From: Candidatus Poribacteria bacterium | GTDB taxonomy: Bacteria > Poribacteria > WGA-4E > PCPOR2b | Assembly (NCBI GenBank): GCA_965218095.1 | Contig: OZ244587.1 | Location: forward strand, 512,001 to 576,000 | Length of the DNA stretch: 64,000 bases | Reading direction: 5' to 3' | Shown: piece after piece, positions 1 through 64,000 of the stretch | Position numbering within the stretch: the stretch's first letter is position 1 | Layout of the letters: each line of letters starts with the position of its first letter | Notes under the pieces: model-generated | Database searches by the model: none | What the model was told of the DNA's origin: nothing | What the model saw: the letters and a program-made list of their open reading frames with translations, nothing else | Position numbers and translations under genes: made by a program

Positions 1-315
1 GATCAGCAGCGGCTGTTTACTGAGGAATACGACACCCACAATCAACCCGCCCGTCATACCCAAGATTAGCGTCGGCTTCCGACCCAATCGATCACTGAAT
101 GCACCACCAACTAAAGCAAACAATCCACCGAGGGCGATTGGGACTGCACGCAATAACGCGGCGAACCATACTGTTTTTCCCAATACGTCCTCCACATAGA
201 CCGGGAAAAGCAGTTCGATTGGGGCGGTGACGAGCCCCGCTGCGAGTAAGATAAGGCATAACGGAATGAATTGGCGATTCCACATTAGATTAAAGATGTC
301 ACCAGTTTTCGCCAT
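1..315 (-). CDS. MFS transporter, N-terminal part (runs off window start)
   Basis: Manual translation from ATG at 315: MAKTGDIFNLMWNRQFIPLCLILLAAG...GGAFSDRLGRKPTLILGM; contains MFS motif A (GxxxDRxGRK) and hydrophobic helices; not in ORF track. Confidence 0.8.
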   Translation of the reverse strand, partial: MAKTGDIFNLMWNRQFIPLCLILLAAGLVTAPIELLFPVYVEDVLGKTVWFAALLRAVPIALGGLFALVGGAFSDRLGRKPTLILGMTGGLIVGVVFLSKQPLLI

Positions 316-565
316 TTAAAATCGACGATTGAATATTGATAATCGCATATTGACCCACAACTAAGTCCGTGGGCTCAAAAACTTCATTTCGCAATTCTCT
401 CTTTCCTTTCATGCTTCACGTCCCGACTTTTAAGCGAATTGGGTTCGGGGTACATTTGCCCAAAACGGTGTGGCACAAGCGAAACACCGTTTCTGACGAC
501 AAGGATCGCGACGCCGGGAATCTGTCTCGATTGTACAGTGCTCTCTAAAAATCAATATGCCCTGT

Positions 566-1375
566 CTAACCGTTCTGAAGATATTCCGAATTCAGTCTAT
601 CAAACTTTTGTAATCCTTTGATATTGTCTAAAACTGTTCCTATTGCTGCAAGGTGGATTTGAACCCTTGTTTCCAAATCGAGCCTCGTTGGGGTTTCGAG
701 AATCAGGCAACATGATCCAATCGATTCCGCAAGGTAACATCCGCGCGTCCATCCCTTAGATCCAACCGTATCAAGCAGCGTGATGACGCCATTATCGTTT
801 AGGTGTCCTTCAATTTCCGGTTCACAATTGATAGCGCACATTTTTTCGACGCGCTCAATAATCTGATGCCCAATTGGAGCTCGACTTGAAGCGCGTCGCT
901 CCCACAGATAGAACCCGTCGCTATCACAATCTTCGTGCAGATCAACCGCCATATCGATATCAACACCTTTGAGCGATGCAACGATGAACGACGTCTGCGG
1001 AAAACGTTCAGGGCTATCAAAGATCTGGTTGAGATCAACGCCTACCTCATTTTCCCGCAGATCCCGCTCATATCCAAAGGGATTGTCGCAGGGGGAAATC
1101 AACCACGCATATCGTGCAAAATCCGGATTGCCGGCGACGAGTTTATCGATGACACGCAACGCGCATGCGACCCCTGCCGGCTCATCTCCATGCGTCCCCG
1201 CCGAGAGATAGATCAACAGCAAGTTTTGAATTGGGGGCATGTATCGCAGACAGTACAGCGTGTAATCTTCATCTGCGGTTTCGACTTGTCCGCGCTGCCA
1301 GATCTTTAACCGATCCGATTGGGGTAACGCTGCTTCAATTTGGCTGATAACATTGGCATAGGATCTGATAATCAT
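566..1375 (-). CDS. M14-family zinc carboxypeptidase / succinylglutamate desuccinylase-like protein
   Basis: Motifs AGTHGDEPAG, NPFG, RENEVGVDLN, DLHE, LETP. Confidence 0.8.
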   Translation of the reverse strand: MIIRSYANVISQIEAALPQSDRLKIWQRGQVETADEDYTLYCLRYMPPIQNLLLIYLSAGTHGDEPAGVACALRVIDKLVAGNPDFARYAWLISPCDNPFGYERDLRENEVGVDLNQIFDSPERFPQTSFIVASLKGVDIDMAVDLHEDCDSDGFYLWERRASSRAPIGHQIIERVEKMCAINCEPEIEGHLNDNGVITLLDTVGSKGWTRGCYLAESIGSCCLILETPTRLDLETRVQIHLAAIGTVLDNIKGLQKFDRLNSEYLQNG

Positions 1376-1409
1376 TGGTTACAGATTATAGCGATGCTGG
1401 AAAGAGAAG

Positions 1410-1800
1410 TCAAGAAGATTCTGCGCCGGAAAATAGGGGGATTTTTCCTGTCGTGACATCGGAATACGCGATTCGCGGTAGGCAGGAAATCGCGCAGTTA
1501 GTTGTCGGGGAGGCGATGTAAACCAGGTCGTTGTTAGCAAATGGTGAGATGGCAAGCTGATCTGTCATCCCGCTGTCCATGAGCCAAAGCAGATTGCCAT
1601 CCAGGTCGTATGAGCGAATCCGGTTCTTGCCCGAAGTAACAATCTCAGTGCGAATTGAGTTTTTCCAGATAAGCGGGGTTGCCCAGGTCGTGTTCTCGTC
1701 CCGCTCCACTTTTGTTTCCAATTGGGTCCAGCCACCACGATTTTCACAATTCGAGGGGCGAGGCTCACCGCCTTTCCCGTCTAAACCGCTGAGAAATTAG
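1410..1800 (-). pseudogene. Fragment of PQQ/BamB-like beta-propeller protein
   Basis: WATPLIW...IRSYDLDGNLLW...SPFANNDLVYI; no proper N- or C-terminus. Confidence 0.55.
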
Positions 1801-1855
1801 ATCGACTCGGCAAAGAAGTTGGTGGTGAACTTGGTTTTGATTTTTCCAAGTATAA

Positions 1856-4102
1856 CTACTTGCTGGCGCCATGTTTGGCACCGTGTTGGCGGAGAATATC
1901 GACGATTCTGGTTCTACCGGTTTTTACTCTTTTTTCATCCACTTCTATCTCTAACAAAGCTGCTACAAACTCGGTGATTTCCCAACCCACTGTCGAGACA
2001 TAAAGTGGGGTTTCACCCTTATCATTCTTGGCATTGACATCCGCACCATTCCGGATCAGTAGCTCGGCAGCGTCAACGTGGCCGAGAAAAGTAGCCCCAT
2101 GCAGTGCTGTTCCACCATCCCGATTCCTGCCATTGACATCTGCCCCGCTCTGGATTAGAAGTTCGGCGATTTCAGTGTGACCTAGCAATGCCGCCCACGA
2201 CAAGGGACTGACCCCGAATTCACTATCCCCGGTATTGACATCTGCACCTTTAGCCAGTTGCTGCTTGATGGCTTTGATATTTCTAGCTCTGGTCGCAGTA
2301 CATATATCATTTCCAAAAGGATTGACGTCGGTGGAGCCAGTTTGGACGCCGTGTTGGCGGAAAAGCTCAACGATTTGAGTCCTGCCAGTTTGAACTTTTT
2401 CTCGGTTGACCTTTATTTGCAACAATCCAGCAATAAACCGAGTGGTTGCCCAATCAGCTTTCAAGCCATTCACTGGTGTCTCACCCTTATTATTCTTGGC
2501 GTCAAGATCTGCGCCTTTCTGGATCAATAGTTCAGCAATCTCATATTGACCTAGAAAGGTGGCTATATGCAAGGGTGTTTCACCATCCTTATTTCCGGCA
2601 TTGACATCTGCGCCTTTCTGGATAAGCAGTTCGACGGTTTTGGTCTGACCGAGAAGAGTTGCCCATGCCAAGGGCGTCACCCCGAATTTACTATCCTTGG
2701 CATTGACGTCTGCACCAACAGCCAAGTGCTGTAGGATGGCTTTGGTGTTTCCAGTTTGGGCCGCACTCCAAATTGAGTTGGCTTTTGGCTTGAACTTGGC
2801 GTCTGCTCCAATTACGAATGGCTCGCTTGGGGCCTTTTTCCATTCCGGCATTCCGTGGGCAATTTCCTTGGTTATATCTGCACGACGTTGACGGATGAAT
2901 TCCCGTGTCGCTTCCAGCGATTGAGCAAATGTTCCACGTTCCCCCTTCTGTTTTTCCTTATCACTAAAGAAGAGCTGGGATTGGACCAAGTGCAGTGTGA
3001 CCATGGTCTCGATCCGGTCGATCTCGGCTAACAGTTCTGCCTCGTTCCAATGTTTTTCAATAATATCCATGAGAGTCTGGGCGTAACGTTCCCGACCAGA
3101 TTCGAGTTGATAAAGTTTGTGAGCAATCAAGCCCTGGGTCTTGACAGAAATAGGCGCGCGAGGATCGTATTTGAGCTTACTGAACTTGATAAATAACGAG
3201 TCCGCGCCCCACGGTAAAAAGTGAAATTTGTTGGTCTCCGGATTGAGATAGATGAAAAAGTTGTTGTTGTTGCCGGAGTATCCATCCCAAAAACCGAGCA
3301 ACCCTTCCACCGCCCAAAATGCGTAAAACGCATCCAGCTTGACTAACTCGCCGATCGCTTCCTCAATGTTTTCATCATCGCTTTCGAGAACTTCAATGAG
3401 CTGTTGGATCTTCTGTCGCCCCGGCGTATCCTTGCCAGTTTTGCGCTCAAAACTGCCCACCCAACCCTCGTAAAAATCGACGTAGGGGCCTTCGTGCAGG
3501 GTCCCATCGTCATTGCCGAATGCGCGTTTGAGAAACGACTTGCGAACCGTTTCGACATGCGAATAGACCCCGAGGTTCACCCCATTGACCGTCACCTTTG
3601 CATACGCACATCGGGGCGCGGGCGAGCCAGCGGCATTAAACAGCGCATACCCCATGAATTGGCTCACCAAACTTACGTCCTGTTGGTTGTTGTTGAACGT
3701 TAGGTTGGTCAAGCCCTCAATTCCGGCGTTTTTGTCGGTGTGATTCAGCTTGATTTTGAGTGAGGGTCGAGTGGTACTTTGCGAGCCGAGGAACCCTTTT
3801 TTGCGAAGTCCAACCTCGGGAAATGCCACACCATCAATCGTCACACTCGCATTGACGTAGGTGTAGGGAGCATCAATCGGCGCAACTTTTCGACTCTCGT
3901 GCAATGCCGAGAAAAAATCACGCGACTGATGGCGAATCGTATCCCAGTCCTTATTAGCAGCGGTGATTTGCACATCCAGCACCCGGTCGGTCGGGAAGAT
4001 GTCGTCCAAGGTCAGTTCCTTGGCTGGCATACCGTTTACGGCAACCCAAAAGCATAGTACTGTTGCTAATCCTATCTTCAACTTCGTTTGACTTAATTTC
4101 AT
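1856..4102 (-). CDS. Secreted CotH-family kinase fused to C-terminal ankyrin repeats
   Basis: Signal peptide; VGLRKKG, RPSLKIK, WDGYSGNNNNFFIY, FLPWGAD (CotH); GADVNA..GETPLH repeats in two duplicated blocks. Confidence 0.85.
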   Translation of the reverse strand: MKLSQTKLKIGLATVLCFWVAVNGMPAKELTLDDIFPTDRVLDVQITAANKDWDTIRHQSRDFFSALHESRKVAPIDAPYTYVNASVTIDGVAFPEVGLRKKGFLGSQSTTRPSLKIKLNHTDKNAGIEGLTNLTFNNNQQDVSLVSQFMGYALFNAAGSPAPRCAYAKVTVNGVNLGVYSHVETVRKSFLKRAFGNDDGTLHEGPYVDFYEGWVGSFERKTGKDTPGRQKIQQLIEVLESDDENIEEAIGELVKLDAFYAFWAVEGLLGFWDGYSGNNNNFFIYLNPETNKFHFLPWGADSLFIKFSKLKYDPRAPISVKTQGLIAHKLYQLESGRERYAQTLMDIIEKHWNEAELLAEIDRIETMVTLHLVQSQLFFSDKEKQKGERGTFAQSLEATREFIRQRRADITKEIAHGMPEWKKAPSEPFVIGADAKFKPKANSIWSAAQTGNTKAILQHLAVGADVNAKDSKFGVTPLAWATLLGQTKTVELLIQKGADVNAGNKDGETPLHIATFLGQYEIAELLIQKGADLDAKNNKGETPVNGLKADWATTRFIAGLLQIKVNREKVQTGRTQIVELFRQHGVQTGSTDVNPFGNDICTATRARNIKAIKQQLAKGADVNTGDSEFGVSPLSWAALLGHTEIAELLIQSGADVNGRNRDGGTALHGATFLGHVDAAELLIRNGADVNAKNDKGETPLYVSTVGWEITEFVAALLEIEVDEKRVKTGRTRIVDILRQHGAKHGASK

Positions 4103-4350
4103 CTTTTTTCGATCCTTTTCAAATGTTGTTATGGCGTCTCATCACACCTGTGTTCCAGAAGAACCTAGTTGACTGCGACTCCAATTCGTAAAAACTTTAC
4201 ATTTAGTAACCGTTAAAAATGTGACGATGTGAAATAGAAATAACGATTTGTTAAATTCACAGGCTTCACAAACTTGCCCAAACTCCGATATGGGCCGATT
4301 TTTGGCACGACATATCGTGAATTTATTATTTCACAATATGAGATTTTAGG

Positions 4351-5133
4351 TTACAAAAAATAAAAGTGATTGGTGGGTCCATGCCCACCCCCGATGTCGA
4401 GGGAATAGCGGATGGCGTTGGTGATATAATCCTTCGCAGACTGAACTGCTGTTTTGAGGTCTTTCCCGAGCCCAAGGTGGGTGGCAATCGCGGCGGAGTA
4501 GGTACACCCCGTGCCGTGTGTATTTTTCGTCTCGATCCGCTCCGCTTCAAAAAGTGTGAAATCCCCGTCGACATACAAAACATCGGTTGACTGCTCACCC
4601 AACAGATGTCCCCCTTTGACCAGGACGCTCTGGCAACCGTACCCGTGGATTGCCTGCGCTGCCCCCTTCGCATTGTCGATCGTTTTGATCTCACATTCGG
4701 CAAGAAGTTCGGCTTCATAGACGTTTGGCGTGATGACCGTCGCTAGTGGAAACAATTCGGACTTCAAGCTCTTGATGGCTTCCGGCTTGAGCAGGGCGAA
4801 CTTGCTTTTGGAGATCATCACAGGATCGATTACGATATTCTTCGGCAAATATTCGCGCAACTTTTTAGCGACGGTCTGCACGATTTCCGATGAAGATAGC
4901 ATTCCAGTCTTGAGGGCAGCCACATCAAAATCCGAGAAGATGGCGTCGATCTGTGCCTCGATGAGATCGGCTGGCAGATCGAAGGCGCGGGTGACTTCGC
5001 GCGTATTCTGCGCCGTGATTGAGGTAATGACGGACATTCCAAAACCGCTGTTTGCGTGGATGGATTTGAGGTCGGCTTGGATGCCTGCGCCGCCTCCTGA
5101 GTCTGAGCCAGCAATCGTTAAGATCTGTTTCAT
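4351..5133 (-). CDS. thiD: Hydroxymethylpyrimidine/phosphomethylpyrimidine kinase
   Basis: [35 protein letters not shown]; ATG at 5133 preceded by AGGAG. Confidence 0.95.
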
Positions 5134-5150
5134 GTTCGGGCGACTCCTGT

Positions 5151-5453
5151 GGTAGCACTCCACTAAAGTGTGGAGTTATGACTTGACAAGAAGGGGATCC
5201 ACTGACTACCTTTATGTATCCAAACAGTAAGGAGTCACCAAATGGATCCCCAACAGACGTCGTAGATAGGTAGAGAGAACGCCAGGGATGGTTGCTGGCG
5301 TGACTAAGCATATCTGGACGGTGAAACAGTTGCTCTCTTATCAAGTTCCCCTCCGCTTTGGCAGCCGCCTCGGCGACGAGGAAGGGTTTCTGCGAAAATC
5401 AAGGCACTTATTCAGCGCTATCTTTTATGACCACACTTAACTGTGGAGCTACC
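5151..5453 (+). mobile_element. 303-bp internally deleted IS1-like element (MITE-like)
   Basis: Imperfect terminal IRs GGTAGCACTCCACTAAAGTGTGG / CCACACTTAACTGTGGAGCTACC; carries a putative transposase start (MDPQQT) joined to a C-terminus RTPGMVAGVTKHIWTVKQLL; no clear TSD. Confidence 0.65.
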
Positions 5454-5511
5454 AGAAAAATTATACCCAATGAGAAATTTTTTGTGCAAGCGAAAAAATT
5501 CCTTTTACCTT

Positions 5512-6330
5512 TCACGCCTCAAGTTTCCATTCATCACCGAGGATAATCTCCAACTGATCATGTGGCTTGAAGTAATCGGTCGGGTGATAGTTCTCGCCCA
5601 TGTATCCGAATAAGCGTTGCCGGCGAGGCGTCATCCGCTCCAGCACATGCGACGGAAGGGTTTCGTAGTCGTAGGGACGGCTCCACATCTGACCGTAGCG
5701 GAAGGTGACACTCTTCCGAATCCAATCGGTTTTGTTGGGTCCGACCGCGTGCCATTGCGCCCACGGGAAGATGACCGCATCGCCCGCTTCCGCAAGTACC
5801 TGGATTGCCCCCTCTGGAACAAATCCCTTTTCTGGAGCTTTCGAGGGAAAAGGCTTCCGGTGACTGCTCGGTACCAAGATGAAATTTCCGCTGTCCGGCT
5901 GCGATACATCGGTCAGGAAAAACTGAACCTTGAATTGCAGGGGGAGGCTTTGTGGGTGAGGGTGAATCTGTTGCAGCGATGGCCCGGCGTCCGTGTGGAA
6001 ACCAATCAAGGCTGTGTCGCTTGGGTAGCGGACATAGATCTGCGTTCCCATAATCTGAAGATAGGGTTCCATCAACGAAAGGATTGTCCCAAACGTCTTG
6101 GGGTGATCTGTTAAGATGTCCAGGGCCTCCGTTCGTTCGATTGCCCGAATAATGGTGAAGGCACGAGGCGCGTCTGCCCCCAATTCCTCCTGGACATAAT
6201 CTTCAATAACTGGATCGACAGCCTTCAGGAGCATACGGATTTCTTCTGGTGAAAGCACCTGTTTCAGGACGAGATAGCCTTCCTCGTTCCAGTGTTCTCG
6301 TTGTTTCTCTGTCAAGTACTGGTTTACCAT
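5512..6330 (-). CDS. Phytanoyl-CoA dioxygenase (PhyH) family protein
   Basis: YLTEKQREHWNEEGYLVL, HTD, VPSSH, WHAV..N...R; likely start MVNQY at 6330 with GGAG RBS. Confidence 0.85.
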   Translation of the reverse strand: MVNQYLTEKQREHWNEEGYLVLKQVLSPEEIRMLLKAVDPVIEDYVQEELGADAPRAFTIIRAIERTEALDILTDHPKTFGTILSLMEPYLQIMGTQIYVRYPSDTALIGFHTDAGPSLQQIHPHPQSLPLQFKVQFFLTDVSQPDSGNFILVPSSHRKPFPSKAPEKGFVPEGAIQVLAEAGDAVIFPWAQWHAVGPNKTDWIRKSVTFRYGQMWSRPYDYETLPSHVLERMTPRRQRLFGYMGENYHPTDYFKPHDQLEIILGDEWKLEA

Positions 6331-6420
6331 CGTGATTTCTCCCATTGTTGGCTGTAAATGTACATTGAACGGTGTGTCGGCGCCTGAAATTATAGACGAT
6401 TTCGGGGAGAAGATCCAATG

Positions 6421-6457
6421 GAAAGTGAAACGTAAAACGTGAAACGTGAAACGTGAG
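6421..6457. repeat. Short tandem heptamer repeat (GAAACGT)n
   Basis: gaaagtgaaacgtaaaacgtgaaacgtgaaacgtgag; related units at ~6541 and right after the clpB stop (9375-9388). Confidence 0.7.
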
Positions 6458-6704
6458 AGGTAAAAAATCATGAGATTGAGATTTTTATGGATGTGAAAGG
6501 CAGATTTTGGTAATATTAGTGTCGGGTAGAAGAAATACTTGAAACGTGATGGATACTGCGTAATGAGCTTATGTAATCGACGTTTCACGCATTAATATGC
6601 CAAAATGACATTCCCAGTATCTGGCAGATCGCCCCTTGTCAGTCCGGCACAGCCTGTGAACTGTTAAAAATACGCAAAACCCCGCGGCCGTAGCAGGGCG
6701 ACGG

Positions 6705-6721
6705 TTGGCATACATCCTGCA
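6705..6721 (+). promoter_or_regulatory. Candidate sigma-54 (-24/-12) promoter of clpB
   Basis: TTGGCATACATCCTGCA = GG-N10-GC with TGGCA and TGC, about 80 nt upstream of the clpB ATG. Confidence 0.5.
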
Positions 6722-6798
6722 TCGGGCGGAAACAGCCCTTTGCAGGTCAAAGGGATCAGCGTTCATAAAATTGAAATGAAAAAGGGGAGCAAACGAAA

Positions 6799-9381
<2,583 letters not shown>

Positions 9382-9509
9382 AACGTGATGAGTGATTCGT
9401 AGATTTGTAGGTTCACGGATTCTAATACCAATATTATACACCATTAGCAGCCGGCAGATCCAGAGCCGGTATAACTTTGTCAAATGTAAGACATAGAGGA
9501 CCTCAAATT

Positions 9510-10355
9510 ATGCCGGAACAAAATGTAACTCACGAGTTGAACCCCGCAGAGGAGGTGCGGCCAACCCCTTCGGATTCAGAACGCTTTTTCTTCGACAACA
9601 ACGGCTATCTGGTCTTGGACGGTTTTCTGGCACAAGACCACGTCAACGAACTCCGAGAAGCCCTTTTCTGCGCCATCGCTAGACGGCGGGAACAACAGGA
9701 AAAAGGGATTCCCCAGACCGGAAAAACGGATATTAGGGGAGAGCGAAGTACGCGAATCTTCTACATCTTGGACGATGAACCGCTGTTCCTTGAGCTGCTC
9801 GATTGGCCAGCTATTTTGCCTTATGTCACCGGGTTGCTCAATGAACGCTCACACCACCATGCTTCCGATGCGATTGTGGAGTACGCCAGTGACCTCATGG
9901 AGCGAGGAATGGAGTGGCACATTGATGGTCATGACAGCGGCTACCGTGGACTAAACTGTCCCATTCCCCTTCTCCAACTCAAGATCGGCTACTACTTGAA
10001 TGACATGACGGAGCCCGGGCAAGGCAATCTTTGCGTCGTCCCGGGCAGTCACAAGGCGTTGCATGACCCCGCCCCGGAAGATTTGAAGCGGCCAGACCTA
10101 TTCCCCGGTGCGGTGCAGATCTGCGCCTCGGCAGGGACAGCGATCCTTTTCCACAATGCTCTTTGGCATTCGGCGGGCCCTTTTACCAAAAGAGATGGCT
10201 TTCGGTTCATGCTCTACTACGCTTATGAGCATCCGTGGATGATCGCCTCCCAAGAACACTGGGGATATACCAAGGCGTTCTACAACAACCGCCTGTCCCC
10301 TGAACAACGTAGGCTCTTTCACGGCTTTTTGTTTGACCCGCCGGAGCAACGATAG
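9510..10355 (+). CDS. PhyH-family dioxygenase
   Basis: FFDNNGYLVL, WHID, VPGSH, LWHS; likely start ATG 9510 after GAGG. Confidence 0.85.
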   Translation: MPEQNVTHELNPAEEVRPTPSDSERFFFDNNGYLVLDGFLAQDHVNELREALFCAIARRREQQEKGIPQTGKTDIRGERSTRIFYILDDEPLFLELLDWPAILPYVTGLLNERSHHHASDAIVEYASDLMERGMEWHIDGHDSGYRGLNCPIPLLQLKIGYYLNDMTEPGQGNLCVVPGSHKALHDPAPEDLKRPDLFPGAVQICASAGTAILFHNALWHSAGPFTKRDGFRFMLYYAYEHPWMIASQEHWGYTKAFYNNRLSPEQRRLFHGFLFDPPEQR

Positions 10356-10423
10356 TCCCTTTCTTCTCAGAACCTTTTAGCAGTGTACTATCATATAACC
10401 CTTGAGAAAATCGGCCAGTGCTT

Positions 10424-10552
10424 CACCCCCACCCCGGCTCTCTCCCATCAAGTCTCTAGCGAAGCAGGGGAGGAAAGGAGTTGTCATTTTCCCGTCGGCA
10501 GTGGGGGTTGTTCCTCTGCCCCTGGCGGGAAAGGGGCCGGAGGTGAGGGGGA
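10424..10552. repeat. Degenerate CCCTCACCCC..CCTCTCCC / GGGAGAGG..GGTGAGGG palindromic intergenic repeat
   Basis: cacccccaccccggctctctccc ... gggaaaggggccggaggtgaggggg form inverted arms. Confidence 0.5.
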
Positions 10553-10577
10553 GAAAACCAATCGGAGGTAAATTGCT

Positions 10578-10955
10578 GTGCAAGAACTGGAGCTTTGCCG
10601 GCGATATTTCTGGGAAATCGGTTTGCTTGCTATCAAACAGAATTTGCCTAAGTGTGTACCGCGCCTTGCAATTAGACTATCTGGGGGATCTCAAAGCCAC
10701 GGAAATGACGATGAAATATCTCAAGATCACGGTTGGGGACCGGGATTCGCTGTATGGCTGATCAGTGAAGATTATGAGCAATTTGGTGAACCGCCTCAGG
10801 CGATCCTAAAGACCCTTCCGCGAGAGCACTTGGGATATGAATGGCAGGATGGACGCAAAGGAACTTCCGGTGTCATCGAAGTCGGAAAATACATTAAGTC
10901 AGCTATGGGCTGTAAGGCTCCGCCTAAGACGGTAACCGACTGGCTGTATATTCCG
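10578..10955 (+). pseudogene. Truncated DUF4037-like protein (N-terminal part)
   Basis: ELCRRYF..GGSQSHGNDDEISQDHGWGPGF..DWLYIP; the rest of the ORF is the antisense of a LamG fragment. Confidence 0.6.
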
Positions 10956-11360
10956 GCGTATCTTGTTGATATCCTGCTCAGTGAAGGTTCCTCTCCAAAT
11001 CATGACCCCGTCAATGGTGCCCCGGAACGGCTCTGCAAACCGATCAAAACCACCAACAGTGACAGGGCCGGGGGGAATCCTATGGACTTTAATGCCCCGT
11101 CGCCTGCAGTCCATTTCATTTTTTGTAGTTTCCCTCTTTATAAAGAATTTTAACGCGCCAGCCCTTCTAAAAGTATTGGTGACAGCAACATGCATCCACT
11201 TCTCTAAAACTACACTTGTACCGCCTAGCGATCGCGCACGATGCTGCTTTCCGTTTTCACTCCAATAGAATTGTAGGTCTCTACCACCATTCGGACTCCA
11301 TAGAGTTATTGCGTAATTTACGGCGTCTCCCTGGCGATTAAAGACAATCCCGCGACTTGT
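10950..11360 (-). pseudogene. LamG/concanavalin-like domain fragment
   Basis: LEKWMHVAVT, PFRGTIDGVMIWRGTFTEQDI. Confidence 0.6.
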
Positions 11361-11838
11361 TCTATGAAAAAAACCATAAGTGCATTTTCTTGTTGACACC
11401 GGTTTGTGAATGCGTATAATGAAAGTCACATTTCACATATACGACTTTTTCAGTTATAGCATTATTGGTAGTAGAGCGAGCAGCTTGCTCGTTCACGATG
11501 CAATTGATACGTTGAGTTGAGAAGCCCGGCGAAACCAGAGAACAAGCCCCGATAGATCAGGATTCAAAGCAACTTGGCAGCATGCTCTACTTCACCTGTA
11601 AGTGAAAAACTCGTATTATGACCAAGCCTCGTTTAGTTCAATTGGGAATGGCTTATTTCCAAGAGCGGATAAACAACGACCAAGCCATCCATTATGCTCT
11701 ACTGCGACCAGGTTCTTTTACCAAACTGCCTTTCTCTCTATCTCGCCAATGAGGTGCAAAGCGTGATGAAATCCGAGTGTTGAGTGATTGAAAAATGAAG
11801 GTTGCTAAAACCAAAGGTTAAAATGGGGTGTATGAGAC

Positions 11839-12654
11839 ATGACAACTAAAGAGCAGATTGAGCAGTACCGGAATCAGGGCTATTTCATCGCCGACGACGC
11901 GGTAGAGCCTGACATGCTAGAGTCCCTGGTAGAGGCGGCACGACGGGCGCGGGACAAGGTGCGCTCCGGCCAGGTAGTCGCCGATCCGGATAAAATCAGC
12001 ACCGGGGGGCCGGGCGTGGAAGCTCACGTCATTTCAGGCCTCATCGCACCAGAATTCAGCGAGCTCATTTTTGCAGAGTATCTCATATCCAAACCGGTCG
12101 AGTCCTATGCCCAGGCCTTTCTGGGAGAGGAGTTGCGCCTGGGGTGGGTGGGCCTGTTTGCCATCTGTGGCCCGTCCCGCTACGACACGGGCTGGCACCG
12201 GGACTTCGGCAAGGAGGAACGGGATGGCAGCGAGGAGGTAGAGCTAGAGATCCTCAGTCGCTATCGCAAGAACCTCCTCAAATGGCATATGGCGCTGGTG
12301 GATGATCCCTGTCTGTGGGTGGTGCCGGGCAGTCAGCGGCGCTACCGGACAGACCACGAGCGGGAGGTTCTGATCAACAACCGGCAGGACGACATCCCGG
12401 GCCAGCAGCAGATCAGACTGAAGAAGGGGCAGACCATTTTCTGGAACGGGAACATCATCCACCGGGGGCGGATGCCGGCGCACATGGAAGAGCGTCTGAC
12501 CCAGACTGGAAGCCTGATAAAGTACCAGAAGGACGATCTGCCCGAGGAACTAGACGAACGCTATCGGTGGAGGCTGGCCGATAATATACGGGATAACCTG
12601 CCCGGGAAGATGCAACTCTACTACGACCGCTGGCGTGTGCTGCAGAAGGTTTGA
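11839..12654 (+). CDS. PhyH-family dioxygenase
   Basis: EQYRNQGYF, WHRD, VVPGSQRR, IIHRG. Confidence 0.85.
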   Translation: MTTKEQIEQYRNQGYFIADDAVEPDMLESLVEAARRARDKVRSGQVVADPDKISTGGPGVEAHVISGLIAPEFSELIFAEYLISKPVESYAQAFLGEELRLGWVGLFAICGPSRYDTGWHRDFGKEERDGSEEVELEILSRYRKNLLKWHMALVDDPCLWVVPGSQRRYRTDHEREVLINNRQDDIPGQQQIRLKKGQTIFWNGNIIHRGRMPAHMEERLTQTGSLIKYQKDDLPEELDERYRWRLADNIRDNLPGKMQLYYDRWRVLQKV

Positions 12655-12710
12655 ACATGTTGTATAATTTCAAAGATAATTTTTAATCTTCAAACAAACG
12701 GGAGAGACAA

Positions 12711-13775
12711 ATGATAATCAAGACCGCGGATGAACTTTATGAGCTGGTCAGGAAAATTTTCCTGAAAGCAGGCGCTGATGAACGGAACGCCAATGGCGTT
12801 GCAGAGCACCTAGTCTCGGCTAACCTCAGCGGCGTTGATACGCATGGCGTCTGGCACGTACCTCGCTATGTGGCGGCCATAAAAACCGGTGAGCTTGTAC
12901 CCACAACCTCGCCCGAGATTCTCAGCGAAACCCCTACGACTGCTCTGATTACGGGTAACTGGACCTTCGGCCAGGTGGGGGCCAGATATGCAATGGAAGT
13001 CGCGATAGAAAAGGCCAGTGAACACAACGTAACAGTGGTAAGCCTTGTTCAAGCTCATCACATTGGCCGGCTGGGTTACTATGTGGAAATGGCAGCGTCG
13101 AAAGGGATGATCGGCATGCTCTGGGCTGGAGGATACGGTGAGGTTGAACCAGGGACTGCTCCCTACGGCGGACGGGCGCGGCTGCTGCACACCAACCCGC
13201 TCGCAATGGGTTTCCCGACCGGTGATGAGCCGACAATGATGTTCGACTATGCAACAACAGCCTTGTCTGGAATCAAAGTCGTCAACGCTCAACGCAGAGG
13301 CGAACAGTTGCCCCCGGGCTGCATCATTGACAAAGCGGGCAACCCCACTACGAATCCGAATGATTTCTTCGATGGTGGGGCCTATGTACCCTTTGGTGGG
13401 CACAAAGGCTCTGCTTTGACAATGGCTGTAGAGTTCCTTGGGCGAATCTTTACGGGGGCTGACGCCTTTGCCGAAGTTGGTCGAGGTGGGCTTCTGGCGC
13501 GCCAAGGCGTAACGATGATTGTGTTCAAAGCTGACCTGTTCCAGCCTTTTGCAGAATATGCGAGCCGAGCGGATGAGATGGGGCAACGGGTCAGGGCAGT
13601 CCCGCCGGCGCCCGGTTTTGATGAAGTTCTCATGCCAGGCGACCCGGAGGTTCGGACCCGCGCCGACCGGCAGCGCGATGGAATTCCAATCGCTGATGAT
13701 ATCTGGCAGCCGATCGCTGAAGTGGCGACGGCGCTGGGCGTGGAGGGCCGAGTGTGTGAGGAGGCGAGTATGTGA
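12711..13775 (+). CDS. Ldh_2 family (malate/L-sulfolactate/ureidoglycolate-type) oxidoreductase
   Basis: GVDTHG, HHIGRLGYY, HTNPLA, FDYATT, GGHKG. Confidence 0.9.
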   Translation: MIIKTADELYELVRKIFLKAGADERNANGVAEHLVSANLSGVDTHGVWHVPRYVAAIKTGELVPTTSPEILSETPTTALITGNWTFGQVGARYAMEVAIEKASEHNVTVVSLVQAHHIGRLGYYVEMAASKGMIGMLWAGGYGEVEPGTAPYGGRARLLHTNPLAMGFPTGDEPTMMFDYATTALSGIKVVNAQRRGEQLPPGCIIDKAGNPTTNPNDFFDGGAYVPFGGHKGSALTMAVEFLGRIFTGADAFAEVGRGGLLARQGVTMIVFKADLFQPFAEYASRADEMGQRVRAVPPAPGFDEVLMPGDPEVRTRADRQRDGIPIADDIWQPIAEVATALGVEGRVCEEASM

Positions 13776-13887
13776 CTGGGGAGCTCTTCTTCGCTCCCTC
13801 GTTCCCCCGCGCTCGTCCGATCCCATCGGACTTACGCAGAATTCTTACGTCGAACTCACATTGGGTAAGGAATCAAAAAGGAGGAAC

Positions 13888-15726
13888 ATGACTATGAAAA
13901 GAAAGTTGATAGTTTTAGTCGTTATTGTGGCAATCGGTTTTACCGGTTGGCAGATTGCCCAGCCGCAGAGTGAGCCCGTAGACGAAAACAAGATTATTGT
14001 GGCGCAATACGAGTGGGACAGCGCACACCAGATTTCGCTGGCAGAGCTCACGGAGGCGATTGAAGACCTGCCGAGATACCGCCGGGAAAACTACCAAACC
14101 AAAGAAGGCAAAGCGGAATATCTCAAGCAATTCATTGATGAAAAGCTGAAACTCCTCGACGCCATTGATAAGGGATTCGATAAAGACGCGGAATCGCTCA
14201 AAAAAGTAGAATCATATAGGCACCAACTTATGGTCGAACGCTTGACAGAAATTGAAGTCGATGAGAAGGTTTCCTATACGGAGGCAGATCTCAAGGCGTA
14301 TTACGAGGCACACAAAGCAGATTATGTGGAGAGAGAAAAATCGCAAGCGAGCGTCATCTGTCTCACCGATAGAGATCGGGCGCAAGCGGTATTAGATCAG
14401 ATCAAAGGCGGTAAAGACATCATTGAGATGGCGAAGGAACTTTGGGAAAACAGAGAACTGGCGGGGCTGGGCGCCGACCCGGATGAACCGGGTAAAATGT
14501 ACCCCTTTACACGATCTGCTTATCCCCGTTGGTCGAAGTTTATCAACGTGGTCTTTGAGCAGGAGATCGGCGAAATGACCGAGGATATTTTTGAGATTGA
14601 AGTCGATGATCAGACTTACTATATGCTTTTCCGCAAAGACGCGTACAGCCCTGAACGCCAAAAGCCCTTTGATGAGGTCAAGGATGATGTCGAATGGGAA
14701 GTGAAGCGTGAGAAGAAAGGCCAACGCATTGACGAATTGGTGGAAATGGTCAGTGAGGCTGGCAAACTCAAAACCTATCCGGATCGCATCCCTGAACCGT
14801 CACCCGAAGAAGACACAGCAGCGGAGAAGTCTGAGGAGAAAAAAACGCCAACCGAATCAAATGTAATCGCTGAATTTGAATGGGACGGGAAACATCAAAT
14901 CACGCTCGAAGAGATGCGATGGGAGATTAGCGAACTCTCTGAGTACAAACAAAAAAAGTATAAGGGTAAAGAGGGACTTGAGGAATATATGAATCTTATG
15001 GCAGAGAGTCGTTTAATCCTCTGCCTCGCCAAGGATCGGAAGTTTGATGAAGAATCCGAAATCGTGAAGAAGGCACAAGACTATCTCCATGAATTGATGG
15101 TCGAGCAGATCACCGAACTTGAAGTCGATCAAAAACTCAAGTTGACCGAGGAGGACTACAGGCTTTACTATGAGGTGCATAAGGGCAATTATGTTGAGCC
15201 AGAGCAGGTGCGCCTCACATGTATTACCCTCGTAAACAAGGAGCGAGCGGAGGAGGTCTTCCAGCGGATTACGGATGGAGAAGACATCGCTGAGATTGCC
15301 AAAGAATTGTCGGACAAGGGGGAATTGGTGGGCCCCGGGTCAGATTCCGAAAACCCCGGCGCCACCGTCTATTTCACGCGTCACAGCTTTTCGGCGCCAG
15401 CACAACCTTTCGTTGATGCAGCGTTTGGGCTGAAAGTGGGGCAGATGAACGATGGGGTCCTTTTTGTCGAAATTAACACCCGGAAATATTACCTAATCTT
15501 CCGCAAGGAGGACTATAAAGCAGAACGCCAACAGGCGCTTGAGGAAGAAGATGTCCACCGAAGTGTGGAAAGCGCCGTTGAACGTGAGAAGCGCGACGCC
15601 CTTAAGAACGATTGGATTGTCCAACTCCACGAACGGGCGAAGGTCAAAATCTTTATCGATCGAATTCCCGAAACGCCAGAGGCAGAGGAGGAATCTACTG
15701 ATGATTCACCGAATGCCACTAAGTGA
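13888..15726 (+). CDS. Secreted/anchored foldase with two tandem PrsA/parvulin-like PPIase modules
   Basis: ATG at 13888 after AGGAGG, N-terminal hydrophobic segment; internal duplication (IVAQYEWD..HQI / VIAEFEWDGKHQI; YYEAHKADY / YYEVHKGNY). Confidence 0.75.
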   Translation: MTMKRKLIVLVVIVAIGFTGWQIAQPQSEPVDENKIIVAQYEWDSAHQISLAELTEAIEDLPRYRRENYQTKEGKAEYLKQFIDEKLKLLDAIDKGFDKDAESLKKVESYRHQLMVERLTEIEVDEKVSYTEADLKAYYEAHKADYVEREKSQASVICLTDRDRAQAVLDQIKGGKDIIEMAKELWENRELAGLGADPDEPGKMYPFTRSAYPRWSKFINVVFEQEIGEMTEDIFEIEVDDQTYYMLFRKDAYSPERQKPFDEVKDDVEWEVKREKKGQRIDELVEMVSEAGKLKTYPDRIPEPSPEEDTAAEKSEEKKTPTESNVIAEFEWDGKHQITLEEMRWEISELSEYKQKKYKGKEGLEEYMNLMAESRLILCLAKDRKFDEESEIVKKAQDYLHELMVEQITELEVDQKLKLTEEDYRLYYEVHKGNYVEPEQVRLTCITLVNKERAEEVFQRITDGEDIAEIAKELSDKGELVGPGSDSENPGATVYFTRHSFSAPAQPFVDAAFGLKVGQMNDGVLFVEINTRKYYLIFRKEDYKAERQQALEEEDVHRSVESAVEREKRDALKNDWIVQLHERAKVKIFIDRIPETPEAEEESTDDSPNATK

Positions 15727-15923
15727 CGGATGCCGCCCCGATAAAATCGGGCAATTGGGTAGCCCTTAAAAGGCGCCAACATTACTCCAACGAGGTCAGT
15801 TTCGCTGAATCCTTTCATTCGTTGTCATATTCTCTCCACAGGGGGTAGGTGAACAGTTACCGCTCACTGAAAAACTCGTATCAGTTATAGCAGGGACATG
15901 CGACGGCCCCTGATTTATCGATT

Positions 15924-16910
15924 TCAGTCTTCCTCGTTAATGGTTTGCATGAGTGCGTGAATGTAGCCGAAGCAATAGGCAAAGCCAACAGCCCCAGGCG
16001 CTTCGCCTGAAATACCCGGGACATGGTCTGGCATTATCATGTACGGGTACCCAACCTCCTTGAGGACATGCAGCGCTTTGAGCATATTCACATCGCCCTC
16101 GTCCGGGAACACCTCGACAAAATCGAGGAAGCCGCCCTTGATATTGCGGAAGTGGATGTTGAAGAGCTTCTTCCGCTCGCCGAAGTAGCGGATGACATCG
16201 TAGATCTCCTCGCCCGGATTCTCCAGCGATTCCGACATCGTCCCGATGCAAAAGTTCAGCCCATGATAGGGACTTTCATGCATCTCAATGAATTTCTTAA
16301 AGCCTTCAACGGTGCCCATGACTCTGGCAACGCCTTGATATGTCCGATCACCGATGCTTGGGTCCTGTGGGTGGCAAGCGATTCGTATCTTGTACTCTTC
16401 AGCCACAGGCACAACCCGCGAAAGGAAGTAGTCGATTCGTTCCCACATCTCGTCCGCATCGGCGGCGCCGTCTTCAAATTCGCCCAGCGTCTGGTCGAGC
16501 TTGTGGTACTCAAACGACGACAGACTCGCGCCGCCCCGCCCGGTTCGCCTTTCTGTCCGCAGGTGGCCAAGTATCGTGATGTTGTATCTGCCAGCCGGAA
16601 TTCCCGCCTGCGCCATGTCACGGATGAGGTCGCAGATTTGATCGATCTCCCGGTCTCGCTCTGGGCTTGGGCCGAGGAAAACATGCGGTGTGCCCTGCGT
16701 TCTCGCCGGTCCCGACGACAGCGGCAGGATCATCATATCGAGCGAAACGTCTAAGGATGCCAGCTTCTCTTTGAACTGCGACAGAATATCTGCATCCCAG
16801 CTCTGCCACGGTCCGGGCGGATTGGCTGAAACATGATTCACACCAAGCTGGGTAAGCACTTTGTAGCTCTCCCAGTTGTCTCCGGTAATGTGTTGTGTTC
16901 CAACGTGCAT
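15924..16910 (-). CDS. Mannonate dehydratase (UxuA)-family protein
   Basis: ACHPQDP, GLNFCIGT, IHFRNI, PDEGDVNM, MPDHVP; likely start MHVGTQ at 16910. Confidence 0.85.
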   Translation of the reverse strand: MHVGTQHITGDNWESYKVLTQLGVNHVSANPPGPWQSWDADILSQFKEKLASLDVSLDMMILPLSSGPARTQGTPHVFLGPSPERDREIDQICDLIRDMAQAGIPAGRYNITILGHLRTERRTGRGGASLSSFEYHKLDQTLGEFEDGAADADEMWERIDYFLSRVVPVAEEYKIRIACHPQDPSIGDRTYQGVARVMGTVEGFKKFIEMHESPYHGLNFCIGTMSESLENPGEEIYDVIRYFGERKKLFNIHFRNIKGGFLDFVEVFPDEGDVNMLKALHVLKEVGYPYMIMPDHVPGISGEAPGAVGFAYCFGYIHALMQTINEED

Positions 16911-16977
16911 CTTGATCTCCTTCTTGTGTGTAGAGCGGGATGGCTCATTCCCTTCCCTGACTTGTTTTACGCGCAAC

Positions 16978-17598
16978 CTATTGCATTGGTGAAAAGGGAG
17001 CCGGAAACAGGATCTTGCTTTCTTGTCTGACAGGTCTAACCGAGCCTCGCGGTGGCCAGATGCCTTTCTCCCGTGTCTCCTCTCGTATCCGCAGTCGGGC
17101 GTCAAAACTTGGATATGCCCACAGATGGACGAAGTTGTTGAGTCCGCCGAATTCTGAATACCAGCAGCTTGCCAAGGGCGAAAGTTTCTCACGCTCGGTG
17201 ATATTTTCACCCCACACTTCCAGGACTTGTGGTATGCTTTCTGCGGGATAGGTGTACAAACGCATCTCATATAATGGGCCGATGTTCCTTTCGCCCAGGG
17301 GAGTTGTGAAGGGGGCTGGAAGGTAAATTTCAGACACCATCGAGATGATGAGTTTGCCTGTATCAGGAGGCCATTTCGGGTTTGGCCCCGCCTCTGCGGC
17401 ACGCCTGATCTCAGCCCTTTGGTTGAGATCTTTGTAGGGCCAGATAGCGACCATCTGATTCAGAGGTCCAGCTTCGGTGTACCAGTGCCCGCCGAGTTTC
17501 GAGAATTCCTGGCGACCGGGTAGTTTTTCGCTGAACCGTTTCCAGTATTCGTGAAGTTGGCCGGTTTTCAGGTTGTAGGTTCGTATCTCGTAGATCAT
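16978..17598 (-). CDS. NIPSNAP family protein (two domains)
   Basis: IYEIRTY...LYEMRLY, GGLNNFVHLWAY, PAPFSP. Confidence 0.9.
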   Translation of the reverse strand: MIYEIRTYNLKTGQLHEYWKRFSEKLPGRQEFSKLGGHWYTEAGPLNQMVAIWPYKDLNQRAEIRRAAEAGPNPKWPPDTGKLIISMVSEIYLPAPFTTPLGERNIGPLYEMRLYTYPAESIPQVLEVWGENITEREKLSPLASCWYSEFGGLNNFVHLWAYPSFDARLRIREETREKGIWPPRGSVRPVRQESKILFPAPFSPMQ

Positions 17599-17928
17599 GC
17601 TATTCCTCCTGCGTTTTTTCGGTCTGATCTATTGCCGATTAATTGGAACCGTTTAGCCAAACAATATTGGGATTTACACTGGATGTGGCATGCTCATATT
17701 ACATCAATTTATTATCTTTGTAAACACAAAAATGAGACGCCGAAGTACCGTCAACCCAACCCCGACATAAAATGAACCATCCCGGATTTTTTCCGTCTAA
17801 TTAGTGGTTAGGCAAATTAGGGAGGAACCATGAGCAAAGAAAATGTTGAAGTAGAATGAGTAGAAAAGAAGTTTTCCTATGCACTGATTCCATCTAAATG
17901 ATAAATTAAAGTTGAGGAGAATCAGGAA

Positions 17929-18175
17929 ATGGATCAAACCTATACTGCTCTTATCCAACAACGTGGGGACTGGTGGATTGGGTGGATCGAAGAAATCCCC
18001 GGCGTGAACTGCCAAGAAAGAACGCGCGAAGAACTGCTTGATACCCTGAGAATCACGCTTTTGGAAGCCTTAGCATTCAATCGATAGCAAGCACAGCATC
18101 GCTGAGAGCGGGTATCAAGAAATAGCAATCCAAATCTGAAACAGAGAACATTGATTAGGCATCTCAGAAGGGGGC
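17929..18175 (+). pseudogene. Degraded hicB-hicA toxin-antitoxin pair
   Basis: Manual: MDQTYTALIQQRGDWWIGWIEEIPGVNCQERTREELL (HicB-like) with premature TAG at 18085; overlapping remnant KQRTLIRHL resembles the HicA N-terminus. Confidence 0.65.
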
Positions 18176-18185
18176 TACTTAAAAC

Positions 18186-18842
18186 ATGGAATTAGACGAG
18201 AACACACGAATAAAAGTTCTTATTGAGAAAATACGACACCTTAGTGATCCAGGGCAAGTGGGGGTGCCGTGCTTTGAAGCGGCCTCCTTGGCGGAGTCGG
18301 TCCTTTATGACACAGTCGGGAGAAACCATCCACTCATGGCCGCTCTTGGCGATGCACTGAAGTCTAATGACTGGCTGAAAGCTGGCGCAGTGAGTCGTAG
18401 TGTAGTAACACTGTACGATGAGGGTGGGCTCAGAAGCCCTCGACTGGCAATTGCTCACGAGATAGAGGGAGAAATTCTTGACATCGCCCAGGAACAGGTT
18501 GAAGCCTCCGAGAAAAATGCTGACGAGACTCAAAAGCAACTACAACTTGCGATCGCTGCATTTCTGGCGGGTGCTGCTCTAGAGGACGCGCTGAGACGAC
18601 TGTGTGACGCTCGCGCTGTCAAATACGATCCGCAGCGAACATCTATATCAACGCTGCAAGCGGCACTATACCAACCAAGGGAGCAGATCGAGGTGATTTC
18701 AAGATCTGAGAATAAGCAGATCACTGCGTGGGGAGAGACGCGAAACAACGCTGACCATGGCCGATTTAGCGAAATTACCTACGCAGAGGTTCTAGCGATG
18801 GTCATCGGTGTCCAGGGATTTATAGATAGGCATCTTCCCTAG
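18186..18842 (+). CDS. Putative HEPN (DUF4145-like) domain protein
   Basis: AAFLAGAALEDALRRL helix and RNNADH (R-x4-H) motif. Confidence 0.6.
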   Translation: MELDENTRIKVLIEKIRHLSDPGQVGVPCFEAASLAESVLYDTVGRNHPLMAALGDALKSNDWLKAGAVSRSVVTLYDEGGLRSPRLAIAHEIEGEILDIAQEQVEASEKNADETQKQLQLAIAAFLAGAALEDALRRLCDARAVKYDPQRTSISTLQAALYQPREQIEVISRSENKQITAWGETRNNADHGRFSEITYAEVLAMVIGVQGFIDRHLP

Positions 18843-19290
18843 ATACCTTCTAATCAACGAGAACATCACAATGATAACAAAAAACAACTTTAGAGATATG
18901 CTCAAAACGCTAGGCTTTACGGCTGAAGGGAACACCTTCCAAAAATCAATTGGCGAAGCCAACTTAAAAGTTGATTTTGACAAAGAAGAAATGATTTACC
19001 CCGAGGATAAAGGGTTAACAGTCAATCGACAGGACACGTGCAATTTCTCACATCCGGAGAATTTTGTTGTGTTTGAGTGCGTCCATCGACTGCTAGAAAA
19101 AAGCTACAAGCCCGAACATTTAGAACTTGAACCTACATGGCAAGTTGGGCGCGGTGCAAGCGGAGGACGTGCCGATATATTGGTTAAAAACCAGGAAAAT
19201 AAGGCTTTGCTGATTATCGAGTGCAAAACGGCGGGAGATGAATTTGAAAGGGCGTGGCAGAAGACCCAACAGGATGGCGACCAATTATTT

Positions 19291-20399
19291 GAGGGGTGTG
19301 CATAAATATAGTTGACATAATCAAGCCAAAAGGGTTTCCTATTGTTATCATAGCAAAAGGAGCCCCAATATGGTACAAAGACCAATGTTGGCTGATTATG
19401 TCACTCTTATTATGCAACTCTTTGAGCAGTTTATGCAACACCGTATTGACAAACCAGGTGTCACACACGCAAAACCATTGACATATTCAACCACCTCGTT
19501 TATCATTTTCTTCATGTTGATGCAGTTTCACGGCATCTATGGCTTCAAAACGCAATGGCGGTGGCTAATCAATCACCCAGAAGTGTTACAAATGCTGGGG
19601 TGGCAACAGCCCCCTCATCGAACCACGATTGCACGTCGCTATAAGGCATTATATGAAGTGATAGAGGCATTTGTATTGTTTATCGGTCAGTATGCCACTG
19701 ACTTGTCCCAACAATTCAACTTGGCTCATCTGGTAGCCGACAAAAGTTTATTTAAGGCACGAGGACCCGTCTGGCATCAAACTGACCGCAAAGCAGGAAA
19801 AGTACCTAAACATCTACGCAACCTCGACACCGATGCCACGTGGAGCAAGAGTGGTTATCATGGCTGGGTCTATGGCTACGGACTTCACATTATCTGCACA
19901 CAAGGTGCGTTCCCAACACTGATAACTGTGCACCGTGCGTCGGTCTCCGAAAGTTGGGCGATAGATGCTAAAGCGTCTGAGATTCTGACACAACTTTCAC
20001 CGCAGACACTCACTGCCGATGATGCCTATACCCAAGCAGACCGTATCCGTCGTTGGGCGAAGGCACAAGTCGCTTTGATTACCCCGGCACTTAGATGGAC
20101 AAAGGGACGGTTTGCCAAGGCGTATCATCGATTTATCAACCAACCCAAGCAGCGTCTCTGTTTAAGCAAACGTCGCAGTTCGGTTGAACCGTTGTTTGAC
20201 TTGATTGCTAAAGTGATAGGCGCCACTCCTCAACAGAAGCAGTTACCGGTCAAGGGGTTTTTCAATGTACGCTGTTGTTTAGCTATCGGGGTGTTATCAG
20301 TGCAAGTGGCTATGATTGCCAATGCCATATGGAAGTTACCTGCTCGCAATATCTCTCATATGGCGGCTGTTTTCCAATGAACTACTATGCACACCCCTC
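19291..20399 (+). mobile_element. IS (DDE_Tnp_1-like), 1109 bp, copy A
   Basis: IRs GAGGGGTGTGCATA / TATGCACACCCCTC; 8-bp TSD AATTATTT; transposase 19370..20380. Confidence 0.92.
19370..20380 (+). CDS. DDE transposase
   Basis: ADKS, WSKSGYHGWVYGYGLH, TADDAY, RSSVEPLF. Confidence 0.9.
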   Translation: MVQRPMLADYVTLIMQLFEQFMQHRIDKPGVTHAKPLTYSTTSFIIFFMLMQFHGIYGFKTQWRWLINHPEVLQMLGWQQPPHRTTIARRYKALYEVIEAFVLFIGQYATDLSQQFNLAHLVADKSLFKARGPVWHQTDRKAGKVPKHLRNLDTDATWSKSGYHGWVYGYGLHIICTQGAFPTLITVHRASVSESWAIDAKASEILTQLSPQTLTADDAYTQADRIRRWAKAQVALITPALRWTKGRFAKAYHRFINQPKQRLCLSKRRSSVEPLFDLIAKVIGATPQQKQLPVKGFFNVRCCLAIGVLSVQVAMIANAIWKLPARNISHMAAVFQ

Positions 20400-22938
20400 A
20401 ATTATTTAGTTATGCTCAACAAATCGCCGAAACACAATACTTATGTCTTTACGCTTCTAGCTTCATCGGAAATGAGCTAGATTTTGACCACAAAATTATT
20501 CCTCATCGTGACAATGCGAAAATTTTAGAACGAGATACAACACTGCTGTCTTTTACCAAAGCCACCAACGTTGAAGACCGCTTCGCCGCTTGGCGTGATA
20601 CCTATCAATCACAACATGCCGAAAGCGGTATTTTTGAAGGCAATATTCAAGCCTACCAAATCGGTAAAAACAACTACACCCTAGCAGACGACACCAAAGC
20701 CATTGATGCCACCGATAAAGAGGGTAAATACCATCAATTCCGAACAATTTTAAGAAAGCACAACATAGCGAGGCGAGAGAACGCCTTTGAGGTATTGGTC
20801 AATCTGTTTTTATGCAAACTTGTTGACGAAGAGGACAACGAAACCGACCTGAAATTTTATTGGAAAGGTCGTACTTACGATGATTACTTTGATTTTGTCG
20901 ATAGATTGCAAAACCTCTATCAAAAAGGGATGCGTAAGTTTCTAAACGAAACCATCAGTTACATCAGTAACGAACAGATTGACGCCGCATTTTGGACGGT
21001 CAAAAACAAACGCAACGCCACCAAGAAACAGATTCAAGCCTATTTTAGAGATCTTAAATTTTTCACTAATTCCGCTTTCTCCTTTCTGGATACTCACAAC
21101 AAAGAATTATTCAACAAAAACGCCGAAGTGTTGTTAAAGATTGTGCAGATGTGGCAAGGGTTACGGCTCAAAACAGATGATCCAAACCAGTTTTTGGGGG
21201 ATATGTTTGAGTTTTTTCTCGACAACAGCATCAAGCAGTCCGAAGGACAGTTTTTCACGCCTTTGCCTATCTGCAAATTTATTGTCGCGTCCTTGCCACT
21301 CGCTAAAAAAATTGCAGCCACCCCCGAACCGATTAGAATCATTGATCACGCCTGTGGTTCGGGGCATTTCTTGAATGAATACGCTTATCAAATAAAACCG
21401 TTGATTGCAGAGCAGAACAGGGATCTAAGCGACTATTATAGCCAGATTACCGGCATTGAAAAAGAAGATCGTTTAGCCAAAGTCGCCAAAGTTGCCGCCC
21501 ATATGCACGGTCAAGGACAGATCAAGATACTGGATGCCGACGCGCTTGCTTCTCACCCTGAAGTCCCACCGGCGAGTTTCGATGTCTTGGTGGCAAATCC
21601 ACCCTTTGCAGTGGAAGGATTTTTAGAAACCTTGAGCGAGGAGGATAAAAAACAGTATCAACTTATCAAAGCCACGGGTGAAAGTAGCGATACCAATACC
21701 ATTCAATGCTTCTTTTTAGAACGGATTCATTACTTAATGGCTCCCGGTGGTCTGGTCGGTGTGATTGTTCCTTCCAGCATTCTGTCGAATACTGATGCGG
21801 TTCACACCCGCACGCGTGAGTTTCTGTTACAATTTTTTAATCTGGTGAGTATCGCCGAACTAGGTAAGGGTGCTTTTGGCAAGACAGGCACCAATACGGT
21901 GGTGCTCTTTTTAAGACGGAAAACGCAAAGACCTGAAGCAGCCGAGCATTACCACAATCGAGTGGAAGACTTTTTTGAAGGCGATCTCGAAAATGCAGAA
22001 TATCAAGACGACTACCTGATAAAAGCCTACTGCGAGCATATTGAAATCCCTTATGAGGAATACATCAAACTCTTTGCCCCAACCAGCATCGCACAACTTA
22101 CTGAGTTATTGCAATACGATATTTTCAATGACTACAAACAAGCCTTTAGTCAAAGTGCGGAGATGAAAGATCTGAAAAAATCCAATGTCTTTAAGAGAAA
22201 AACGGCAACGGAACAATCCGCAGAATTAGAGCAGCGCTTTATCGCTGACCTACATGCCATAGAAAAAAACAAACTCTATTACTTTATTCTGGCACACGAG
22301 CAAGCTGGCAGAGTGCTGATTGTCAATGCACCGAGCAGCAAAAAGGAATTAGACCAATTTTTAGGCTATAAGTGGAGCAAAGCCAAAGGCAGGGAAGGCA
22401 TTAAATACAACGGGGGCGAAACGGTCAACGATATTATCACTCCCCTGTTTGACCCGAAGGATTTAGACAATGGCAGCAAAATAAACACGGCGATCAAAAG
22501 CAACTTTATCGGTGAAACCACGGACCCACTGCCTGAATACTGCAATTATGCCAAACTCACCGATATGCTGGATTTTAGCCGCGCAGATTTTAATAAAGCC
22601 ATTAGCTTAAACCCTCAGCAGAATACTGATATTGAAACCAAGTGGAAGCGAAAAACTATACAGAATTTACTAGGAGAAATTGATGGACATACAACTCAAA
22701 TACAGGAAAGCGAAATTTTAGAAAAAGGGGAAACAGCAGTTATAACACAAGAACAAGATTTATTAATTTCTGGGTATACTGATAAAAAAGAAATTATTAC
22801 AGATTTACCTTTAATTGTTTTTGGCGATCATAGTTGTACATTCAAATATATAGATTTTCCATTTATTTGTGGTGCTGATGGCACACAATTATTAAAAGTT
22901 GATGAGAATGAATTAATACCAAAATGCTTTTATTATTT

Positions 22939-24047
22939 GAGGGGTGTGCATAGTAGTTCATTGGAAAACAGCCGCCATATGAGAGATATTGCGAGCAGGT
23001 AACTTCCATATGGCATTGGCAATCATAGCCACTTGCACTGATAACACCCCGATAGCTAAACAACAGCGTACATTGAAAAACCCCTTGACCGGTAACTGCT
23101 TCTGTTGAGGAGTGGTGCCTATCACTTTAGCAATCAAGTCAAACAACGGTTCAACCGAACTGCGACGTTTGCTTAAACAGAGACGCTGCTTGGGTTGGTT
23201 GATAAATCGATGATACGCCTTGGCAAACCGTCCCTTTGTCCATCTAAGTGCCGGGGTAATCAAAGCGACTTGTGCCTTCGCCCAACGACGGATACGGTCT
23301 GCTTGGGTATAGGCATCATCGGCAGTGAGTGTCTGCGGTGAAAGTTGTGTCAGAATCTCAGACGCTTTAGCATCTATCGCCCAACTTTCGGAGACCGACG
23401 CACGGTGCACAGTTATCAGTGTTGGGAACGCACCTTGTGTGCAGATAATGTGAAGTCCGTAGCCATAGACCCAGCCATGATAACCACTCTTGCTCCACGT
23501 GGCATCGGTGTCGAGGTTGCGTAGATGTTTAGGTACTTTTCCTGCTTTGCGGTCAGTTTGATGCCAGACGGGTCCTCGTGCCTTAAATAAACTTTTGTCG
23601 GCTACCAGATGAGCCAAGTTGAATTGTTGGGACAAGTCAGTGGCATACTGACCGATAAACAATACAAATGCCTCTATCACTTCATATAATGCCTTATAGC
23701 GACGTGCAATCGTGGTTCGATGAGGGGGCTGTTGCCACCCCAGCATTTGTAACACTTCTGGGTGATTGATTAGCCACCGCCATTGCGTTTTGAAGCCATA
23801 GATGCCGTGAAACTGCATCAACATGAAGAAAATGATAAACGAGGTGGTTGAATATGTCAATGGTTTTGCGTGTGTGACACCTGGTTTGTCAATACGGTGT
23901 TGCATAAACTGCTCAAAGAGTTGCATAATAAGAGTGACATAATCAGCCAACATTGGTCTTTGTACCATATTGGGGCTCCTTTTGCTATGATAACAATAGG
24001 AAACCCTTTTGGCTTGATTATGTCAACTATATTTATGCACACCCCTC
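22939..24047 (-). mobile_element. IS copy B, 1109 bp, inverted relative to copy A
   Basis: Same IRs; own 8-bp TSD TATTATTT; transposase differs from copy A by one residue (GATPQ/GTTPQ). Confidence 0.92.
22958..23968 (-). CDS. DDE transposase
   Basis: Near-identical to 19370..20380. Confidence 0.9.
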   Translation of the reverse strand: MVQRPMLADYVTLIMQLFEQFMQHRIDKPGVTHAKPLTYSTTSFIIFFMLMQFHGIYGFKTQWRWLINHPEVLQMLGWQQPPHRTTIARRYKALYEVIEAFVLFIGQYATDLSQQFNLAHLVADKSLFKARGPVWHQTDRKAGKVPKHLRNLDTDATWSKSGYHGWVYGYGLHIICTQGAFPTLITVHRASVSESWAIDAKASEILTQLSPQTLTADDAYTQADRIRRWAKAQVALITPALRWTKGRFAKAYHRFINQPKQRLCLSKRRSSVEPLFDLIAKVIGTTPQQKQLPVKGFFNVRCCLAIGVLSVQVAMIANAIWKLPARNISHMAAVFQ

Positions 24048-24883
24048 TATTATTTAGTCCAGTTAGTTGAAATTCCAAACAGAGATAAATATGAGAGACA
24101 CTTTAAATATTTAAAAAATTTAGAAATCCCCCTCCCACTGTTTGAAATACAACAGCAGATTATCAATGAATGCGAGGCAGTGGATCAGGAAACCAACCAA
24201 GCCCTCCAAACCATTGTCACCTTCAAACGGCAGATTGAAGAAAAGGTGCAAGTGGTAATCAATGTAGGGTATGAAATGCAGAGAATAGATAGAGTGTTAA
24301 CTTTGGAATATGGGATTTCTTTACCTGAACACAAAAGAATTAGTGGTGATTTTCCTGTTTATGGTTCAAATGGAGTCGTTGGAAGCCACAATGAATTTTT
24401 AGTTAATGCACCTTGCATAATAGTTGGACGGAAGGGGAGCGCGGGGGAAATCAACTGGTCTGATAAGAATTGCACACCGATAGATACAACCTTTTATGTA
24501 AAGCTATTGGATGAAACTGCTACAGACTTAAGGTTCACTTACCACATGTTAAAGTCATTAAACCTGCCTTCATTGAAGGCGGGGTCAGGGCCGGGCGGAA
24601 TCAATAGGAACAATGTGTATAGCTTACAAATCCCCGTTCCCCCGCTTGATATTCAACAGCGGTTAGCGGCAGAAGTCAAGCAATTAGAAGAAGAAATCAC
24701 CCAAGCCCAAGCCATAATTGATAAGGCCACCGAGCGTAAAAATGTTATTCTCGCAAAGTATCTATGAAAGCAGAAAAAAGCACATCAGTTGTGGCGAATT
24801 CGGTTAGTTTACACTTTTTGGCAAACTTGCGCTGCAATTGAACTCAGTAATTAAACGAAGTCAGAGAAAGGAGCAAGAGGAAA

Positions 24884-25312
24884 TTGGGACCAATCACGCT
24901 CTTTGATAAATCGTTTCTACAGTCGCTTAGCATTGATGAATCGGTATGGTTTGATAACTTCTTCTATTCTGTTATCTGCCCAATCTTCTACGTGGAGACG
25001 CTGGCGGAAGCGCACTATATCCCGCTTGCGCCGCACTGTACGATGTCTTATCTTGGGCTGACTGCTAGTTTGCATGTGGCGGCGTCTATTCCATTTTTCT
25101 TGATTCATGAAGGCTACAAGGACGTCTTACCGGAGGGGGTCGCACGGAAGACCTGGGAAATGAATGAGAAAGGCTACGTGGCACTGCCAGAGGGCCCTGG
25201 CTTGGGCGTGGAGATTGATGAGGCGTTGGTGCTCAAGGTGGGGAAAGAACCAGCGCGACAGTTCAAGTGGCCTGATAATCGATTAAAAGATGGCTCCATT
25301 GCAGATTATTGA
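24884..25312 (+). pseudogene. Chimera: N-terminus of a hypothetical protein fused to the C-terminus of a galactonate dehydratase/mandelate racemase-family enzyme
   Basis: MGPITLFDKSFLQSLS...YVETLA then EAHYIPLAPHC..LGLTASLHVAAS..FLIHE..LPEGPGLGVEIDE. Confidence 0.65.
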
Positions 25313-25425
25313 GTGGATGGTTATTGAAGAAACTGATACCAATTATCTATAGACTACTAAGCCACGCTCATATGATTGACCAGATGAGCGTTGAATCGAA
25401 GGAGTGTTTACAGGAGGAAATCGAG

Positions 25426-26442
25426 ATGAAATATCATGCTTACATTTCTATTGCAGGTGAGAACAAGATTTCGACCTTCACGATGCAGCCGGATACGGGA
25501 AAACTTCTGTTTCAGGAGGATGTCGCGGTCAGCGGTTCTGCCGGACCACTCGTGGTCCATCCTGATCGAAGTTTCCTTTACGCCGGCCTCCGATCTACCC
25601 GCGAAATTTCAAGTTTTCGCATTGATCAAAGTACAGGCGGTCTGTCGCTTATCGGGACGGTGTCGCTTGATGCGGATGCGTGCTACATGGCCACGGATCA
25701 AAAGGGCAACTTCTTACTTTCTGCGTATTATGGCGCCGGGGTGGCAGCGGTTCATCCCATTGGCCAGGACGGAGCGGTGGACAGCCTAGCCATCGAATGG
25801 CGTTCCACAGCGAATAAAGCGCATTGCATTATGACGGATACGTCCAACAAGTTTGCCTTCGTGCCCCATGTGGGTGAATCCAACCTTATTTTTCAATTCA
25901 AATTCGATGAAAACACCGGCGCACTAATCCCCAACGATGTGCCCACAGTTATCGCGGGAGAAGGGGAAGGTCCCCGTCACTTTGTCTTTCATCCGAACAA
26001 AGATATGCTGTATTTCTCAAACGAACAGGGGTCCGGTGTAACCGCCTACTATTTCGATTCGTCAGCCGGTATCCTGTCGGCTTTTCAGACAATATCGACG
26101 CTGCCGGGGGATTATGATGAGGAGAATTTCTGTGCACAGATCCATATCACACCCAATGGGAAATTCCTATATGTTTCAAATCGCGGTCACGACAGCATTG
26201 CAGGTTTTTCGATCGACGAAAGCACCGGTCGGTTAGCTTCTTTGGGACAACAGCCGACGGAAGCGACACCGAGAGCATTCACCGTCGATCCGACGGGAAA
26301 CTTCCTTTTTGCCGCCGGTCAGGCTTCGGGCAAGCTCGCCTCTTACCGAATCGAGTCCGAAAGCGGCACGCTTACGCCTTTAGAGACATACACGGTTGGG
26401 GAAAACCCCATGTGGGTGGTTATCTTAGGCTTACCAGGCTGA
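25426..26442 (+). CDS. 6-phosphogluconolactonase (lactonase, 7-bladed propeller) family
   Basis: KAHCI, GPRHFVFHP, LYVSNRGHDSI, TPRAF; ATG 25426 after AGGAGG. Confidence 0.9.
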   Translation: MKYHAYISIAGENKISTFTMQPDTGKLLFQEDVAVSGSAGPLVVHPDRSFLYAGLRSTREISSFRIDQSTGGLSLIGTVSLDADACYMATDQKGNFLLSAYYGAGVAAVHPIGQDGAVDSLAIEWRSTANKAHCIMTDTSNKFAFVPHVGESNLIFQFKFDENTGALIPNDVPTVIAGEGEGPRHFVFHPNKDMLYFSNEQGSGVTAYYFDSSAGILSAFQTISTLPGDYDEENFCAQIHITPNGKFLYVSNRGHDSIAGFSIDESTGRLASLGQQPTEATPRAFTVDPTGNFLFAAGQASGKLASYRIESESGTLTPLETYTVGENPMWVVILGLPG

Positions 26443-26474
26443 TGGATGTTACCTGGATGGGGAGGCTTAATGAT

Positions 26475-27008
26475 TCAAGCCAACAAACACAATATCAAAG
26501 TTGGCCAAAAAATTGACAAACAGGTGAAATCCGAGTGGTGGACGAATGCGGTGTTGTGGTCGCCGGTGGAGGTGTGACCGTATTTGCCACAACCGTCGCC
26601 GCCGGTCGACTGGTTGAGCAAATCGATGGTTGGCACAATGATCAGTGTGCTGCGACCAACGCGTTCAATGGCTTTGAGCGCAAGGAAGGTTTTTCCCGCG
26701 CCTGTTGGCAAAACAACCGTGCCGAGACAGTCTGCATCAATCCACGCCTGCAATGCCTCCTGCTGATAGTCGTGAAGATCGAAATCGAGTTTGAGCGTCG
26801 GCTTGATGGTTTCGTATTGAGGAACCGTTGTTGCGTATTGGACGCTGTCTTCACGGAGTTGGTTCACGGCATCCGGATAGTGCAACGCGAGCGCACACCA
26901 CTTTTCAACCCGCGTATCCCATTCAAAGTGCTCAGGAGGCGTTTCCGTGTTTTCAGCGATAATTGTGCCGTCATCGTAGCGGAAGTAGATTTTCTTTTCT
27001 TCGCTCAC
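26475..27008 (-). pseudogene. Truncated XPB/Rad25-like DEAD/DEAH helicase
   Basis: LHDYQQEAL, LPTGAGKT, IIVPTIDLLNQ, then abrupt loss of homology. Confidence 0.75.
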
Positions 27009-27095
27009 GGTTCATGATGCGTAGAAACACAACCTTTCGACTTGGACAGCACGGTAAAGACTTGACCTTGTCAAAGGTGGTTTTGTGGAGACTGC

Positions 27096-28040
27096 TTAGT
27101 GGACTTGAATCTGGAGGGATAAATCCGTCTCAACTTGCTTTAGTCGTTTGTTATAAATTTGAATTATCTCCTGCAAGATTCCAAAGAAATCAGTCCTTTT
27201 TTCAGTAGCGATTTCGATAATGTTTAATGCTACGAATCCTTCTATCGAAGTGATTGTTATATCTTCCTCAATACCTTCATCTTGCGCAAGCGCTTTGGCT
27301 CTGTACTCTTGATCATTTGGGATGAGGAGCACTGGATGCTGACCTGCTTTTACATTTGTCGCACATTTTTGGATAACACTTCTTGATGGCGTGGCAGTGA
27401 CATGGTAGACCGTTTGTGCGATGGTAAAGTCACCGTCACGATCCGTTTGTCTATCAGCAGCATGAGCCGGATGATTCGGCACAGTTATGCCCTCGTATCG
27501 CCTTTCCAATTTCGCCCCCACAAGGTGTTGCTCGACCACGCCACCTGAGTTCTCCTTCGCATTTTCCAGAATAAGGCGAATCCAAGCCGTTGGCGCATGT
27601 CTTCGATTAAGCTCTAGTTTAAGGCTTTGTCGACTAAGCCATACCCTAGCTAACCTTGCTGTTTCTCCAATTAAGTCCTCAAGTAACTTATCTCGTTCCT
27701 GATTAGAAAGAGCCATTAATGTTCTTCCCCAATTAAAGAGTTCAAACAGCTTTTGTCCATCTTGAGGTGCCTGGCGCGTCGTGACTTCCTTAAGATACTT
27801 GCTGCTAACACCGTACTTTGCCAATATTTCTTCGAGTCCTGCCCGTGCTCCTTTGACTTCGCCTCCCTTTGATATGACATCCGTTCTTGAAACAGGACAG
27901 CTTCGACGTAAGTGATCAAGAACCACGATTCCAACAGCGACTGTATTTCGGGATATTTTTCCGCGCCGTGTACAAGACTTAATCCACTTATGGAGCGTCT
28001 CGAAGCTTTCTTGCCTAATTCGTTCGGTTTGAGCACTCAT
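27096..28040 (-). CDS. DUF4928-like putative restriction endonuclease
   Basis: GVVEQHLVGAKLE..ADRQTDRDGDF..VYHVT; follows dcm and vsr. Confidence 0.65.
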   Translation of the reverse strand: MSAQTERIRQESFETLHKWIKSCTRRGKISRNTVAVGIVVLDHLRRSCPVSRTDVISKGGEVKGARAGLEEILAKYGVSSKYLKEVTTRQAPQDGQKLFELFNWGRTLMALSNQERDKLLEDLIGETARLARVWLSRQSLKLELNRRHAPTAWIRLILENAKENSGGVVEQHLVGAKLERRYEGITVPNHPAHAADRQTDRDGDFTIAQTVYHVTATPSRSVIQKCATNVKAGQHPVLLIPNDQEYRAKALAQDEGIEEDITITSIEGFVALNIIEIATEKRTDFFGILQEIIQIYNKRLKQVETDLSLQIQVH

Positions 28041-28474
28041 TAGCTCGCCTTCTCCATGTTTAGCGCCTTCCGTATTTCCGACCGAATCCGTTTTCTTGCG
28101 GATGGATGACTCATTTCATGTTCCCAAATTCTTATCACATACCACCCACTACGACATAGTTTTTCGTTGTTCATGTGGTCTCGCTCAATATTACGTCTGA
28201 TTTTTTTCTCCCAATATTTGCGGTTTGTTTGAGGTCGTAGCATCCGATCGCAATGTGGACAACCGTGCCAAAAGCAGCCATCTGCAAAAATAGCAACATG
28301 TTCTGTCGAGAAAACAACATCAGGCTTTCCGGCAATCTCACCGGCGTTTTTCTTCCAACCCTTTAGTCCCATACCGGCAATCATAGAGAAAAGCCGTCTT
28401 TCGAGGCTAGTACCTTTTCCCTTGACGGCTTGCATTGTCTTCCGACGGTCTTCCAATTTAAGATTATCAGCCAT
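28040..28474 (-). CDS. vsr: Very short patch repair endonuclease
   Basis: GKPDVV, FADGCFWHGCP, YWEKKIRRNIERD, IWEHE. Confidence 0.92.
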   Translation of the reverse strand: MADNLKLEDRRKTMQAVKGKGTSLERRLFSMIAGMGLKGWKKNAGEIAGKPDVVFSTEHVAIFADGCFWHGCPHCDRMLRPQTNRKYWEKKIRRNIERDHMNNEKLCRSGWYVIRIWEHEMSHPSARKRIRSEIRKALNMEKAS

Positions 28475-28479
28475 CTTTA

Positions 28480-29640
28480 TTAGACCTTATAAACAGCTTG
28501 TGGTCGCTGACGGCTCAATTTTTCAACGAAGGGATTGAGGGCGTTTTCGGCTATCCAAGCAATGGCAGGGACACAAACGGCATCGCCAAATCCCCATAGT
28601 GCTTGGTTGAGGGGCACGGATATTGTGTAATCATCGACGCCCATCAATCGCGCACATTCGCGGGGGGTAAGAAGTCTTGCGAAGTATTTCCCCCTTCCAG
28701 CCTTAAACAGAATTTGTCTACCACTCCCGCCCCGGGGTGTGCGTAGGCAACCTGCTAAACCATCGACCCTCAACTCTGCCATTGATTTACCTTTGCGCAT
28801 TCGACGAAAAACCGTTCCGTAAGACCACTCTGAGCCCGCTATCATCCGATCCGCTATCTCCGCATGACGTGGACTCATCTGATTGAGAAGATACGTCGCA
28901 CGTTCCGGACTCCACCACTCCGGCGCGTTTTCAGGGAGATCTTCAAGGATCGCTTCAAGCGTTATTTTTCTCTGTGGTGGGGCTGGGAAATCGTGTATGC
29001 TCCATTGAATTTCTGGATGCATTAGGATAAAATCGAACAACGCCTTCGGCCTAACCTCGCCCCAAAAATGTGGCGTTTCTTTCAATTCGTGTAACCCTAA
29101 ATAACCATTCAGAAGTCCAATAACAAAGAGACGCTGCCTGCTTTGCGGTACAAAGTTCGCTGCATTTAGCATAATTGCATCAACACAATATCCTAAGCGG
29201 TTTAGCGCAAGCAGGGCTTCCTTGAAATCTGCTCCTTTATGCGACGTAAGGAACCCGGTGACGTTTTCTAGTAAGACGATGGGAGGTTTACGTTTCTCCA
29301 TCTCTTCAAGAATACGAATGAATTCCCAGAAAACGGAGGAATGTTTGCCATTTAGGCCAGAGTATCCACCCGCAAGCGACAGATCGTTGCAAGGAAAGGA
29401 TGCGGTAGCCAAAGTAACAGTCGGAATATGTCCAGCGGAGAGATTGCGAATATCTTCTAAGAGAAGATGCGTATCGGCATCGCTGAAGTGCCCTTTGTAC
29501 ATCTCGTATTTCTGAAGATCTATATCATTGGCAAATGATATAGACCAACTTTGTTGTTCCAACCCCAACCTCATCAAACCAATCCCTGCGAAAAAATCGG
29601 CGAATGTTCTATTAAATCTTTGGCGAATACTTGTTTGCAT
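28480..29640 (-). CDS. dcm: DNA (cytosine-5)-methyltransferase
   Basis: FFAGIG, FPCNDLS, LLENV, PQSRQR, RLLTPRECARL. Confidence 0.93.
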   Translation of the reverse strand: MQTSIRQRFNRTFADFFAGIGLMRLGLEQQSWSISFANDIDLQKYEMYKGHFSDADTHLLLEDIRNLSAGHIPTVTLATASFPCNDLSLAGGYSGLNGKHSSVFWEFIRILEEMEKRKPPIVLLENVTGFLTSHKGADFKEALLALNRLGYCVDAIMLNAANFVPQSRQRLFVIGLLNGYLGLHELKETPHFWGEVRPKALFDFILMHPEIQWSIHDFPAPPQRKITLEAILEDLPENAPEWWSPERATYLLNQMSPRHAEIADRMIAGSEWSYGTVFRRMRKGKSMAELRVDGLAGCLRTPRGGSGRQILFKAGRGKYFARLLTPRECARLMGVDDYTISVPLNQALWGFGDAVCVPAIAWIAENALNPFVEKLSRQRPQAVYKV

Positions 29641-29759
29641 ATCACTTGTTACTCTTTACGTTGTACGCATCACGCACAGGCTGACGACATCTCTGCTGAG
29701 AGCCCCTTTTTTCGAGTGTGTCCTTCGTAACCACTTCATACAGAATTGCGTATTTTCCT

Positions 29760-30431
29760 TCACGCTTGCCGATTGAATCCCCTTCGCCCTAGCCAGCCAT
29801 CGAAAATCGCATATCCCCAGAAGAGTGCCATTTGAATTAGACCACTGATCTTGAACTGCCAACGTGGGCGAAACCGCCACTGTGCGGTACTGTAAATGCT
29901 TAATCCATATTCGTCTTTCTTAACCGAGTATGTCTGGTAATTATCAGCTATCAACCACCAACTACCTTCTTTTTTTGTTGAAATCTTCGCATCTTTATAA
30001 ACTAAGACTTTATGATTCCTAAATTCCTGTCGCAAACTCTCTGAGAGACCTTTGCTATCCACTAAATCCTTTTGGAACTCAGCCCCCATGCGAAATAGAA
30101 ACTTTCTGTCGGACGTGTGTAACGGATAACTACGCCACCGTTTTTGTTCCCTATTTTCCGCAGCGGGTTCATGGACTTCTGAACTTACTTCTGCCTGTTT
30201 TTTCGCCTGTCGCTCGTCCGGCGATTTATCAAACAGATCGAGGCGTGTCAAATCTCGCCAACTGTTCACCGGCAACGAATGGATGTAGATGAGCGCTGCT
30301 GCGGAGGCAACCCCCAGGAATAGAATGAATCCTTTCAGCTGCTTACGCAGATAGAGCTGTCCCAGTCCAGGCATAACAACCGACAGCAACATGGCGCGGT
30401 AAGATCGCCTGCCGGCACTCACTTCTGCCAT
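29760..30431 (-). CDS. Membrane protein (PGLGQLY motif)
   Basis: LLSVVMPGLGQLY plus hydrophobic segments. Confidence 0.6.
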   Translation of the reverse strand: MAEVSAGRRSYRAMLLSVVMPGLGQLYLRKQLKGFILFLGVASAAALIYIHSLPVNSWRDLTRLDLFDKSPDERQAKKQAEVSSEVHEPAAENREQKRWRSYPLHTSDRKFLFRMGAEFQKDLVDSKGLSESLRQEFRNHKVLVYKDAKISTKKEGSWWLIADNYQTYSVKKDEYGLSIYSTAQWRFRPRWQFKISGLIQMALFWGYAIFDGWLGRRGFNRQA

Positions 30432-30456
30432 CCTGATCTCCTCCTTCTATGAGTCG

Positions 30457-30818
30457 CTACTGGCAATGAGGTAGACGCCGATACAGATGACGATCACCCC
30501 AATGATCCGTATCTTTGGCACCGGTTCTTTGAATAATAATCATGCAAAAAAGATTGATAAAACATAGCCCAAACTGATCATCGGGTAGGCGACGCTCAGT
30601 TTGACCCGTGACAAAATCACAAGCCAAATCGCCGTTGTGAATCCGTACACCGCAATCCCGCCAATGACAAATGGATTCAAAAGCGCCCGAATTAACATCG
30701 GGATGACAGCTTTCAGCGATCCAACCCGACCGACATCGATCATTCCCTGCTTCAACAGGACTTGACCCATAACCGCTAAACATACGTTAAAAAAGAGTAA
30801 CAGAAAATCTTTCCTCAT
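30457..30818 (-). pseudogene. SMR/EamA-type (ArnE/F-like) small transporter, frameshifted
   Basis: GQVLLKQG..LSRVKLSVAYP; C-terminus (IIFKEPVPKIRIIGV) continues in another frame after ~30545. Confidence 0.7.
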
Positions 30819-31147
30819 TATGTGTAAGTGCTTCCCTTCAATTGTACAGTTTGAATATTGTCCGTCATCGTTGTATCCTCTTTGTCTTGTAGTGATGACT
30901 CAACCATTGAGTTCTCGGATAGGCTCTTAGTATACAAGCCGGTTGAAATTTTTAACAGATGCAAAAGCAATACAAACTTTTCGGCTTCCATTGTATTCTT
31001 TTGCTATGATTAACCTACGCCATTTACTAACGTGAAAAGTTTCAACCGGTTCTACAACAATTTTGCGCAAAAGTAAATTTGACATTAAGGTGTGTATGAA
31101 ATATAATATAAACTGTTCATTTCCGCTGATGTTGCTTGGAGACAGAT

Positions 31148-31534
31148 ATGCATACCTCGCAAGTTATGGATCATTATGAAAATCCGCGGAGTGTTGGCAC
31201 GATCAAAGACGCCGATGGGGTGGGAGTTGTTGGCACACCCGCTAGCGGCGATATGATGAAACTCACAATCAAGGTCTCTCAAGATCGGATTGTCGATGCA
31301 AAATTCAAGACATTTGGGTGTCCAACCGCAATCGCAGCAAGTTCCGTCATAACAGAACTCATCAAGGAATGCACCATTAAAGCGGCACTGAAAATTACGA
31401 ATCGGCAAGTCGATGAAGCGTTAGGGGGATTACCATCAGATAAAACTCACTATGCTGTGCTGGCTGAAAAGGTATTAAAAGCTGCAATTCATAACTATAT
31501 CTCACAAATAAATGAAGGAGGAGAATCAATATGA
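31148..31534 (+). CDS. iscU: IscU/NifU-type Fe-S scaffold homolog with two of three Cys replaced
   Basis: VMDHYENPR, KFKTFGC, LGGLP; GTPASGD and KTHY replace GxPxCGD and KxHC. Confidence 0.8.
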   Translation: MHTSQVMDHYENPRSVGTIKDADGVGVVGTPASGDMMKLTIKVSQDRIVDAKFKTFGCPTAIAASSVITELIKECTIKAALKITNRQVDEALGGLPSDKTHYAVLAEKVLKAAIHNYISQINEGGESI

Positions 31535-31872
31535 TTACGGTCACTGAAACGGCTGCAAAAAAGGCGTTCCTGTTATTAGAAAAAACGATGGAAGGAGACG
31601 GCATGGATCCGGACAAGGAGCACGGTCTGCGTATGCAGGTTATTGGCGGCGGCTGCTCCGGTTTTCAGTATAATCTCGGATTCGATGAACAACGGAGCAG
31701 CGATAAAGTCTTTGAACACCACGGATTGAAGGTTCTCATTGACCCGCGCAGCACACTCTACCTCGCCGGTTCAACGCTAGACTATAAAGACGGTCTAATG
31801 GAGTCCGGTTTCAAAATTACCAACCCCAACGCGAAGTCTGAATGTGGTTGTGGAGAATCTTTCAGTGTGTAA
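31531..31872 (+). CDS. iscA: IscA/HesB-family Fe-S carrier
   Basis: GGGCSGFQY, NPNAKSECGCGESF. Confidence 0.92.
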   Translation: MITVTETAAKKAFLLLEKTMEGDGMDPDKEHGLRMQVIGGGCSGFQYNLGFDEQRSSDKVFEHHGLKVLIDPRSTLYLAGSTLDYKDGLMESGFKITNPNAKSECGCGESFSV

Positions 31873-32328
31873 ACCTGATTCGCGTTTTACAGGCACAGGG
31901 CAGGAAGCTCAAATTGAGTATCCTGCCCTTTTTTATTTTGACAATGTTAAATTTCAGACCAAAGCCCGGTAACACATGTGCTTGCATCCCGATCCATCGG
32001 GGTCTCCCGACTTGTGATCCAAAGAGGCGGGAGAATCTCAATCTGATGTCTTGGGGTGTGGTACGCCTGCCATTTTCTTCGAGTGAAAGCCATCTCCCTT
32101 TCCTTCGACCAAACGGTAAGGAATTTTTCCCCATCTAGGTAATCCAGTGAACTTTTAGGGACAATAAACACGCTACCTGGTAAACAGTACACTTCACCTT
32201 GTAAAATCAGGGTAGCCAATCCTTTTGCTCGGTACTTTTCCTCAATTAGGTCTACAATTGGAAAGTCCATGTGGATAAGTTTACCACATCTTTCATCTCT
32301 TTGCACTTTGTTTTAACATGAGCCAACG

Positions 32329-32649
32329 ATGCTTCTCATTTATCTCACGATAGCAATCGTCTCGGTTTTCATTGGCGCTGCGGTTGCCTTTTTTATTTTG
32401 CGCGGAAATCCGATTTTATTCTCTGCGATTCTGGGCTTCACAGCCAGCGCAGTTTTGGGGATAATCATCTTTCAGCTCTTACCCCATCACTATGAGGAGT
32501 TAGGATTTATAAGCCTTTTCATCATGGGGCTTGGTTTTTTGACAATCTTTCTGATTGATGAGCGTATCATCCATCAATACGCACAGTTGAGCTCACGCCG
32601 AAGCCAAAAGCCATGTCCGATGGATTTGGCAATCCATCGGAATCTGTAA
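32329..32649 (+). pseudogene. Probable truncated ZIP-type metal transporter (three TM helices)
   Basis: ILGFTASAVLGIIIFQLLPH resembles the ZIP N-terminus; ends at the left edge of the cassette region. Confidence 0.45.
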
Positions 32650-32682
32650 AATGTGTATACCCTCCCATTGACCAATACAGAA

Positions 32683-34746
32683 TTAACTCAATAACTCTCT
32701 TTCAAAAGCACCATTCAGGATAGGGCCTCTTCGGATTTTCTTAATGGAATCGTGCAATTCACTTTCGTCATTATTCTGAATTGAATATCGTATCCCCCCA
32801 AATTCACGCTTTTCCCAATGGCGTTGAATACGCTTCCTAAACGCGGCAAGATCTACTTCTCTCTTTGATGCATAATCAGAAAATACAGCTTCGAGAAAGT
32901 CTGAACCTAGATAATACAGTGGGGCAAAATCGGAAGCGGGATCTCCTAGACGACAAGCCTCAAAGTCAATGATCCCGACAAGATGCTGCAAGTCTTTCTC
33001 CAAAAGGAAATTCTCATACCATAAATCACCGTGAATAAGTGATGGCTCGAACATGAAATTTTCTTCACCTTCCTGATATACTTTCCACCATTCAACGACG
33101 AGAGTTTGTTCACTTGTACTCAAGATGCGCTTCAGAGTCGGTAGCACATCCTTCTTCAGCTTTTGATCTTCTTCAAAAAGATCTGGGTGTTCCAGCCCAA
33201 ATGATCGGGCATCTAATCCGTGTAAAGCTACCAGAAAATTCGCGATATCAAGCGCAAGAATGGGTAGATTGGTTTTTCTAATCAACTCTTTCGTCAGCGT
33301 TATTCCATCAATCTTGGGATAACACAAGACTCCAAAAGGAAATGCTTCCGATGACTCAATAAAGTACTGAGGCGTAGGTATTTGAGGGGTGCTCATAAGT
33401 CCCCTTATCGAAAGAGTGTAATCAGATGTGTTACATTTCTCAGGGGTCTTCCCCAAATAGAATTGACTAACATAGCCAGTTGCAGTAAAACCACCCCCAG
33501 CATCAAAAAGGTAGAGACATTCGCTTTTCGACTCACCGGCAATTGCTTATGATTGGTATGGGTCGATAGTAATTGGCTCAACAATCCAAAGATAGGTTCA
33601 ATAGCAACCTTGCGCTTGTGTTGATAGGTCTGCAACTGCGCCGATTGATTCACCGCTTCAACATAACGCCGTGCCCGCTGACTCTTTGCGCCTCTGACGG
33701 GAGTGATTAGCAACAGTCCCTGGTTCGCCAAGTGTTGGGTACGTTTCAAGTCGGTATAGCCGGCATCAGCGACTAAATACCCGATGTTCTGTTCAAGCAG
33801 TGTGTCGAGTTGTCGGTCAAGGACGGCTTTTTCACTCACACACGCGGTGTCAATGGCACTCATACGAGGCAATCCCTCTATAGAGACGGTCAGATGAAGC
33901 CCATAGCCGTAAACCCAACCGTGATAGTGACTCTTTGACCAACTGGCGTCTGTGTCAATGGCACGGATGCCAGTTGGGATGCGATTGGCATTTCTATCCT
34001 TCTGATGCCAGACGCTTCCTTTTGCCTTAAACAGACTTTTGTCTTGGTAAACCACCTCTGGAGGTGAGTCAGGTATCAAAGTCATTCCCACATCACCGAG
34101 ATACCCGATGAACGCCTCTAGCTGGTAAGCGAGTTGTTTGTAGCGTCGGCAAAGGGTTGCCCGAGACGGAACACATGCCAGTTTAAGACGACACAGCCAC
34201 TGCGGGTGTAGCTTGAGCCATCTGTGTTGTGCCTTAAAGCGATGGAGGCCTTTGAGCGTTAAGATGGCAAAAAGGACAATCAAGCAGTCGTCTGTATACG
34301 ATTTCGGACGTCCATGGCTCTCAGGTGGCGGTGCATGGCTGGAAGCGTTGAAATGGTCAAGTTGTTCAAACAAAAATGTGATATAATACGTACTGTCAGG
34401 ATAACCCATGTTATAATCCTCTCTTTCTTGCACGTTAGATTAGATTATAACCGTTATCCTGACTCAAGTCTACTTATGAGCACCCCTCAGGTATTTCACA
34501 GGGGAGCAGATCGGCTATTTGAGGTAAAATCACCTTGTCCTGTAAGAATGCTTCGGATGACTTCGAATGTTTTCCAATCAGGACAATGTATTGGCCATCT
34601 GCTTCAATTGCGATACTGCGAAAACCTTCCCCAATGAGTTTCAAATCTGCGATCTCTAGGTCAGTCAGTTCTGTGTTAAGAGCTTTTTGGATTTCATCAA
34701 GCTTGCGTGTGATTTTGATTATGTGAGAATAAGCATCAGTGAACAT
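32683..34746 (-). pseudogene. Aminoglycoside phosphotransferase (APH)-family gene interrupted by IS
   Basis: IGEGFRS..LLPCEIP|TPQY..LIHGDLWYENFL..GIIDF; removing IS plus one TSD gives a 951-nt in-frame ORF. Confidence 0.85.
33384..34488 (-). mobile_element. IS related to copies A/B, 1105 bp
   Basis: 17-bp IR GAGGGGTGCTCATAAGT; TSD AGGTATTT; transposase 33405..34433 with WSKSHYHGWVYGYGLH. Confidence 0.92.
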
Positions 34747-34821
34747 TGAGATATTGGGAAGAGAGTAGTGGCGTGTCTTTCCTCTTTATATTTTTGAAGT
34801 TAGCCCTAAAACTACCATGGC

Positions 34822-34912
34822 ACAGAACGTTCTCGCCATTTGCGAACCCGCGAAGTGGGTTGCCGTCAGGCCAAGGAGTGTAAGCGACGCAGCGCAAGTG
34901 GACGTGTTATGC
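34822..34912 (-). other. attC-like site 1 (family A)
   Basis: + strand ACAGAACgtt...gcgaacccgcgaagtgggttgccg...gtGTTATGC. Confidence 0.7.
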
Positions 34913-34993
34913 GGCTCCTTCAGGACCGAAGCAACCAAAGGAAGCGAAGGGTTTGCAGGTTAGCCCCTCTTGGTTCGTGCTTTTTCAAACAGA

Positions 34994-35413
34994 TTACTCC
35001 GCGAACGTCTTCTGGCCCGTTTCCTTCTGTTTTCGCCTCAACTCTGCGATCTCTTCGTCTGTCAGACTTTCTCTGTCCGTTACGATAGTCTGTTCGATCA
35101 ATTCCAGCTTCAATTCCCGGTTAGTGAGCCACTCCCAGCGATCGGCATTTGCTGGGTGGGGATGTGGATGCACATCATCAGGACCAATCTCATCGGAAAC
35201 GGCATAGAGATAACTAGGCGTGACGCCGTTATGCTTCACTTTACATTTGTCAGATAGAGATTCACCTCCGGTAGACATAGAGACAAGTGAAGGTCTGTGA
35301 GAGAATGCTTTCGCCACACTCTTGTTCTGTGTGATTGAACTTCCGCCCCGCAGTTTTGTCAGCTTTTGCTGAGAACCATGATACCACGTAAGACTATAGT
35401 CGCAATCTGACAT
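34994..35413 (-). CDS. Hypothetical cassette protein
   Basis: 139 aa; bounded by 10-bp complementary cores GTTATGCGGC (34906) and GCCGCATAAC (35504). Confidence 0.75.
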   Translation of the reverse strand: MSDCDYSLTWYHGSQQKLTKLRGGSSITQNKSVAKAFSHRPSLVSMSTGGESLSDKCKVKHNGVTPSYLYAVSDEIGPDDVHPHPHPANADRWEWLTNRELKLELIEQTIVTDRESLTDEEIAELRRKQKETGQKTFAE

Positions 35414-35506
35414 CAGTTACCTCAAACTCTGAGCAGGAAAGGGAAAGGGCTACACCCTTTGCCAAGGTTTCGATTGAAAAAAATGGGAGCCCAGTCTGCT
35501 AATGCC

Positions 35507-35590
35507 GCATAACGTCTTCGCCGTGCCCAAACCGCGAAGTGGTTGGGCGGAGGACCGCATGGCCCAAAGCCGAAGGCACGATGGCCGCGG
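35507..35590 (-). other. attC-like site 2 (family A, R'' degenerate)
   Basis: GCATAACgtc...cccaaaccgcgaagtggttgggc...aaagccgaaggcacg. Confidence 0.6.
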
Positions 35591-35665
35591 TTCTTCGTCT
35601 ATGTCAGCGGCCTTCCCCAGGCGACTCTTGTTTCTAAGCCAGCTATCCGCTCTTTGACCCGTTGC

Positions 35666-35755
35666 GCCTAACGTTTAATGGTTTTCGAACCCGGAGCGTA
35701 GCGGAGGGTTGCCCGTAAGGGCCAAGGCAGCGCATGCCGCGCAGCGCTGTTCTTC
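35666..35755 (-). other. attC-like site 3 (family A, degenerate)
   Basis: GCCTAACgtt..ggttttcgaacccggagcgtagcggagggttgcccgtaagggcc..gctGTT. Confidence 0.6.
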
Positions 35756-35828
35756 TTTGTCTTCGAGGTGCATCGACAATGAGCACAGCGAGTTGCTCGC
35801 GACTTTGTGATCAAGCCTTCACCTCATA

Positions 35829-36161
35829 TCACCCATCAAGATATTGATTGAACCAATAGGCTGGCATGGTCGCACGTATAACCGGCCACCATGACTCCGG
35901 TACAGGGAGATATTGCCACTCGCTCGGTTCGCTCAAGTCTGTTGAGTGAGCGGGCATCACAAGCGTCCCATTTACGCCCAAGACTTCTTGAAGTGCAATG
36001 ATGGCTGCTACCACCCCGCCGCACACCCATCCCATCGTGCTCAAGGACGAGTGAACCAGCAATACCATCCCCGTTCTGACGCCAAGCGCACCGAGATTTG
36101 CCTGCAACGAGTCAATCGTGGCGGGCGTTTTCGTTTTTTGAACGACTTGACCTTCACGCAT
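35829..36161 (-). pseudogene. Truncated AAC(3)-family N-acetyltransferase
   Basis: LLVHSSLS..GWVCGG..GTLVMPAH..VPESWW; only about 110 aa, C-terminal half missing. Confidence 0.8.
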
Positions 36162-36185
36162 TTGGTTGTCCTCTTGCTTGCATTC

Positions 36186-36266
36186 GCATAACGTTTTTGC
36201 GCCCCGGAACTGCGAAGCGGTTGGACGAAGGCGCGTATGCGCCGTAGCCAGGGCACAGTGTTACAG
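36186..36266 (-). other. attC-like site 4 (family A)
   Basis: GCATAACgtttttgcgcc..aactgcgaagcggtt..gggcacagtGTTACAG, 10 nt from the next stop. Confidence 0.65.
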
Positions 36267-36275
36267 GGCGTGGAC

Positions 36276-37058
36276 TCAAATGGATCGTTCAGGAAGGAGA
36301 TGGAGTTTGTCAGATGGCAGATAATCCTTCAGCTCCTCTAGATGTCTTATTCTCTGTTCCTCCAACTGAGCGTAAAGTGGGAATTCGGTGCCTTTCGCCC
36401 TGAACTCCACCACCAGAAGCCTACGCTCCCGATGCCCTGGGGTCACCGATCCGCCGTGGACGAGTGTCCCCGACAGCAGGGAGGCCTGTCCATGTTCTGC
36501 AAAAACTGGAACGGGGGCCCCGTATTCGAGATCAGGTGGTAATTGCTTGATTTCGTTGTTGTTGTCGTCTGGGTGATCGTCCATGTAGCGCATCACCTGC
36601 AAGTGACTTCCAGGTCGGTAGTACAGCGGGCAGTTGTCGGCCTGGATATCAGTCAGCCACACGAAAAAGCTACTCGGCATCGCAACCGGAGTGCTGTCGG
36701 AAGAGGAAGTTCCACACTTAAAATCAACGTGTTCCGGTTCAAGGGTCGACTGAGCGTTGGGCCTGGGTTTCGTCACCCGCAAGGACACGAACGCCAGTTC
36801 GACGGCCTCCGCACGCAGGATTGTCTTGGAAACGTTCTCGAAGAATGGATAGTAGACAAGCCTCAATAGTTCAGGTTGCAGGACGCTGCCTGTATACCAT
36901 CCGACAGAATCCCCCCGCCCTTTGGGGATGAAATCAGCATCATCGAGTGCTTCTATGGCCTCATTCGCAGCTCGGAGCAATGCACAAGGAAAGCTTGGCG
37001 ACAAAGTGACAAGACCAGCCGTATGGAATCTCTCAATGTCGGTTTGATCAATGCTTAT
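36276..37058 (-). CDS. PhyH-like dioxygenase (start codon apparently mutated to ATA)
   Basis: EHVD, VWLTD, PGSH, LVHG; frame stays open upstream of TTG 37004 (IDQTDIERFHTAGLV) to ATA at 37058. Confidence 0.65.
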   Translation of the reverse strand: MSIDQTDIERFHTAGLVTLSPSFPCALLRAANEAIEALDDADFIPKGRGDSVGWYTGSVLQPELLRLVYYPFFENVSKTILRAEAVELAFVSLRVTKPRPNAQSTLEPEHVDFKCGTSSSDSTPVAMPSSFFVWLTDIQADNCPLYYRPGSHLQVMRYMDDHPDDNNNEIKQLPPDLEYGAPVPVFAEHGQASLLSGTLVHGGSVTPGHRERRLLVVEFRAKGTEFPLYAQLEEQRIRHLEELKDYLPSDKLHLLPERSI

Positions 37059-37208
37059 ATTTTACACCTGCTGTTACAGTGGCTGAACCGCTTCATTCAT
37101 GTCCTCTACGGTGACCACAGTGCGCGAACTGCCCCAAACAGTTGGGCGAAAATGCAACTTCACCTAGCTGTACCGGGGCCCGTTTGCCGCCGGCCAGCTA
37201 ACGGGACG

Positions 37209-37655
37209 TTATTCTTGTCTTTCCCAACCGAAACTTTCAAAAAACAGGACTTTCTGATAGTTTTCGAATGCCTGTCTAACATAAGGCACCATATTGGGCG
37301 GTAAATCGTGGACAGAATGCCAAGATAGGTCATCACACTTGTCTGGTTCTGCGTTGACGATGTCTCCGCTCCATCTGGAGGCGGCAAGGAAGAATGACAC
37401 CCGTTCATCCTCATCCTTCCTGTGCATAACCCCGACCACTTCGATATCCGAGGGCAGAATCTCAATACCGGACTCTTCCTTCGCTTCTCTGATCGCCGCT
37501 GCCTTGACCTCCTCGTTACCGTCAATGTGTCCAGCAATCACGCTGTAGTTACCATCCTCATACCCAGTATTGAAGCGCCTCAAAAGCAGGATTTCATTGT
37601 TGTTGTTCGTTAGAAAAATATGGGCTTCTGGAGTCAGCTTGAATTTGTCAGACAT
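37209..37655 (-). CDS. NUDIX hydrolase
   Basis: AGHIDGNEEVKAAAIREAKEESG, NAEPDKC. Confidence 0.9.
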   Translation of the reverse strand: MSDKFKLTPEAHIFLTNNNNEILLLRRFNTGYEDGNYSVIAGHIDGNEEVKAAAIREAKEESGIEILPSDIEVVGVMHRKDEDERVSFFLAASRWSGDIVNAEPDKCDDLSWHSVHDLPPNMVPYVRQAFENYQKVLFFESFGWERQE

Positions 37656-37737
37656 CTACCGGCCTCGTAGAAGAAGCGCTTGAGCAGGAGAAGCAAGTGT
37701 GCATCCTACATGTGATTTGTTCCCAGACTCTAGCTGG

Positions 37738-37790
37738 GGCTAACGTTTTCGCGGCTTGCCGGAGGCCAAGTGCCGAATAGCGCGACTTAC
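37738..37790 (-). other. attC half-site (R' side only)
   Basis: GGCTAACgttttcgcggcttgccggaggccaag; far arm missing. Confidence 0.5.
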
Positions 37791-37834
37791 CTGATCTGAT
37801 ACGACGATTTTGCCTCCTGGTCTCTCAAGGTTGA

Positions 37835-38478
37835 TTACACATATCCTCGAACTGCCTCCGGGTATAATATTTTGGCGCCTGAGAGCACCTCAGCGTTCGT
37901 CAACCACTCAGTTTCCTGCCGGACCCCGTCTTCTGTTATCGGAACCTTAGGCATTGAATAAAATCGGTTTTCAATCTCAATCTCATAAAGCATCACCAGT
38001 TCATGACCAAGGTCATCCTTGTAATAAAATATATTGTCGATTGTGCAGAGATACCTGAATTGAAGAAGTTCCGTACCTAATTCCTCTCGAAATTCACGCC
38101 TCAGCGCATCAGGACGCGACTCACCATATTTAACACCGCCACCCGGAAAACGAAAGAAAAACTCTCTACTGTCAGGGTGCGTAAATCGCACCGCAAGCAC
38201 CCGATCCTTGTTCCGGACCATACCGAGAACAGTCGTGCGAATATGTTTCGTCCCGGGTTTCTGAACGAATGAAATCACATAGGAATCGAAAAAGCGCTCT
38301 TGGAACTCGGTTAGCGCCTTAATTTCATCTGCCCCATATCGGTCCACATGTCGTGAGACGACTAACTTATTCTCGTTGTCATCATTGCGGACAATTAGCC
38401 CAATTACGTTGCCCTCGTAGGAATCCAGAGGTTCAAATTCGCCCAGAACGTAGGCATCGATCTCTTCTCCATCCTCAG
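37835..38478 (-). pseudogene. Inorganic-pyrophosphatase-like domain fused to NUDIX, 5' truncated
   Basis: DGEEIDAYVLG..RNDDNENKLVV..FQERFF then PGGGVKYGESRPDALRREFREELG; N-terminus replaced by attC sequence. Confidence 0.7.
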
Positions 38479-38538
38479 CACCGCGCGGCGGTAGGGCGAA
38501 GGCGCAAGTGCGCGGCAGCGAAAATCGCTGTGTTAACC
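38479..38538 (-). other. attC half-site (R'' side) fused directly into the downstream gene
   Basis: accgcgcggcggtagggcgaaggcgc..gctgtGTTAACC; GTTAACCGA matches TCGGCTAAC at 39146 with one mismatch. Confidence 0.6.
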
Positions 38539-38552
38539 GATTTGGAATTCTT

Positions 38553-39116
38553 CTATACCTTGCTCGAAAGGTTAGACTCGAAGTCAGATGCGACGATTCC
38601 GTAGATAGCCACGTCTTCAAACGAACCACACCTTTGTAGCTGCTGTCTCAGAATCCCCTCGAGTCTCATTCCCGCTTTTTCCATAACCCGACCCGAAGCG
38701 GGATTCTTGGTCATGTGACGTGCCTGAACCCGATTCAGATTGAGTTCCTCAAAGCCATACTGAACAAATGCCTGTGCAGCCTCAGTACAGTATCCGTTGT
38801 TCCAGAACGCCTTTCCGATCCAATAACCAAGTTCTCCGTACAGATGCTTTTGGTTGACATGAAGACCGATCGCGCCAATGAGTTGTCCACTAGATTCCAA
38901 AACGATGGCAAGGATGATTTCCGAGCCGTTCTGAAATGCCCCTTCATGGCTACCGATCCACTCTTCAGCCATCCTGTCCTCATACGGATGGGGCAGGTTC
39001 GGCACTGTTGCGGCCACGTCACGGTCCCCTGCCAACTTTTGGACGTTGTTCGCGTCTTCGAGTCTAAAAGGACGGAGGAACAAGCGATTTGTAGCTAATC
39101 TTGGCCAAGTTTTCAC
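38553..39116 (-). CDS. RimJ/RimL-type GNAT acetyltransferase
   Basis: LATNRLFLRPF, ELGYWIG..WNNGYCTEA, NPASGRVMEKAGM. Confidence 0.92.
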   Translation of the reverse strand: MKTWPRLATNRLFLRPFRLEDANNVQKLAGDRDVAATVPNLPHPYEDRMAEEWIGSHEGAFQNGSEIILAIVLESSGQLIGAIGLHVNQKHLYGELGYWIGKAFWNNGYCTEAAQAFVQYGFEELNLNRVQARHMTKNPASGRVMEKAGMRLEGILRQQLQRCGSFEDVAIYGIVASDFESNLSSKV

Positions 39117-39147
39117 GGGATAATGCCCTCCAGATCCTTTCCATTTC

Positions 39148-39236
39148 GGCTAACGTTTTGCTGGTTTGCGAACCCGCAAAGCGGGTTGCCGAAGGCAGAG
39201 GCATCAATGCGCCAAAGCCGAGGTACGGTGTTAGAC
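39148..39236 (-). other. attC site (family A)
   Basis: GGCTAACgttttgctggtttgcgaacccgcaaagcgggttgccgaaggc...cggtGTTAGAC. Confidence 0.75.
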
Positions 39237-39252
39237 GCTGCGGTTCTTCGTC

Positions 39253-40047
39253 CTATGTCAGCGGCCTTCCCCAGGTGACCCTTGTTTCTAATTGGAAACT
39301 GAGGAGTCCCTCATCATCGGCAAAGTCAGACAAGATATGCGATAGTTCGGCGTCGAAGGCCCTAACGTTTTCCTCCCCCATGTGTTCCTTGGACATGCTT
39401 TCTCTCGAGTGAAAAGACTCAACATAGTCTGCTAGCGGTTGAGAGAAGTCAATCGGTGTTGTCCGCTTATCTCCAATTGGGTGTAGGTACCCTCTATTCG
39501 AGATCTCTTGAACCAGATCCATCTCCTCATAGTGCTTGTTGGTGGAATACTTGCGGATCAATGAAAGCTCTGCATCATGCCAAGGCGATCCGATAGGACG
39601 ATCTCCATCAATGATTACGAGGTGCCCATCTGTCGTCAGCACTTCCTTGAATCTCGGAAAAACCACGCTCCACTCCATCCAATGAATACTTGCTCCAGCC
39701 GTCACCATATGGTAGGGCGGATACAACCGCTCCTCCTCGACGCGTCCATTGATCCACCGGAGGTTTGGGTGATCGCCGTTGATGAGCGACTTCCCCACTT
39801 GGATCATTTCTCGCGAGAAGTCAACCGCATCAACTCCGTCTACGTGATCGACGAGTGACCGTGCTATCTTTCCTGGACCACATCCGACGTCTAGAACTCT
39901 CCCCCGCGATTCTCCCAGCAAACTTAGAAGTATCCTATACGTCTCATCTGGATAGGGAGGCCGGAACTCGTACGCTTTCGCCAAACTCCGGTTCTTGAAT
40001 CGGGATGCGTGATCGTCCCAGTATTGTCGTGGCCTTGTGGTTTTCAT
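39253..40047 (-). CDS. Class I SAM-dependent methyltransferase
   Basis: RPPYP, VLDVGCGPG, AVDFSREM, SIHWM. Confidence 0.9.
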   Translation of the reverse strand: MKTTRPRQYWDDHASRFKNRSLAKAYEFRPPYPDETYRILLSLLGESRGRVLDVGCGPGKIARSLVDHVDGVDAVDFSREMIQVGKSLINGDHPNLRWINGRVEEERLYPPYHMVTAGASIHWMEWSVVFPRFKEVLTTDGHLVIIDGDRPIGSPWHDAELSLIRKYSTNKHYEEMDLVQEISNRGYLHPIGDKRTTPIDFSQPLADYVESFHSRESMSKEHMGEENVRAFDAELSHILSDFADDEGLLSFQLETRVTWGRPLT

Positions 40048-40050
40048 GTT

Positions 40051-41067
40051 TTAATCCTGCCTATTGGATAAACGCTTATATTCAAGGAATTTCTCTTGAA
40101 CCAAACCTTTGGCGAAGAGGCTCTTGCTCAGATCAAAGCCTTCCTTGATGGAGTCTGTCCGTCCAAAACAGTAGAAGGCTGCACCGGCATTCAAGCAGAC
40201 CATGTCCAGGATTGGTTCGGGAGTTTGGTTCTGTAAAAGAGATAGGAAGATTTCTGCATTCTCGTCGTTATCACCTCCTGGAATCGTGCTGTAATCCCGT
40301 TCAGTAATCCCGAAGTCCGAAGGTGTAATGTCATATTCTTTGGTCACATCTTCCGCCAGTTCAAATATATGAGTGGGTCCAGAAATTGAAATCTCATCAA
40401 TTCCAGGTTCTCCGATAACAATTAAGAATCGCGTACGTCCAAGGTGGCGGAGCACTTCTGCCAGCCGTCTGCCCATATCTACATCAATTGTTCCAAGTAT
40501 TTGATACTGAGGATTTGCAGGGTTGCATAACGGAGCGCTGAGATTAAAAATTGTTCTCCTGTCAGCTATTTGTCTGGCAGTTACAACCTTTTTCATCACC
40601 GGATGGTATGTGCGAGCAAACAGGAAACACATCTTCGTTCTGGCGAAAATGTCCTCTAACTGGTCGTCTTCAAAATCGAATTCACAGCCAAGTTTTTCGA
40701 GCAAATCAAAGCTTCCGTTCGGTCTCTTTGAACCTTTATTTCCGTGCTTGACAACTGGAACGCCACCGGCAGCCAAAATGAATGCAGCGGTTGTGGATAC
40801 GTTGAACCGATCCAAACCACTACCGCCCGTACCACATGAATCGATAGCGTTGGAGGGCAAAGAAACGAGTCTCGACTTGGCCAATAATGCTCTTGAAAAT
40901 CCGAGGATTTCATCGGCACTTTCGCCCTTTTCAGAGAGCGCTATAAGCAGTTCTGCTATCTGTCCGTCCGGTACATCATTTTCGAGTATTGCATTCAAAC
41001 ATTGTTCAGCCTCATTGGCTTGAAGAGATCCACTGGCTTTGAGTTTGTCAATGTATTTTGAAATCAT
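40051..41067 (-). CDS. trpD: Anthranilate phosphoribosyltransferase
   Basis: DSCGTGGSG..FNVST, VVKHGNK, FLFA..HP.MK, RTIFN, GIDEIS. Confidence 0.9.
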   Translation of the reverse strand: MISKYIDKLKASGSLQANEAEQCLNAILENDVPDGQIAELLIALSEKGESADEILGFSRALLAKSRLVSLPSNAIDSCGTGGSGLDRFNVSTTAAFILAAGGVPVVKHGNKGSKRPNGSFDLLEKLGCEFDFEDDQLEDIFARTKMCFLFARTYHPVMKKVVTARQIADRRTIFNLSAPLCNPANPQYQILGTIDVDMGRRLAEVLRHLGRTRFLIVIGEPGIDEISISGPTHIFELAEDVTKEYDITPSDFGITERDYSTIPGGDNDENAEIFLSLLQNQTPEPILDMVCLNAGAAFYCFGRTDSIKEGFDLSKSLFAKGLVQEKFLEYKRLSNRQD

Positions 41068-41198
41068 GGGAAGCTTTTCCTGTTTACAAAAGAGCAGGAG
41101 GAAATAGTTCTGTGAGTTATTACAAGGTGTGTTAAGGAGGTTATTCTTTTTATTTTTCTCCCCCTATGCTTTTCCGATCAATACAAAAACAGTCTTTC

Positions 41199-41305
41199 GC
41201 ATAACATTTTGCCGGTTTGCGAACCTCGCGCTTATCGAGGGGTTGCCGAAGATCAAGCCGCTGCAGGACGGTGCAGGACGGTGCAGTGGCAGCCGGGTGT
41301 TACCG
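41199..41305 (-). other. attC site (family A) with internal 10-bp tandem duplication
   Basis: GCATAACattttgccggtttgcgaacc..ggttgccgaag..(tgcaggacgg)x2..GTTACCG. Confidence 0.7.
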
Positions 41306-41340
41306 GATGTGGACGTTCGGTTTCCTAGCTACTGAGTAGT

Positions 41341-42171
41341 TCAGACCTCTCGGACCCGACGAAGCAGTACGATTGGCCGATTAATCTCACCTGTTGCCTG
41401 TGATAGTGGCTGGTTCAAGTCCCAATCGTTCCACCAACCCACAAACTCGAACTCATCCATAGCGTCGGTTAGCAGGAGAAACTCCTGTGGATACATCACC
41501 CTTTGTAGGTCTGAACTAGATATCGTCAGGGATCGGCCGCAGTCTGTCACATTTAGAGTGGCCACTTCCTGGACAATCTGCTCGACGGGATCAACGTCCC
41601 TCAATGTGACGTTCACTTCGACTACGATCCCTTCCTTCTCCATTGTCCAGGACTGGCCCGTTTCTGAGAACGCGGGTGATTGACCAAATTGTACGCACCA
41701 GTCTAGGAGGTAAAGCGCTCCAGGATCGAGTGCCCTTGCCAGCGAACTGAAATGGCTAGACAGTTCCTCTGTGTTCCGTGCATACAGGGAGCCGAGCGCG
41801 ACGAAAGCAAACTGGTATGTTGTGTCCACGTTGAAATCTATCATAGAGGCTTTGTGAAATTCTGCTGTCCATGTACTTTCAGTAACCTTCCTTTGGCCGG
41901 CGGCGAGCATGTTTTCGTTCGTATCTAGCCCATGATACTCGTAACCCCGTCGGCACAATTCCCGAAGGTGCGGACTCGGACCACAGGCTAACTCCAGCAC
42001 TCGCCTCACCGGCACCTTGGCGAACCTCTCGAACAACTGCTCGAAACACGTTACCTCGTGAGAGATGTCACGAAATGAGAATGCCAGCTCGTAGTAATCT
42101 GGATAGTCGTAGAGTGCAGCGCTTCCGCTTTCAGATCTCATTTCTAAGTCTTTCACAGATTTAAACCTCAT
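41341..42171 (-). CDS. Class I SAM-dependent methyltransferase
   Basis: VLELACG, GLDTNENML; cassette cores GTTACCGGA (41299) / TCCGGAAAC (42173) are complementary with one mismatch. Confidence 0.88.
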   Translation of the reverse strand: MRFKSVKDLEMRSESGSAALYDYPDYYELAFSFRDISHEVTCFEQLFERFAKVPVRRVLELACGPSPHLRELCRRGYEYHGLDTNENMLAAGQRKVTESTWTAEFHKASMIDFNVDTTYQFAFVALGSLYARNTEELSSHFSSLARALDPGALYLLDWCVQFGQSPAFSETGQSWTMEKEGIVVEVNVTLRDVDPVEQIVQEVATLNVTDCGRSLTISSSDLQRVMYPQEFLLLTDAMDEFEFVGWWNDWDLNQPLSQATGEINRPIVLLRRVREV

Positions 42172-42174
42172 TTC

Positions 42175-42293
42175 CGGAAACGTTATGCCGGTTTACGAAC
42201 CTCAAGCCTGTCGACGCGTGCCGAGAGGTGCCGAAGGCCAAGCGTCGTAGGAGCGCCGCATGAATTGCTGTGAATATGACGTGGATGTTATGC
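42175..42293 (-). other. attC site (family A, long)
   Basis: CGGAAACgttatgccggtttacgaacc..gccgaaggccaag..GTTATGC. Confidence 0.65.
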
Positions 42294-42365
42294 GACTGTG
42301 TTCGCTGCCGGTACCACATCAGTTATTGCAGAACTGACATTGCGACATTTTCGTTAATCCTGCTT

Positions 42366-42824
42366 TTAGGAATCCCTCTTGCGTAACCTCTGGTCAAGCT
42401 CCCAAAGAGCTGTTCGATTGCCTTCAAATCTTAGTAGTTCCACAGCCCGAGCGTACGTGAGCCAACGATATTCCGTGTGCTCATTGGAGATGATCAGATC
42501 TTTCTTCTGAACTTCAACCCCAAAGCAATACTCCGGAATCACATAGAGATCGCGACTCCAGTGTGGAACATTCTGGAAAGCCGTCACTGGAACGGAATTA
42601 ACAGTCTGCAATTCGAGGTAATGAGCATTCTCGGATATTCCCGCCTCCTCGAAGGATTCCCTCCGCGCGGCTTGGAGTGGGCACTCATCATCCTCTCCTC
42701 CACCGGCAATCCCTTGCCAAAACTCCGTTTGCTCGTCGCTTCTCAGAAACATAGCATATTGGACGTAGCTCTCTGTCCCCACATGGTAGGGGAACACAAG
42801 AACCTGGAAGGGTGCGCGAGCCAT
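42366..42824 (-). CDS. NUDIX pyrophosphatase
   Basis: RAPFQVLV, WQGIAGGGEDDE..AARRESFEEAG, SNEHTEYRW. Confidence 0.9.
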   Translation of the reverse strand: MARAPFQVLVFPYHVGTESYVQYAMFLRSDEQTEFWQGIAGGGEDDECPLQAARRESFEEAGISENAHYLELQTVNSVPVTAFQNVPHWSRDLYVIPEYCFGVEVQKKDLIISNEHTEYRWLTYARAVELLRFEGNRTALWELDQRLRKRDS

Positions 42825-42928
42825 TTGGGCCTCTTACCGTATATAGGATTAAGTCTCAGCTTTTGAGACTTTCCAGCTCCTCCTGCCTAAACTGAGGCTC
42901 ACTGGCGGCCACCATAAAGTGTACGAAA

Positions 42929-43547
42929 TCATTCTTGCGTTTTCCAAATTCCTGATAACCGTTCAGAAAGGGGAAATTCGCCGCGATCCAACGCACAATC
43001 TAATTCTTGAAATCCCTTCAGCAGTCTTTGACGTTGTTCCCGAGCAAAAGGGTTACAAATCTGGCTTTCCCAATAAGTGTCTGGAGCATTGTTCTTCAAA
43101 TGCTCAATCAATTTCATAAGATTTCTGGCGGCTGGGGATGATTGAAACCTCGCTCTGTCATAATCGTCCATCAAAAAATCCACTCGCGTGAAGACCGAAC
43201 CACCTGCATTTGAGAGCAGACATTTTCTCTTGCGCAACAATCCGAGCGGAACACATATCAAATGCCCAGGTTCTTGGATTCACATGTTCATTGACCTTTG
43301 AAATGACTTCATCCAGTGCGTGAATGGGCACGGCAATAAAAATGTATTGAGCGAAAGAAACAGTTTCTTCAAAATCGTTAACGGGTTTGGCCCCGATTGC
43401 TTCGATGTCTCCGGCAACGTTGCGAGTGGATGAAATGTGGACGTCAAAGTGTTCGCAGAAAATTTCCGCGAATCTTTGACCTATCCGCCCAAATCCGATG
43501 ACGAGCATTCGAGAATTGTCCATAGTCTGTTCGATTCCTTGTTTCAA
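42929..43547 (-). pseudogene. Prephenate dehydrogenase (TyrA)-like gene, frameshifted
   Basis: VIGFGRIG, IFIAVPI, FDMCS; C-terminal part (YWESQICNPFA) in a second frame. Confidence 0.6.
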
Positions 43548-43699
43548 TTTGAGGTTTGAAAGGATTCAAGTGAATTTCCCTGCTCTGAAAGAGATCTCTT
43601 GCACTTCGGGCAACAAAAAAATCCGAAGGCATTGACAATTCTTTTTGGTGTTGGGGGGCGAAGGGAGGAGATTTTTCGCCCCATTTTAAGTTTTTGATT

Positions 43700-44523
43700 T
43701 AGGTTCTGTTGACATTTCAAGGGAGCCATATAAGAGTGGAGATAAAGCTGAGAAATCCAAAATAACGGACAGCTAGCTTCTCAAACCGAGAGAAGATACG
43801 ACGATACCATTTTATCTTGTTGATGAAATATTCAACCTGATGTCTCTCTTTGTATAAGTGTTTGTCATACGTTCTTTGGTCAACACGATGACTTTTGGGC
43901 GGTATCACCGCAATCGCTCCACTCGCCTTGATAACCGCGATAAAAGCGTCCGAATCGTACCCCTTGTCTCCAATCACATATTCACTGTTATATCCGATTA
44001 TCAACCCTTCCGCCTCAGTTATGTCATGTCTCTGACCGGGGGTCAGATGAGTTCTTAGGGGATTGCCTAGTCCGTCAACTGTGATGTGAATTTTTGTACT
44101 GAAACCGCCCCGAGACCGACCTAATGCTTGGTTTTCAGTCCCACCGTTTTTTTTAAGGCGCCCGCCGCACACGGGTGAGCGCGGCAGATTGTACTGTCAA
44201 CAATAAGCGACTCGATATCGGGGTCAGAGGCGAAGTGGGGGTGCATCTGTGTGAAGATACCTTTGTCACACCATCGAGCAAACCGCTTGTAGCGGGTGTT
44301 CCATTTGCCATAGGTGTCTGGTAGAAGTCTCCATTGAGCCCCACTACGAGTCACCCACAGAACTGCTTCGACGAAGCGGCGTGTAGCAGCTTCGTCGCCA
44401 ACATAGATGGTGGGACAGCTTAGAAGAAACCGGTATATCTTATTCCATTGTTCATCAGGTAAGGTTATTGGCATCATTCTTCTATTATGCCACAACCTTA
44501 TACTCAAATGTCAACAGAACCTA
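43700..44523 (-). mobile_element. IS5-family (IS427-group-like) element, two ORFs with A8 slippery site
   Basis: IRs TAGGTTCTGTTGACATTT / AAATGTCAACAGAACCTA; ORFs 44121..44507 and 43717..44172; GRSRGGFSTKIH, GDKGYD. Confidence 0.9.
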
Positions 44524-44593
44524 GCACCAAAGGTTATTCTAATTTTTATTGTGGCTTTCGTGTAATTGTGATACAATAGTTTCATTATTAGTA

Positions 44594-45534
44594 ACCCAAG
44601 TTGCTAGTAATTGAAAATCCATGGGTTTTCCATTAAAGTAGAGGTAATCCAAACCATAATACCTCAAAGGAGAAACCCATGGACATCCAAATTGCAACCA
44701 TTTTCTATCTCTGTGACAAGCTCTTAGAAGCACTCAACTCAAAACCACACCCACAAACGCAGATGTCTGATGCCGAAGTGATGACCACCGGCATCGTCGC
44801 TGCGTTGTTCTTCGGGGCAAACTTGCAAACCACTTGTGACTTTCTAAAGACTCATGGCTATATACCCAAGATGCTTTCAAAAAGTCGATTCAACCGACGA
44901 CTTCATCGAATTAAACCGATGTTCACCACATTGTTCAAAATCTTGGGACGAAGCTATGTGCAACTTAATCAACAGAAAATCTATGCACTGGATACCATAC
45001 CAATTGCTGTTTGTTCCGCATTCGTCGGTCAAAAATCTACACCGATAAGGCATATCGAGGCTATCAAGCGTCCAAACGTCGGTATTTCTATGGCTTGAAA
45101 GTTCATCTGCTAGTGACTGCGAGTCGACACCCTGTTGAATTTTTTGTGACCCCAGCCAGTACAGGGGACGTTGAAGGGTTACAGTGGTTTGACTTCGACT
45201 TGCCACCGGGCTATGGTGACAAAGCATACAATAATTATGAGATAGAAGATATTGTTACATCAGTCGGAGTCGAATTAAAGCCAGTACGCAAGAAGAATTC
45301 CAAGCGGCTGTATCCACCATGGGAGACCTACTTGGCTAATTACCATCGTAAGTCTGTTGAGACGGCTGGCAGTTTGATTAACAAACTGCTTCCACGTTCA
45401 ATCCATGCAGTAACGCAACACGGATTTGAATTGAAAGTGGTCTTGTTTGTATTGGCTAGCAGTATCAATCAGCTCTGAGTTCACTCACATATTCAGTTCA
45501 CTCACATATTCGATGAATAGGTCGCAACTTGGGT
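44594..45534 (+). mobile_element. IS982-family element with frameshifted transposase
   Basis: IRs ACCCAAGTTGC / GCAACTTGGGT; 8-bp TSD TATTAGTA; SRFNRR, YFYGLKVH, GDKAY. Confidence 0.9.
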
Positions 45535-45650
45535 TATTAGTAAGACTTACGCACTTCAGATAGTAGTTGCCCGACTCATGGGACATCAGGCGCCGGTCTC
45601 GTTCGCCCGATACTCCATCGGGACTGACGAGACCGAGCACCCACAATTCT

Positions 45651-45678
45651 GTAGGGAACGCAGATCTGCGTTCACTAC
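45651..45678. repeat. GTAG-type REP palindrome
   Basis: GTAGGGAACGCAGATCTGCGTTCACTAC. Confidence 0.6.
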
Positions 45679-45726
45679 GAAACCGTGAATCCACGATGTT
45701 GTAAGGATTAGAATAACGCAAGTTGC

Positions 45727-46514
45727 TAGGTTCTGTTGACATTTCATCATAACCAGATAATCGCAGCAACGAAACTCAGAAACCCCAAATAGCGACCCGC
45801 CAACTTATCAAAACAACTGAAGATACGCCTATAGTGCTTGATTTTGTTGATGAAGCATTCCACCCGATGTCTCTCTCGGTACAGATGCGTATCATAGTCT
45901 CGTGACTCACGGCGGTTGATACGGGGACGAATCACTGGCTTTGCACCCATACGGGTTATCAACTGCACCAATGAATCCGCGTCATACGCTGAGTCGGCTA
46001 TCACATACTCACTGCTATACCCTTCTGCACAAGTCATGGCGTGGCGTTGTCTAGCCGTCAGCGCAAAACGTAATGGATTGCCTAAGCCATCAACCGTGAT
46101 GTGAATTTTGGTTGAAAATCCACCCACACTACGTCCGAGTGCCTGTGAGGCTTGACCGCCACTTGTCTTCAAAGCCCCTGCAGCACAGGGGTGAGCGCGG
46201 CAGATGGTACTGTCACCATATCTGGGTCGTTGACAAAGTGTTGATGCAGCCGTTGGAAGATGCCTTTATCGCACCAGCGAGCGAATCGTTTATAGACGCT
46301 GTTCCAACTGCCGTACTCTTTTGGTAGGAGTCGCCATTGACTACCACTACGAGTTATCCAAAGCACTGCTTGGACAAAACGTTTTAAGTTCGCTTGTTGT
46401 CCGGTGTAGACATCGGAATAGGTTTGCAGGAATGCTGCTATTTTTGACCATTGATTATCGGATAAGGTAAGTGTTGACATATCGTTATTATGCCATAAAT
46501 GTCAACACGTCCTA
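45727..46514 (-). mobile_element. Second, diverged and degraded IS5/IS427-group element
   Basis: Left IR TAGGTTCTGTTGACATTT, right AAATGTCAACACGTCCTA; ORFs 46169..46480 and 45747..46172 with small deletions. Confidence 0.85.
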
Positions 46515-46587
46515 ACATTAGTCATACGTTTCAAGATTGACCCCGGCGCCAAAACGACAGGTTTGGCATGGGTCGAAAGGAATGAAA

Positions 46588-47787
46588 ATGAGCATATATC
46601 AATCACCGTCGGTGGCGGATTCTGAGCCGATCTCTAAGTCTTACCGCGCCCCGGCCTTTGCTGACGCTAAGCCCAAGCTTGCGGCGCCCGGAGCCACGCC
46701 AGAACGGTTGGCCCACTTGAAGGAGCATGGTTTTGTTATCATCACCGACTTTGTCGGCAATCCGTGGATTCCCATTCTCCGGGAGGCGGGCCGCCGCGTT
46801 ACGGAGGCGTGCGCACCCGAGCAGGACTACAGCAAGATCGACTGCTCGAAGGGCTACGTGCACCGCGCGGGCGGCGATGAGCCGTGGGCAATCCGGGGCC
46901 TCATCCATCCCGCTTTCGGGGAGCCCAGCTTTGCCGAGTTCCACGGTTCTCCAGATTTCCTAAACTTCGTCCGCGCTTGGTGTCACAGGCTCGAGCCTGA
47001 GGACCTGACGATGGGTAACCTGCTACTGTGGTGCAATCCCCGGCATTACGAGAATAAGCTCGGTTGGCACCGAGACGTGACGTGGTGGGGCACCGGGAAG
47101 AGCTACTTCGCGCAGCAGGAGGTCCGAGGGGAGGGCCCTGAGGCGTATTCCGAGGAAGTTGAAAGGATCCGCTGGAAAGAAATCCGCGAAAATAATGCGA
47201 AGTCTCTCACGGAGCGGAACGGCGTGAGCATGTTCTTGGCACTCACCAACGACGAATGCCACGAGCTCGTGCCGGGTAGCCACGATCGGTGGCGCACGCC
47301 GTTTGAGCATGACGTGCTCCTGCCGAAAGCGATGAAGGACCAAGGTGTACCGTACACACCGAGTTGGAACGGCGAGGACCCGTTGCCAAACCAGGTCGCG
47401 ATCCGGCTCAAGGCTGGGGAAGCCCTCATCCGCAATGGCGCCACGATTCACACGGGGCACACCGTCCCCGAGCGCGAGCGCAACACGTTGTCAATCGGTT
47501 GGTCAAAGTGGTCAGGCGAGTTCACTGGGGAGCCGTCGGTAGCGGACGTGAGACACGCGTGGCAACTGGATCCCGCTGTGCGCGAAGCTTTGCCACACGA
47601 GTGGATGAAGACAGCGTGGGACCGTTGGACGGAAACACAGAAGCTGGGAGATACGCTCGAGGACCGGTACACGGGGTTTGACATCAAGTACATCAAAGCA
47701 GGGGAGGTCGTCGGTTGGCGCGGTGAGTTGGAGCGTCAAGCTGCGGCGGCAGGCGACGCTTGGGAACCCTTCCAAACCGCGGTATGA
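46588..47787 (+). CDS. PhyH-like dioxygenase
   Basis: LKEHGFVII, WHRD, LVPGSH, TIHTG; start uncertain (46582/46588). Confidence 0.75.
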   Translation: MSIYQSPSVADSEPISKSYRAPAFADAKPKLAAPGATPERLAHLKEHGFVIITDFVGNPWIPILREAGRRVTEACAPEQDYSKIDCSKGYVHRAGGDEPWAIRGLIHPAFGEPSFAEFHGSPDFLNFVRAWCHRLEPEDLTMGNLLLWCNPRHYENKLGWHRDVTWWGTGKSYFAQQEVRGEGPEAYSEEVERIRWKEIRENNAKSLTERNGVSMFLALTNDECHELVPGSHDRWRTPFEHDVLLPKAMKDQGVPYTPSWNGEDPLPNQVAIRLKAGEALIRNGATIHTGHTVPERERNTLSIGWSKWSGEFTGEPSVADVRHAWQLDPAVREALPHEWMKTAWDRWTETQKLGDTLEDRYTGFDIKYIKAGEVVGWRGELERQAAAAGDAWEPFQTAV

Positions 47788-48099
47788 AGGTCGGCTACTC
47801 ACTGAACCGTAGGCGTAATTCCCACTGACCATAAACCCACCTGCCCGTGTGTAAGGACATCATGGTAACAACGCCCGAAGAACTGGCCCGTCAACGCAAT
47901 CAGGTCGGCACGGTGCTCCGTTCCGCCCAACAAGAAGGGAAGACACTCTATGGACACGACTGATCGGTTCGCACGGAAATCTCTACGTCAGCGAAGTTAT
48001 TCCGGAACGGCGGTTTCAGAAGTTCGCGCGAGTTTAATTATTGACTATACTTTCTGACTTTTGCCACACTTTCTAAAGGGTGGAAGGAGTAGCTCACGT

Positions 48100-48742
48100 A
48101 TGTCGAAAAAAAAGGTCGAAGGCATCACCAAGATAGCTGTGAGCAGCTCCAAGTCGCTCGCGGAAGAGTGCACAATCGACGACGATTCTTGCCGGAGCGA
48201 ATAGTTCCGGGAAATCGAGCATCATGCAACCGCTATTGATGCTGAAACAGACGCTGGAGGCGACGTATGACCCGGGACCGCTGTTGATTGATGGGCCGAA
48301 CGTTCAGTTTACTTTGGCAGAGCAATTTTTGTCCAAGTTAATCAGGGGAAAAGGGACAGATCGTTTTCAGATTCGGATTGAGACTCGTGAGTCTGATTTT
48401 TCTTTCTCGGTGACGACGACTTTCAGAAAGGGGCCGAGCGGAATTGAAATTGCCAAAATGAAGAGGTCAAAAAGAAAATTAGAGGCAGCCCCACTATTTC
48501 CCCCTAAGCATATTACCTTATCTCCTGAGATGCGGCCTGAAGAAATCAAGTCGCTGGCTAAGCAACGCTTGATTCCCATAGATTCTGATGTCGTGGGACG
48601 TTCACGATGTTTTTCGCGTTTTGAATCTCAAGATGGTTATATGCGCTCCAACCGTACTCCTAACCTTGAGTCCCATATTTTCAATAGTATTCACCTCCCC
48701 GGATTACGAGGCGATCCAGAGCGTAGCTACAAATTCAGTTAG
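48100..48742 (+). pseudogene. Degraded ABC/AAA-ATPase (AAA_15/21-like) N-terminus
   Basis: Upstream frame gives TILAGANSSGKSSI then MQPLLMLKQTL; frameshifted and truncated. Confidence 0.6.
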
Positions 48743-49007
48743 CAAACGGGCGTCCTTTTCAAATTCGTCTGCCTCTTTTCCGAGTGCTCACAGAATTTCA
48801 GTCGGGTATTGAATGGTTCGTGTGTCCATTTTCGTGTTCCTCCGTTAATTTGGCAATTCCACAACTGTAGAGAGCAACCATTGTTTTTAACGTTGGATAT
48901 TCATAAAAGACCTCGCCCCCAACAATTTCGCCAATAGTGAAGTGATAACGCTTTTTAGATAAAAAAATAGTAACCTAGCAAAGATCCGTTGGTTGGATAA
49001 TCGCCGG

Positions 49008-49046
49008 AAAAAGCCCGGTGAGAATTTTTCTCACCGGGCTTTTTTT
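49008..49046. terminator. Bidirectional rho-independent terminator
   Basis: AAAAA GCCCGGTGAGA atttt TCTCACCGGGC TTTTTTT. Confidence 0.85.
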
Positions 49047-49225
49047 CTGCCCATCACCCTTCCAATGTCTGTCACAAAATAGCCATAAAATCTCTGTCAA
49101 TTTGACATGAGATTCTCACAGCATCGTGACATCTAAAAGATATACTTATGCCCAGTCACTGAACACATTCGGATGAATTTGAAAAAGGAGGATTCCGACG
49201 GTTTACCCTCCACGGGTTCGGTAAT

Positions 49226-49783
49226 GTGACCAATATGACCGGCGAAGCACTCGAAGCGGAAAGTGACGCCGCCAGTGTTACCCGGTTTCTCAGTCCAGAA
49301 GATGGCGCGTGGGAGCCGATATGGACGGACTTGACCCGCCGCTCCGTGGTGGAAGTCGGTTATGTGCTGGGGCTTCAAGTTCGAGATGAAGTGAGGCAGT
49401 TGGTCAGGACGCTCCACCACAAAATCTCACAAGCGGATATCCGTCGAGCCTTTGTTGAAGTCTATTTGACGCAAGAGTTGTTGCGTCCGACACAAACGAT
49501 GTTGTTCGCCAACTATCCGAATCCATTCAACCCTGAGACGTGGTTGCCCTATCAGTTGGCTGAGAGCTCGGACGTTCGAATCCGTATTTACGATGCGACG
49601 GGACGTTTAGTCCGCGGCTTGGACCTCGGGTTCCAGACCGAAGGATATTATCTGGACAAATCCCGCTCCGCCTATTGGAATGGTCGGAATGACCTCGGTG
49701 AGCAGATGGCAAGCGGCGTCTACTTCTACCAACTTATTGCAGGTGACTACATTGCGAACCGCAAGCTGGTTATCCTAAAATAG
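49226..49783 (+). CDS. FlgD-Ig/T9SS-like C-terminal domain protein (possibly a fragment)
   Basis: LFANYPNPFNPETWLPYQL..AYWNGRNDLGEQMASGVYFY..RKLVILK. Confidence 0.7.
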   Translation: MTNMTGEALEAESDAASVTRFLSPEDGAWEPIWTDLTRRSVVEVGYVLGLQVRDEVRQLVRTLHHKISQADIRRAFVEVYLTQELLRPTQTMLFANYPNPFNPETWLPYQLAESSDVRIRIYDATGRLVRGLDLGFQTEGYYLDKSRSAYWNGRNDLGEQMASGVYFYQLIAGDYIANRKLVILK

Positions 49784-49800
49784 AACTCAGATATGGTGAA

Positions 49801-50748
49801 TCAAACGAGTGCCCTGAGTGACGCGCGCCGGATATCGTCTAGCTCCTGAGCACTGAAGACACCGGCTTGGTAGAGATTTCGATACTCTTCAGAGACGCTT
49901 TGACCGAATATCATCGGATCATCTGTATTAATAGTCACCGGTACACCATTATCAAACAGGACACGGATGGGATGAGAAGCCAGGTCTGGCACGGCATCCA
50001 ACATCACGTTGCTCGTTGGGCACACATTCAACTGAATCTGATTCTCGGAGAGCCACCGCATGACTTCGACCGATTCTGAGGCGCCAATGCCGTGTTGGAC
50101 TTCGTCCAATTCTAGGACTTCGACGGTCCGCTTTATCTCCGCCGCACCCCCAAACTCTCCAACATGTGCTTTCAGTTTCATTCCCGTAGCTTTTGCCTTC
50201 GCATACAAAGGCTTCACAGATTCGGGGGTACACGCTTCTTGACGGGAATACAGATCAATTGACTGAAACAGACCGAATTCTATCGCTTGGTGAGCCAACA
50301 TCATCAGTTTTGGATTGTCGGCACTCGTTCGGGAAAAGCCAAGCTCTGGACGCAGATCAATCTGTGTCCGATATCGGTCAACTAACGCCTCAATAAACAC
50401 CCTAAGCCCGGCTAAGCCATCTGGATAGTATGCAGTTATCCGAATGTCAAAACTCGTCTCAAACATAACAACGCCATCCTGTATTGCATCGTGCACCGCT
50501 GACGCTGCGATGAACTCAACACCTTTGCAGTCTTTTATGTGAGGGGCTAAGACCTTGGCTGCGTACTCGTGCATTCCCTCAAGTCCACTCATCTTGGAAG
50601 GAGCTCGCATCAGTGAGTATCCCAACCAGCGTTCCATATTCTCTAATCGTGTGCCGAAGTACGAATGACAGTGAACGTCTACTTTGGCTGCCCTCCTGAT
50701 AGCAGTCAGGTCATCGGTTGATAGTGCTTCCACAAAATCAATGCACAT
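49801..50748 (-). CDS. Adenosine deaminase family protein
   Basis: KVDVHCH, KAHVGEF, VQHGI, VCPTSN, INTDD. Confidence 0.9.
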   Translation of the reverse strand: MCIDFVEALSTDDLTAIRRAAKVDVHCHSYFGTRLENMERWLGYSLMRAPSKMSGLEGMHEYAAKVLAPHIKDCKGVEFIAASAVHDAIQDGVVMFETSFDIRITAYYPDGLAGLRVFIEALVDRYRTQIDLRPELGFSRTSADNPKLMMLAHQAIEFGLFQSIDLYSRQEACTPESVKPLYAKAKATGMKLKAHVGEFGGAAEIKRTVEVLELDEVQHGIGASESVEVMRWLSENQIQLNVCPTSNVMLDAVPDLASHPIRVLFDNGVPVTINTDDPMIFGQSVSEEYRNLYQAGVFSAQELDDIRRASLRALV

Positions 50749-50772
50749 TTAGTTGTCCTGTTGCTTGCATTC

Positions 50773-50916
50773 GCATAACGTTTATGTGTCTACGACGGCT
50801 TCTGTCCCGAAGGGCTGGCGCGTCATTTGCCTCTTTCTGCAAATGACGTGACAGAGGAAGCTGTGCCCGAAAGTCCGAGGGAGTGAAGCGACCGAAGCGT
50901 AGACACGGTGTTAACA
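50773..50916 (-). other. attC site (family B, 144 bp)
   Basis: GCATAACgtttatGTGTCTACG...CGTAGACACggtGTTAACA with internal hairpins (cgtcatttgc..gcaaatgacg). Confidence 0.85.
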
Positions 50917-51098
50917 GATGGCATGCGCCGGGGTGGTCAAGGGGGCGGCCCAGGACGGCCCGCGTAGGGGTGCTTTTTCTGTTTTTGACTCCAGGTTTTT
51001 TAAATAGGATACCCACCCACCGACCTATAGCAGTCAGTTTAGAAATCAGCCAGAAAAAGGGCGGGAACGCCATCACTTTCTTTGTTTTTTCACTTGCA

Positions 51099-51212
51099 GT
51101 TTAACGGCCTGAGGTTCAGCGGCGCGCGATCTCACCTGCCGAAGCCAAAAGGTGCGCCAATTAGCAACCACGTAAGCGAAGGGAGCGTGTCCGCTCCAAC
51201 CCCTTGTTCGGG
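51099..51212 (-). other. attC site (family C)
   Basis: GTTTAACggcctgaggttcagcgg...ccgctccaaccccttGTTCGGG. Confidence 0.8.
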
Positions 51213-51246
51213 GCAATGCCGTTGACTCCCAGGCAATTATCTTCCG

Positions 51247-51580
51247 TTACGTGCGCTTGCGGCAGACCACGATAATGCTTCTGCTGGTGGCGCTCAACGG
51301 CTCCAGATTCCAATCTCCATACTGCCGTGCGATGCTGAAGCCATTATAGTATAGCAGTGCTGCAAGCTCCTGCGGGAAGGTGTAGCGCAGCGCGGTGCCG
51401 GGTGACTTTGGTGTGTCCCTCCTCGCCCTTGTGCCAGCGTCGGGAGGTCGTCCAGTGGAGAATCTGAGCCACAGGGTCATATACGCGTGTTCTCGACACA
51501 CGCACTTCGCGCCCGCTAGTATCAATAAAAGAAGGCCAATCTTGTTCTTCCTCGTTCGTCTTCATCCTTCGTAGCCTCAA
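51247..51580 (-). pseudogene. C-terminal remnant of a methyltransferase, frameshifted
   Basis: YDPVAQILH and LRYTFPQELAALLYYNGF..YGDW in different frames. Confidence 0.6.
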
Positions 51581-51746
51581 TACGAATGAAGTGTTTCAGA
51601 ACTTCGACTGCATTGCTTTCGCAGATTGTCTCATATCTCATTTTGGTATTCTACCTCTCTGTTTCCTAACTTGTATTAGTCGGCTACAGGACATTGTTCT
51701 CCAAACGTTCTATGAAAGGGAGAAGTCATATCGCCTGTTGCTCAGA

Positions 51747-53213
51747 TTAGGCCGAGAACGGATCGTCCACCCAGGGGTACTTGTTCAGGTCAACCCGGGT
51801 GTAGGGAATTTCTTTAAATTGAGGGGCGACCGTCCCCGGAGCCGACATATAGATAACTTCGGCGGCAATGGGGGCAAATGCACCGTAAAAATGGTGAATG
51901 GATTTCACCACCAGCAAGCGCATTTGCGACGGGTCGATGCCGAGCTTACTGAAGACCTGGGGCGATAATACCTGGCCGCGCTTGGTGTTGACGATGATGT
52001 CAACGCCCTGGCAATGGAGCCGCACGGCGTCGCCAACCTCGACAATGAGTGATTTGTTATCGTCCTGGGGCCATTCCTGTTTCATGTCTAAATGGATGGC
52101 AGCCACTTCTACCCTGATATCCAGGGGATCCCCCGAGGTAGGCCCCATCTTGCCGCCCAGCCGCACGTCTAGGGTGGCGCCGACCCCGGACGCTTTGGCG
52201 ATGTCGACGACTATTGGATCCCACATCATGCCCAAGGCGGTCTCGGTCACCCCTCGTCGCAACAGTTCCGCGAGGACGACGGTGGAATCGCTGGGGGCGC
52301 CGCCGCCGGCGTTGTCAGCCTGATCGGCGACCACCACCGGCCAACTGTCGATGGCCAGGGCCTTATCAAGCGCCTGGTCCACGGGCAGCGAATCGAAGTT
52401 CACCTGGTGGCGCAGGGAAAAGAAGCGGCGGCCCCACTCTTCGGCGAGTCGGTCCGCCTGTTCCTGGTCGCTGTCGGTGATGGCCAGCATCTGGGTGCCG
52501 ATGGAGGGGATGTCCGCCCAGGGAAAGCCGTGGACCAGCGACAGGGAGAGGACATTGTCTTTGCCTTCCTGCGCCAGCATATCGTCCACAAAGGTGCGCA
52601 GGGGACCATAGGAGGTTGGGTACGACCCGATCATGCGACAGTCGAACAAACCCATGGTCGGATTGGTTTCTCCGGCAGCGGCGGCGGCCGTGAGTTCGAA
52701 CAGGTTGCGGGCACAGTCGGCAATGTCCGTGTGGGGAAACTCCTTGTAGAGAACGATGACATCGGCCAGCTCGGTCATCTCCTGGGTCACGTCACAGTGC
52801 AGATCCAGTAGCACCCCTATTTTGGTTTGGGCGCCGACGAGCTGGCGCACTCGCTGCAGGATGTCGGTTTCGCATTCGTCGTAGCCGTCGGCCACCATGG
52901 CTCCGTGCAGGGACAGGAGCACCATGTCGACGGGGAGGATGGTTTCGAGGGCATCCAGGAATTCATCCCGCAGGCTCTCGTACACCGAGCGCACGGTGAG
53001 TCCGGCCGGCTGGGCAAAGGCTTGTAGGCTGAATGTCAGGTCCCAGCCGCGGTCTCTGGCCATTTCCTGAAACGCGAGGATGGCGGCGGAGAAAAAGAAG
53101 TCCACCCCGCTATCCGGATCGTTTGCACGCCAGACGTCATAGTCGGCCAGTCCGGTGGGCATGGGAGAGAAGGTATTGGTTTCGGTGGCTATGCCGCCGG
53201 TGTAGATGTGCAT
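51747..53213 (-). CDS. M81 metallopeptidase (MlrC family)
   Basis: ETNTFSP, LSLHGAM, LDLHC, FPHTD, DNAGGG, VVKS..HF; likely start at 53213; visibly GC-richer than flanks. Confidence 0.9.
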   Translation of the reverse strand: MHIYTGGIATETNTFSPMPTGLADYDVWRANDPDSGVDFFFSAAILAFQEMARDRGWDLTFSLQAFAQPAGLTVRSVYESLRDEFLDALETILPVDMVLLSLHGAMVADGYDECETDILQRVRQLVGAQTKIGVLLDLHCDVTQEMTELADVIVLYKEFPHTDIADCARNLFELTAAAAAGETNPTMGLFDCRMIGSYPTSYGPLRTFVDDMLAQEGKDNVLSLSLVHGFPWADIPSIGTQMLAITDSDQEQADRLAEEWGRRFFSLRHQVNFDSLPVDQALDKALAIDSWPVVVADQADNAGGGAPSDSTVVLAELLRRGVTETALGMMWDPIVVDIAKASGVGATLDVRLGGKMGPTSGDPLDIRVEVAAIHLDMKQEWPQDDNKSLIVEVGDAVRLHCQGVDIIVNTKRGQVLSPQVFSKLGIDPSQMRLLVVKSIHHFYGAFAPIAAEVIYMSAPGTVAPQFKEIPYTRVDLNKYPWVDDPFSA

Positions 53214-53562
53214 GGGGCGCTCCTTTCTCTTCTGGGTGAATTCCAGTTTGGATATGTTCGTGGCGGTCTCGACTACCGGATCGATACTCAAGATGGCAAC
53301 CCGGGCATTGAATTTTCATGGGACGGTAGCGTTGAAATGGATCCGGCTCTGGGCCGGTGCTGGAGATGCGACGCCTTCGAGGTGCAATATAAGCCATGAT
53401 TTCGTCGAAGCGTTTTAGAGCGAATTCGCCCCCAGTTACCTCCCAAACTGCACAGGGCATGGATCAATAACAGAACAGTTGTCTGCGCAGAGCCTCAGAA
53501 CCGGTCGTGAGGATGCTACGCGATGGATTCAGGACAATTCTGATAATTCACACCCACCAGAA

Positions 53563-54396
53563 TCAAGGGTGATAAAACGGCGCATCGCCCTTGACGGTTA
53601 CACGTAGCCCGCGCCGGCGGTTGGGGTAGTAGTCCCACATGGCGTGATGCTGGGCACAGCGATTGTCCCAGAACGCCACTGAGTCCGGTTGCCACTGGAA
53701 GCGGCATTGGAACTCCGGCTGCTCGATATGCCCAAAAAGCATACTGAGCACTGCGTCGCTCTCGCGCTGCGTGAGTTGAACGATTCGCGTGGTGAAGGTA
53801 CGGTTTACGAACACCGACTTGCGCCTGCTGACCGGATGTGTGCGCACCACCGGATGCTCGGATCGCGGGTACGTTTTACCCTCATCCTTCACCGCCCCAT
53901 AGCGACCGCGATAAACGTGTTCGCCGTCATGCACCGCAGTCAACCCCTCAAGGAAGCCCTGCATCGTTGCTGACAGCGCTTCAAAGGCCGCATACATATT
54001 CGCAAACAACGTGTCGCCCCCCACCGGTGGTGTTTCGACCATGTAAAGGATCGTCCCCAGCGGCGGTTCGGGATCACAGGAAACGTCCGAGTGCCACTCC
54101 TCGCCAGCAATGCGTTTACTGTTCTCGTCCGTGTAGATTTCCATGACTTCCGGATGCCCCTCGACGAGTCTGGGCCAGGCGGGATGAATGTGCAGTTCAC
54201 CAAAATGACGGCCCAGCATCTTTTGTTGTTCCGGAGTCATCTTCTGGTCGCGAAAGAACAGCACGCAGTGGTTGGCGAGCGCAGTTGTGAGCGTCTCGAT
54301 CCTCCCTTCATTGAGCAACTGCGAAAGGTCGATACCATGTACCTCGGCACCGCAATGCGGCGTCACCTTCTTCAGTTCGAGTTCTTGTAGTTTCAT
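53563..54396 (-). CDS. TauD/TfdA-family 2-oxoglutarate dioxygenase
   Basis: WHSDVS, GGDTLF, HPVVRTHP, WDNRCAQH. Confidence 0.92.
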   Translation of the reverse strand: MKLQELELKKVTPHCGAEVHGIDLSQLLNEGRIETLTTALANHCVLFFRDQKMTPEQQKMLGRHFGELHIHPAWPRLVEGHPEVMEIYTDENSKRIAGEEWHSDVSCDPEPPLGTILYMVETPPVGGDTLFANMYAAFEALSATMQGFLEGLTAVHDGEHVYRGRYGAVKDEGKTYPRSEHPVVRTHPVSRRKSVFVNRTFTTRIVQLTQRESDAVLSMLFGHIEQPEFQCRFQWQPDSVAFWDNRCAQHHAMWDYYPNRRRGLRVTVKGDAPFYHP

Positions 54397-54442
54397 AGGA
54401 TTTCTTTCTCAATTCACTCTATGCCCCTGGTTAGGCTGCGAT

Positions 54443-55210
54443 TCACGCGGCGTCGTAACACCGCTCCTTCAGAAACGCAAGCATTCGCATGCGTTTAGGC
54501 GAGGCGTCCTCGAATAGCTCAGGGGTGTAATATGCCCATCCCTTTCGTGAGCTGTCGCGATGATACAGATTGACGATATAGTCCTCTTCGTCCGACATAC
54601 TGGGGTTCTGTATGAAGTTGAGGTAGATGCCGCGACGGCGCATGTCGCCAAAGGCGGCGTGGTAGAGCTTGACGTTAAAGACCACGGCATCCCCTGGATC
54701 CGACTCGATCGGATAAGTGCCGGGTACACCCTTTCCTAGAGACAGTATATCGTCGCCGTATCGTTCCATCCGTTCCCTGAATGCAGCGAATTGACTGCCC
54801 GGTAAAACACTTAAACAGCCACTATCAGCGCGGACAGCGTCTAAAAACAACACCACCTTAAGGTGCGTATGGTCCTCAGAGCTGATGGCGTCGTGGTGCC
54901 AACGGGTGCCCTCGTAATGCTGGATGCCTTCGGATACGCTGAAGATGAAATCCTCGCCCACCAAGTCCTCAACGACCTCGTAAATGCCGTCGTTGTCCAA
55001 TAGCCGGTGATAGACGCCAGGATTATTCCGATAAAACGGCACCACCTGCTGACGCCTGGTGCCTTCGGCCCATGGCACACCGCCGTTCGCCTTGAGCATG
55101 GTTTCGTCGAAGGCATCAATGTAAGTCTGCATCTCATCCGCGGGTATTAACTGTCGCAGACAGAGAAACCCCAGCGTTTCGAATTGGCGTTTCTGTGTAT
55201 CAGTAAGCAT
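54443..55210 (-). CDS. PhyH-family dioxygenase
   Basis: FETLGFL, WHHD, LPGSQ, PGDAVVFN..YHA. Confidence 0.85.
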   Translation of the reverse strand: MLTDTQKRQFETLGFLCLRQLIPADEMQTYIDAFDETMLKANGGVPWAEGTRRQQVVPFYRNNPGVYHRLLDNDGIYEVVEDLVGEDFIFSVSEGIQHYEGTRWHHDAISSEDHTHLKVVLFLDAVRADSGCLSVLPGSQFAAFRERMERYGDDILSLGKGVPGTYPIESDPGDAVVFNVKLYHAAFGDMRRRGIYLNFIQNPSMSDEEDYIVNLYHRDSSRKGWAYYTPELFEDASPKRMRMLAFLKERCYDAA

Positions 55211-55258
55211 GATCGGCCCTCGCTTCCTTTCGGATGGTGATGATCAGGTGAATCTGTT

Positions 55259-55287
55259 GTTGGGTTTCGTGCCTCAACCCAACCTAC
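55259..55287 (-). repeat. GTAG-type REP palindrome
   Basis: Minus strand GTAGGTTGGGTTGAGGCACGAAACCCAAC. Confidence 0.65.
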
Positions 55288-55323
55288 CTGCTAAAAACCA
55301 ATAACTTGGCGCTGAAGGCGCCG

Positions 55324-56125
55324 CTAGCCGGCAAGCAGGGATTCAACACGCTGCTTGAGTTCTCCGGCAAGTACACAAGGATCCCATTCCCAGTGAGACT
55401 TGCCCATCATTTCCACCGCCCAGACGCCGTCATATCCGGTGTTTCGAATGGCCGCGATTCCTTCCTTCAACGGGTAGAACATCCCGGTCATTATCACGCC
55501 ATTCCTCACCCTCTTTCTCGGTTGCATCACTAATATGCACAGACGCTATAAGCGTTGCATCCAGCCTAGATATCTCGTCCCAGGGGGATCCAGCGGCCCA
55601 GTGGTGAAAGGTATCAACCACAATTCCGATATTTTTCCGTTCTGTGGCATCGACAATTTCCAGCACTCTCTCCAGCGAACGGAAGGGCGTAAACACCACC
55701 GGTTCAAAACCCAGGCGAACGCCAAACGGGGCCGCAATATTGGCCAGTTCTTTCAATGTGTCTACCACCTTGGCTCGTATCTCTATCCACGGAAGGTCTT
55801 TGAAAGCGTTCAGCGCCACAACTTGGAGATTCTCACAGTTCAATGCCTGGGCGACCTCACATAGTCTCTCACAATCATTGTTGTACAGTTCATGCTGCGA
55901 CTTAGACTCCTGGCAGTCTATAGATGCCAGACGATTAAGCATATTGACTTTCGTCGAGCCCAAGACAGACGCCAAGTCGTCCACCCGGTAGCCGGCATCG
56001 AGATATCTTTCCAGCTTTGGCGCCAATATCTCAATTGCGTCGTATCCTGCTGACTTAACAATTCGTATGTCGGTCAGCATGTTTGTATGCAGGATGCAAC
56101 CGGCATGTAATCCTAGAAGTTCCAT
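55324..56125 (-). pseudogene. Sugar phosphate isomerase/epimerase (AP_endonuc_2), frameshifted near the C-terminus
   Basis: GYDAIE, LGFEP, VDTFH, VHISD; C-terminus GYDGVWAVE in another frame. Confidence 0.75.
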
Positions 56126-56251
56126 GTCTACACCTCAACTTACCCATCACGGATAAAGGGGTAAATGACGATGTCCCATCGACCACCAAAGAATTTATGA
56201 TGCCTCAATTCACCCACCAACCTCATACCCAGATGCGCGGTGATTCATGGT

Positions 56252-56399
56252 TCCTAACGAAAAAAGTTCAGTTGTCCGCTGTGCGGACGGGCACGGCGGG
56301 GGTTTGCCGAAAACGCTCGACGAACCGAAACCCAGCGCAACCCCAAAAATGTTAATAAAACCACAGCTCCCCGCCGTCAACTGCAACGACTGGTTAGGA
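56252..56399 (-). other. attC site (family D, 148 bp)
   Basis: Minus strand TCCTAACcagtcgttgcagttg...caactgaacttttttcGTTAGGA; canonical R''/L''/L'/R' layout. Confidence 0.9.
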
Positions 56400-56459
56400 T
56401 CATGATGGGTCGATTTCCCATTTACTCTTCGACCCACGACCGTACTGAGCCACTGCGGT

Positions 56460-58127
56460 TCAATCTCTAAACTGGAATGAGTACAGTTTCGCACGACGCA
56501 GGTAGAATTTCAGCTTTATGGTCTTGTCTTCCAAGCTGCCCAGTTCCGAGCCGCTTTTCCAAGCCATCGTATGACGCACGTTGTTACCTTTGAAGGCAAC
56601 ACACTCGGCACGGGTGAAGCCGCCAATGAGCGTAACATCGACTGATCCGTACATATTCTTGTATTCCAGTATTTCGACGGCCAATTCACCATCGTCAGCA
56701 TCGGCGTTGACCACCAGGCTGCCGCCATTAAACTTAAATGGCTTGGTAGTAAGAACGCCTGTCTCGTTGTCGGCCTCGAGGGAAACGAACCCGTCAAGCC
56801 TGAGTTTGCTCAAAGCTACCGCATTGTTAACGGGGTTAGTCCCAGATGGGAGCGGAGGCATTGGATTCGGGGCATGAGCGGTTTCCCGGCCTGCATAGTA
56901 GATCCATATCTCGTCACCCACAATCAAGGGGGGTTGAAACACATGGATCCACTCCCGCCTCTGGTCATATGGCTTCACCAGGGGCATAAAGGGTTTTCTC
57001 TCGCCAATCCTGATCCACCTCACTCCGTCTCGGCTGAAGGTCAATTCAACGTCCTCGGATTCCCCCTCCTCGGCGGTGGTGTGCACCTCCATATGGTTCT
57101 CGGACGAAGCCTGTGGTTTTGATGACCTTATTTTGTATTTGCGGTTGATACCTAGAAATCCGAAATAGACACCTTCGTATTGGAGGACCTCCATGTCATG
57201 GAAGGTGCCGCCGGTCTCACGGTCTTTTGCATCGGGGATCAATACAACCTCCGCCGGGGTCCAGTTCACAAAGTCGCGGCTCTGGCTGCGACCGACTATT
57301 CGAAGGTTCCCCGGCTTGGTGGGGTTAGAGGAGGGGTCAACCTCACCGAATGCAGCGAACATCCTCACTAACACCACGTAACGATCGATTCTGGTATCCC
57401 AGAAGACGTTGTTTTCTGTATCGCTTCGCAAAGGTATTATCGGATTGTCTTCATAGGGCGTCCAATGGATACCGTCGGGTGAATATGCTCCGTTGACCAT
57501 GAAGTAGGCCAAGGCAGGCGAGCCGCGGTAGAGCATCTTGTACTTTTTGGCTGGATCCTTTTCGACCGGGTCCTTCATGACGCAAAGGCCGTCAAGCATT
57601 GATCGTTGAGAATTCTCGTACGCCTTTCTCATCGACGGATCCCGCTCTGCGTCTTCTTTTGTCGGTGGGTCGGACTGAAAAATGACGTTGTTCGACCGCG
57701 AGCCTCGAAATTCCACTAGACCGAGCTGCGGCTTGGTCCAGACGACCCCATCCTCAGAGGTGGCATAGGCTGACGCTGCCGCGTTTTCTATTTCGTCGTA
57801 GCTTCTCACCCCATACCACATTTTGAACAGTCCTTGCTCGGTGTCATAGATGACGCTGCCGTATTGTGAAGTACGCAGGCCTTGCTCCCAAGGCTGATCG
57901 CAGTGCAGGACTGGGTTACCTTCGTACTTGACCGGTTGATTCAGAACACGTCTGAGGCCGTCCATCTCCTCGATGATAAAATCGTCCACGAAGAACTGCT
58001 TCTGGGTGCCAACGTGGCGATAATAACCATGCTTCCAGCCCCACCAGCCTCCGCCAGGGGCTGTTTGAGCTGCAAACAACAATGATGAACCAAGCAACAG
58101 AAAACATATCAATAGTAATAGGTACAT
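56460..58127 (-). CDS. Secreted five-bladed beta-propeller glycoside hydrolase-like protein (GH32/GH130-like)
   Basis: Signal peptide; KQFFVDD, SEDGVVWTKP, SPDGIHW, SRDGVRW, LRLDGFVSL. Confidence 0.7.
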   Translation of the reverse strand: MYLLLLICFLLLGSSLLFAAQTAPGGGWWGWKHGYYRHVGTQKQFFVDDFIIEEMDGLRRVLNQPVKYEGNPVLHCDQPWEQGLRTSQYGSVIYDTEQGLFKMWYGVRSYDEIENAAASAYATSEDGVVWTKPQLGLVEFRGSRSNNVIFQSDPPTKEDAERDPSMRKAYENSQRSMLDGLCVMKDPVEKDPAKKYKMLYRGSPALAYFMVNGAYSPDGIHWTPYEDNPIIPLRSDTENNVFWDTRIDRYVVLVRMFAAFGEVDPSSNPTKPGNLRIVGRSQSRDFVNWTPAEVVLIPDAKDRETGGTFHDMEVLQYEGVYFGFLGINRKYKIRSSKPQASSENHMEVHTTAEEGESEDVELTFSRDGVRWIRIGERKPFMPLVKPYDQRREWIHVFQPPLIVGDEIWIYYAGRETAHAPNPMPPLPSGTNPVNNAVALSKLRLDGFVSLEADNETGVLTTKPFKFNGGSLVVNADADDGELAVEILEYKNMYGSVDVTLIGGFTRAECVAFKGNNVRHTMAWKSGSELGSLEDKTIKLKFYLRRAKLYSFQFRD

Positions 58128-58139
58128 GACAATGACTCC

Positions 58140-59372
58140 TTAATCATTATTCTCATAGAACCATTTGACTGGTACAACCTTTATCTTGCATGCAACGTAG
58201 CCGACGGGGTCATACTTACACCCGTAGCCATAGGTTATTATCACCTTATCATTAAGGAACGTACAGGTCGGATAGGCTACGCGCAGAGCCCCGGGAGCTT
58301 TGTGGTACCGCTTGCGATCCTCGGGTTGATGGTATGTGCTATATTTTTTGGAATCGGTGTGGTAACGCTTTATCTCCGACAGTTCAACCCGGGTAACGTC
58401 ATCCAGGGATTCCAGGTTCTTGAAGCTCTCCCAAGTTTTTCCCTCGTCGCGGCTAATCGCGCAGGAAAGGCGATGGCGGGTGAGATAACGCTGCCACTCC
58501 TTGGACGAGGTCTGGTTCCAGATAACCAGAAGATCGTCCGTCGTAGGGATGCGCCTGACGATGCACGGAGTATCGCCGGAAACGAGCTGAGTCGGCTCGA
58601 CCTGCTCCCAAGTGTCTCCTTGATCCTTGGAAATACACTGGAACAGACGGTTGAGATTCGTCCTTCCCATTCCCAGCAGCCGACCGTCCTTGAGCTCCAC
58701 CACACTCCACTCGTCCCACATCTGTATTCCTTTGTAGTCGGCATCGAAGGGCACGAGAATAATAGTCTTACTTTCGTACCAGGTCTTGCCCTCGTCGTCG
58801 GAGTAGTGGGCGATACCGAAGTTGAAATCCATGTCCCCCTCGCCCATAATCTTGGCCAGCGGAGGAGACATATACGCCGGAGCAAGGATACGACCGCTTT
58901 TGAGCACAATAGCACAATCGTTTCTGACGTGATTGCCCCACTTGCGAGGACCTATCGCTGCCGGCTTGCTCCATGTCTCACCCTCATCCTCGGAGCGATA
59001 GAAGGTATCAAAACAGATCAGTCCGATAGCCCCGGACTTCAGTCTCAACAGGCTACAATGGCCTCCTTTGACGGATTCGCCGCCCTTAATCTTCAGAGAA
59101 AATAGCTCGCTCCAGGTCTTGCCGCCATCAGCAGAGGTAACGCCATAGGTCCCGCCGCCGGGGACTCCCTTGAAATTCCCGCCACGCCACAAGTTGGACG
59201 CCAGCAGCAACCGCCCGTCTTTCAAAGGCAGGACGCTGGGAACATAGGGTGATCCCCCGCACAACGCTCCCCCACCGATCTGATCCTCGATGGGGTAAAT
59301 CTCCCCGCCGAAGCTGATAATCCCCTCAAAGGTTTCCTGTGTCATAATATAACCTTTCGTATACAACAACAA
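58140..59372 (-). CDS. Sialidase/BNR-repeat protein
   Basis: Asp-boxes SADGGKTW, SEDEGETW, SDDEGKTW, SKDQGDTW, SRDEGKTW. Confidence 0.85.
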   Translation of the reverse strand: MLLYTKGYIMTQETFEGIISFGGEIYPIEDQIGGGALCGGSPYVPSVLPLKDGRLLLASNLWRGGNFKGVPGGGTYGVTSADGGKTWSELFSLKIKGGESVKGGHCSLLRLKSGAIGLICFDTFYRSEDEGETWSKPAAIGPRKWGNHVRNDCAIVLKSGRILAPAYMSPPLAKIMGEGDMDFNFGIAHYSDDEGKTWYESKTIILVPFDADYKGIQMWDEWSVVELKDGRLLGMGRTNLNRLFQCISKDQGDTWEQVEPTQLVSGDTPCIVRRIPTTDDLLVIWNQTSSKEWQRYLTRHRLSCAISRDEGKTWESFKNLESLDDVTRVELSEIKRYHTDSKKYSTYHQPEDRKRYHKAPGALRVAYPTCTFLNDKVIITYGYGCKYDPVGYVACKIKVVPVKWFYENND

Positions 59373-59563
59373 AATAAACAGTGTACTATATGAGCGAAAA
59401 GAATTTTGGATACACTATGTTGCTCCTGACATATCCCCGATTTATATGCCAAGTTCTGTGTGAGTCAGACCGGTTTCCTTCCGTGTGTTCCGGTCTTGCC
59501 ATCAAGGACAACTCCGGCAAAAGTGTTTTCTGCCTCTTTGGTGGTCAGGTAGCTGCTCCGTGT

Positions 59564-61429
59564 CTATTGCATGGCAGTTTTGAGGGCCTGGATGTGTCTG
59601 GCTGCCTCCTGGCGGAAATGATCGGCCTGGGGCTCCGTCCATTTGCCTTCGTGTGCCCCTTCCCCCCAGGGGATGTTGTCCATTGTGGCGTTCAGGAAGA
59701 CTTCCGCGTTATCGGCAAGCAGGGCGAGTTGGGTCCGTTTGTCGTTCGAGACGTTCTTTGAGGCGAGAGACTTGTGTGCCTGAGCTATCCAATGTTTTAA
59801 CGTCCGTGCATAGCGGGAGTCGTTGATGCCCTCGCGAATCGCCTCCCAAGGCACGGTAGGTAACAATGTGCCATCACGGGAGATGTAGGAAGGTGCAGCG
59901 TGTGCGTAACTCCTGCCCTCATTTCCGCGTATGAACTCGTCGTATTCATTTGTGTACTCATAGGGTCCGTAGTACGTCCACATCGTCATGCCGGTAGCCC
60001 CACCCTTTTCGGGCAAGAGTCCTGCATTGGTTCGCATACCCTGGTAGCCGTTGCTCGGGCTCAGCGACAATATCGCCCAAACCGCGGCTCCTTTCTTCCC
60101 TGCCGCGGCCAGGATCGCCTCATTGGTTTCCTTGTCAGCTAAGTTATCCAACGTGGTGTTCGCTATGTCCAACCACGGCAAGAGCTTCTGGATGACGTTG
60201 AGTTCGTACGCGGTGCAGAAAATCCGTGCGCTAGGAAGCGCCTGCTTGAGAATCGGCATCTCAAGCAGAGCCCAGTTCATAACCGCGTCGTTGAACCGTG
60301 GTTCATCAACGGGGTAATAGATTAGTGGATAGGGCCAGCCGGCTTGTTTTGCATGGGCGTCAATCTGGCGGAAAAGGTCCGCAAGCACGGGTTTCAGCGA
60401 TTCAGGATACTTGTCTACTTCGTAAAGCACGTTCTTCGTACCGTAATACCTGTGCGGTTTGAATCCCTTCTCCATACCAAACAGGAGTATAAGTTTATTG
60501 GAAAGCAACCGGGGATAGTAAATCACATCCTTAAAGCCCAACTCTTTGATCACGGGCATACACTGATCGGCATTGGGGAAGGTCAACTCCACTTTATCGC
60601 CCACTTTCTTCATTACCGGTTCGACCTTGCCGTCGCAGTACAGAATGCCGGTCATTCCGTGGTCCCGCATGTCCTGAAAAACACGTTTGGTAATAGTTCC
60701 GTTCCAACCGCCATAGTAATACATACCCCACCACATGGACTCGGCGAGCACAAAGTCAGGCACCCGGACGACAAGTTCCAGGTCGGCGGTACCGCCCTTC
60801 TCGGCGCTTATGGTGATCTTTCCTCGATAGCTACTTGCGGTGGCGTTTTTCGGCACGGCGATCGTCAACCAGAATTGCTGACTTTGGTCCTGCTCTACAG
60901 CCGGGGCATCTTTTTGTTGGATCAAGAGATGGGGAACCCGGTGAACTCGGTAGGACCCAAGCCTGCGGTATATTGATTTGACGATTCGAACGTCAATCGC
61001 TTTCTTGTCAACCCGTCCACCGCCTGCCGAGACCAAGTCGGTTACAGTTATTCGCACCATGCCCAGGTCCCTGATCGCGTAAATCGCGAATTGCACGTGC
61101 CGCTTTTCTCCGGCGGTGATCAGTGTTTCCAATGCCGAGGTCAACTCACCTCTCCGCGGCGCCGAGTTTTCAAATACCTCGTCCGAAGCCTTCCGCTGAT
61201 AAACGACATATCCCTGCTTTTTCTGGGCGGGTTTCCGCGCACGGGTCCTGAATACCGTTTGGGGCCTGATTTCGGTGTATTCCTCATCCTCGAAGATGAG
61301 TATCCTCTTGCCGTCCACTATCTTTTCCGTTACGTTTTGTGCCAAGGCGTTTGTCCCGACAAAGAAGGTCACGCAGAGCATACCGCAGATTGCCACAAAT
61401 CTTTCAAGGAAACGTGGGCGGTGCGACAT
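59564..61429 (-). CDS. Secreted GH123/DUF4091-like glycoside hydrolase
   Basis: Signal peptide; QQFWLTIAVP..YRGKI, YPVDEP, WEAIREGINDSRY. Confidence 0.65.
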   Translation of the reverse strand: MSHRPRFLERFVAICGMLCVTFFVGTNALAQNVTEKIVDGKRILIFEDEEYTEIRPQTVFRTRARKPAQKKQGYVVYQRKASDEVFENSAPRRGELTSALETLITAGEKRHVQFAIYAIRDLGMVRITVTDLVSAGGGRVDKKAIDVRIVKSIYRRLGSYRVHRVPHLLIQQKDAPAVEQDQSQQFWLTIAVPKNATASSYRGKITISAEKGGTADLELVVRVPDFVLAESMWWGMYYYGGWNGTITKRVFQDMRDHGMTGILYCDGKVEPVMKKVGDKVELTFPNADQCMPVIKELGFKDVIYYPRLLSNKLILLFGMEKGFKPHRYYGTKNVLYEVDKYPESLKPVLADLFRQIDAHAKQAGWPYPLIYYPVDEPRFNDAVMNWALLEMPILKQALPSARIFCTAYELNVIQKLLPWLDIANTTLDNLADKETNEAILAAAGKKGAAVWAILSLSPSNGYQGMRTNAGLLPEKGGATGMTMWTYYGPYEYTNEYDEFIRGNEGRSYAHAAPSYISRDGTLLPTVPWEAIREGINDSRYARTLKHWIAQAHKSLASKNVSNDKRTQLALLADNAEVFLNATMDNIPWGEGAHEGKWTEPQADHFRQEAARHIQALKTAMQ

Positions 61430-61508
61430 TTGTCGGGTCCTTTCGTAATGTATTCTTGTCGGCTCAATTCACAGTGAGTGTTGGTAACGTGTTCACATCC
61501 GGTTAATA

Positions 61509-62027
61509 CTAATTCTTGATCAATATGTTACAAATGTGTATAATGTAATCTAGACCTTTGAACAATCCAAAGGGAATGAATCCCAAAATAAACAGCATCG
61601 GCAAGTCAAGCGCCGCGGCAAGAAAAGCCTTCCAACGCCCGTTATAACTTAGCTTCCAGCTAGAAAATAGTAGACCTCCGAGCAGCCAGAGAGAGTACAG
61701 TTGAAGAGGCAAGAAGATTATGCCGAACAAAGCAGCACGCAATGCGCGATTCACCGCTTCTTCAATTTCCGAGACGTCGGTAAACCCTTCCTCCACGTCA
61801 ATAGGAGCAATATCTGGCTCTTGGAGGAAGGCAATTGCCTGTTCGACATCGGGCTCGGCGACTTGCAATTTGATGCCACCGAGCGCATTGCTCAGATGCC
61901 AAGCCACGCCAACGGTCAATTCGTCAGCGAGAAAAACCGTCAGATCGTTGGCTTCGAGGACACTCTTGGCGAGTGAGGCATCGGTAGGCATTTGAAAGGT
62001 AGCGACTGTCACAAGCTTTTCGGTCAT
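61509..62027 (-). CDS. DUF2007-like N-terminal domain membrane protein (cassette)
   Basis: LVTVATF..ASLAKSVLE..GGIKLQV; starts 17 nt after the attC R' core. Confidence 0.7.
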   Translation of the reverse strand: MTEKLVTVATFQMPTDASLAKSVLEANDLTVFLADELTVGVAWHLSNALGGIKLQVAEPDVEQAIAFLQEPDIAPIDVEEGFTDVSEIEEAVNRALRAALFGIIFLPLQLYSLWLLGGLLFSSWKLSYNGRWKAFLAAALDLPMLFILGFIPFGLFKGLDYIIHICNILIKN

Positions 62028-62043
62028 AGCGGTTTATCCTTCC

Positions 62044-62114
62044 TCCAAACGACCAAGCTCACCGGCGGCAATGGAACGTAGCGGAATTGCCGCCGGTGCA
62101 GCGCTTTGTTAGCC
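62044..62114 (-). other. attC site (71 bp)
   Basis: Minus strand GGCTAACaaagcgctgcaccggcggc..gccgccggtgagcttggtcGTTTGGA. Confidence 0.9.
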
Positions 62115-62121
62115 ATTTGTA

Positions 62122-63702
62122 TCACCGTTTTATCGCATCAATCTGAGCGGCACGCTTCTCTAGTTTTTCAGCTTTTTCGCTACGGTTCGTTGCTCTATAG
62201 AGTGCTGCAAGGTTGTTCAGACTTGCCGCCACATTGGGGTGGTCGGAGCCGAGCGCTTTTTCCACTATTGAGAGTGAACGTTTGTAGAGGGGTTCGGCTT
62301 TAGCGTAATTGCCTTGGGTGTCATAGAGTAGTGCAAGATTGTTGAGGCTTGTTGCCACATCGGGGTGGTCGGAGCCGAGTGCTTTTTCCGAGATTGAGAG
62401 TGCACGCTTGTAGAGCGGTTCGGCTTTGGCGTAATTGCCTTGGGTGTCATAGAGTCCTGCCAGATTGTTGAGGCTTATCGCCACATCGGGGTGGTCGTAG
62501 CCGAGTGCTTTTTCCGTTATTGAGAGTGCACGCTTGAGGAGCGGTTCGGCTTTGGCGTAATTGCCTTGGGTGTCATAGAGTAATGCAAGATTGTTGAGGC
62601 TTGTTGCCACATCGGGGTGGTCGGAGCCGAGCGTTTTTTCCTTTATTGAGAGGGAGCGTTTGTAGAGCGGTTCGGCTTTGGCGTAATCGCCTTGGGTGTC
62701 ATAGAGTGCTGCAAGATTGTTCAGGCTTGTTGCCACATCGGGGTGGTCGGAGCCGAGTGCTTTTTCCCTTATTGAGAGGGCACGCTTGAGGAGGGGTTCG
62801 GCTTTGGCGTAATTGCCTTGGGTGTCATAGAGTAGTGCAAGATTGTTGAGGCTTGTCGCCACATCGGGGTGGTCGGAGCCGAGTGCTTTTTCCGAGATTG
62901 AGAGTGCACGCTTGTGGAGGGGTTCGGCTTTTGCGTAATTGCCTTGGGTTCTATAGAGTGCTGCAAGGTTGTTCAGACTTTGAGCCACATCGGGGTGGTC
63001 GGAGCCGAGTGCTTTTTCCGAGATTGAGAGTGCACGCTTGAGGAGCGGTTCGGCTTTGGCGTAATCGCCTTGGGTGTCATAGAGTGCTGCAAGATTGTTG
63101 AGGCTTGTCGCCACATTAGGGTGGTCGGGACCGAGTGCTTTTTCGTGTATTGAGAGCGCACGCTTGTACAACGGTTCGGCTTTGGCGTAATTGCCTTGGG
63201 TGTCATAGAGCAATGCAAGATTGTTGAGGCTTTGAGCCACATTGGGGTGTTCGGGACCGAGTGCTTTTTCCCTTATTGAGAGCGCACGCTTGAGGAGCGG
63301 TTCGGCTTTGGCGTAATTGCCTTGGGTTCTATAAAGTTCTGCAAGATTGTTGAGGCTTGCCGCCACATTGGGGTGGTCGTAGCCGAGCGCTTTTTCGTGT
63401 ATTGAGAGCGCACGCTTGTACAACGGTTCGGCTTTGGCGTAATTGCCTTGGGTGGCATAGAGTGCTGCCAGATTGTTGAGGCTTGTCGCCACAGCGGGGT
63501 GGTCGGGACCGACACTGTTCTCAGCGACTTTGTAAGCTTCTTGAGCAACAATGACAGCACGCTCATATTTGCCTGCACGATAGAGTTTAACAACTTCCTG
63601 ATTCAGAATATCCCATTCTATGCCAGCTCCCTGTGCAAAGACATTTAATGCTCCGAGTTGTAAGAGCGAAAAAATCACTGTAACTAATTTTACAATTTTC
63701 AT
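62122..63702 (-). CDS. Secreted kinesin-light-chain-type TPR protein (gene cassette)
   Basis: Signal peptide; 42-aa repeats HPxVAxSLNNLAxLYxTQGxYAKAEPL; perfect cassette cores GTTAGCC/GGCTAAC. Confidence 0.92.
   Translation of the reverse strand: MKIVKLVTVIFSLLQLGALNVFAQGAGIEWDILNQEVVKLYRAGKYERAVIVAQEAYKVAENSVGPDHPAVATSLNNLAALYATQGNYAKAEPLYKRALSIHEKALGYDHPNVAASLNNLAELYRTQGNYAKAEPLLKRALSIREKALGPEHPNVAQSLNNLALLYDTQGNYAKAEPLYKRALSIHEKALGPDHPNVATSLNNLAALYDTQGDYAKAEPLLKRALSISEKALGSDHPDVAQSLNNLAALYRTQGNYAKAEPLHKRALSISEKALGSDHPDVATSLNNLALLYDTQGNYAKAEPLLKRALSIREKALGSDHPDVATSLNNLAALYDTQGDYAKAEPLYKRSLSIKEKTLGSDHPDVATSLNNLALLYDTQGNYAKAEPLLKRALSITEKALGYDHPDVAISLNNLAGLYDTQGNYAKAEPLYKRALSISEKALGSDHPDVATSLNNLALLYDTQGNYAKAEPLYKRSLSIVEKALGSDHPNVAASLNNLAALYRATNRSEKAEKLEKRAAQIDAIKR
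62197..63501 (-). repeat. Tandem 126-bp repeat, 10 full units plus 1 partial
   Basis: Near-identical DNA units encoding the TPR repeats. Confidence 0.9.
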
Positions 63703-63718
63703 ATTTATATCCTTGTAT

Positions 63719-63864
63719 GGCTAACGAAAAAGTTCAGTTGTCCGATGAATCGGACGAGCACGGTGCCGGTTTGCCGAAAACTGTTCGGCAAACCAAAAAC
63801 CGCCACATACCAGAACCTAATAAAAACCGCATTTCACGCCATCGCCTGCAACGGCTGGTTCGGT
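63719..63864 (-). other. attC site (family D, homologous to 56252-56399)
   Basis: GGCTAACgaaaaagttcagttgtccg..ggtttgccgaaaa..ctgcaacggctgGTTCGGT. Confidence 0.88.
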
Positions 63865-64000
63865 GCTTGGTTTTCTATCTGCTCATAGGATAAATCGGGA
63901 AGACTAGCTTGTTGACGAGCGTGTTCAACGGTCATTGCTACCAGATTTCCTGAAACATCCAAATCGATGTAAATATTTTCGTTAATCTCTTTCGTTTCAG
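63834..64000 (-). CDS. DUF2283-like (putative antitoxin) protein, C-terminal part
   Basis: Manual: ETKEINENIYIDLDVSGNLVAMTVEHARQQA..; stop lies inside the attC. Confidence 0.6.
   Translation of the reverse strand, partial: ETKEINENIYIDLDVSGNLVAMTVEHARQQASLPDLSYEQIENQAPNQPLQAMA

What the first reader, a model, noticed from the sequence alone, without database searches (positions are those of the whole stretch)
32683..64000. Hidden ~31-kb integron-type cassette array (CALIN-like) with at least four attC families and no integrase in the window
Seen: nearly all non-IS genes from 32.7 kb onward are on the minus strand and are separated by imperfect palindromes of the form RYYYAAC...GTTRRRY. Starts are at 34822, 35507, 35666, 36186, 37738, 38479, 39148, 41199, 42175, 50773, 51099, 56252, 62044 and 63719. 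Within one cassette the core after the stop matches the core before the start: 34906/35504 (10/10), 62108/63719 (7/7), 38532/39146 and 41299/42173 (1 mismatch each). Known: this complementarity is the signature of IntI-mediated circular cassette insertion, and the extra-base asymmetry at 56252 and 62044 makes the minus strand the top strand. Inference: this is a long, mosaic, partly eroded array in a probable Poribacteria-like genome, and any intI/attI would lie beyond 64000.
Basis: partly seen in the sequence, partly recalled or inferred. Interest (0 to 1): 0.85.

Follow-up and report, generated by a model that had tools for sequence, protein, structure and literature searches.

The report
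Integrase-less integron cassette array, partly eroded
This stretch is a decayed integron gene-cassette array that has lost its integrase, a known kind of element (a CALIN), here in an uncultured bacterium whose genome holds several other broken integrons.

Summary
All 14 listed sites are present, and I found one more at 37152-37214. Read on the minus strand, each follows a minus-strand ORF and runs from a xxxTAAC core to a GTTxxxx core.

The integron reading is supported by four lines of evidence.
- One cassette (62045-63725) has a paralogue elsewhere in the genome. Homology begins exactly at GTTAGCC and ends exactly at the GTT of its own attC.
- Core complementarity across 12 cassettes beats random pairing (p about 2-4e-4).
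- The 150-nt site family (56252, 63719) also lies beside an intI remnant with an attI-like junction at 1.055 Mb. It forms arrays in related genomes, one of which keeps an intact IntI.
- Relatives and metagenome contigs carry the same cassettes in other orders.

The array extends 3.6 kb past the window to a 31-nt attI-like site, with no intI there. The genome has only intI fragments.

Erosion is real. IS elements interrupt the array, three or more sites have lost a core, and only 4 of 14 fold better than shuffles. Gaps of 5-8.5 kb would split the array under IntegronFinder's 4-kb rule. IntegronFinder itself could not be run.

Verdict: a new member of a known kind, of moderate interest.

The parts
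32683..34746 (-). APH-family phosphotransferase gene, split by an IS. It is the last unit at the distal end of the array, and no attC follows it.
   Evidence: Pfam APH 65 bits. The IS sits at about 33379-34493 and has 14 or more near-identical copies in the genome. I read the sequence after the stop codon and saw no core pair.
34822..34912 (-). attC S1 (GCATAAC...GTTCTGT), type I
   Evidence: The MFE fold pairs the site end to end. Its R'' matches the start of its own cassette 10 of 10.
34994..35413 (-). Cassette ORF of 139 aa with no Pfam family
   Evidence: It is flanked by S2 and S1. Homologues at 70-73% aa identity in G014, G003 and G017 have no visible attC.
35507..35660 (-). attC S2, which has lost its R'' end, followed by a 74-nt remnant of a methyltransferase 3' end
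   Evidence: 35564-35637 matches 39212-39291 at 84% identity. Read.
35666..35755 (-). attC S3, a weak site (GAAGAAC...GTTAGGC)
   Evidence: The fold is no better than shuffles.
35829..36161 (-). Truncated AAC(3)-type acetyltransferase gene; only the N-terminal third remains
   Evidence: Pfam Antibiotic_NAT, profile positions 1-67 of 232.
36186..36266 (-). attC S4 (CTGTAAC...GTTATGC), type I
   Evidence: The constrained fold gives a hairpin of -12.2 kcal/mol.
36276..37004 (-). PhyH-family dioxygenase cassette gene
Its R'' (GAATAAC) contains the NUDIX stop codon.
   Evidence: Found by both of my scans. Fold energy -12.9 kcal/mol, with a 2-nt bulge on the 5' arm.
37209..37655 (-). NUDIX hydrolase cassette gene (first of three)
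37738..37792 (-). attC S5, with R'' degenerate (AAG in place of AAC)
37835..38470 (-). NUDIX-domain cassette gene (second of three). The start codon is uncertain.
   Evidence: the NUDIX domain covers aa 131-248 of the longest frame.
38476..38538 (-). attC S6, with R'' GGTTAAC intact and R' degenerate
   Evidence: Its R'' matches the S7 R' flank at 5 of 7 positions.
38553..39116 (-). GNAT acetyltransferase cassette gene
   Evidence: Pfam Acetyltransf_3, 126 bits.
39148..39236 (-). attC S7 (GTCTAAC...GTTAGCC), type I
   Evidence: Fold z -2.0. Many metagenome contigs match only 39163-39196, with other flanks on both sides.
39253..41067 (-). Two-gene cassette: a methyltransferase and a glycosyl-transferase-family-3 (TrpD-like) gene
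41199..41305 (-). attC S8 (CGGTAAC...GTTATGC), type I
   Evidence: nhmmer cross-hit with S9.
41341..42171 (-). Second methyltransferase cassette gene
   Evidence: 91% nt identity in G014, where it sits in a different cassette order.
42175..42293 (-). attC S9 (GCATAAC...GTTTCCG), type I
   Evidence: 8 of 8 core match with the S10 R' flank.
42366..43547 (-). NUDIX gene (third of three) and two fragments of a dehydrogenase gene
43699..46514 (.). Three IS copies inserted side by side
   Evidence: DDE transposase domains. Each IS has tens to more than 100 copies in the genome.
46537..49783 (+). Three + strand ORFs (416 aa, 172 aa, and 185 aa with a T9SS sorting tail) lying inside the interrupted cassette interval
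49801..50748 (-). Adenosine-deaminase-family cassette gene
   Evidence: 86% nt identity in G014.
50773..50916 (-). attC S10, 144 nt (TGTTAAC...GTTATGC)
   Evidence: Fold z -3.5, with 1 of 200 shuffles folding as well.
51099..51212 (-). attC S11. An alternative R'' at 51246-51252 would make it 154 nt long.
   Evidence: The unconstrained fold is weak.
51247..51525 (-). ORF of 92 aa with no Pfam family
   Evidence: 78-82% nt identity in 14 of 16 g4 genomes.
51747..56125 (-). Four-gene block (MlrC/M81 peptidase, TauD, PhyH, xylose-isomerase-like TIM barrel) lying between S12 and S11
   Evidence: The relatives show only weak single-gene nucleotide matches, to TauD and PhyH.
56252..56399 (-). attC S12, type II, member of the 150-nt family R1
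   Evidence: Model R1, 158.8 bits (it is a training member). nhmmer with this site alone finds 26 other copies. The geometry is canonical.
56460..62027 (-). Four-gene block (555-aa unknown, BNR/sialidase-like, GH123-like, DUF2007) lying between S13 and S12
   Evidence: The first three genes have no nucleotide match in 40 relatives.
62044..62114 (-). attC S13, 71 nt (GGCTAAC...GTTTGGA), with one extra G on the 5' arm
   Evidence: Fold z -4.2, 0 of 200 shuffles. Family copies lie at genome 577093 and 1561488.
62122..63702 (-). TPR-repeat protein cassette gene
   Evidence: A paralogous cassette at 1561488-1562539 has boundaries exactly at the cores.
63719..63864 (-). attC S14, type II, member of family R1
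   Evidence: Model R1, 129 bits (it is a training member).
63834..64000 (-). 3' part of a DUF2283 gene. It belongs to a DUF4258/DUF2283 pair that continues past the window end and looks like a toxin-antitoxin cassette.
   Evidence: DUF2283 53.7 bits; DUF4258 19.9 bits, below the cut-off.

Best explanation
The region is the surviving cassette array of a chromosomal integron that has lost its integrase, that is, a CALIN.

Layout. It runs for about 35 kb on the minus strand. It starts at an attI-like 31-nt site at genome 579611-579642, which is 3.6 kb beyond the window. It ends at the IS-split APH gene at window 32683. Each cassette is a gene or a few genes followed by an attC site.

Inferred mechanism. 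An IntI tyrosine recombinase would have recognised the folded bottom strand, which here is the + strand, and cut between G and TT of the R' core. Recombination between two attC sites would have excised circles. Recombination between attI and attC would have inserted them at the head of the array.

Current state. This genome has no intact IntI, so the array is frozen and decaying. IS elements have landed in it, three or more sites have lost a core, and two resistance-type genes are broken.

Shown here: the sites, their geometry, cassette units bounded exactly at the cores, the link of one site family to intI and attI remnants, and shuffled cassette order in relatives.

Inferred only: catalysis by IntI, the timing of its loss, and any mobilisation by an integrase supplied from another cell.
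For: 1. Exact cassette boundaries. Window 62045-63725 matches genome 1561488-1562539 at about 89% identity. Upstream, homology starts at GTTAGCC. Downstream, it ends at the GTT of the R' core, after which the two copies diverge (TGGAGG versus CGGCGC).

2. Core complementarity. The R'' of each cassette's own attC matches that cassette's first bases: 45 of 84 positions over 12 cassettes, permutation p = 3.5e-4 and 1.7e-4.

3. Canonical geometry in family R1 and the S13 type. The layout is a 7-nt core, a 5-nt spacer, 3 bp, one extra base, 6 bp, a second extra base in R1, then a stem. On the other arm there is a 6-7-nt spacer and the GTT core. The extra bases lie on the 5' arm of the minus strand. 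By the definition in PMC2727003 (passages read), this makes the minus strand the top strand. My structure pairs 86.7% of cells, against 24-48% when the partners are slid.

4. Family R1 belongs to real integrons.
- At 1.055 Mb an intI N-terminal remnant (82% aa identity to an intact IntI) is followed by an attI-like box pair, one cassette and an R1 site.
- The same cassette recurs after an R1 site at 5.240 Mb. Homology there starts at GTTAGGC.
- Model R1 finds 29 sites in this genome, 17 of them training members.
- It finds matches in 24 of 41 genomes, G000 included. G001 has 67 matches, with runs spaced about 0.8 kb apart. G006 has 23 matches and an intact IntI scoring 505.8 bits against a cut-off of 265.

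5. Gene content typical of cassettes. It includes APH, an AAC(3) fragment, GNAT, three NUDIX genes, two methyltransferases, and a DUF4258/DUF2283 pair. Just past the window lies a BsuBI/PstI restriction-modification pair.

6. Relatives share single cassettes at 74-91% nt identity in other orders.
- G014 has 139aa, deaminase, MTase2, 92aa. The window has 139aa, MTase2, deaminase, 92aa.
- G004 has a collinear subset.
- G038 has a permuted order.

7. Metagenome contigs.
- 13-18 loose ends per DNA run flank only the conserved core 39163-39196.
- Contigs in X2 join the 3' part of S9 to S5 or to S4.
- A contig in X4 joins S7 to 41360.

8. Core genes bracket the array. NifU and IscA lie at 31.1-31.9 kb. 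An aminotransferase, MutY, a GTPase and PFK lie beyond 579.9 kb.
Against: - IntegronFinder's and HattCI's attC models could not be run. My model R1 covers only one family, and both window members were in its training set.
- 10 of 14 sites do not fold better than shuffles.
- S2, S5 and S6 each lack one core. S3 and S11 are weak.
- 7 of 12 cassettes show 4 or fewer matches out of 7 in the core test.
- Family R1 shows little covariation. 5 pairs have double changes, against a shuffle mean of 3.1, and 83 of 500 shuffles do as well.
- Three intervals (42.3-50.8, 51.2-56.25 and 56.4-62.0 kb) are far larger than usual cassettes.
- In G004, G010, G014, G017 and G003, homologues of some cassette genes have no attC that I could see beside them.
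- No intI remnant lies at the attI-like head.
- The intact IntI of G006 has no visible cassettes in the 4 kb up to its contig end.
- The tool warns that joints seen below 95% likeness may come from other organisms.
Confidence: 0.85

Rival explanations
1. This is not one array. It is a dense 8-kb CALIN (34.8-42.3 kb) plus several separate small clusters or single attC sites. Those sites were placed at secondary sites, or brought together by IS-driven rearrangement, among ordinary accessory genes.
For: - Gaps of 8.5, 5.0 and 5.6 kb exceed the 4-kb rule and the roughly 2-kb largest known cassette quoted in PMC4889954.
- Site types change along the region. Type I ends (AACAC.. / ..AAAACGTTA) occur at 34.8-50.9 kb. 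Type II ends (AAC-5 nt-GYT-G.. / ..CTGAACT..GTTAGG) occur from 56.3 kb on.
- The genome carries hundreds of IS copies.
- R1 sites are scattered over 15 or more loci.
Against: - All sites share one strand and one orientation from the attI-like head to the distal end.
- Core matches bridge two of the gaps: S9/S10 8 of 8, and S12/S13 6 of 7 in the 7-mers.
- The 8.5-kb gap is explained by three IS copies.
- Core genes bracket the whole 35 kb.
Confidence: 0.12
2. The palindromes are a dispersed repeat unrelated to integrons: a REP/BIME-like element, a MITE, or terminator hairpins.
For: - Family R1 is dispersed, often as single copies.
- Its interior is strongly conserved, and covariation is weak.
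- Most sites lie just after stop codons, as terminators do.
Against: - The repeated unit is the cassette, and its ends fall inside the 7-nt cores rather than outside the element.
- One family sits next to intI remnants and an attI-like junction.
- The sites belong to four or more unrelated sequence families that share only the cores and the geometry.
- I saw no T-run after the hairpins when reading the sequence.
- No Rfam family matches. There were 0 matches at gathering score. At E up to 1 there was one match, to a miRNA family inside an IS, which I take as chance.
Confidence: 0.03

Closest known systems
CALIN (cluster of attC sites lacking integron-integrase), as defined by Cury et al. 2016, PMC4889954 (passages read)
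   Same: - Two or more attC sites on one strand with no nearby intI.
- Cassettes mostly unlike those of mobile integrons.
- IS elements present.
- intI pseudogenes elsewhere in the genome.
   Different: - With 15 sites in the window and 3 beyond it, this is larger than most. The paper says 83% of CALINs have fewer than six sites.
- Its gaps exceed 4 kb.
- It keeps an attI-like head.
Sedentary chromosomal integrons such as the Vibrio cholerae superintegron. Their defining features here are recalled, except for what quote.
   Same: - Chromosomal location.
- A lineage-specific long attC family with a branched variable terminal structure, as with VCRs.
- A toxin-antitoxin-like cassette and a restriction-modification cassette.
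- Taxon-specific attC families are known (PMC8352920, passages read).
   Different: - No integrase.
- The attC sites within the array are heterogeneous, with four or more families.
- Far fewer cassettes.
- Heavy IS invasion.
Canonical attC sites (attC of aadA7, VCR), as described in Bouvier et al. 2009, PMC2727003 (passages read)
   Same: - Inverse cores.
- An unpaired central spacer.
- Extra bases on the R''-L'' arm, 7 nt apart.
- Crossover in R'.
   Different: In family R1 and the S13 type, the first extra base is G on the top strand, hence C on the bottom strand. The paper calls the bottom-strand G particularly conserved. It also reports that changing G to C costs only 1.2- to 2.7-fold.

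Membership tests
attC recombination site | Inverse core sites: R'' (RYYYAAC) at the 5' end and R' (GTTRRRY) at the 3' end of the top strand | tested here: met
   12 of 15 window sites have both an AAC and a GTT core. S2 lacks R'', S5 has AAG, and S6 has a degenerate R'. The four flanking positions fit RYYY/RRRY only loosely.
attC recombination site | An imperfect hairpin with an unpaired central spacer and extra-helical bases on the R''-L'' arm | tested here: met
   Shown for family R1 (S12, S14), S13, S4b, and 576332 and 577093 beyond the window. It is inconclusive for S3, S5, S6, S8, S9 and S11, whose MFE folds are not end to end.
attC recombination site | The crossover lies between G and TT of R', so the cassette begins with TTRRRY and ends with G | tested here: met
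   Two independent cassette paralogue pairs have homology that ends at the GTT of the cores. The G|TT position itself cannot be resolved, because the GTT is shared.
attC recombination site | Recognised by the IntegronFinder or HattCI attC models | not testable with these tools
   Neither program nor its model is available here, and Rfam holds no matching family.
attC recombination site | Recombined by an integron integrase | not testable with these tools
   This needs a bench assay.
CALIN | At least two attC sites on one strand, less than 4 kb apart | tested here: met
   Ten sites between 34822 and 42293 have gaps of 2 kb or less. The later sites are 5-8.5 kb apart, so the whole region would not form a single cluster under this rule.
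CALIN | No integron integrase nearby | tested here: met
   TIGR02249 gives 0 matches over the cut-off in the genome. The nearest integron-integrase remnant lies at 1.055 Mb, and a weaker hit at 0.861 Mb looks like an ordinary tyrosine recombinase (47 bits). The window lies at 0.512-0.576 Mb. tblastn with an intact IntI finds nothing at the array head.
Complete integron | intI next to attI and the first cassette | tested here: not met
Complete integron | An attI site at the head of the array | tested here: inconclusive
   A 31-nt element heads this array and also the TPR paralogue cassette at 1562535. Its two inverted boxes are GGCTAAT and GTTAG, 5 nt apart. The junction beside the intI remnant at 1.055 Mb has the same box layout. 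It has no adjacent intI and was not found in 40 relatives.
MITE / REP-type dispersed repeat | The whole element is the repeated unit, with target-site duplications | tested here: not met
   The repeated units end inside the terminal 7-mers. I did not search systematically for duplications.

The most novel reading that the evidence does not exclude
The clade runs a 'distributed' integron. Most genomes have lost intI: only 1 of the 41 searched has an intact copy. Yet they keep attC-bounded cassettes and orphan attI-like heads. These are still reshuffled in the natural, apparently sponge-associated, population by an integrase supplied from co-resident relatives. The system would also move operon-sized cassettes of four genes and 5-6 kb. 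That is more than twice the roughly 2-kb largest cassette quoted in PMC4889954.
Probability: 0.15. Interest if true: 0.7.

Novelty: new member of a known kind. Interest (0 to 1): 0.4.

Why it matters
It adds a well-documented case of integron decay in an uncultured lineage. The case comprises:
- one 35-kb array frozen without its integrase;
- five intI fragments in the same genome;
- a clade-wide attC family present in 24 of the 41 genomes searched, G000 included, while an intact IntI was found in only one.

It gives concrete material for open questions about CALINs: how they arise, whether their cassettes can still be mobilised from outside, and how large a cassette can be.

It also shows that small-molecule-modifying genes, including broken aminoglycoside-resistance-type genes, sit as cassettes in an environmental symbiont.

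Tried and rejected
1. My own attC scanners. A 6-mer stem-seed scan found only 3 of the listed sites among 21 hits in the window. A constrained-fold scan passed 81 of 636 candidates in 64 kb, most of them plainly not sites. Neither is specific, so I used them only as pointers. They did turn up 37152-37214.

2. A generic attC covariance model. Local MAFFT aligned the ends of 20 diverse sites fairly well. The tool's own alignment of 21 sites put the 3' cores of type I and type II sites in different columns. I therefore built no generic model, and I cannot say whether further sites hide inside the large intervals.

3. RNAalifold on family R1 predicted only an inner hairpin of 12 pairs. I supplied the attC structure by hand.

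4. Single-site nhmmer queries against the loci beside relatives' IntI genes (L013-L015) found nothing.

5. Motif searches for type I sites in relatives' loci found one clear site in G038.

6. A protein search for the array's flanking core genes in nine relatives' loci found none. I could not define an empty site.

7. Literature.
- 'integron' with 'Poribacteria' returned 5 papers, none about integrons in that phylum judging by their titles and abstract openings.
- 'sponge symbiont' / integron / attC and integron / 'marine sponge' / gene cassette / intI listed no paper on integrons of sponge symbionts.
- I saw search listings only, so I do not claim that nothing is in print.

8. RNA run X10. Its contigs cover parts of six cassettes. 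The tool states that this does not show transcription.

10. Supplementary files of papers were not consulted. The attC alignments and taxon lists in the supplements of PMC4889954 and PMC8352920 might bear on whether this site family is already catalogued.

Full report
**What is there.** The window is genome G000, contig C1, positions 512001-576000, in a 6.35-Mb single-contig genome. From 32.7 kb to the window end, most genes that are not IS genes lie on the minus strand. Read on the minus strand, each starts with a core ending in AAC (mostly xxxTAAC) and ends with a core starting with GTT (mostly GTTAxxx). Each lies just after a minus-strand ORF. I found a fifteenth site at 37152-37214, whose first core contains the stop codon of the NUDIX gene before it. 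The sites are 55 to 148 nt long.

It holds. The four quoted matches are correct, and 42287/50773 also matches 8 of 8. Over 12 consecutive pairs, 45 of 84 positions beyond the AAC/GTT match. Random re-pairing of the same ends gives p = 3.5e-4 for all seven positions and 1.7e-4 for positions 2-7. Five of the 12 cassettes score 5 or more out of 7. Seven score 4 or less, which fits erosion or wrongly drawn ends. Folding is weaker evidence. Only 4 of 14 sites fold clearly better than shuffles (z -4.2, -3.5, -3.2 and -2.0); the other 10 do not.

**Direct evidence that the unit is an integron cassette.**
- The TPR cassette (62045-63725) has a paralogue at 1561488-1562539, at about 89% identity.
- Upstream, the two loci are unrelated until GTTAGCC, where homology starts.
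- Downstream, homology runs through the cassette's own attC and stops at the GTT of its R' core.
- The attC upstream of the window copy is not part of the repeated unit.
- This is the structure of an integron cassette, with the minus strand as top strand. It is not what a transposon or a dispersed repeat would leave.

**Site geometry.** In the 150-nt family (S12, S14) and the S13 type the layout is as follows:
- a 7-nt core, then a 5-nt spacer;
- 3 bp, one extra base, then 6 bp;
- in the 150-nt family, a second extra base;
- then the stem;
- on the other arm, a 6-7-nt spacer and the GTT core.

The extra bases lie on the 5' arm of the minus strand. One detail differs from the usual. The first extra base is G on the top strand, hence C on the bottom strand, whereas that paper calls the bottom-strand G particularly conserved. 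The same paper reports that a G-to-C change costs only 1.2- to 2.7-fold.

**The 150-nt family belongs to real integrons.**
- I aligned 17 copies from this genome.
- My hand-drawn attC structure pairs 86.7% of cells, against 24-48% when partners are slid. Covariation is weak because the family is homogeneous.
- Model R1, built from this alignment, finds 29 sites in the genome, 17 of them training members.
- One site lies 0.9 kb from an intI N-terminal remnant at 1.055 Mb. Between them are an attI-like pair of inverted boxes and a single cassette.
- The same cassette recurs at 5.240 Mb directly after another R1 site, with homology starting at GTTAGGC.
- Among 40 relatives plus G000, 24 of 41 genomes have R1 matches. 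G001 has 67, some in runs spaced about 0.8 kb apart. G006 has 23.
- G006 also has the only intact IntI found, at 505.8 bits against a cut-off of 265. Only 3 of the 41 genomes have any strong IntI match.
- That IntI is 60-70% identical to integron integrases of many phyla.
- Taxon-specific attC families are a known phenomenon (PMC8352920, passages read).

**Extent of the array.**
- Beyond the window, the array continues with a DUF4258/DUF2283 pair and an attC at 576332-576429.
- Next come a truncated R1 site, an ORF of 164 aa with no significant Pfam match, and an S13-type attC at 577093-577163.
- Then comes a BsuBI/PstI restriction-modification pair.
- The array ends at a 31-nt element at 579611-579642, directly before the first cassette.
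- This element has two inverted boxes 5 nt apart. Its only other copy in the genome heads the TPR paralogue cassette at 1562535. It was not found in 40 relatives.
- Its box layout matches the junction beside the intI remnant at 1.055 Mb. It also resembles the simple-site layout of attI sites; that resemblance is recalled, not tested.
- No intI remnant lies next to it. Core genes follow: an aminotransferase, MutY, a GTPase and PFK.
- At the other end, the last unit is an APH-family gene split by an IS, with no attC after it. Next come Fe-S cluster genes on the other strand.
- The array therefore spans about 35 kb between core genes. It has 15 sites in the window and 3 beyond it.

**Integrase.** The genome has no intact integron integrase. 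TIGR02249 gives 9 matches at E up to 0.001 and none over the cut-off. The best is a pseudogene at 1.537 Mb with 7 stop codons. tblastn with the G006 IntI finds pieces at 1.055, 1.226, 1.537, 2.745 and 5.238 Mb, plus one weak hit at 0.861 Mb that looks like an ordinary tyrosine recombinase.

**Erosion and mosaic make-up.**
- One IS splits the APH gene, and three lie side by side at 43.7-46.5 kb. Each has tens to more than a hundred copies in the genome.
- S2 has lost its first core and is followed by a 74-nt copy of a methyltransferase 3' end.
- S5 and S6 each have one mutated core.
- The AAC(3)-type gene keeps only its first third.
- Site sequences fall into at least four unrelated families. 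They fall into two broad end types: type I at 34.8-50.9 kb and type II from 56.3 kb on.
- Three intervals are much larger than normal cassettes. IS insertions explain the one at 42.3-50.8 kb.
- The two four-gene blocks (51.7-56.1 and 56.5-62.0 kb) have at most weak single-gene nucleotide matches in relatives. They may be very large cassettes, or cassettes that lost inner sites. I could not decide between these.

**Relatives and populations.**
- The dense part (34.8-42.9 kb) has matches in 28 of 41 genomes, G000 included, but only as cassette-sized blocks at 74-91% identity.
- G004 carries a collinear subset, G038 a permuted set, and G014 has two cassettes in swapped order. Gene order is therefore not conserved.
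- Some homologues in relatives have no attC that I could see. This fits older decay there, but it also means that some of these genes behave as ordinary genes in sister lineages.
- Nine DNA runs from three studies hold 48% or more of the sampled words. Four sponge metatranscriptome runs hold 13-18%.
- I laid four runs. In each of the three DNA runs, 13-18 loose contig ends flank only the conserved core of S7 (39163-39196), and their consensus flanks carry the TAAC core.
- Contigs in X2 join the 3' part of S9 to S5 (depth 35.8) or to S4 (depth 3).
- One contig in X4 skips from S7 to 41360 (depth 29.7).
- These point to other cassette orders in co-occurring strains or relatives. The tool warns that joints below 95% likeness can come from other organisms.

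**Comparison with what is known.** The element meets the published definition of a CALIN (PMC4889954). It looks like the remains of a sedentary chromosomal integron. It fails the test for a complete integron because it has no intI. The repeat and terminator readings fail on the cassette boundaries and on the link to intI remnants. Rfam offers no alternative.

**Verdict.** An attI-like head exists, but without an integrase. The array is interrupted enough that standard software would split it. The taxon claim is untested. It is a new member of a known kind. Its main value is as a clear example of integron decay across a clade, with some unusual details: a C as the first bottom-strand extra base, an orphan attI-like site, and possible operon-sized cassettes.

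Noticed in passing
genome C1:577158-579589 (L136:1158-3589), just beyond the window: A BsuBI/PstI-type restriction endonuclease and an Eco57I-type methylase form the first cassette after the attI-like head. This is a defence system carried as an integron cassette.
   Followed up: partly
window 36161-36192 and 50748-50779: Two unrelated cassettes, the AAC(3) fragment and the adenosine deaminase, share a 41-nt leader from the GTTATGCGAA core to the start codon (93% identity). This suggests a conserved cassette 5' end, or recombination between cassettes.
   Followed up: no
genome C1:1055430-1055857 and 2745027-2745251: An intI N-terminal piece (aa 1-143) and a C-terminal piece (aa 250-324) are both 72-87% identical to the G006 IntI (N piece 72-82% over its two segments, C piece 87%). 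They could be two parts of one gene separated by a rearrangement. A truncated R1 attC abuts the C-terminal piece.
   Followed up: partly
window 43699-44524 and elsewhere: The genome is extremely rich in IS elements. The 826-bp IS alone gives far more than 100 blastn matches at 85-98% identity.
   Followed up: no
window 30933-31064: A short repeat of 45-96 nt occurs at about a dozen places in the genome. It lies just outside the array and was not characterised.
   Followed up: no
window 55210-55324 and L136:3780-3860: GC-rich hairpin-like intergenic repeats, for example GTTGGGTT..AACCCAAC. They look like REP-type elements and are distinct from the attC sites.
   Followed up: no
G012 locus L050:15837-16389: In G012 the block matching window 38247-38474 lies directly next to the block matching the AAC(3) fragment cassette (35857-36179). 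In the window these two blocks are 2 kb apart. The junction was not examined.
   Followed up: no
alignment A2; window 39163-39196 and 56290-56320: Type I sites and the R1 family share an inner motif, TCGGCAA(A)CCC. The two attC families may be related.
   Followed up: no

What the first reader, a model, noticed from the sequence alone, without database searches (positions are those of the whole stretch)
36159..50783. Two unrelated cassette genes share the same leader from R' to the exact ATG
Seen: 36159-36196 (catttggttgtcctcttgcttgcattcgcataacgttt) and 50746-50783 (catttagttgtcctgttgcttgcattcgcataacgttt) match at 36/38 nt. The identity stops precisely at the start codons of an AAC(3)-family gene and an adenosine deaminase, and the attC bodies upstream belong to different families. 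Known: how new cassettes are made is unresolved. Inference: a reusable R'+RBS leader was joined to different ORFs at the ATG, a possible footprint of cassette genesis or ORF swapping.
Basis: partly seen in the sequence, partly recalled or inferred. Interest (0 to 1): 0.7.

Follow-up and report, generated by a model that had tools for sequence, protein, structure and literature searches.

The report
One cassette leader copied onto another
A short ribosome-binding leader that belongs to an acetyltransferase gene in a decaying integron array has been copied once in front of an unrelated deaminase gene, which looks like a single recombination accident and not a general way of making new gene cassettes.

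Summary
Window 36159-36196 and 50746-50783 match at 36/38 on the minus strand. They are the only two copies in the 6.35-Mb genome, and identity ends at the two ATGs. Short-read contigs from three studies bridge both junctions, so it is not an assembly chimera.

The leader is not a reusable module:
- It is absent from 158 other genomes of the order.
- Phylum-wide hits are at control level.
- Exact scans of public genomes and metagenomes gave only chance hits inside a Rossellomorea gene.

The leader is the native upstream flank of the AAC(3)-like gene. Orthologues in three genomes of a sister genus carry a homologous flank. Locus 1 also sits in a conserved gene order, PPase-NUDIX-PhyH-AAC(3). 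None of 11 adenosine-deaminase relatives has the leader.

The AAC(3) ORF is only a 110-aa N-terminal stump. The deaminase has no attC of its own.

Best reading: a one-off secondary copy of the AAC(3) cassette's 5' end fused to the deaminase start codon. This is akin to known fused cassettes and to the qacE 5'UTR remnants. Low to moderate interest.

The parts
36162..36196 (-). Leader copy 1 (ancestral): R' box GTTATGC (36186-36192) plus a 24-base 5'UTR with Shine-Dalgarno GAGGA 7 bases before the ATG
   Evidence: Homologous to the upstream flank of AAC(3) orthologues in G016, G017 and G018.
35829..36161 (-). Truncated AAC(3)-like ORF, 110 aa. Homology to full-length orthologues (about 274 aa) ends at residue 102, window 35857, at ...CTACTG|GTTCAAT
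   Evidence: Pfam Antibiotic_NAT 1-67/232. NCBIfam AAC_3 47.6 bits against a cut-off of 270. blastn 267/323 to G017. The C-terminal part is absent from the genome.
35761..35856 (-). 96-base filler between the AAC(3) break and the next attC. Unique in the genome, with no relative in the family
35666..35760 (-). attC-like site #10, the site that closes the stump cassette; R' is GTTAGGC
   Evidence: MFE fold is not significant.
36186..36270 (-). attC-like site #9, belonging to the preceding PhyH cassette. R'' CTGTAAC, L'' GCCCTGG, L' CCGGGGC, R' GTTATGC
   Evidence: The L-box pairing was read by eye. MFE z = +0.53.
36276..38530 (-). Gene block collinear with genome G018: PhyH (36276-37004), NUDIX (37209-37655), and a PPase-like part (38246-38530) of ORF 37835-38629
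   Evidence: Pfam; tblastn; tblastx 71-82% aa, collinear
50749..50783 (-). Leader copy 2 (secondary): same R' box and 5'UTR with 2 substitutions; Shine-Dalgarno reads AGGA
   Evidence: Bridged by contigs from 3 studies.
49801..50748 (-). Full-length adenosine-deaminase-family ORF, 315 aa. DNA homology to relatives runs only from the ATG to 3-8 bases past the stop
   Evidence: Pfam A_deaminase 116.5 bits. NF006856 2-314/316, but 259.8 bits against a cut-off of 510. PDB adenosine deaminases at E 9e-23. Homology boundaries.
50773..50915 (-). attC site #2 upstream of leader 2: long hairpin with stem GTGTCTACG/CGTAGACAC next to the R boxes
   Evidence: DNA fold -29.5 kcal/mol, z = -4.0, 0 of 200 shuffles as good
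49226..49783 (+). Convergent ORF with a type IX secretion C-terminal sorting domain. It ends 17 bases from the deaminase stop and occupies the place where the deaminase's own attC would lie
   Evidence: Pfam FlgD_ig and Por_Secre_tail; sequence
43717..46480 (.). Cluster of IS4/IS5-type transposase genes that splits the array between the two loci
   Evidence: Pfam DDE_Tnp_1 and DUF4096. Contig depth here is 100-fold above the flanks.

Best explanation
Both loci lie in a co-oriented, integrase-less and IS-riddled array of integron cassettes on the minus strand.

The 32 bases from the crossover point in the R' box (G|TTATGC) to the ATG are the AAC(3)-like gene's own 5' end. This part is shown: the same flank, diverged about as much as the coding DNA, precedes AAC(3) orthologues in a sister genus, and locus 1 sits in the orthologous gene order.

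The copy in front of the deaminase is secondary and arose inside this lineage. This is also shown: it is 94% identical to the local AAC(3) leader, it is absent from all deaminase relatives examined, and it is already fixed in strains about 2% apart.

The route is inferred, in two steps:
1. The AAC(3) cassette, or its 5' part, was duplicated by integrase-mediated re-insertion behind another attC. That would explain why the left edge of the copy is the R' crossover box.
2. An illegitimate deletion then ran from the AAC(3) start codon to the deaminase start codon, probably at AAATG/ATG microhomology. It removed the AAC(3) ORF, its attC and the deaminase's own leader. Selection kept only a junction that left the deaminase with a working Shine-Dalgarno at 7-8 bases.

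The leader acts simply as a translation-initiation region. It is a one-off fusion, not a templating device.
For: Uniqueness:
- There are 2 copies only.
- 0 of 158 other genomes of the order carry it.
- Phylum scan: 11 genomes have a hit at 2-3 mismatches, against 13 hits for the reversed control.
- Public exact scans gave only hits inside a Rossellomorea gene.

Direction of copying:
- G017 AAC(3) DNA aligns at 83% (267/323), starting 18 bases upstream of the ATG.
- In alignment A3, G017 matches 20 of 25 leader columns, and G018 has AACGT-ATGC at the R' position.
- Leader-like flanks occur in 3 of 29 AAC(3) orthologues examined and in 0 of 11 deaminase relatives.

Ancestral position: PPase, NUDIX, PhyH and AAC(3) are collinear with G018 at 82, 79, 71 and 74.5% aa.

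Junctions:
- The deaminase is homologous to its relatives from codon 1 (MCID against MYID, MCVD, MSID), and its DNA homology starts at the ATG.
- One relative reads ...gtgaaATG, which would give AAATG microhomology.

Not an artefact: contigs of X1, X3 and X4 (3 studies) cover 35300-36922/37358 with 0-1 differences, and 50083-50979, 50357-50952 and 50357-50983 with 0, 11 and 12 differences.

Precedent: fused cassettes, and the qacE 5'UTR segment found in front of several unrelated cassettes (PMC8876359 passages; PMC4670013 abstract).
Against: - No intermediate was found, such as attC#2-leader-full AAC(3)-attC-deaminase. The two-step route is inference only.
- The C-terminal two thirds of AAC(3) are nowhere in the genome, so a second AAC(3) copy has left no other trace.
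- No intact integron integrase is present: the best TIGR02249 match is 216 bits with 7 stops, against a cut-off of 265. The integrase step must therefore be old or have acted in trans.
- A deletion ending exactly on both start codons is improbable without selection.
- The deaminase's ancestral upstream sequence in this lineage is unknown, so the microhomology is assumed from one relative at 83% aa identity.
- Only one attC (#2) folds significantly better than shuffles. Six others have z between -1.0 and +0.5.
- The public scans were exact-match only, so diverged leader copies in metagenomes would have been missed.
Confidence: 0.55

Rival explanations
1. Short-patch copy-choice or gene conversion. 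The deaminase cassette already began with the generic boundary AAACGTTATGCGAA. A replication template switch, for instance at a stalled attC hairpin, copied about 24 bases of the AAC(3) leader and switched back at AAATG. No second AAC(3) cassette and no kilobase deletion are needed.
For: - The left 14 bases are generic. GTTATGCGAA occurs 12 times in the genome and 3 times in the window, and AACGTTATGCGAAT occurs at a third locus.
- In my reading of the intergenic sequences printed, four cassette starts in the window share GTTAKSCGAA-like starts.
- The source lies 14.6 kb away, in the same orientation and the same array.
- No trace of a second AAC(3) copy exists.
Against: - The right-hand homology would be only 3-5 bases.
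- Nothing shows what the deaminase's earlier leader was.
- Relatives with an R'-like box upstream have about 75-base leaders with no resemblance.
- The mechanism is not demonstrated for integron arrays in any paper I read.
Confidence: 0.25
2. One reading: a reusable R'+RBS leader that a template mechanism joins to different ORFs at the ATG, that is, a footprint of cassette genesis.
For: The junction is exact at two native start codons, and the left edge lies at the crossover box. How cassettes arise is still treated as open in the passages I read of PMC8876359 and PMC8352920.
Against: - There are only two copies anywhere searched.
- Homologous leaders elsewhere precede only AAC(3).
- The leader has diverged with its gene, as an ordinary flank does.
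- A genome-wide look for other cassette-start pairs sharing a leader gave 26 pairs, mostly other repeat families. I saw no recurrent pattern of this kind, but the scan was noisy.
Confidence: 0.07
3. Reverse direction, or chance likeness of ribosome-binding regions: the leader is native to the deaminase, or both leaders converged on a good Shine-Dalgarno region.
For: One deaminase relative (G020) has CAGGAGAAGTGAAATG upstream, and blastn extends the alignment 12 bases into it. The deaminase copy's G-to-C change makes CAGGA, as in that relative.
Against: That likeness needs a gap and covers only the Shine-Dalgarno. 0 of 11 deaminase relatives share the 24-base core. The AAC(3) flank homology is positional, ungapped over 18 bases and backed by conserved gene order. 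36/38 identity cannot arise by convergence.
Confidence: 0.03
4. Assembly chimera at one of the two loci.
For: None found. The region is rich in IS elements and repeats.
Against: Contigs from runs of three different studies bridge both junctions, two of them as about 2% diverged alleles. One caveat: one of these runs may be the source of the assembly, and contigs are not single molecules.
Confidence: 0.01

Closest known systems
qacE 5'UTR remnant (101-bp 'pseudo-cassette') fused upstream of aac(6')-Ib-cr, aacA29a/b and aadA16 in class 1 integrons (review PMC8876359, passages of section 2.3)
   Same: The 5' part of one cassette, starting at its boundary, is found in front of unrelated cassette ORFs and serves their expression.
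   Different: That remnant is 101 bp, carries a promoter, recurs in front of several genes on mobile integrons, and is followed by the next cassette's own start region. Here the remnant is 32 bases and carries only a Shine-Dalgarno; no promoter was predicted. It occurs once, in a chromosomal integrase-less array, and abuts the ATG itself.
Fused gene cassettes formed by partial or total loss of an attC, such as blaGES-1/aacA4 and blaOXA-10/aadA1 (PMC4670013 abstract; PMC8876359 section 2.4.4 passages)
   Same: A deletion that starts in one cassette and ends in the next makes a permanent hybrid unit. The downstream gene then uses upstream initiation signals.
   Different: Known fusions keep both ORFs, or fuse them. 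Here the whole first ORF would have been lost and only its leader kept.
CALIN, a cluster of attC sites lacking an integron integrase (term recalled from Cury et al. 2016; paper not read here)
   Same: Eleven co-oriented attC-like sites lie between 34.8 and 51.3 kb, and no integrase gene is in the window.
   Different: The array is interrupted by IS elements and plus-strand genes, several attC sites are degenerate, and part of its gene order is conserved across genera.
ORF-11 / ORF-18 translational coupling at attI1 (PMC8876359 passages)
   Same: In both copies the ATG inside the R' box opens an 11-12-codon upstream ORF that stops just after the main ATG (read).
   Different: There is no Shine-Dalgarno for it. 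The frame is not conserved: in G018 the upstream ATG is in frame with the gene. Both genes have their own Shine-Dalgarno. It is probably incidental.

Membership tests
Integron cassette array (attC sites) | Inverted core sites R'' (RYYYAAC) and R' (GTTRRRY) bounding a 55-150-base element directly after an ORF | tested here: met
   Eleven such elements on the minus strand between 34826 and 51252, read. Several R' boxes are degenerate (GTTTCCG, GTTCTGT).
Integron cassette array (attC sites) | The single strand folds into a long hairpin with paired R and L boxes | tested here: inconclusive
   attC#2 has z = -4.0. Six others have z from -1.0 to +0.5. The consensus fold of 7 sites gives only a local hairpin, -0.6 kcal/mol. 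L-box pairing for #9 and #6 was seen by eye only. No attC covariance model was available.
Integron cassette array (attC sites) | Adjacent intI gene, attI and Pc (complete integron) | tested here: not met
   TIGR02249 has no match in the window. Genome-wide there are only fragments and a 216-bit pseudogene with 7 stops about 1 Mb away. At best this is a CALIN.
Integron cassette array (attC sites) | Each of the two genes is a complete cassette (ORF plus its own attC) | tested here: not met
   The AAC(3) ORF is truncated at residue 102 before attC#10. The deaminase is followed after 17 bases by a convergent ORF and no attC.
AAC(3) aminoglycoside N-acetyltransferase | Full Antibiotic_NAT domain, about 260-290 aa, score over the curated cut-off | tested here: not met
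   Only profile positions 1-67 of 232 are present. NCBIfam AAC_3 scores 47.6 bits against 270. Orthologues are 253-278 aa. Substrate was not tested for any of them.
Adenosine deaminase (PF00962) | Domain match over the curated cut-off and full length | tested here: met
   PF00962 scores 116.5 bits against 27. NF006856 aligns 2-314/316 but reaches only 259.8 bits against the 510-bit equivalog cut-off. The family is met; the substrate is open. HxH, HxGE and TDDP-like motifs were seen by eye against a recalled consensus.
Fused cassette / 5'UTR pseudo-cassette | The 5' remnant of one cassette, from its boundary, lies directly before an unrelated ORF with no attC between them | tested here: met
Fused cassette / 5'UTR pseudo-cassette | The remnant supplies a promoter (as for qacE) | tested here: not met
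   No minus-strand sigma-70-like site in 49600-51400. The remnant is 32 bases.

The most novel reading that the evidence does not exclude
The conserved boundary at attC ends (AAACGTTATGCGAA) may act as a landing pad for replication template switching. That would let a working translation-initiation leader be transplanted in front of another promoterless ORF in the same array. Together with the AAC(3) gene broken at a GTT and followed by an attC, the locus would then record how genes at the edge of an array are turned into cassettes.
Probability: 0.08. Interest if true: 0.65.

Novelty: new member of a known kind. Interest (0 to 1): 0.3.

Why it matters

What remains is a clean natural example, in an uncultured lineage, of a cassette's 5' end being reused by an unrelated gene with the joint exactly at the start codon. 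The donor, the direction and the ancestral locus can all be identified by comparison across genera.

Such cases show that ordinary illegitimate recombination plus selection for translation can remodel cassettes in old, integrase-less arrays. The conserved PPase-NUDIX-PhyH-AAC(3) order also gives a rare fixed frame for dating events in an array.

Tried and rejected
- My own attC finders were too noisy. I mapped sites by eye instead.
- blastn of the 96-base filler, attC#9, #10 and #2 against the genome found no second copies.
- DNA searches of attC#2 with its upstream cassette, and of the filler with attC#10/#11, in 28 family genomes gave 0 of 28. No relative could therefore show a pre-fusion state.
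- A promoter scan upstream of the deaminase found nothing on the minus strand.
- A genome-wide scan for other cassette-start pairs sharing a leader was swamped by IS ends and other repeat families. After filtering, 26 pairs remained and I did not study them one by one, so recurrence is neither shown nor excluded.
- I did not inspect the 11 phylum hits at 2-3 mismatches for neighbouring genes. I rejected them only because the reversed control gave 13.
- Of the 4 public exact hits I read 2.
- Contigs of RNA run X10 cover the deaminase bins at depth 1.5-2 and locus 1 at 0-0.9. That shows neither expression nor silence.
- Joints between attC regions in metagenome contigs (tables 5 and 5c) are single contigs with short sides. 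I treat them as hints only.
- I did not use the protein database searches, structure prediction or complex prediction; the question did not need them.
- Supplements were not consulted and bear on no claim here.

Full report
**What is there.** Both sites lie on the minus strand. Read in gene sense they are AAAC GTTATGC GAATGCAAGCAA[G/C]AGGACAAC[C/T]AA ATG, 36 of 38 identical.
- The pattern occurs twice in the window, against 0 in 100 shuffles.
- It occurs twice in the whole 6.35-Mb single-contig genome, even allowing 7 substitutions in 32 bases. With blastn-short the next hits are 15 bases or shorter.
- blastn between the two neighbourhoods gives one 41-base block and nothing else.
- Identity ends at the ATG. 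The codons after it differ.

**The two genes.**
- The ORF at 35829-36161 has 110 residues and matches only the first 67 of 232 positions of Pfam Antibiotic_NAT. It falls far below every NCBIfam AAC(3) cut-off. It is a stump.
- The ORF at 49801-50748 (315 aa) is a full-length member of the adenosine deaminase family.
- Both start at their families' native first residue.

**The setting.** From about 34.8 to 51.3 kb the minus strand carries small unrelated genes: three NUDIX, a GNAT, methyltransferases, PhyH, APH and a TrpD-like gene.
- I read eleven elements bounded by RYYYAAC...GTTRRRY.
- One of them (attC#2, 50773-50915) folds as a strong hairpin, z = -4.0. The others do not beat shuffles, and their alignment shows a shared sequence family but no clear consensus hairpin.
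- IS4/IS5 transposase genes interrupt the array.
- There is no integron integrase in the window. The genome holds only fragments and a pseudogene with seven stops.
- This is a decaying, integrase-less cassette array.
- In such arrays the attC upstream of a gene belongs to the preceding cassette.
- The stump is closed by attC#10 after a unique 96-base filler.
- The deaminase has no attC. A convergent ORF with a type IX secretion sorting domain ends 17 bases from its stop.

**Not an artefact.** Logan contigs of runs from three studies were laid on 35300-51500.
- Locus 1 is covered without a break by X1 and X4 (35300-37358) and X3 (35300-36922), with 0-1 differences.
- Locus 2 is covered by X1 (50083-50979, 0 differences), X3 (50357-50952, 11 differences) and X4 (50357-50983, 12 differences).
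- The leader-deaminase joint is therefore present in strains about 2% apart.
- One run may be the assembly's own source, and contigs are not single molecules.

**Is the leader reused?** No.
- With up to 3 mismatches it is in 1 of 159 genomes of the order, the window's own.
- The 24-base core at up to 3 mismatches hits 11 further genomes of 176 in the phylum, all at 2-3 mismatches. The reversed control pattern hits 13.
- Exact scans of about 186,000 species genomes and of JGI metagenomes returned 3 and 1 stretches. The two I read are the same coding sequence of a Rossellomorea-type membrane protein, without the R' box or the ATG.
- These scans were exact, so diverged copies could have been missed.

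**Whose leader is it?** The AAC(3)-like gene is common in the order: 112 of 159 genomes. It is full length there, and homology to the stump always ends at residue 102-103.
- I read the upstream flanks of 29 orthologues (13, 16).
- Three of them, all in sister genus g5, resemble the leader.
- G017 DNA aligns at 83% (267/323), beginning 18 bases before the ATG. In alignment A3 it matches 20 of 25 leader columns.
- G018 has AACGT-ATGC where the window has AACGTTATGC.
- In contrast, none of 11 deaminase relatives (up to 85% aa identity) has the leader. Their DNA homology to the window's gene runs only from the ATG to 3-8 bases past the stop.
- Locus 1 also lies in the ancestral place. PPase-like, NUDIX, PhyH and AAC(3) are collinear between the window and G018, at 82, 79, 71 and 74.5% aa.
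- The leader is therefore the AAC(3) gene's own flank. The deaminase copy, 94% identical to the local version, is a later copy made inside this lineage.

**How.**
- The left edge of the copy coincides with the integrase crossover box. However, the first 14 bases are a generic boundary, found at a third locus and in part at twelve.
- The right edge is the ATG. One deaminase relative reads ...gtgaaATG, which would give AAATG microhomology.
- I favour integrase-mediated re-insertion of the AAC(3) cassette behind attC#2, followed by a deletion from one start codon to the other. Selection for a translatable deaminase would explain the precision.
- A short-patch template switch between the generic boundary and AAATG is a serious rival.
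- No intermediate was found, and the C-terminal part of AAC(3) is absent from the genome, so the route stays inferred.
- No GTT lies at the ATG joint, so an integrase secondary-site event there is unlikely (read).

**Comparison with the literature.**
- A review describes a 101-bp piece of the qacE cassette's 5'UTR fused in front of several unrelated cassettes. It also describes fused cassettes made by loss of an attC (PMC8876359, passages found; PMC4670013, abstract in the listing).
- The present case is of that kind, but it is shorter, promoter-less, single, and joined at the ATG itself.
- The passages I read of PMC8352920 speak of a 'native mechanism of cassette genesis' without defining it. 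I did not read these papers in full.

**Verdict.** It is a new member of a known kind. Interest 0.3.

Noticed in passing
L057 (G018) 1530-6558 against L058 (G017) 6056-6070: Two genomes of genus g5 differ by a 5-kb block of six ORFs (NUDIX, PhyH-like, HIT-like, ankyrin, one unknown, methyltransferase). The block lies exactly between the PPase-like gene and the R'-like box before AAC(3). In G017 and G016 the PPase ORF runs straight into the leader. This looks like cassette gain or loss at that box, yet these genomes have no integron integrase (best TIGR02249 match 41 bits).
   Followed up: partly
window 35857 (minus strand): AAC(3) homology stops at ...GCCTACTG|GTTCAAT, a GTT. It is followed by 96 unique bases and attC#10. 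This resembles insertion of a small ORF-less cassette at an integrase secondary site inside the gene. The rest of the gene is absent from the genome.
   Followed up: partly
G000 C1:1536854-1537808, 2745024-2745251, 1055430-1055824 (outside the window): There are three sets of integron-integrase remnants: 216 bits with 7 stops, 128 bits for the C-terminal end only, and 109 bits for the N-terminal end only. None is intact.
   Followed up: no
family f4 genomes, e.g. G133 C1:1214071 / 1248695, G137 C1:3341339 / 3376311, G050 C1:1680208 / 1699973: In many genomes of a sister family the AAC(3)-like gene and one to three copies of the deaminase gene lie 20-55 kb apart on the same contig. The two genes have been neighbours for a long time. 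Whether that region is a cassette array was not checked.
   Followed up: no
window 36248/41207, 39194/41360, 50944/39163 (metagenome contigs): Single contigs in runs X1 and X3 join different attC regions of the array. This suggests that cassette order differs between strains in nature.
   Followed up: no
L030-L040 (genus g7), about 170 bases upstream of AAC(3): Orthologues in genus g7 have a near-consensus promoter (TTGACT, 17 bases, TATAAT) and a conserved leader of about 100 bases, followed by a conserved downstream gene. The gene looks like an ordinary chromosomal gene there. The conserved leader might be regulatory.
   Followed up: no
window 35601-35665 and 50916-51098: Two very short ORF-less cassettes lie between consecutive attC sites.
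   Followed up: no
window 37835-38629: A single 264-aa ORF joins a PPase-like N-terminal part (78% to the separate G017 protein) to a NUDIX domain. This may be another fusion made within the array.
   Followed up: partly
window 36162-36192 and 50749-50779: The ATG inside the R' box opens an 11- or 12-codon upstream ORF that ends at a TGA overlapping codons 2-4 of the main gene in both copies. The frame is not conserved in G018.
   Followed up: partly
window 32683-34746: An APH-family ORF (32683-33456) matches only profile positions 55-230 and abuts an IS transposase gene (33405-34433). It may be a gene split by the IS. The presumed N-terminal piece (34474-34746) had no Pfam match.
   Followed up: no
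genome-wide, e.g. C1:4006279, 594685, 5567403: Other dispersed repeat families begin with AAGTTCAGTTG... or CGACGTTAACTGTCCAGTTCCGATG.... The genome also holds dozens of copies of at least two IS types.
   Followed up: no
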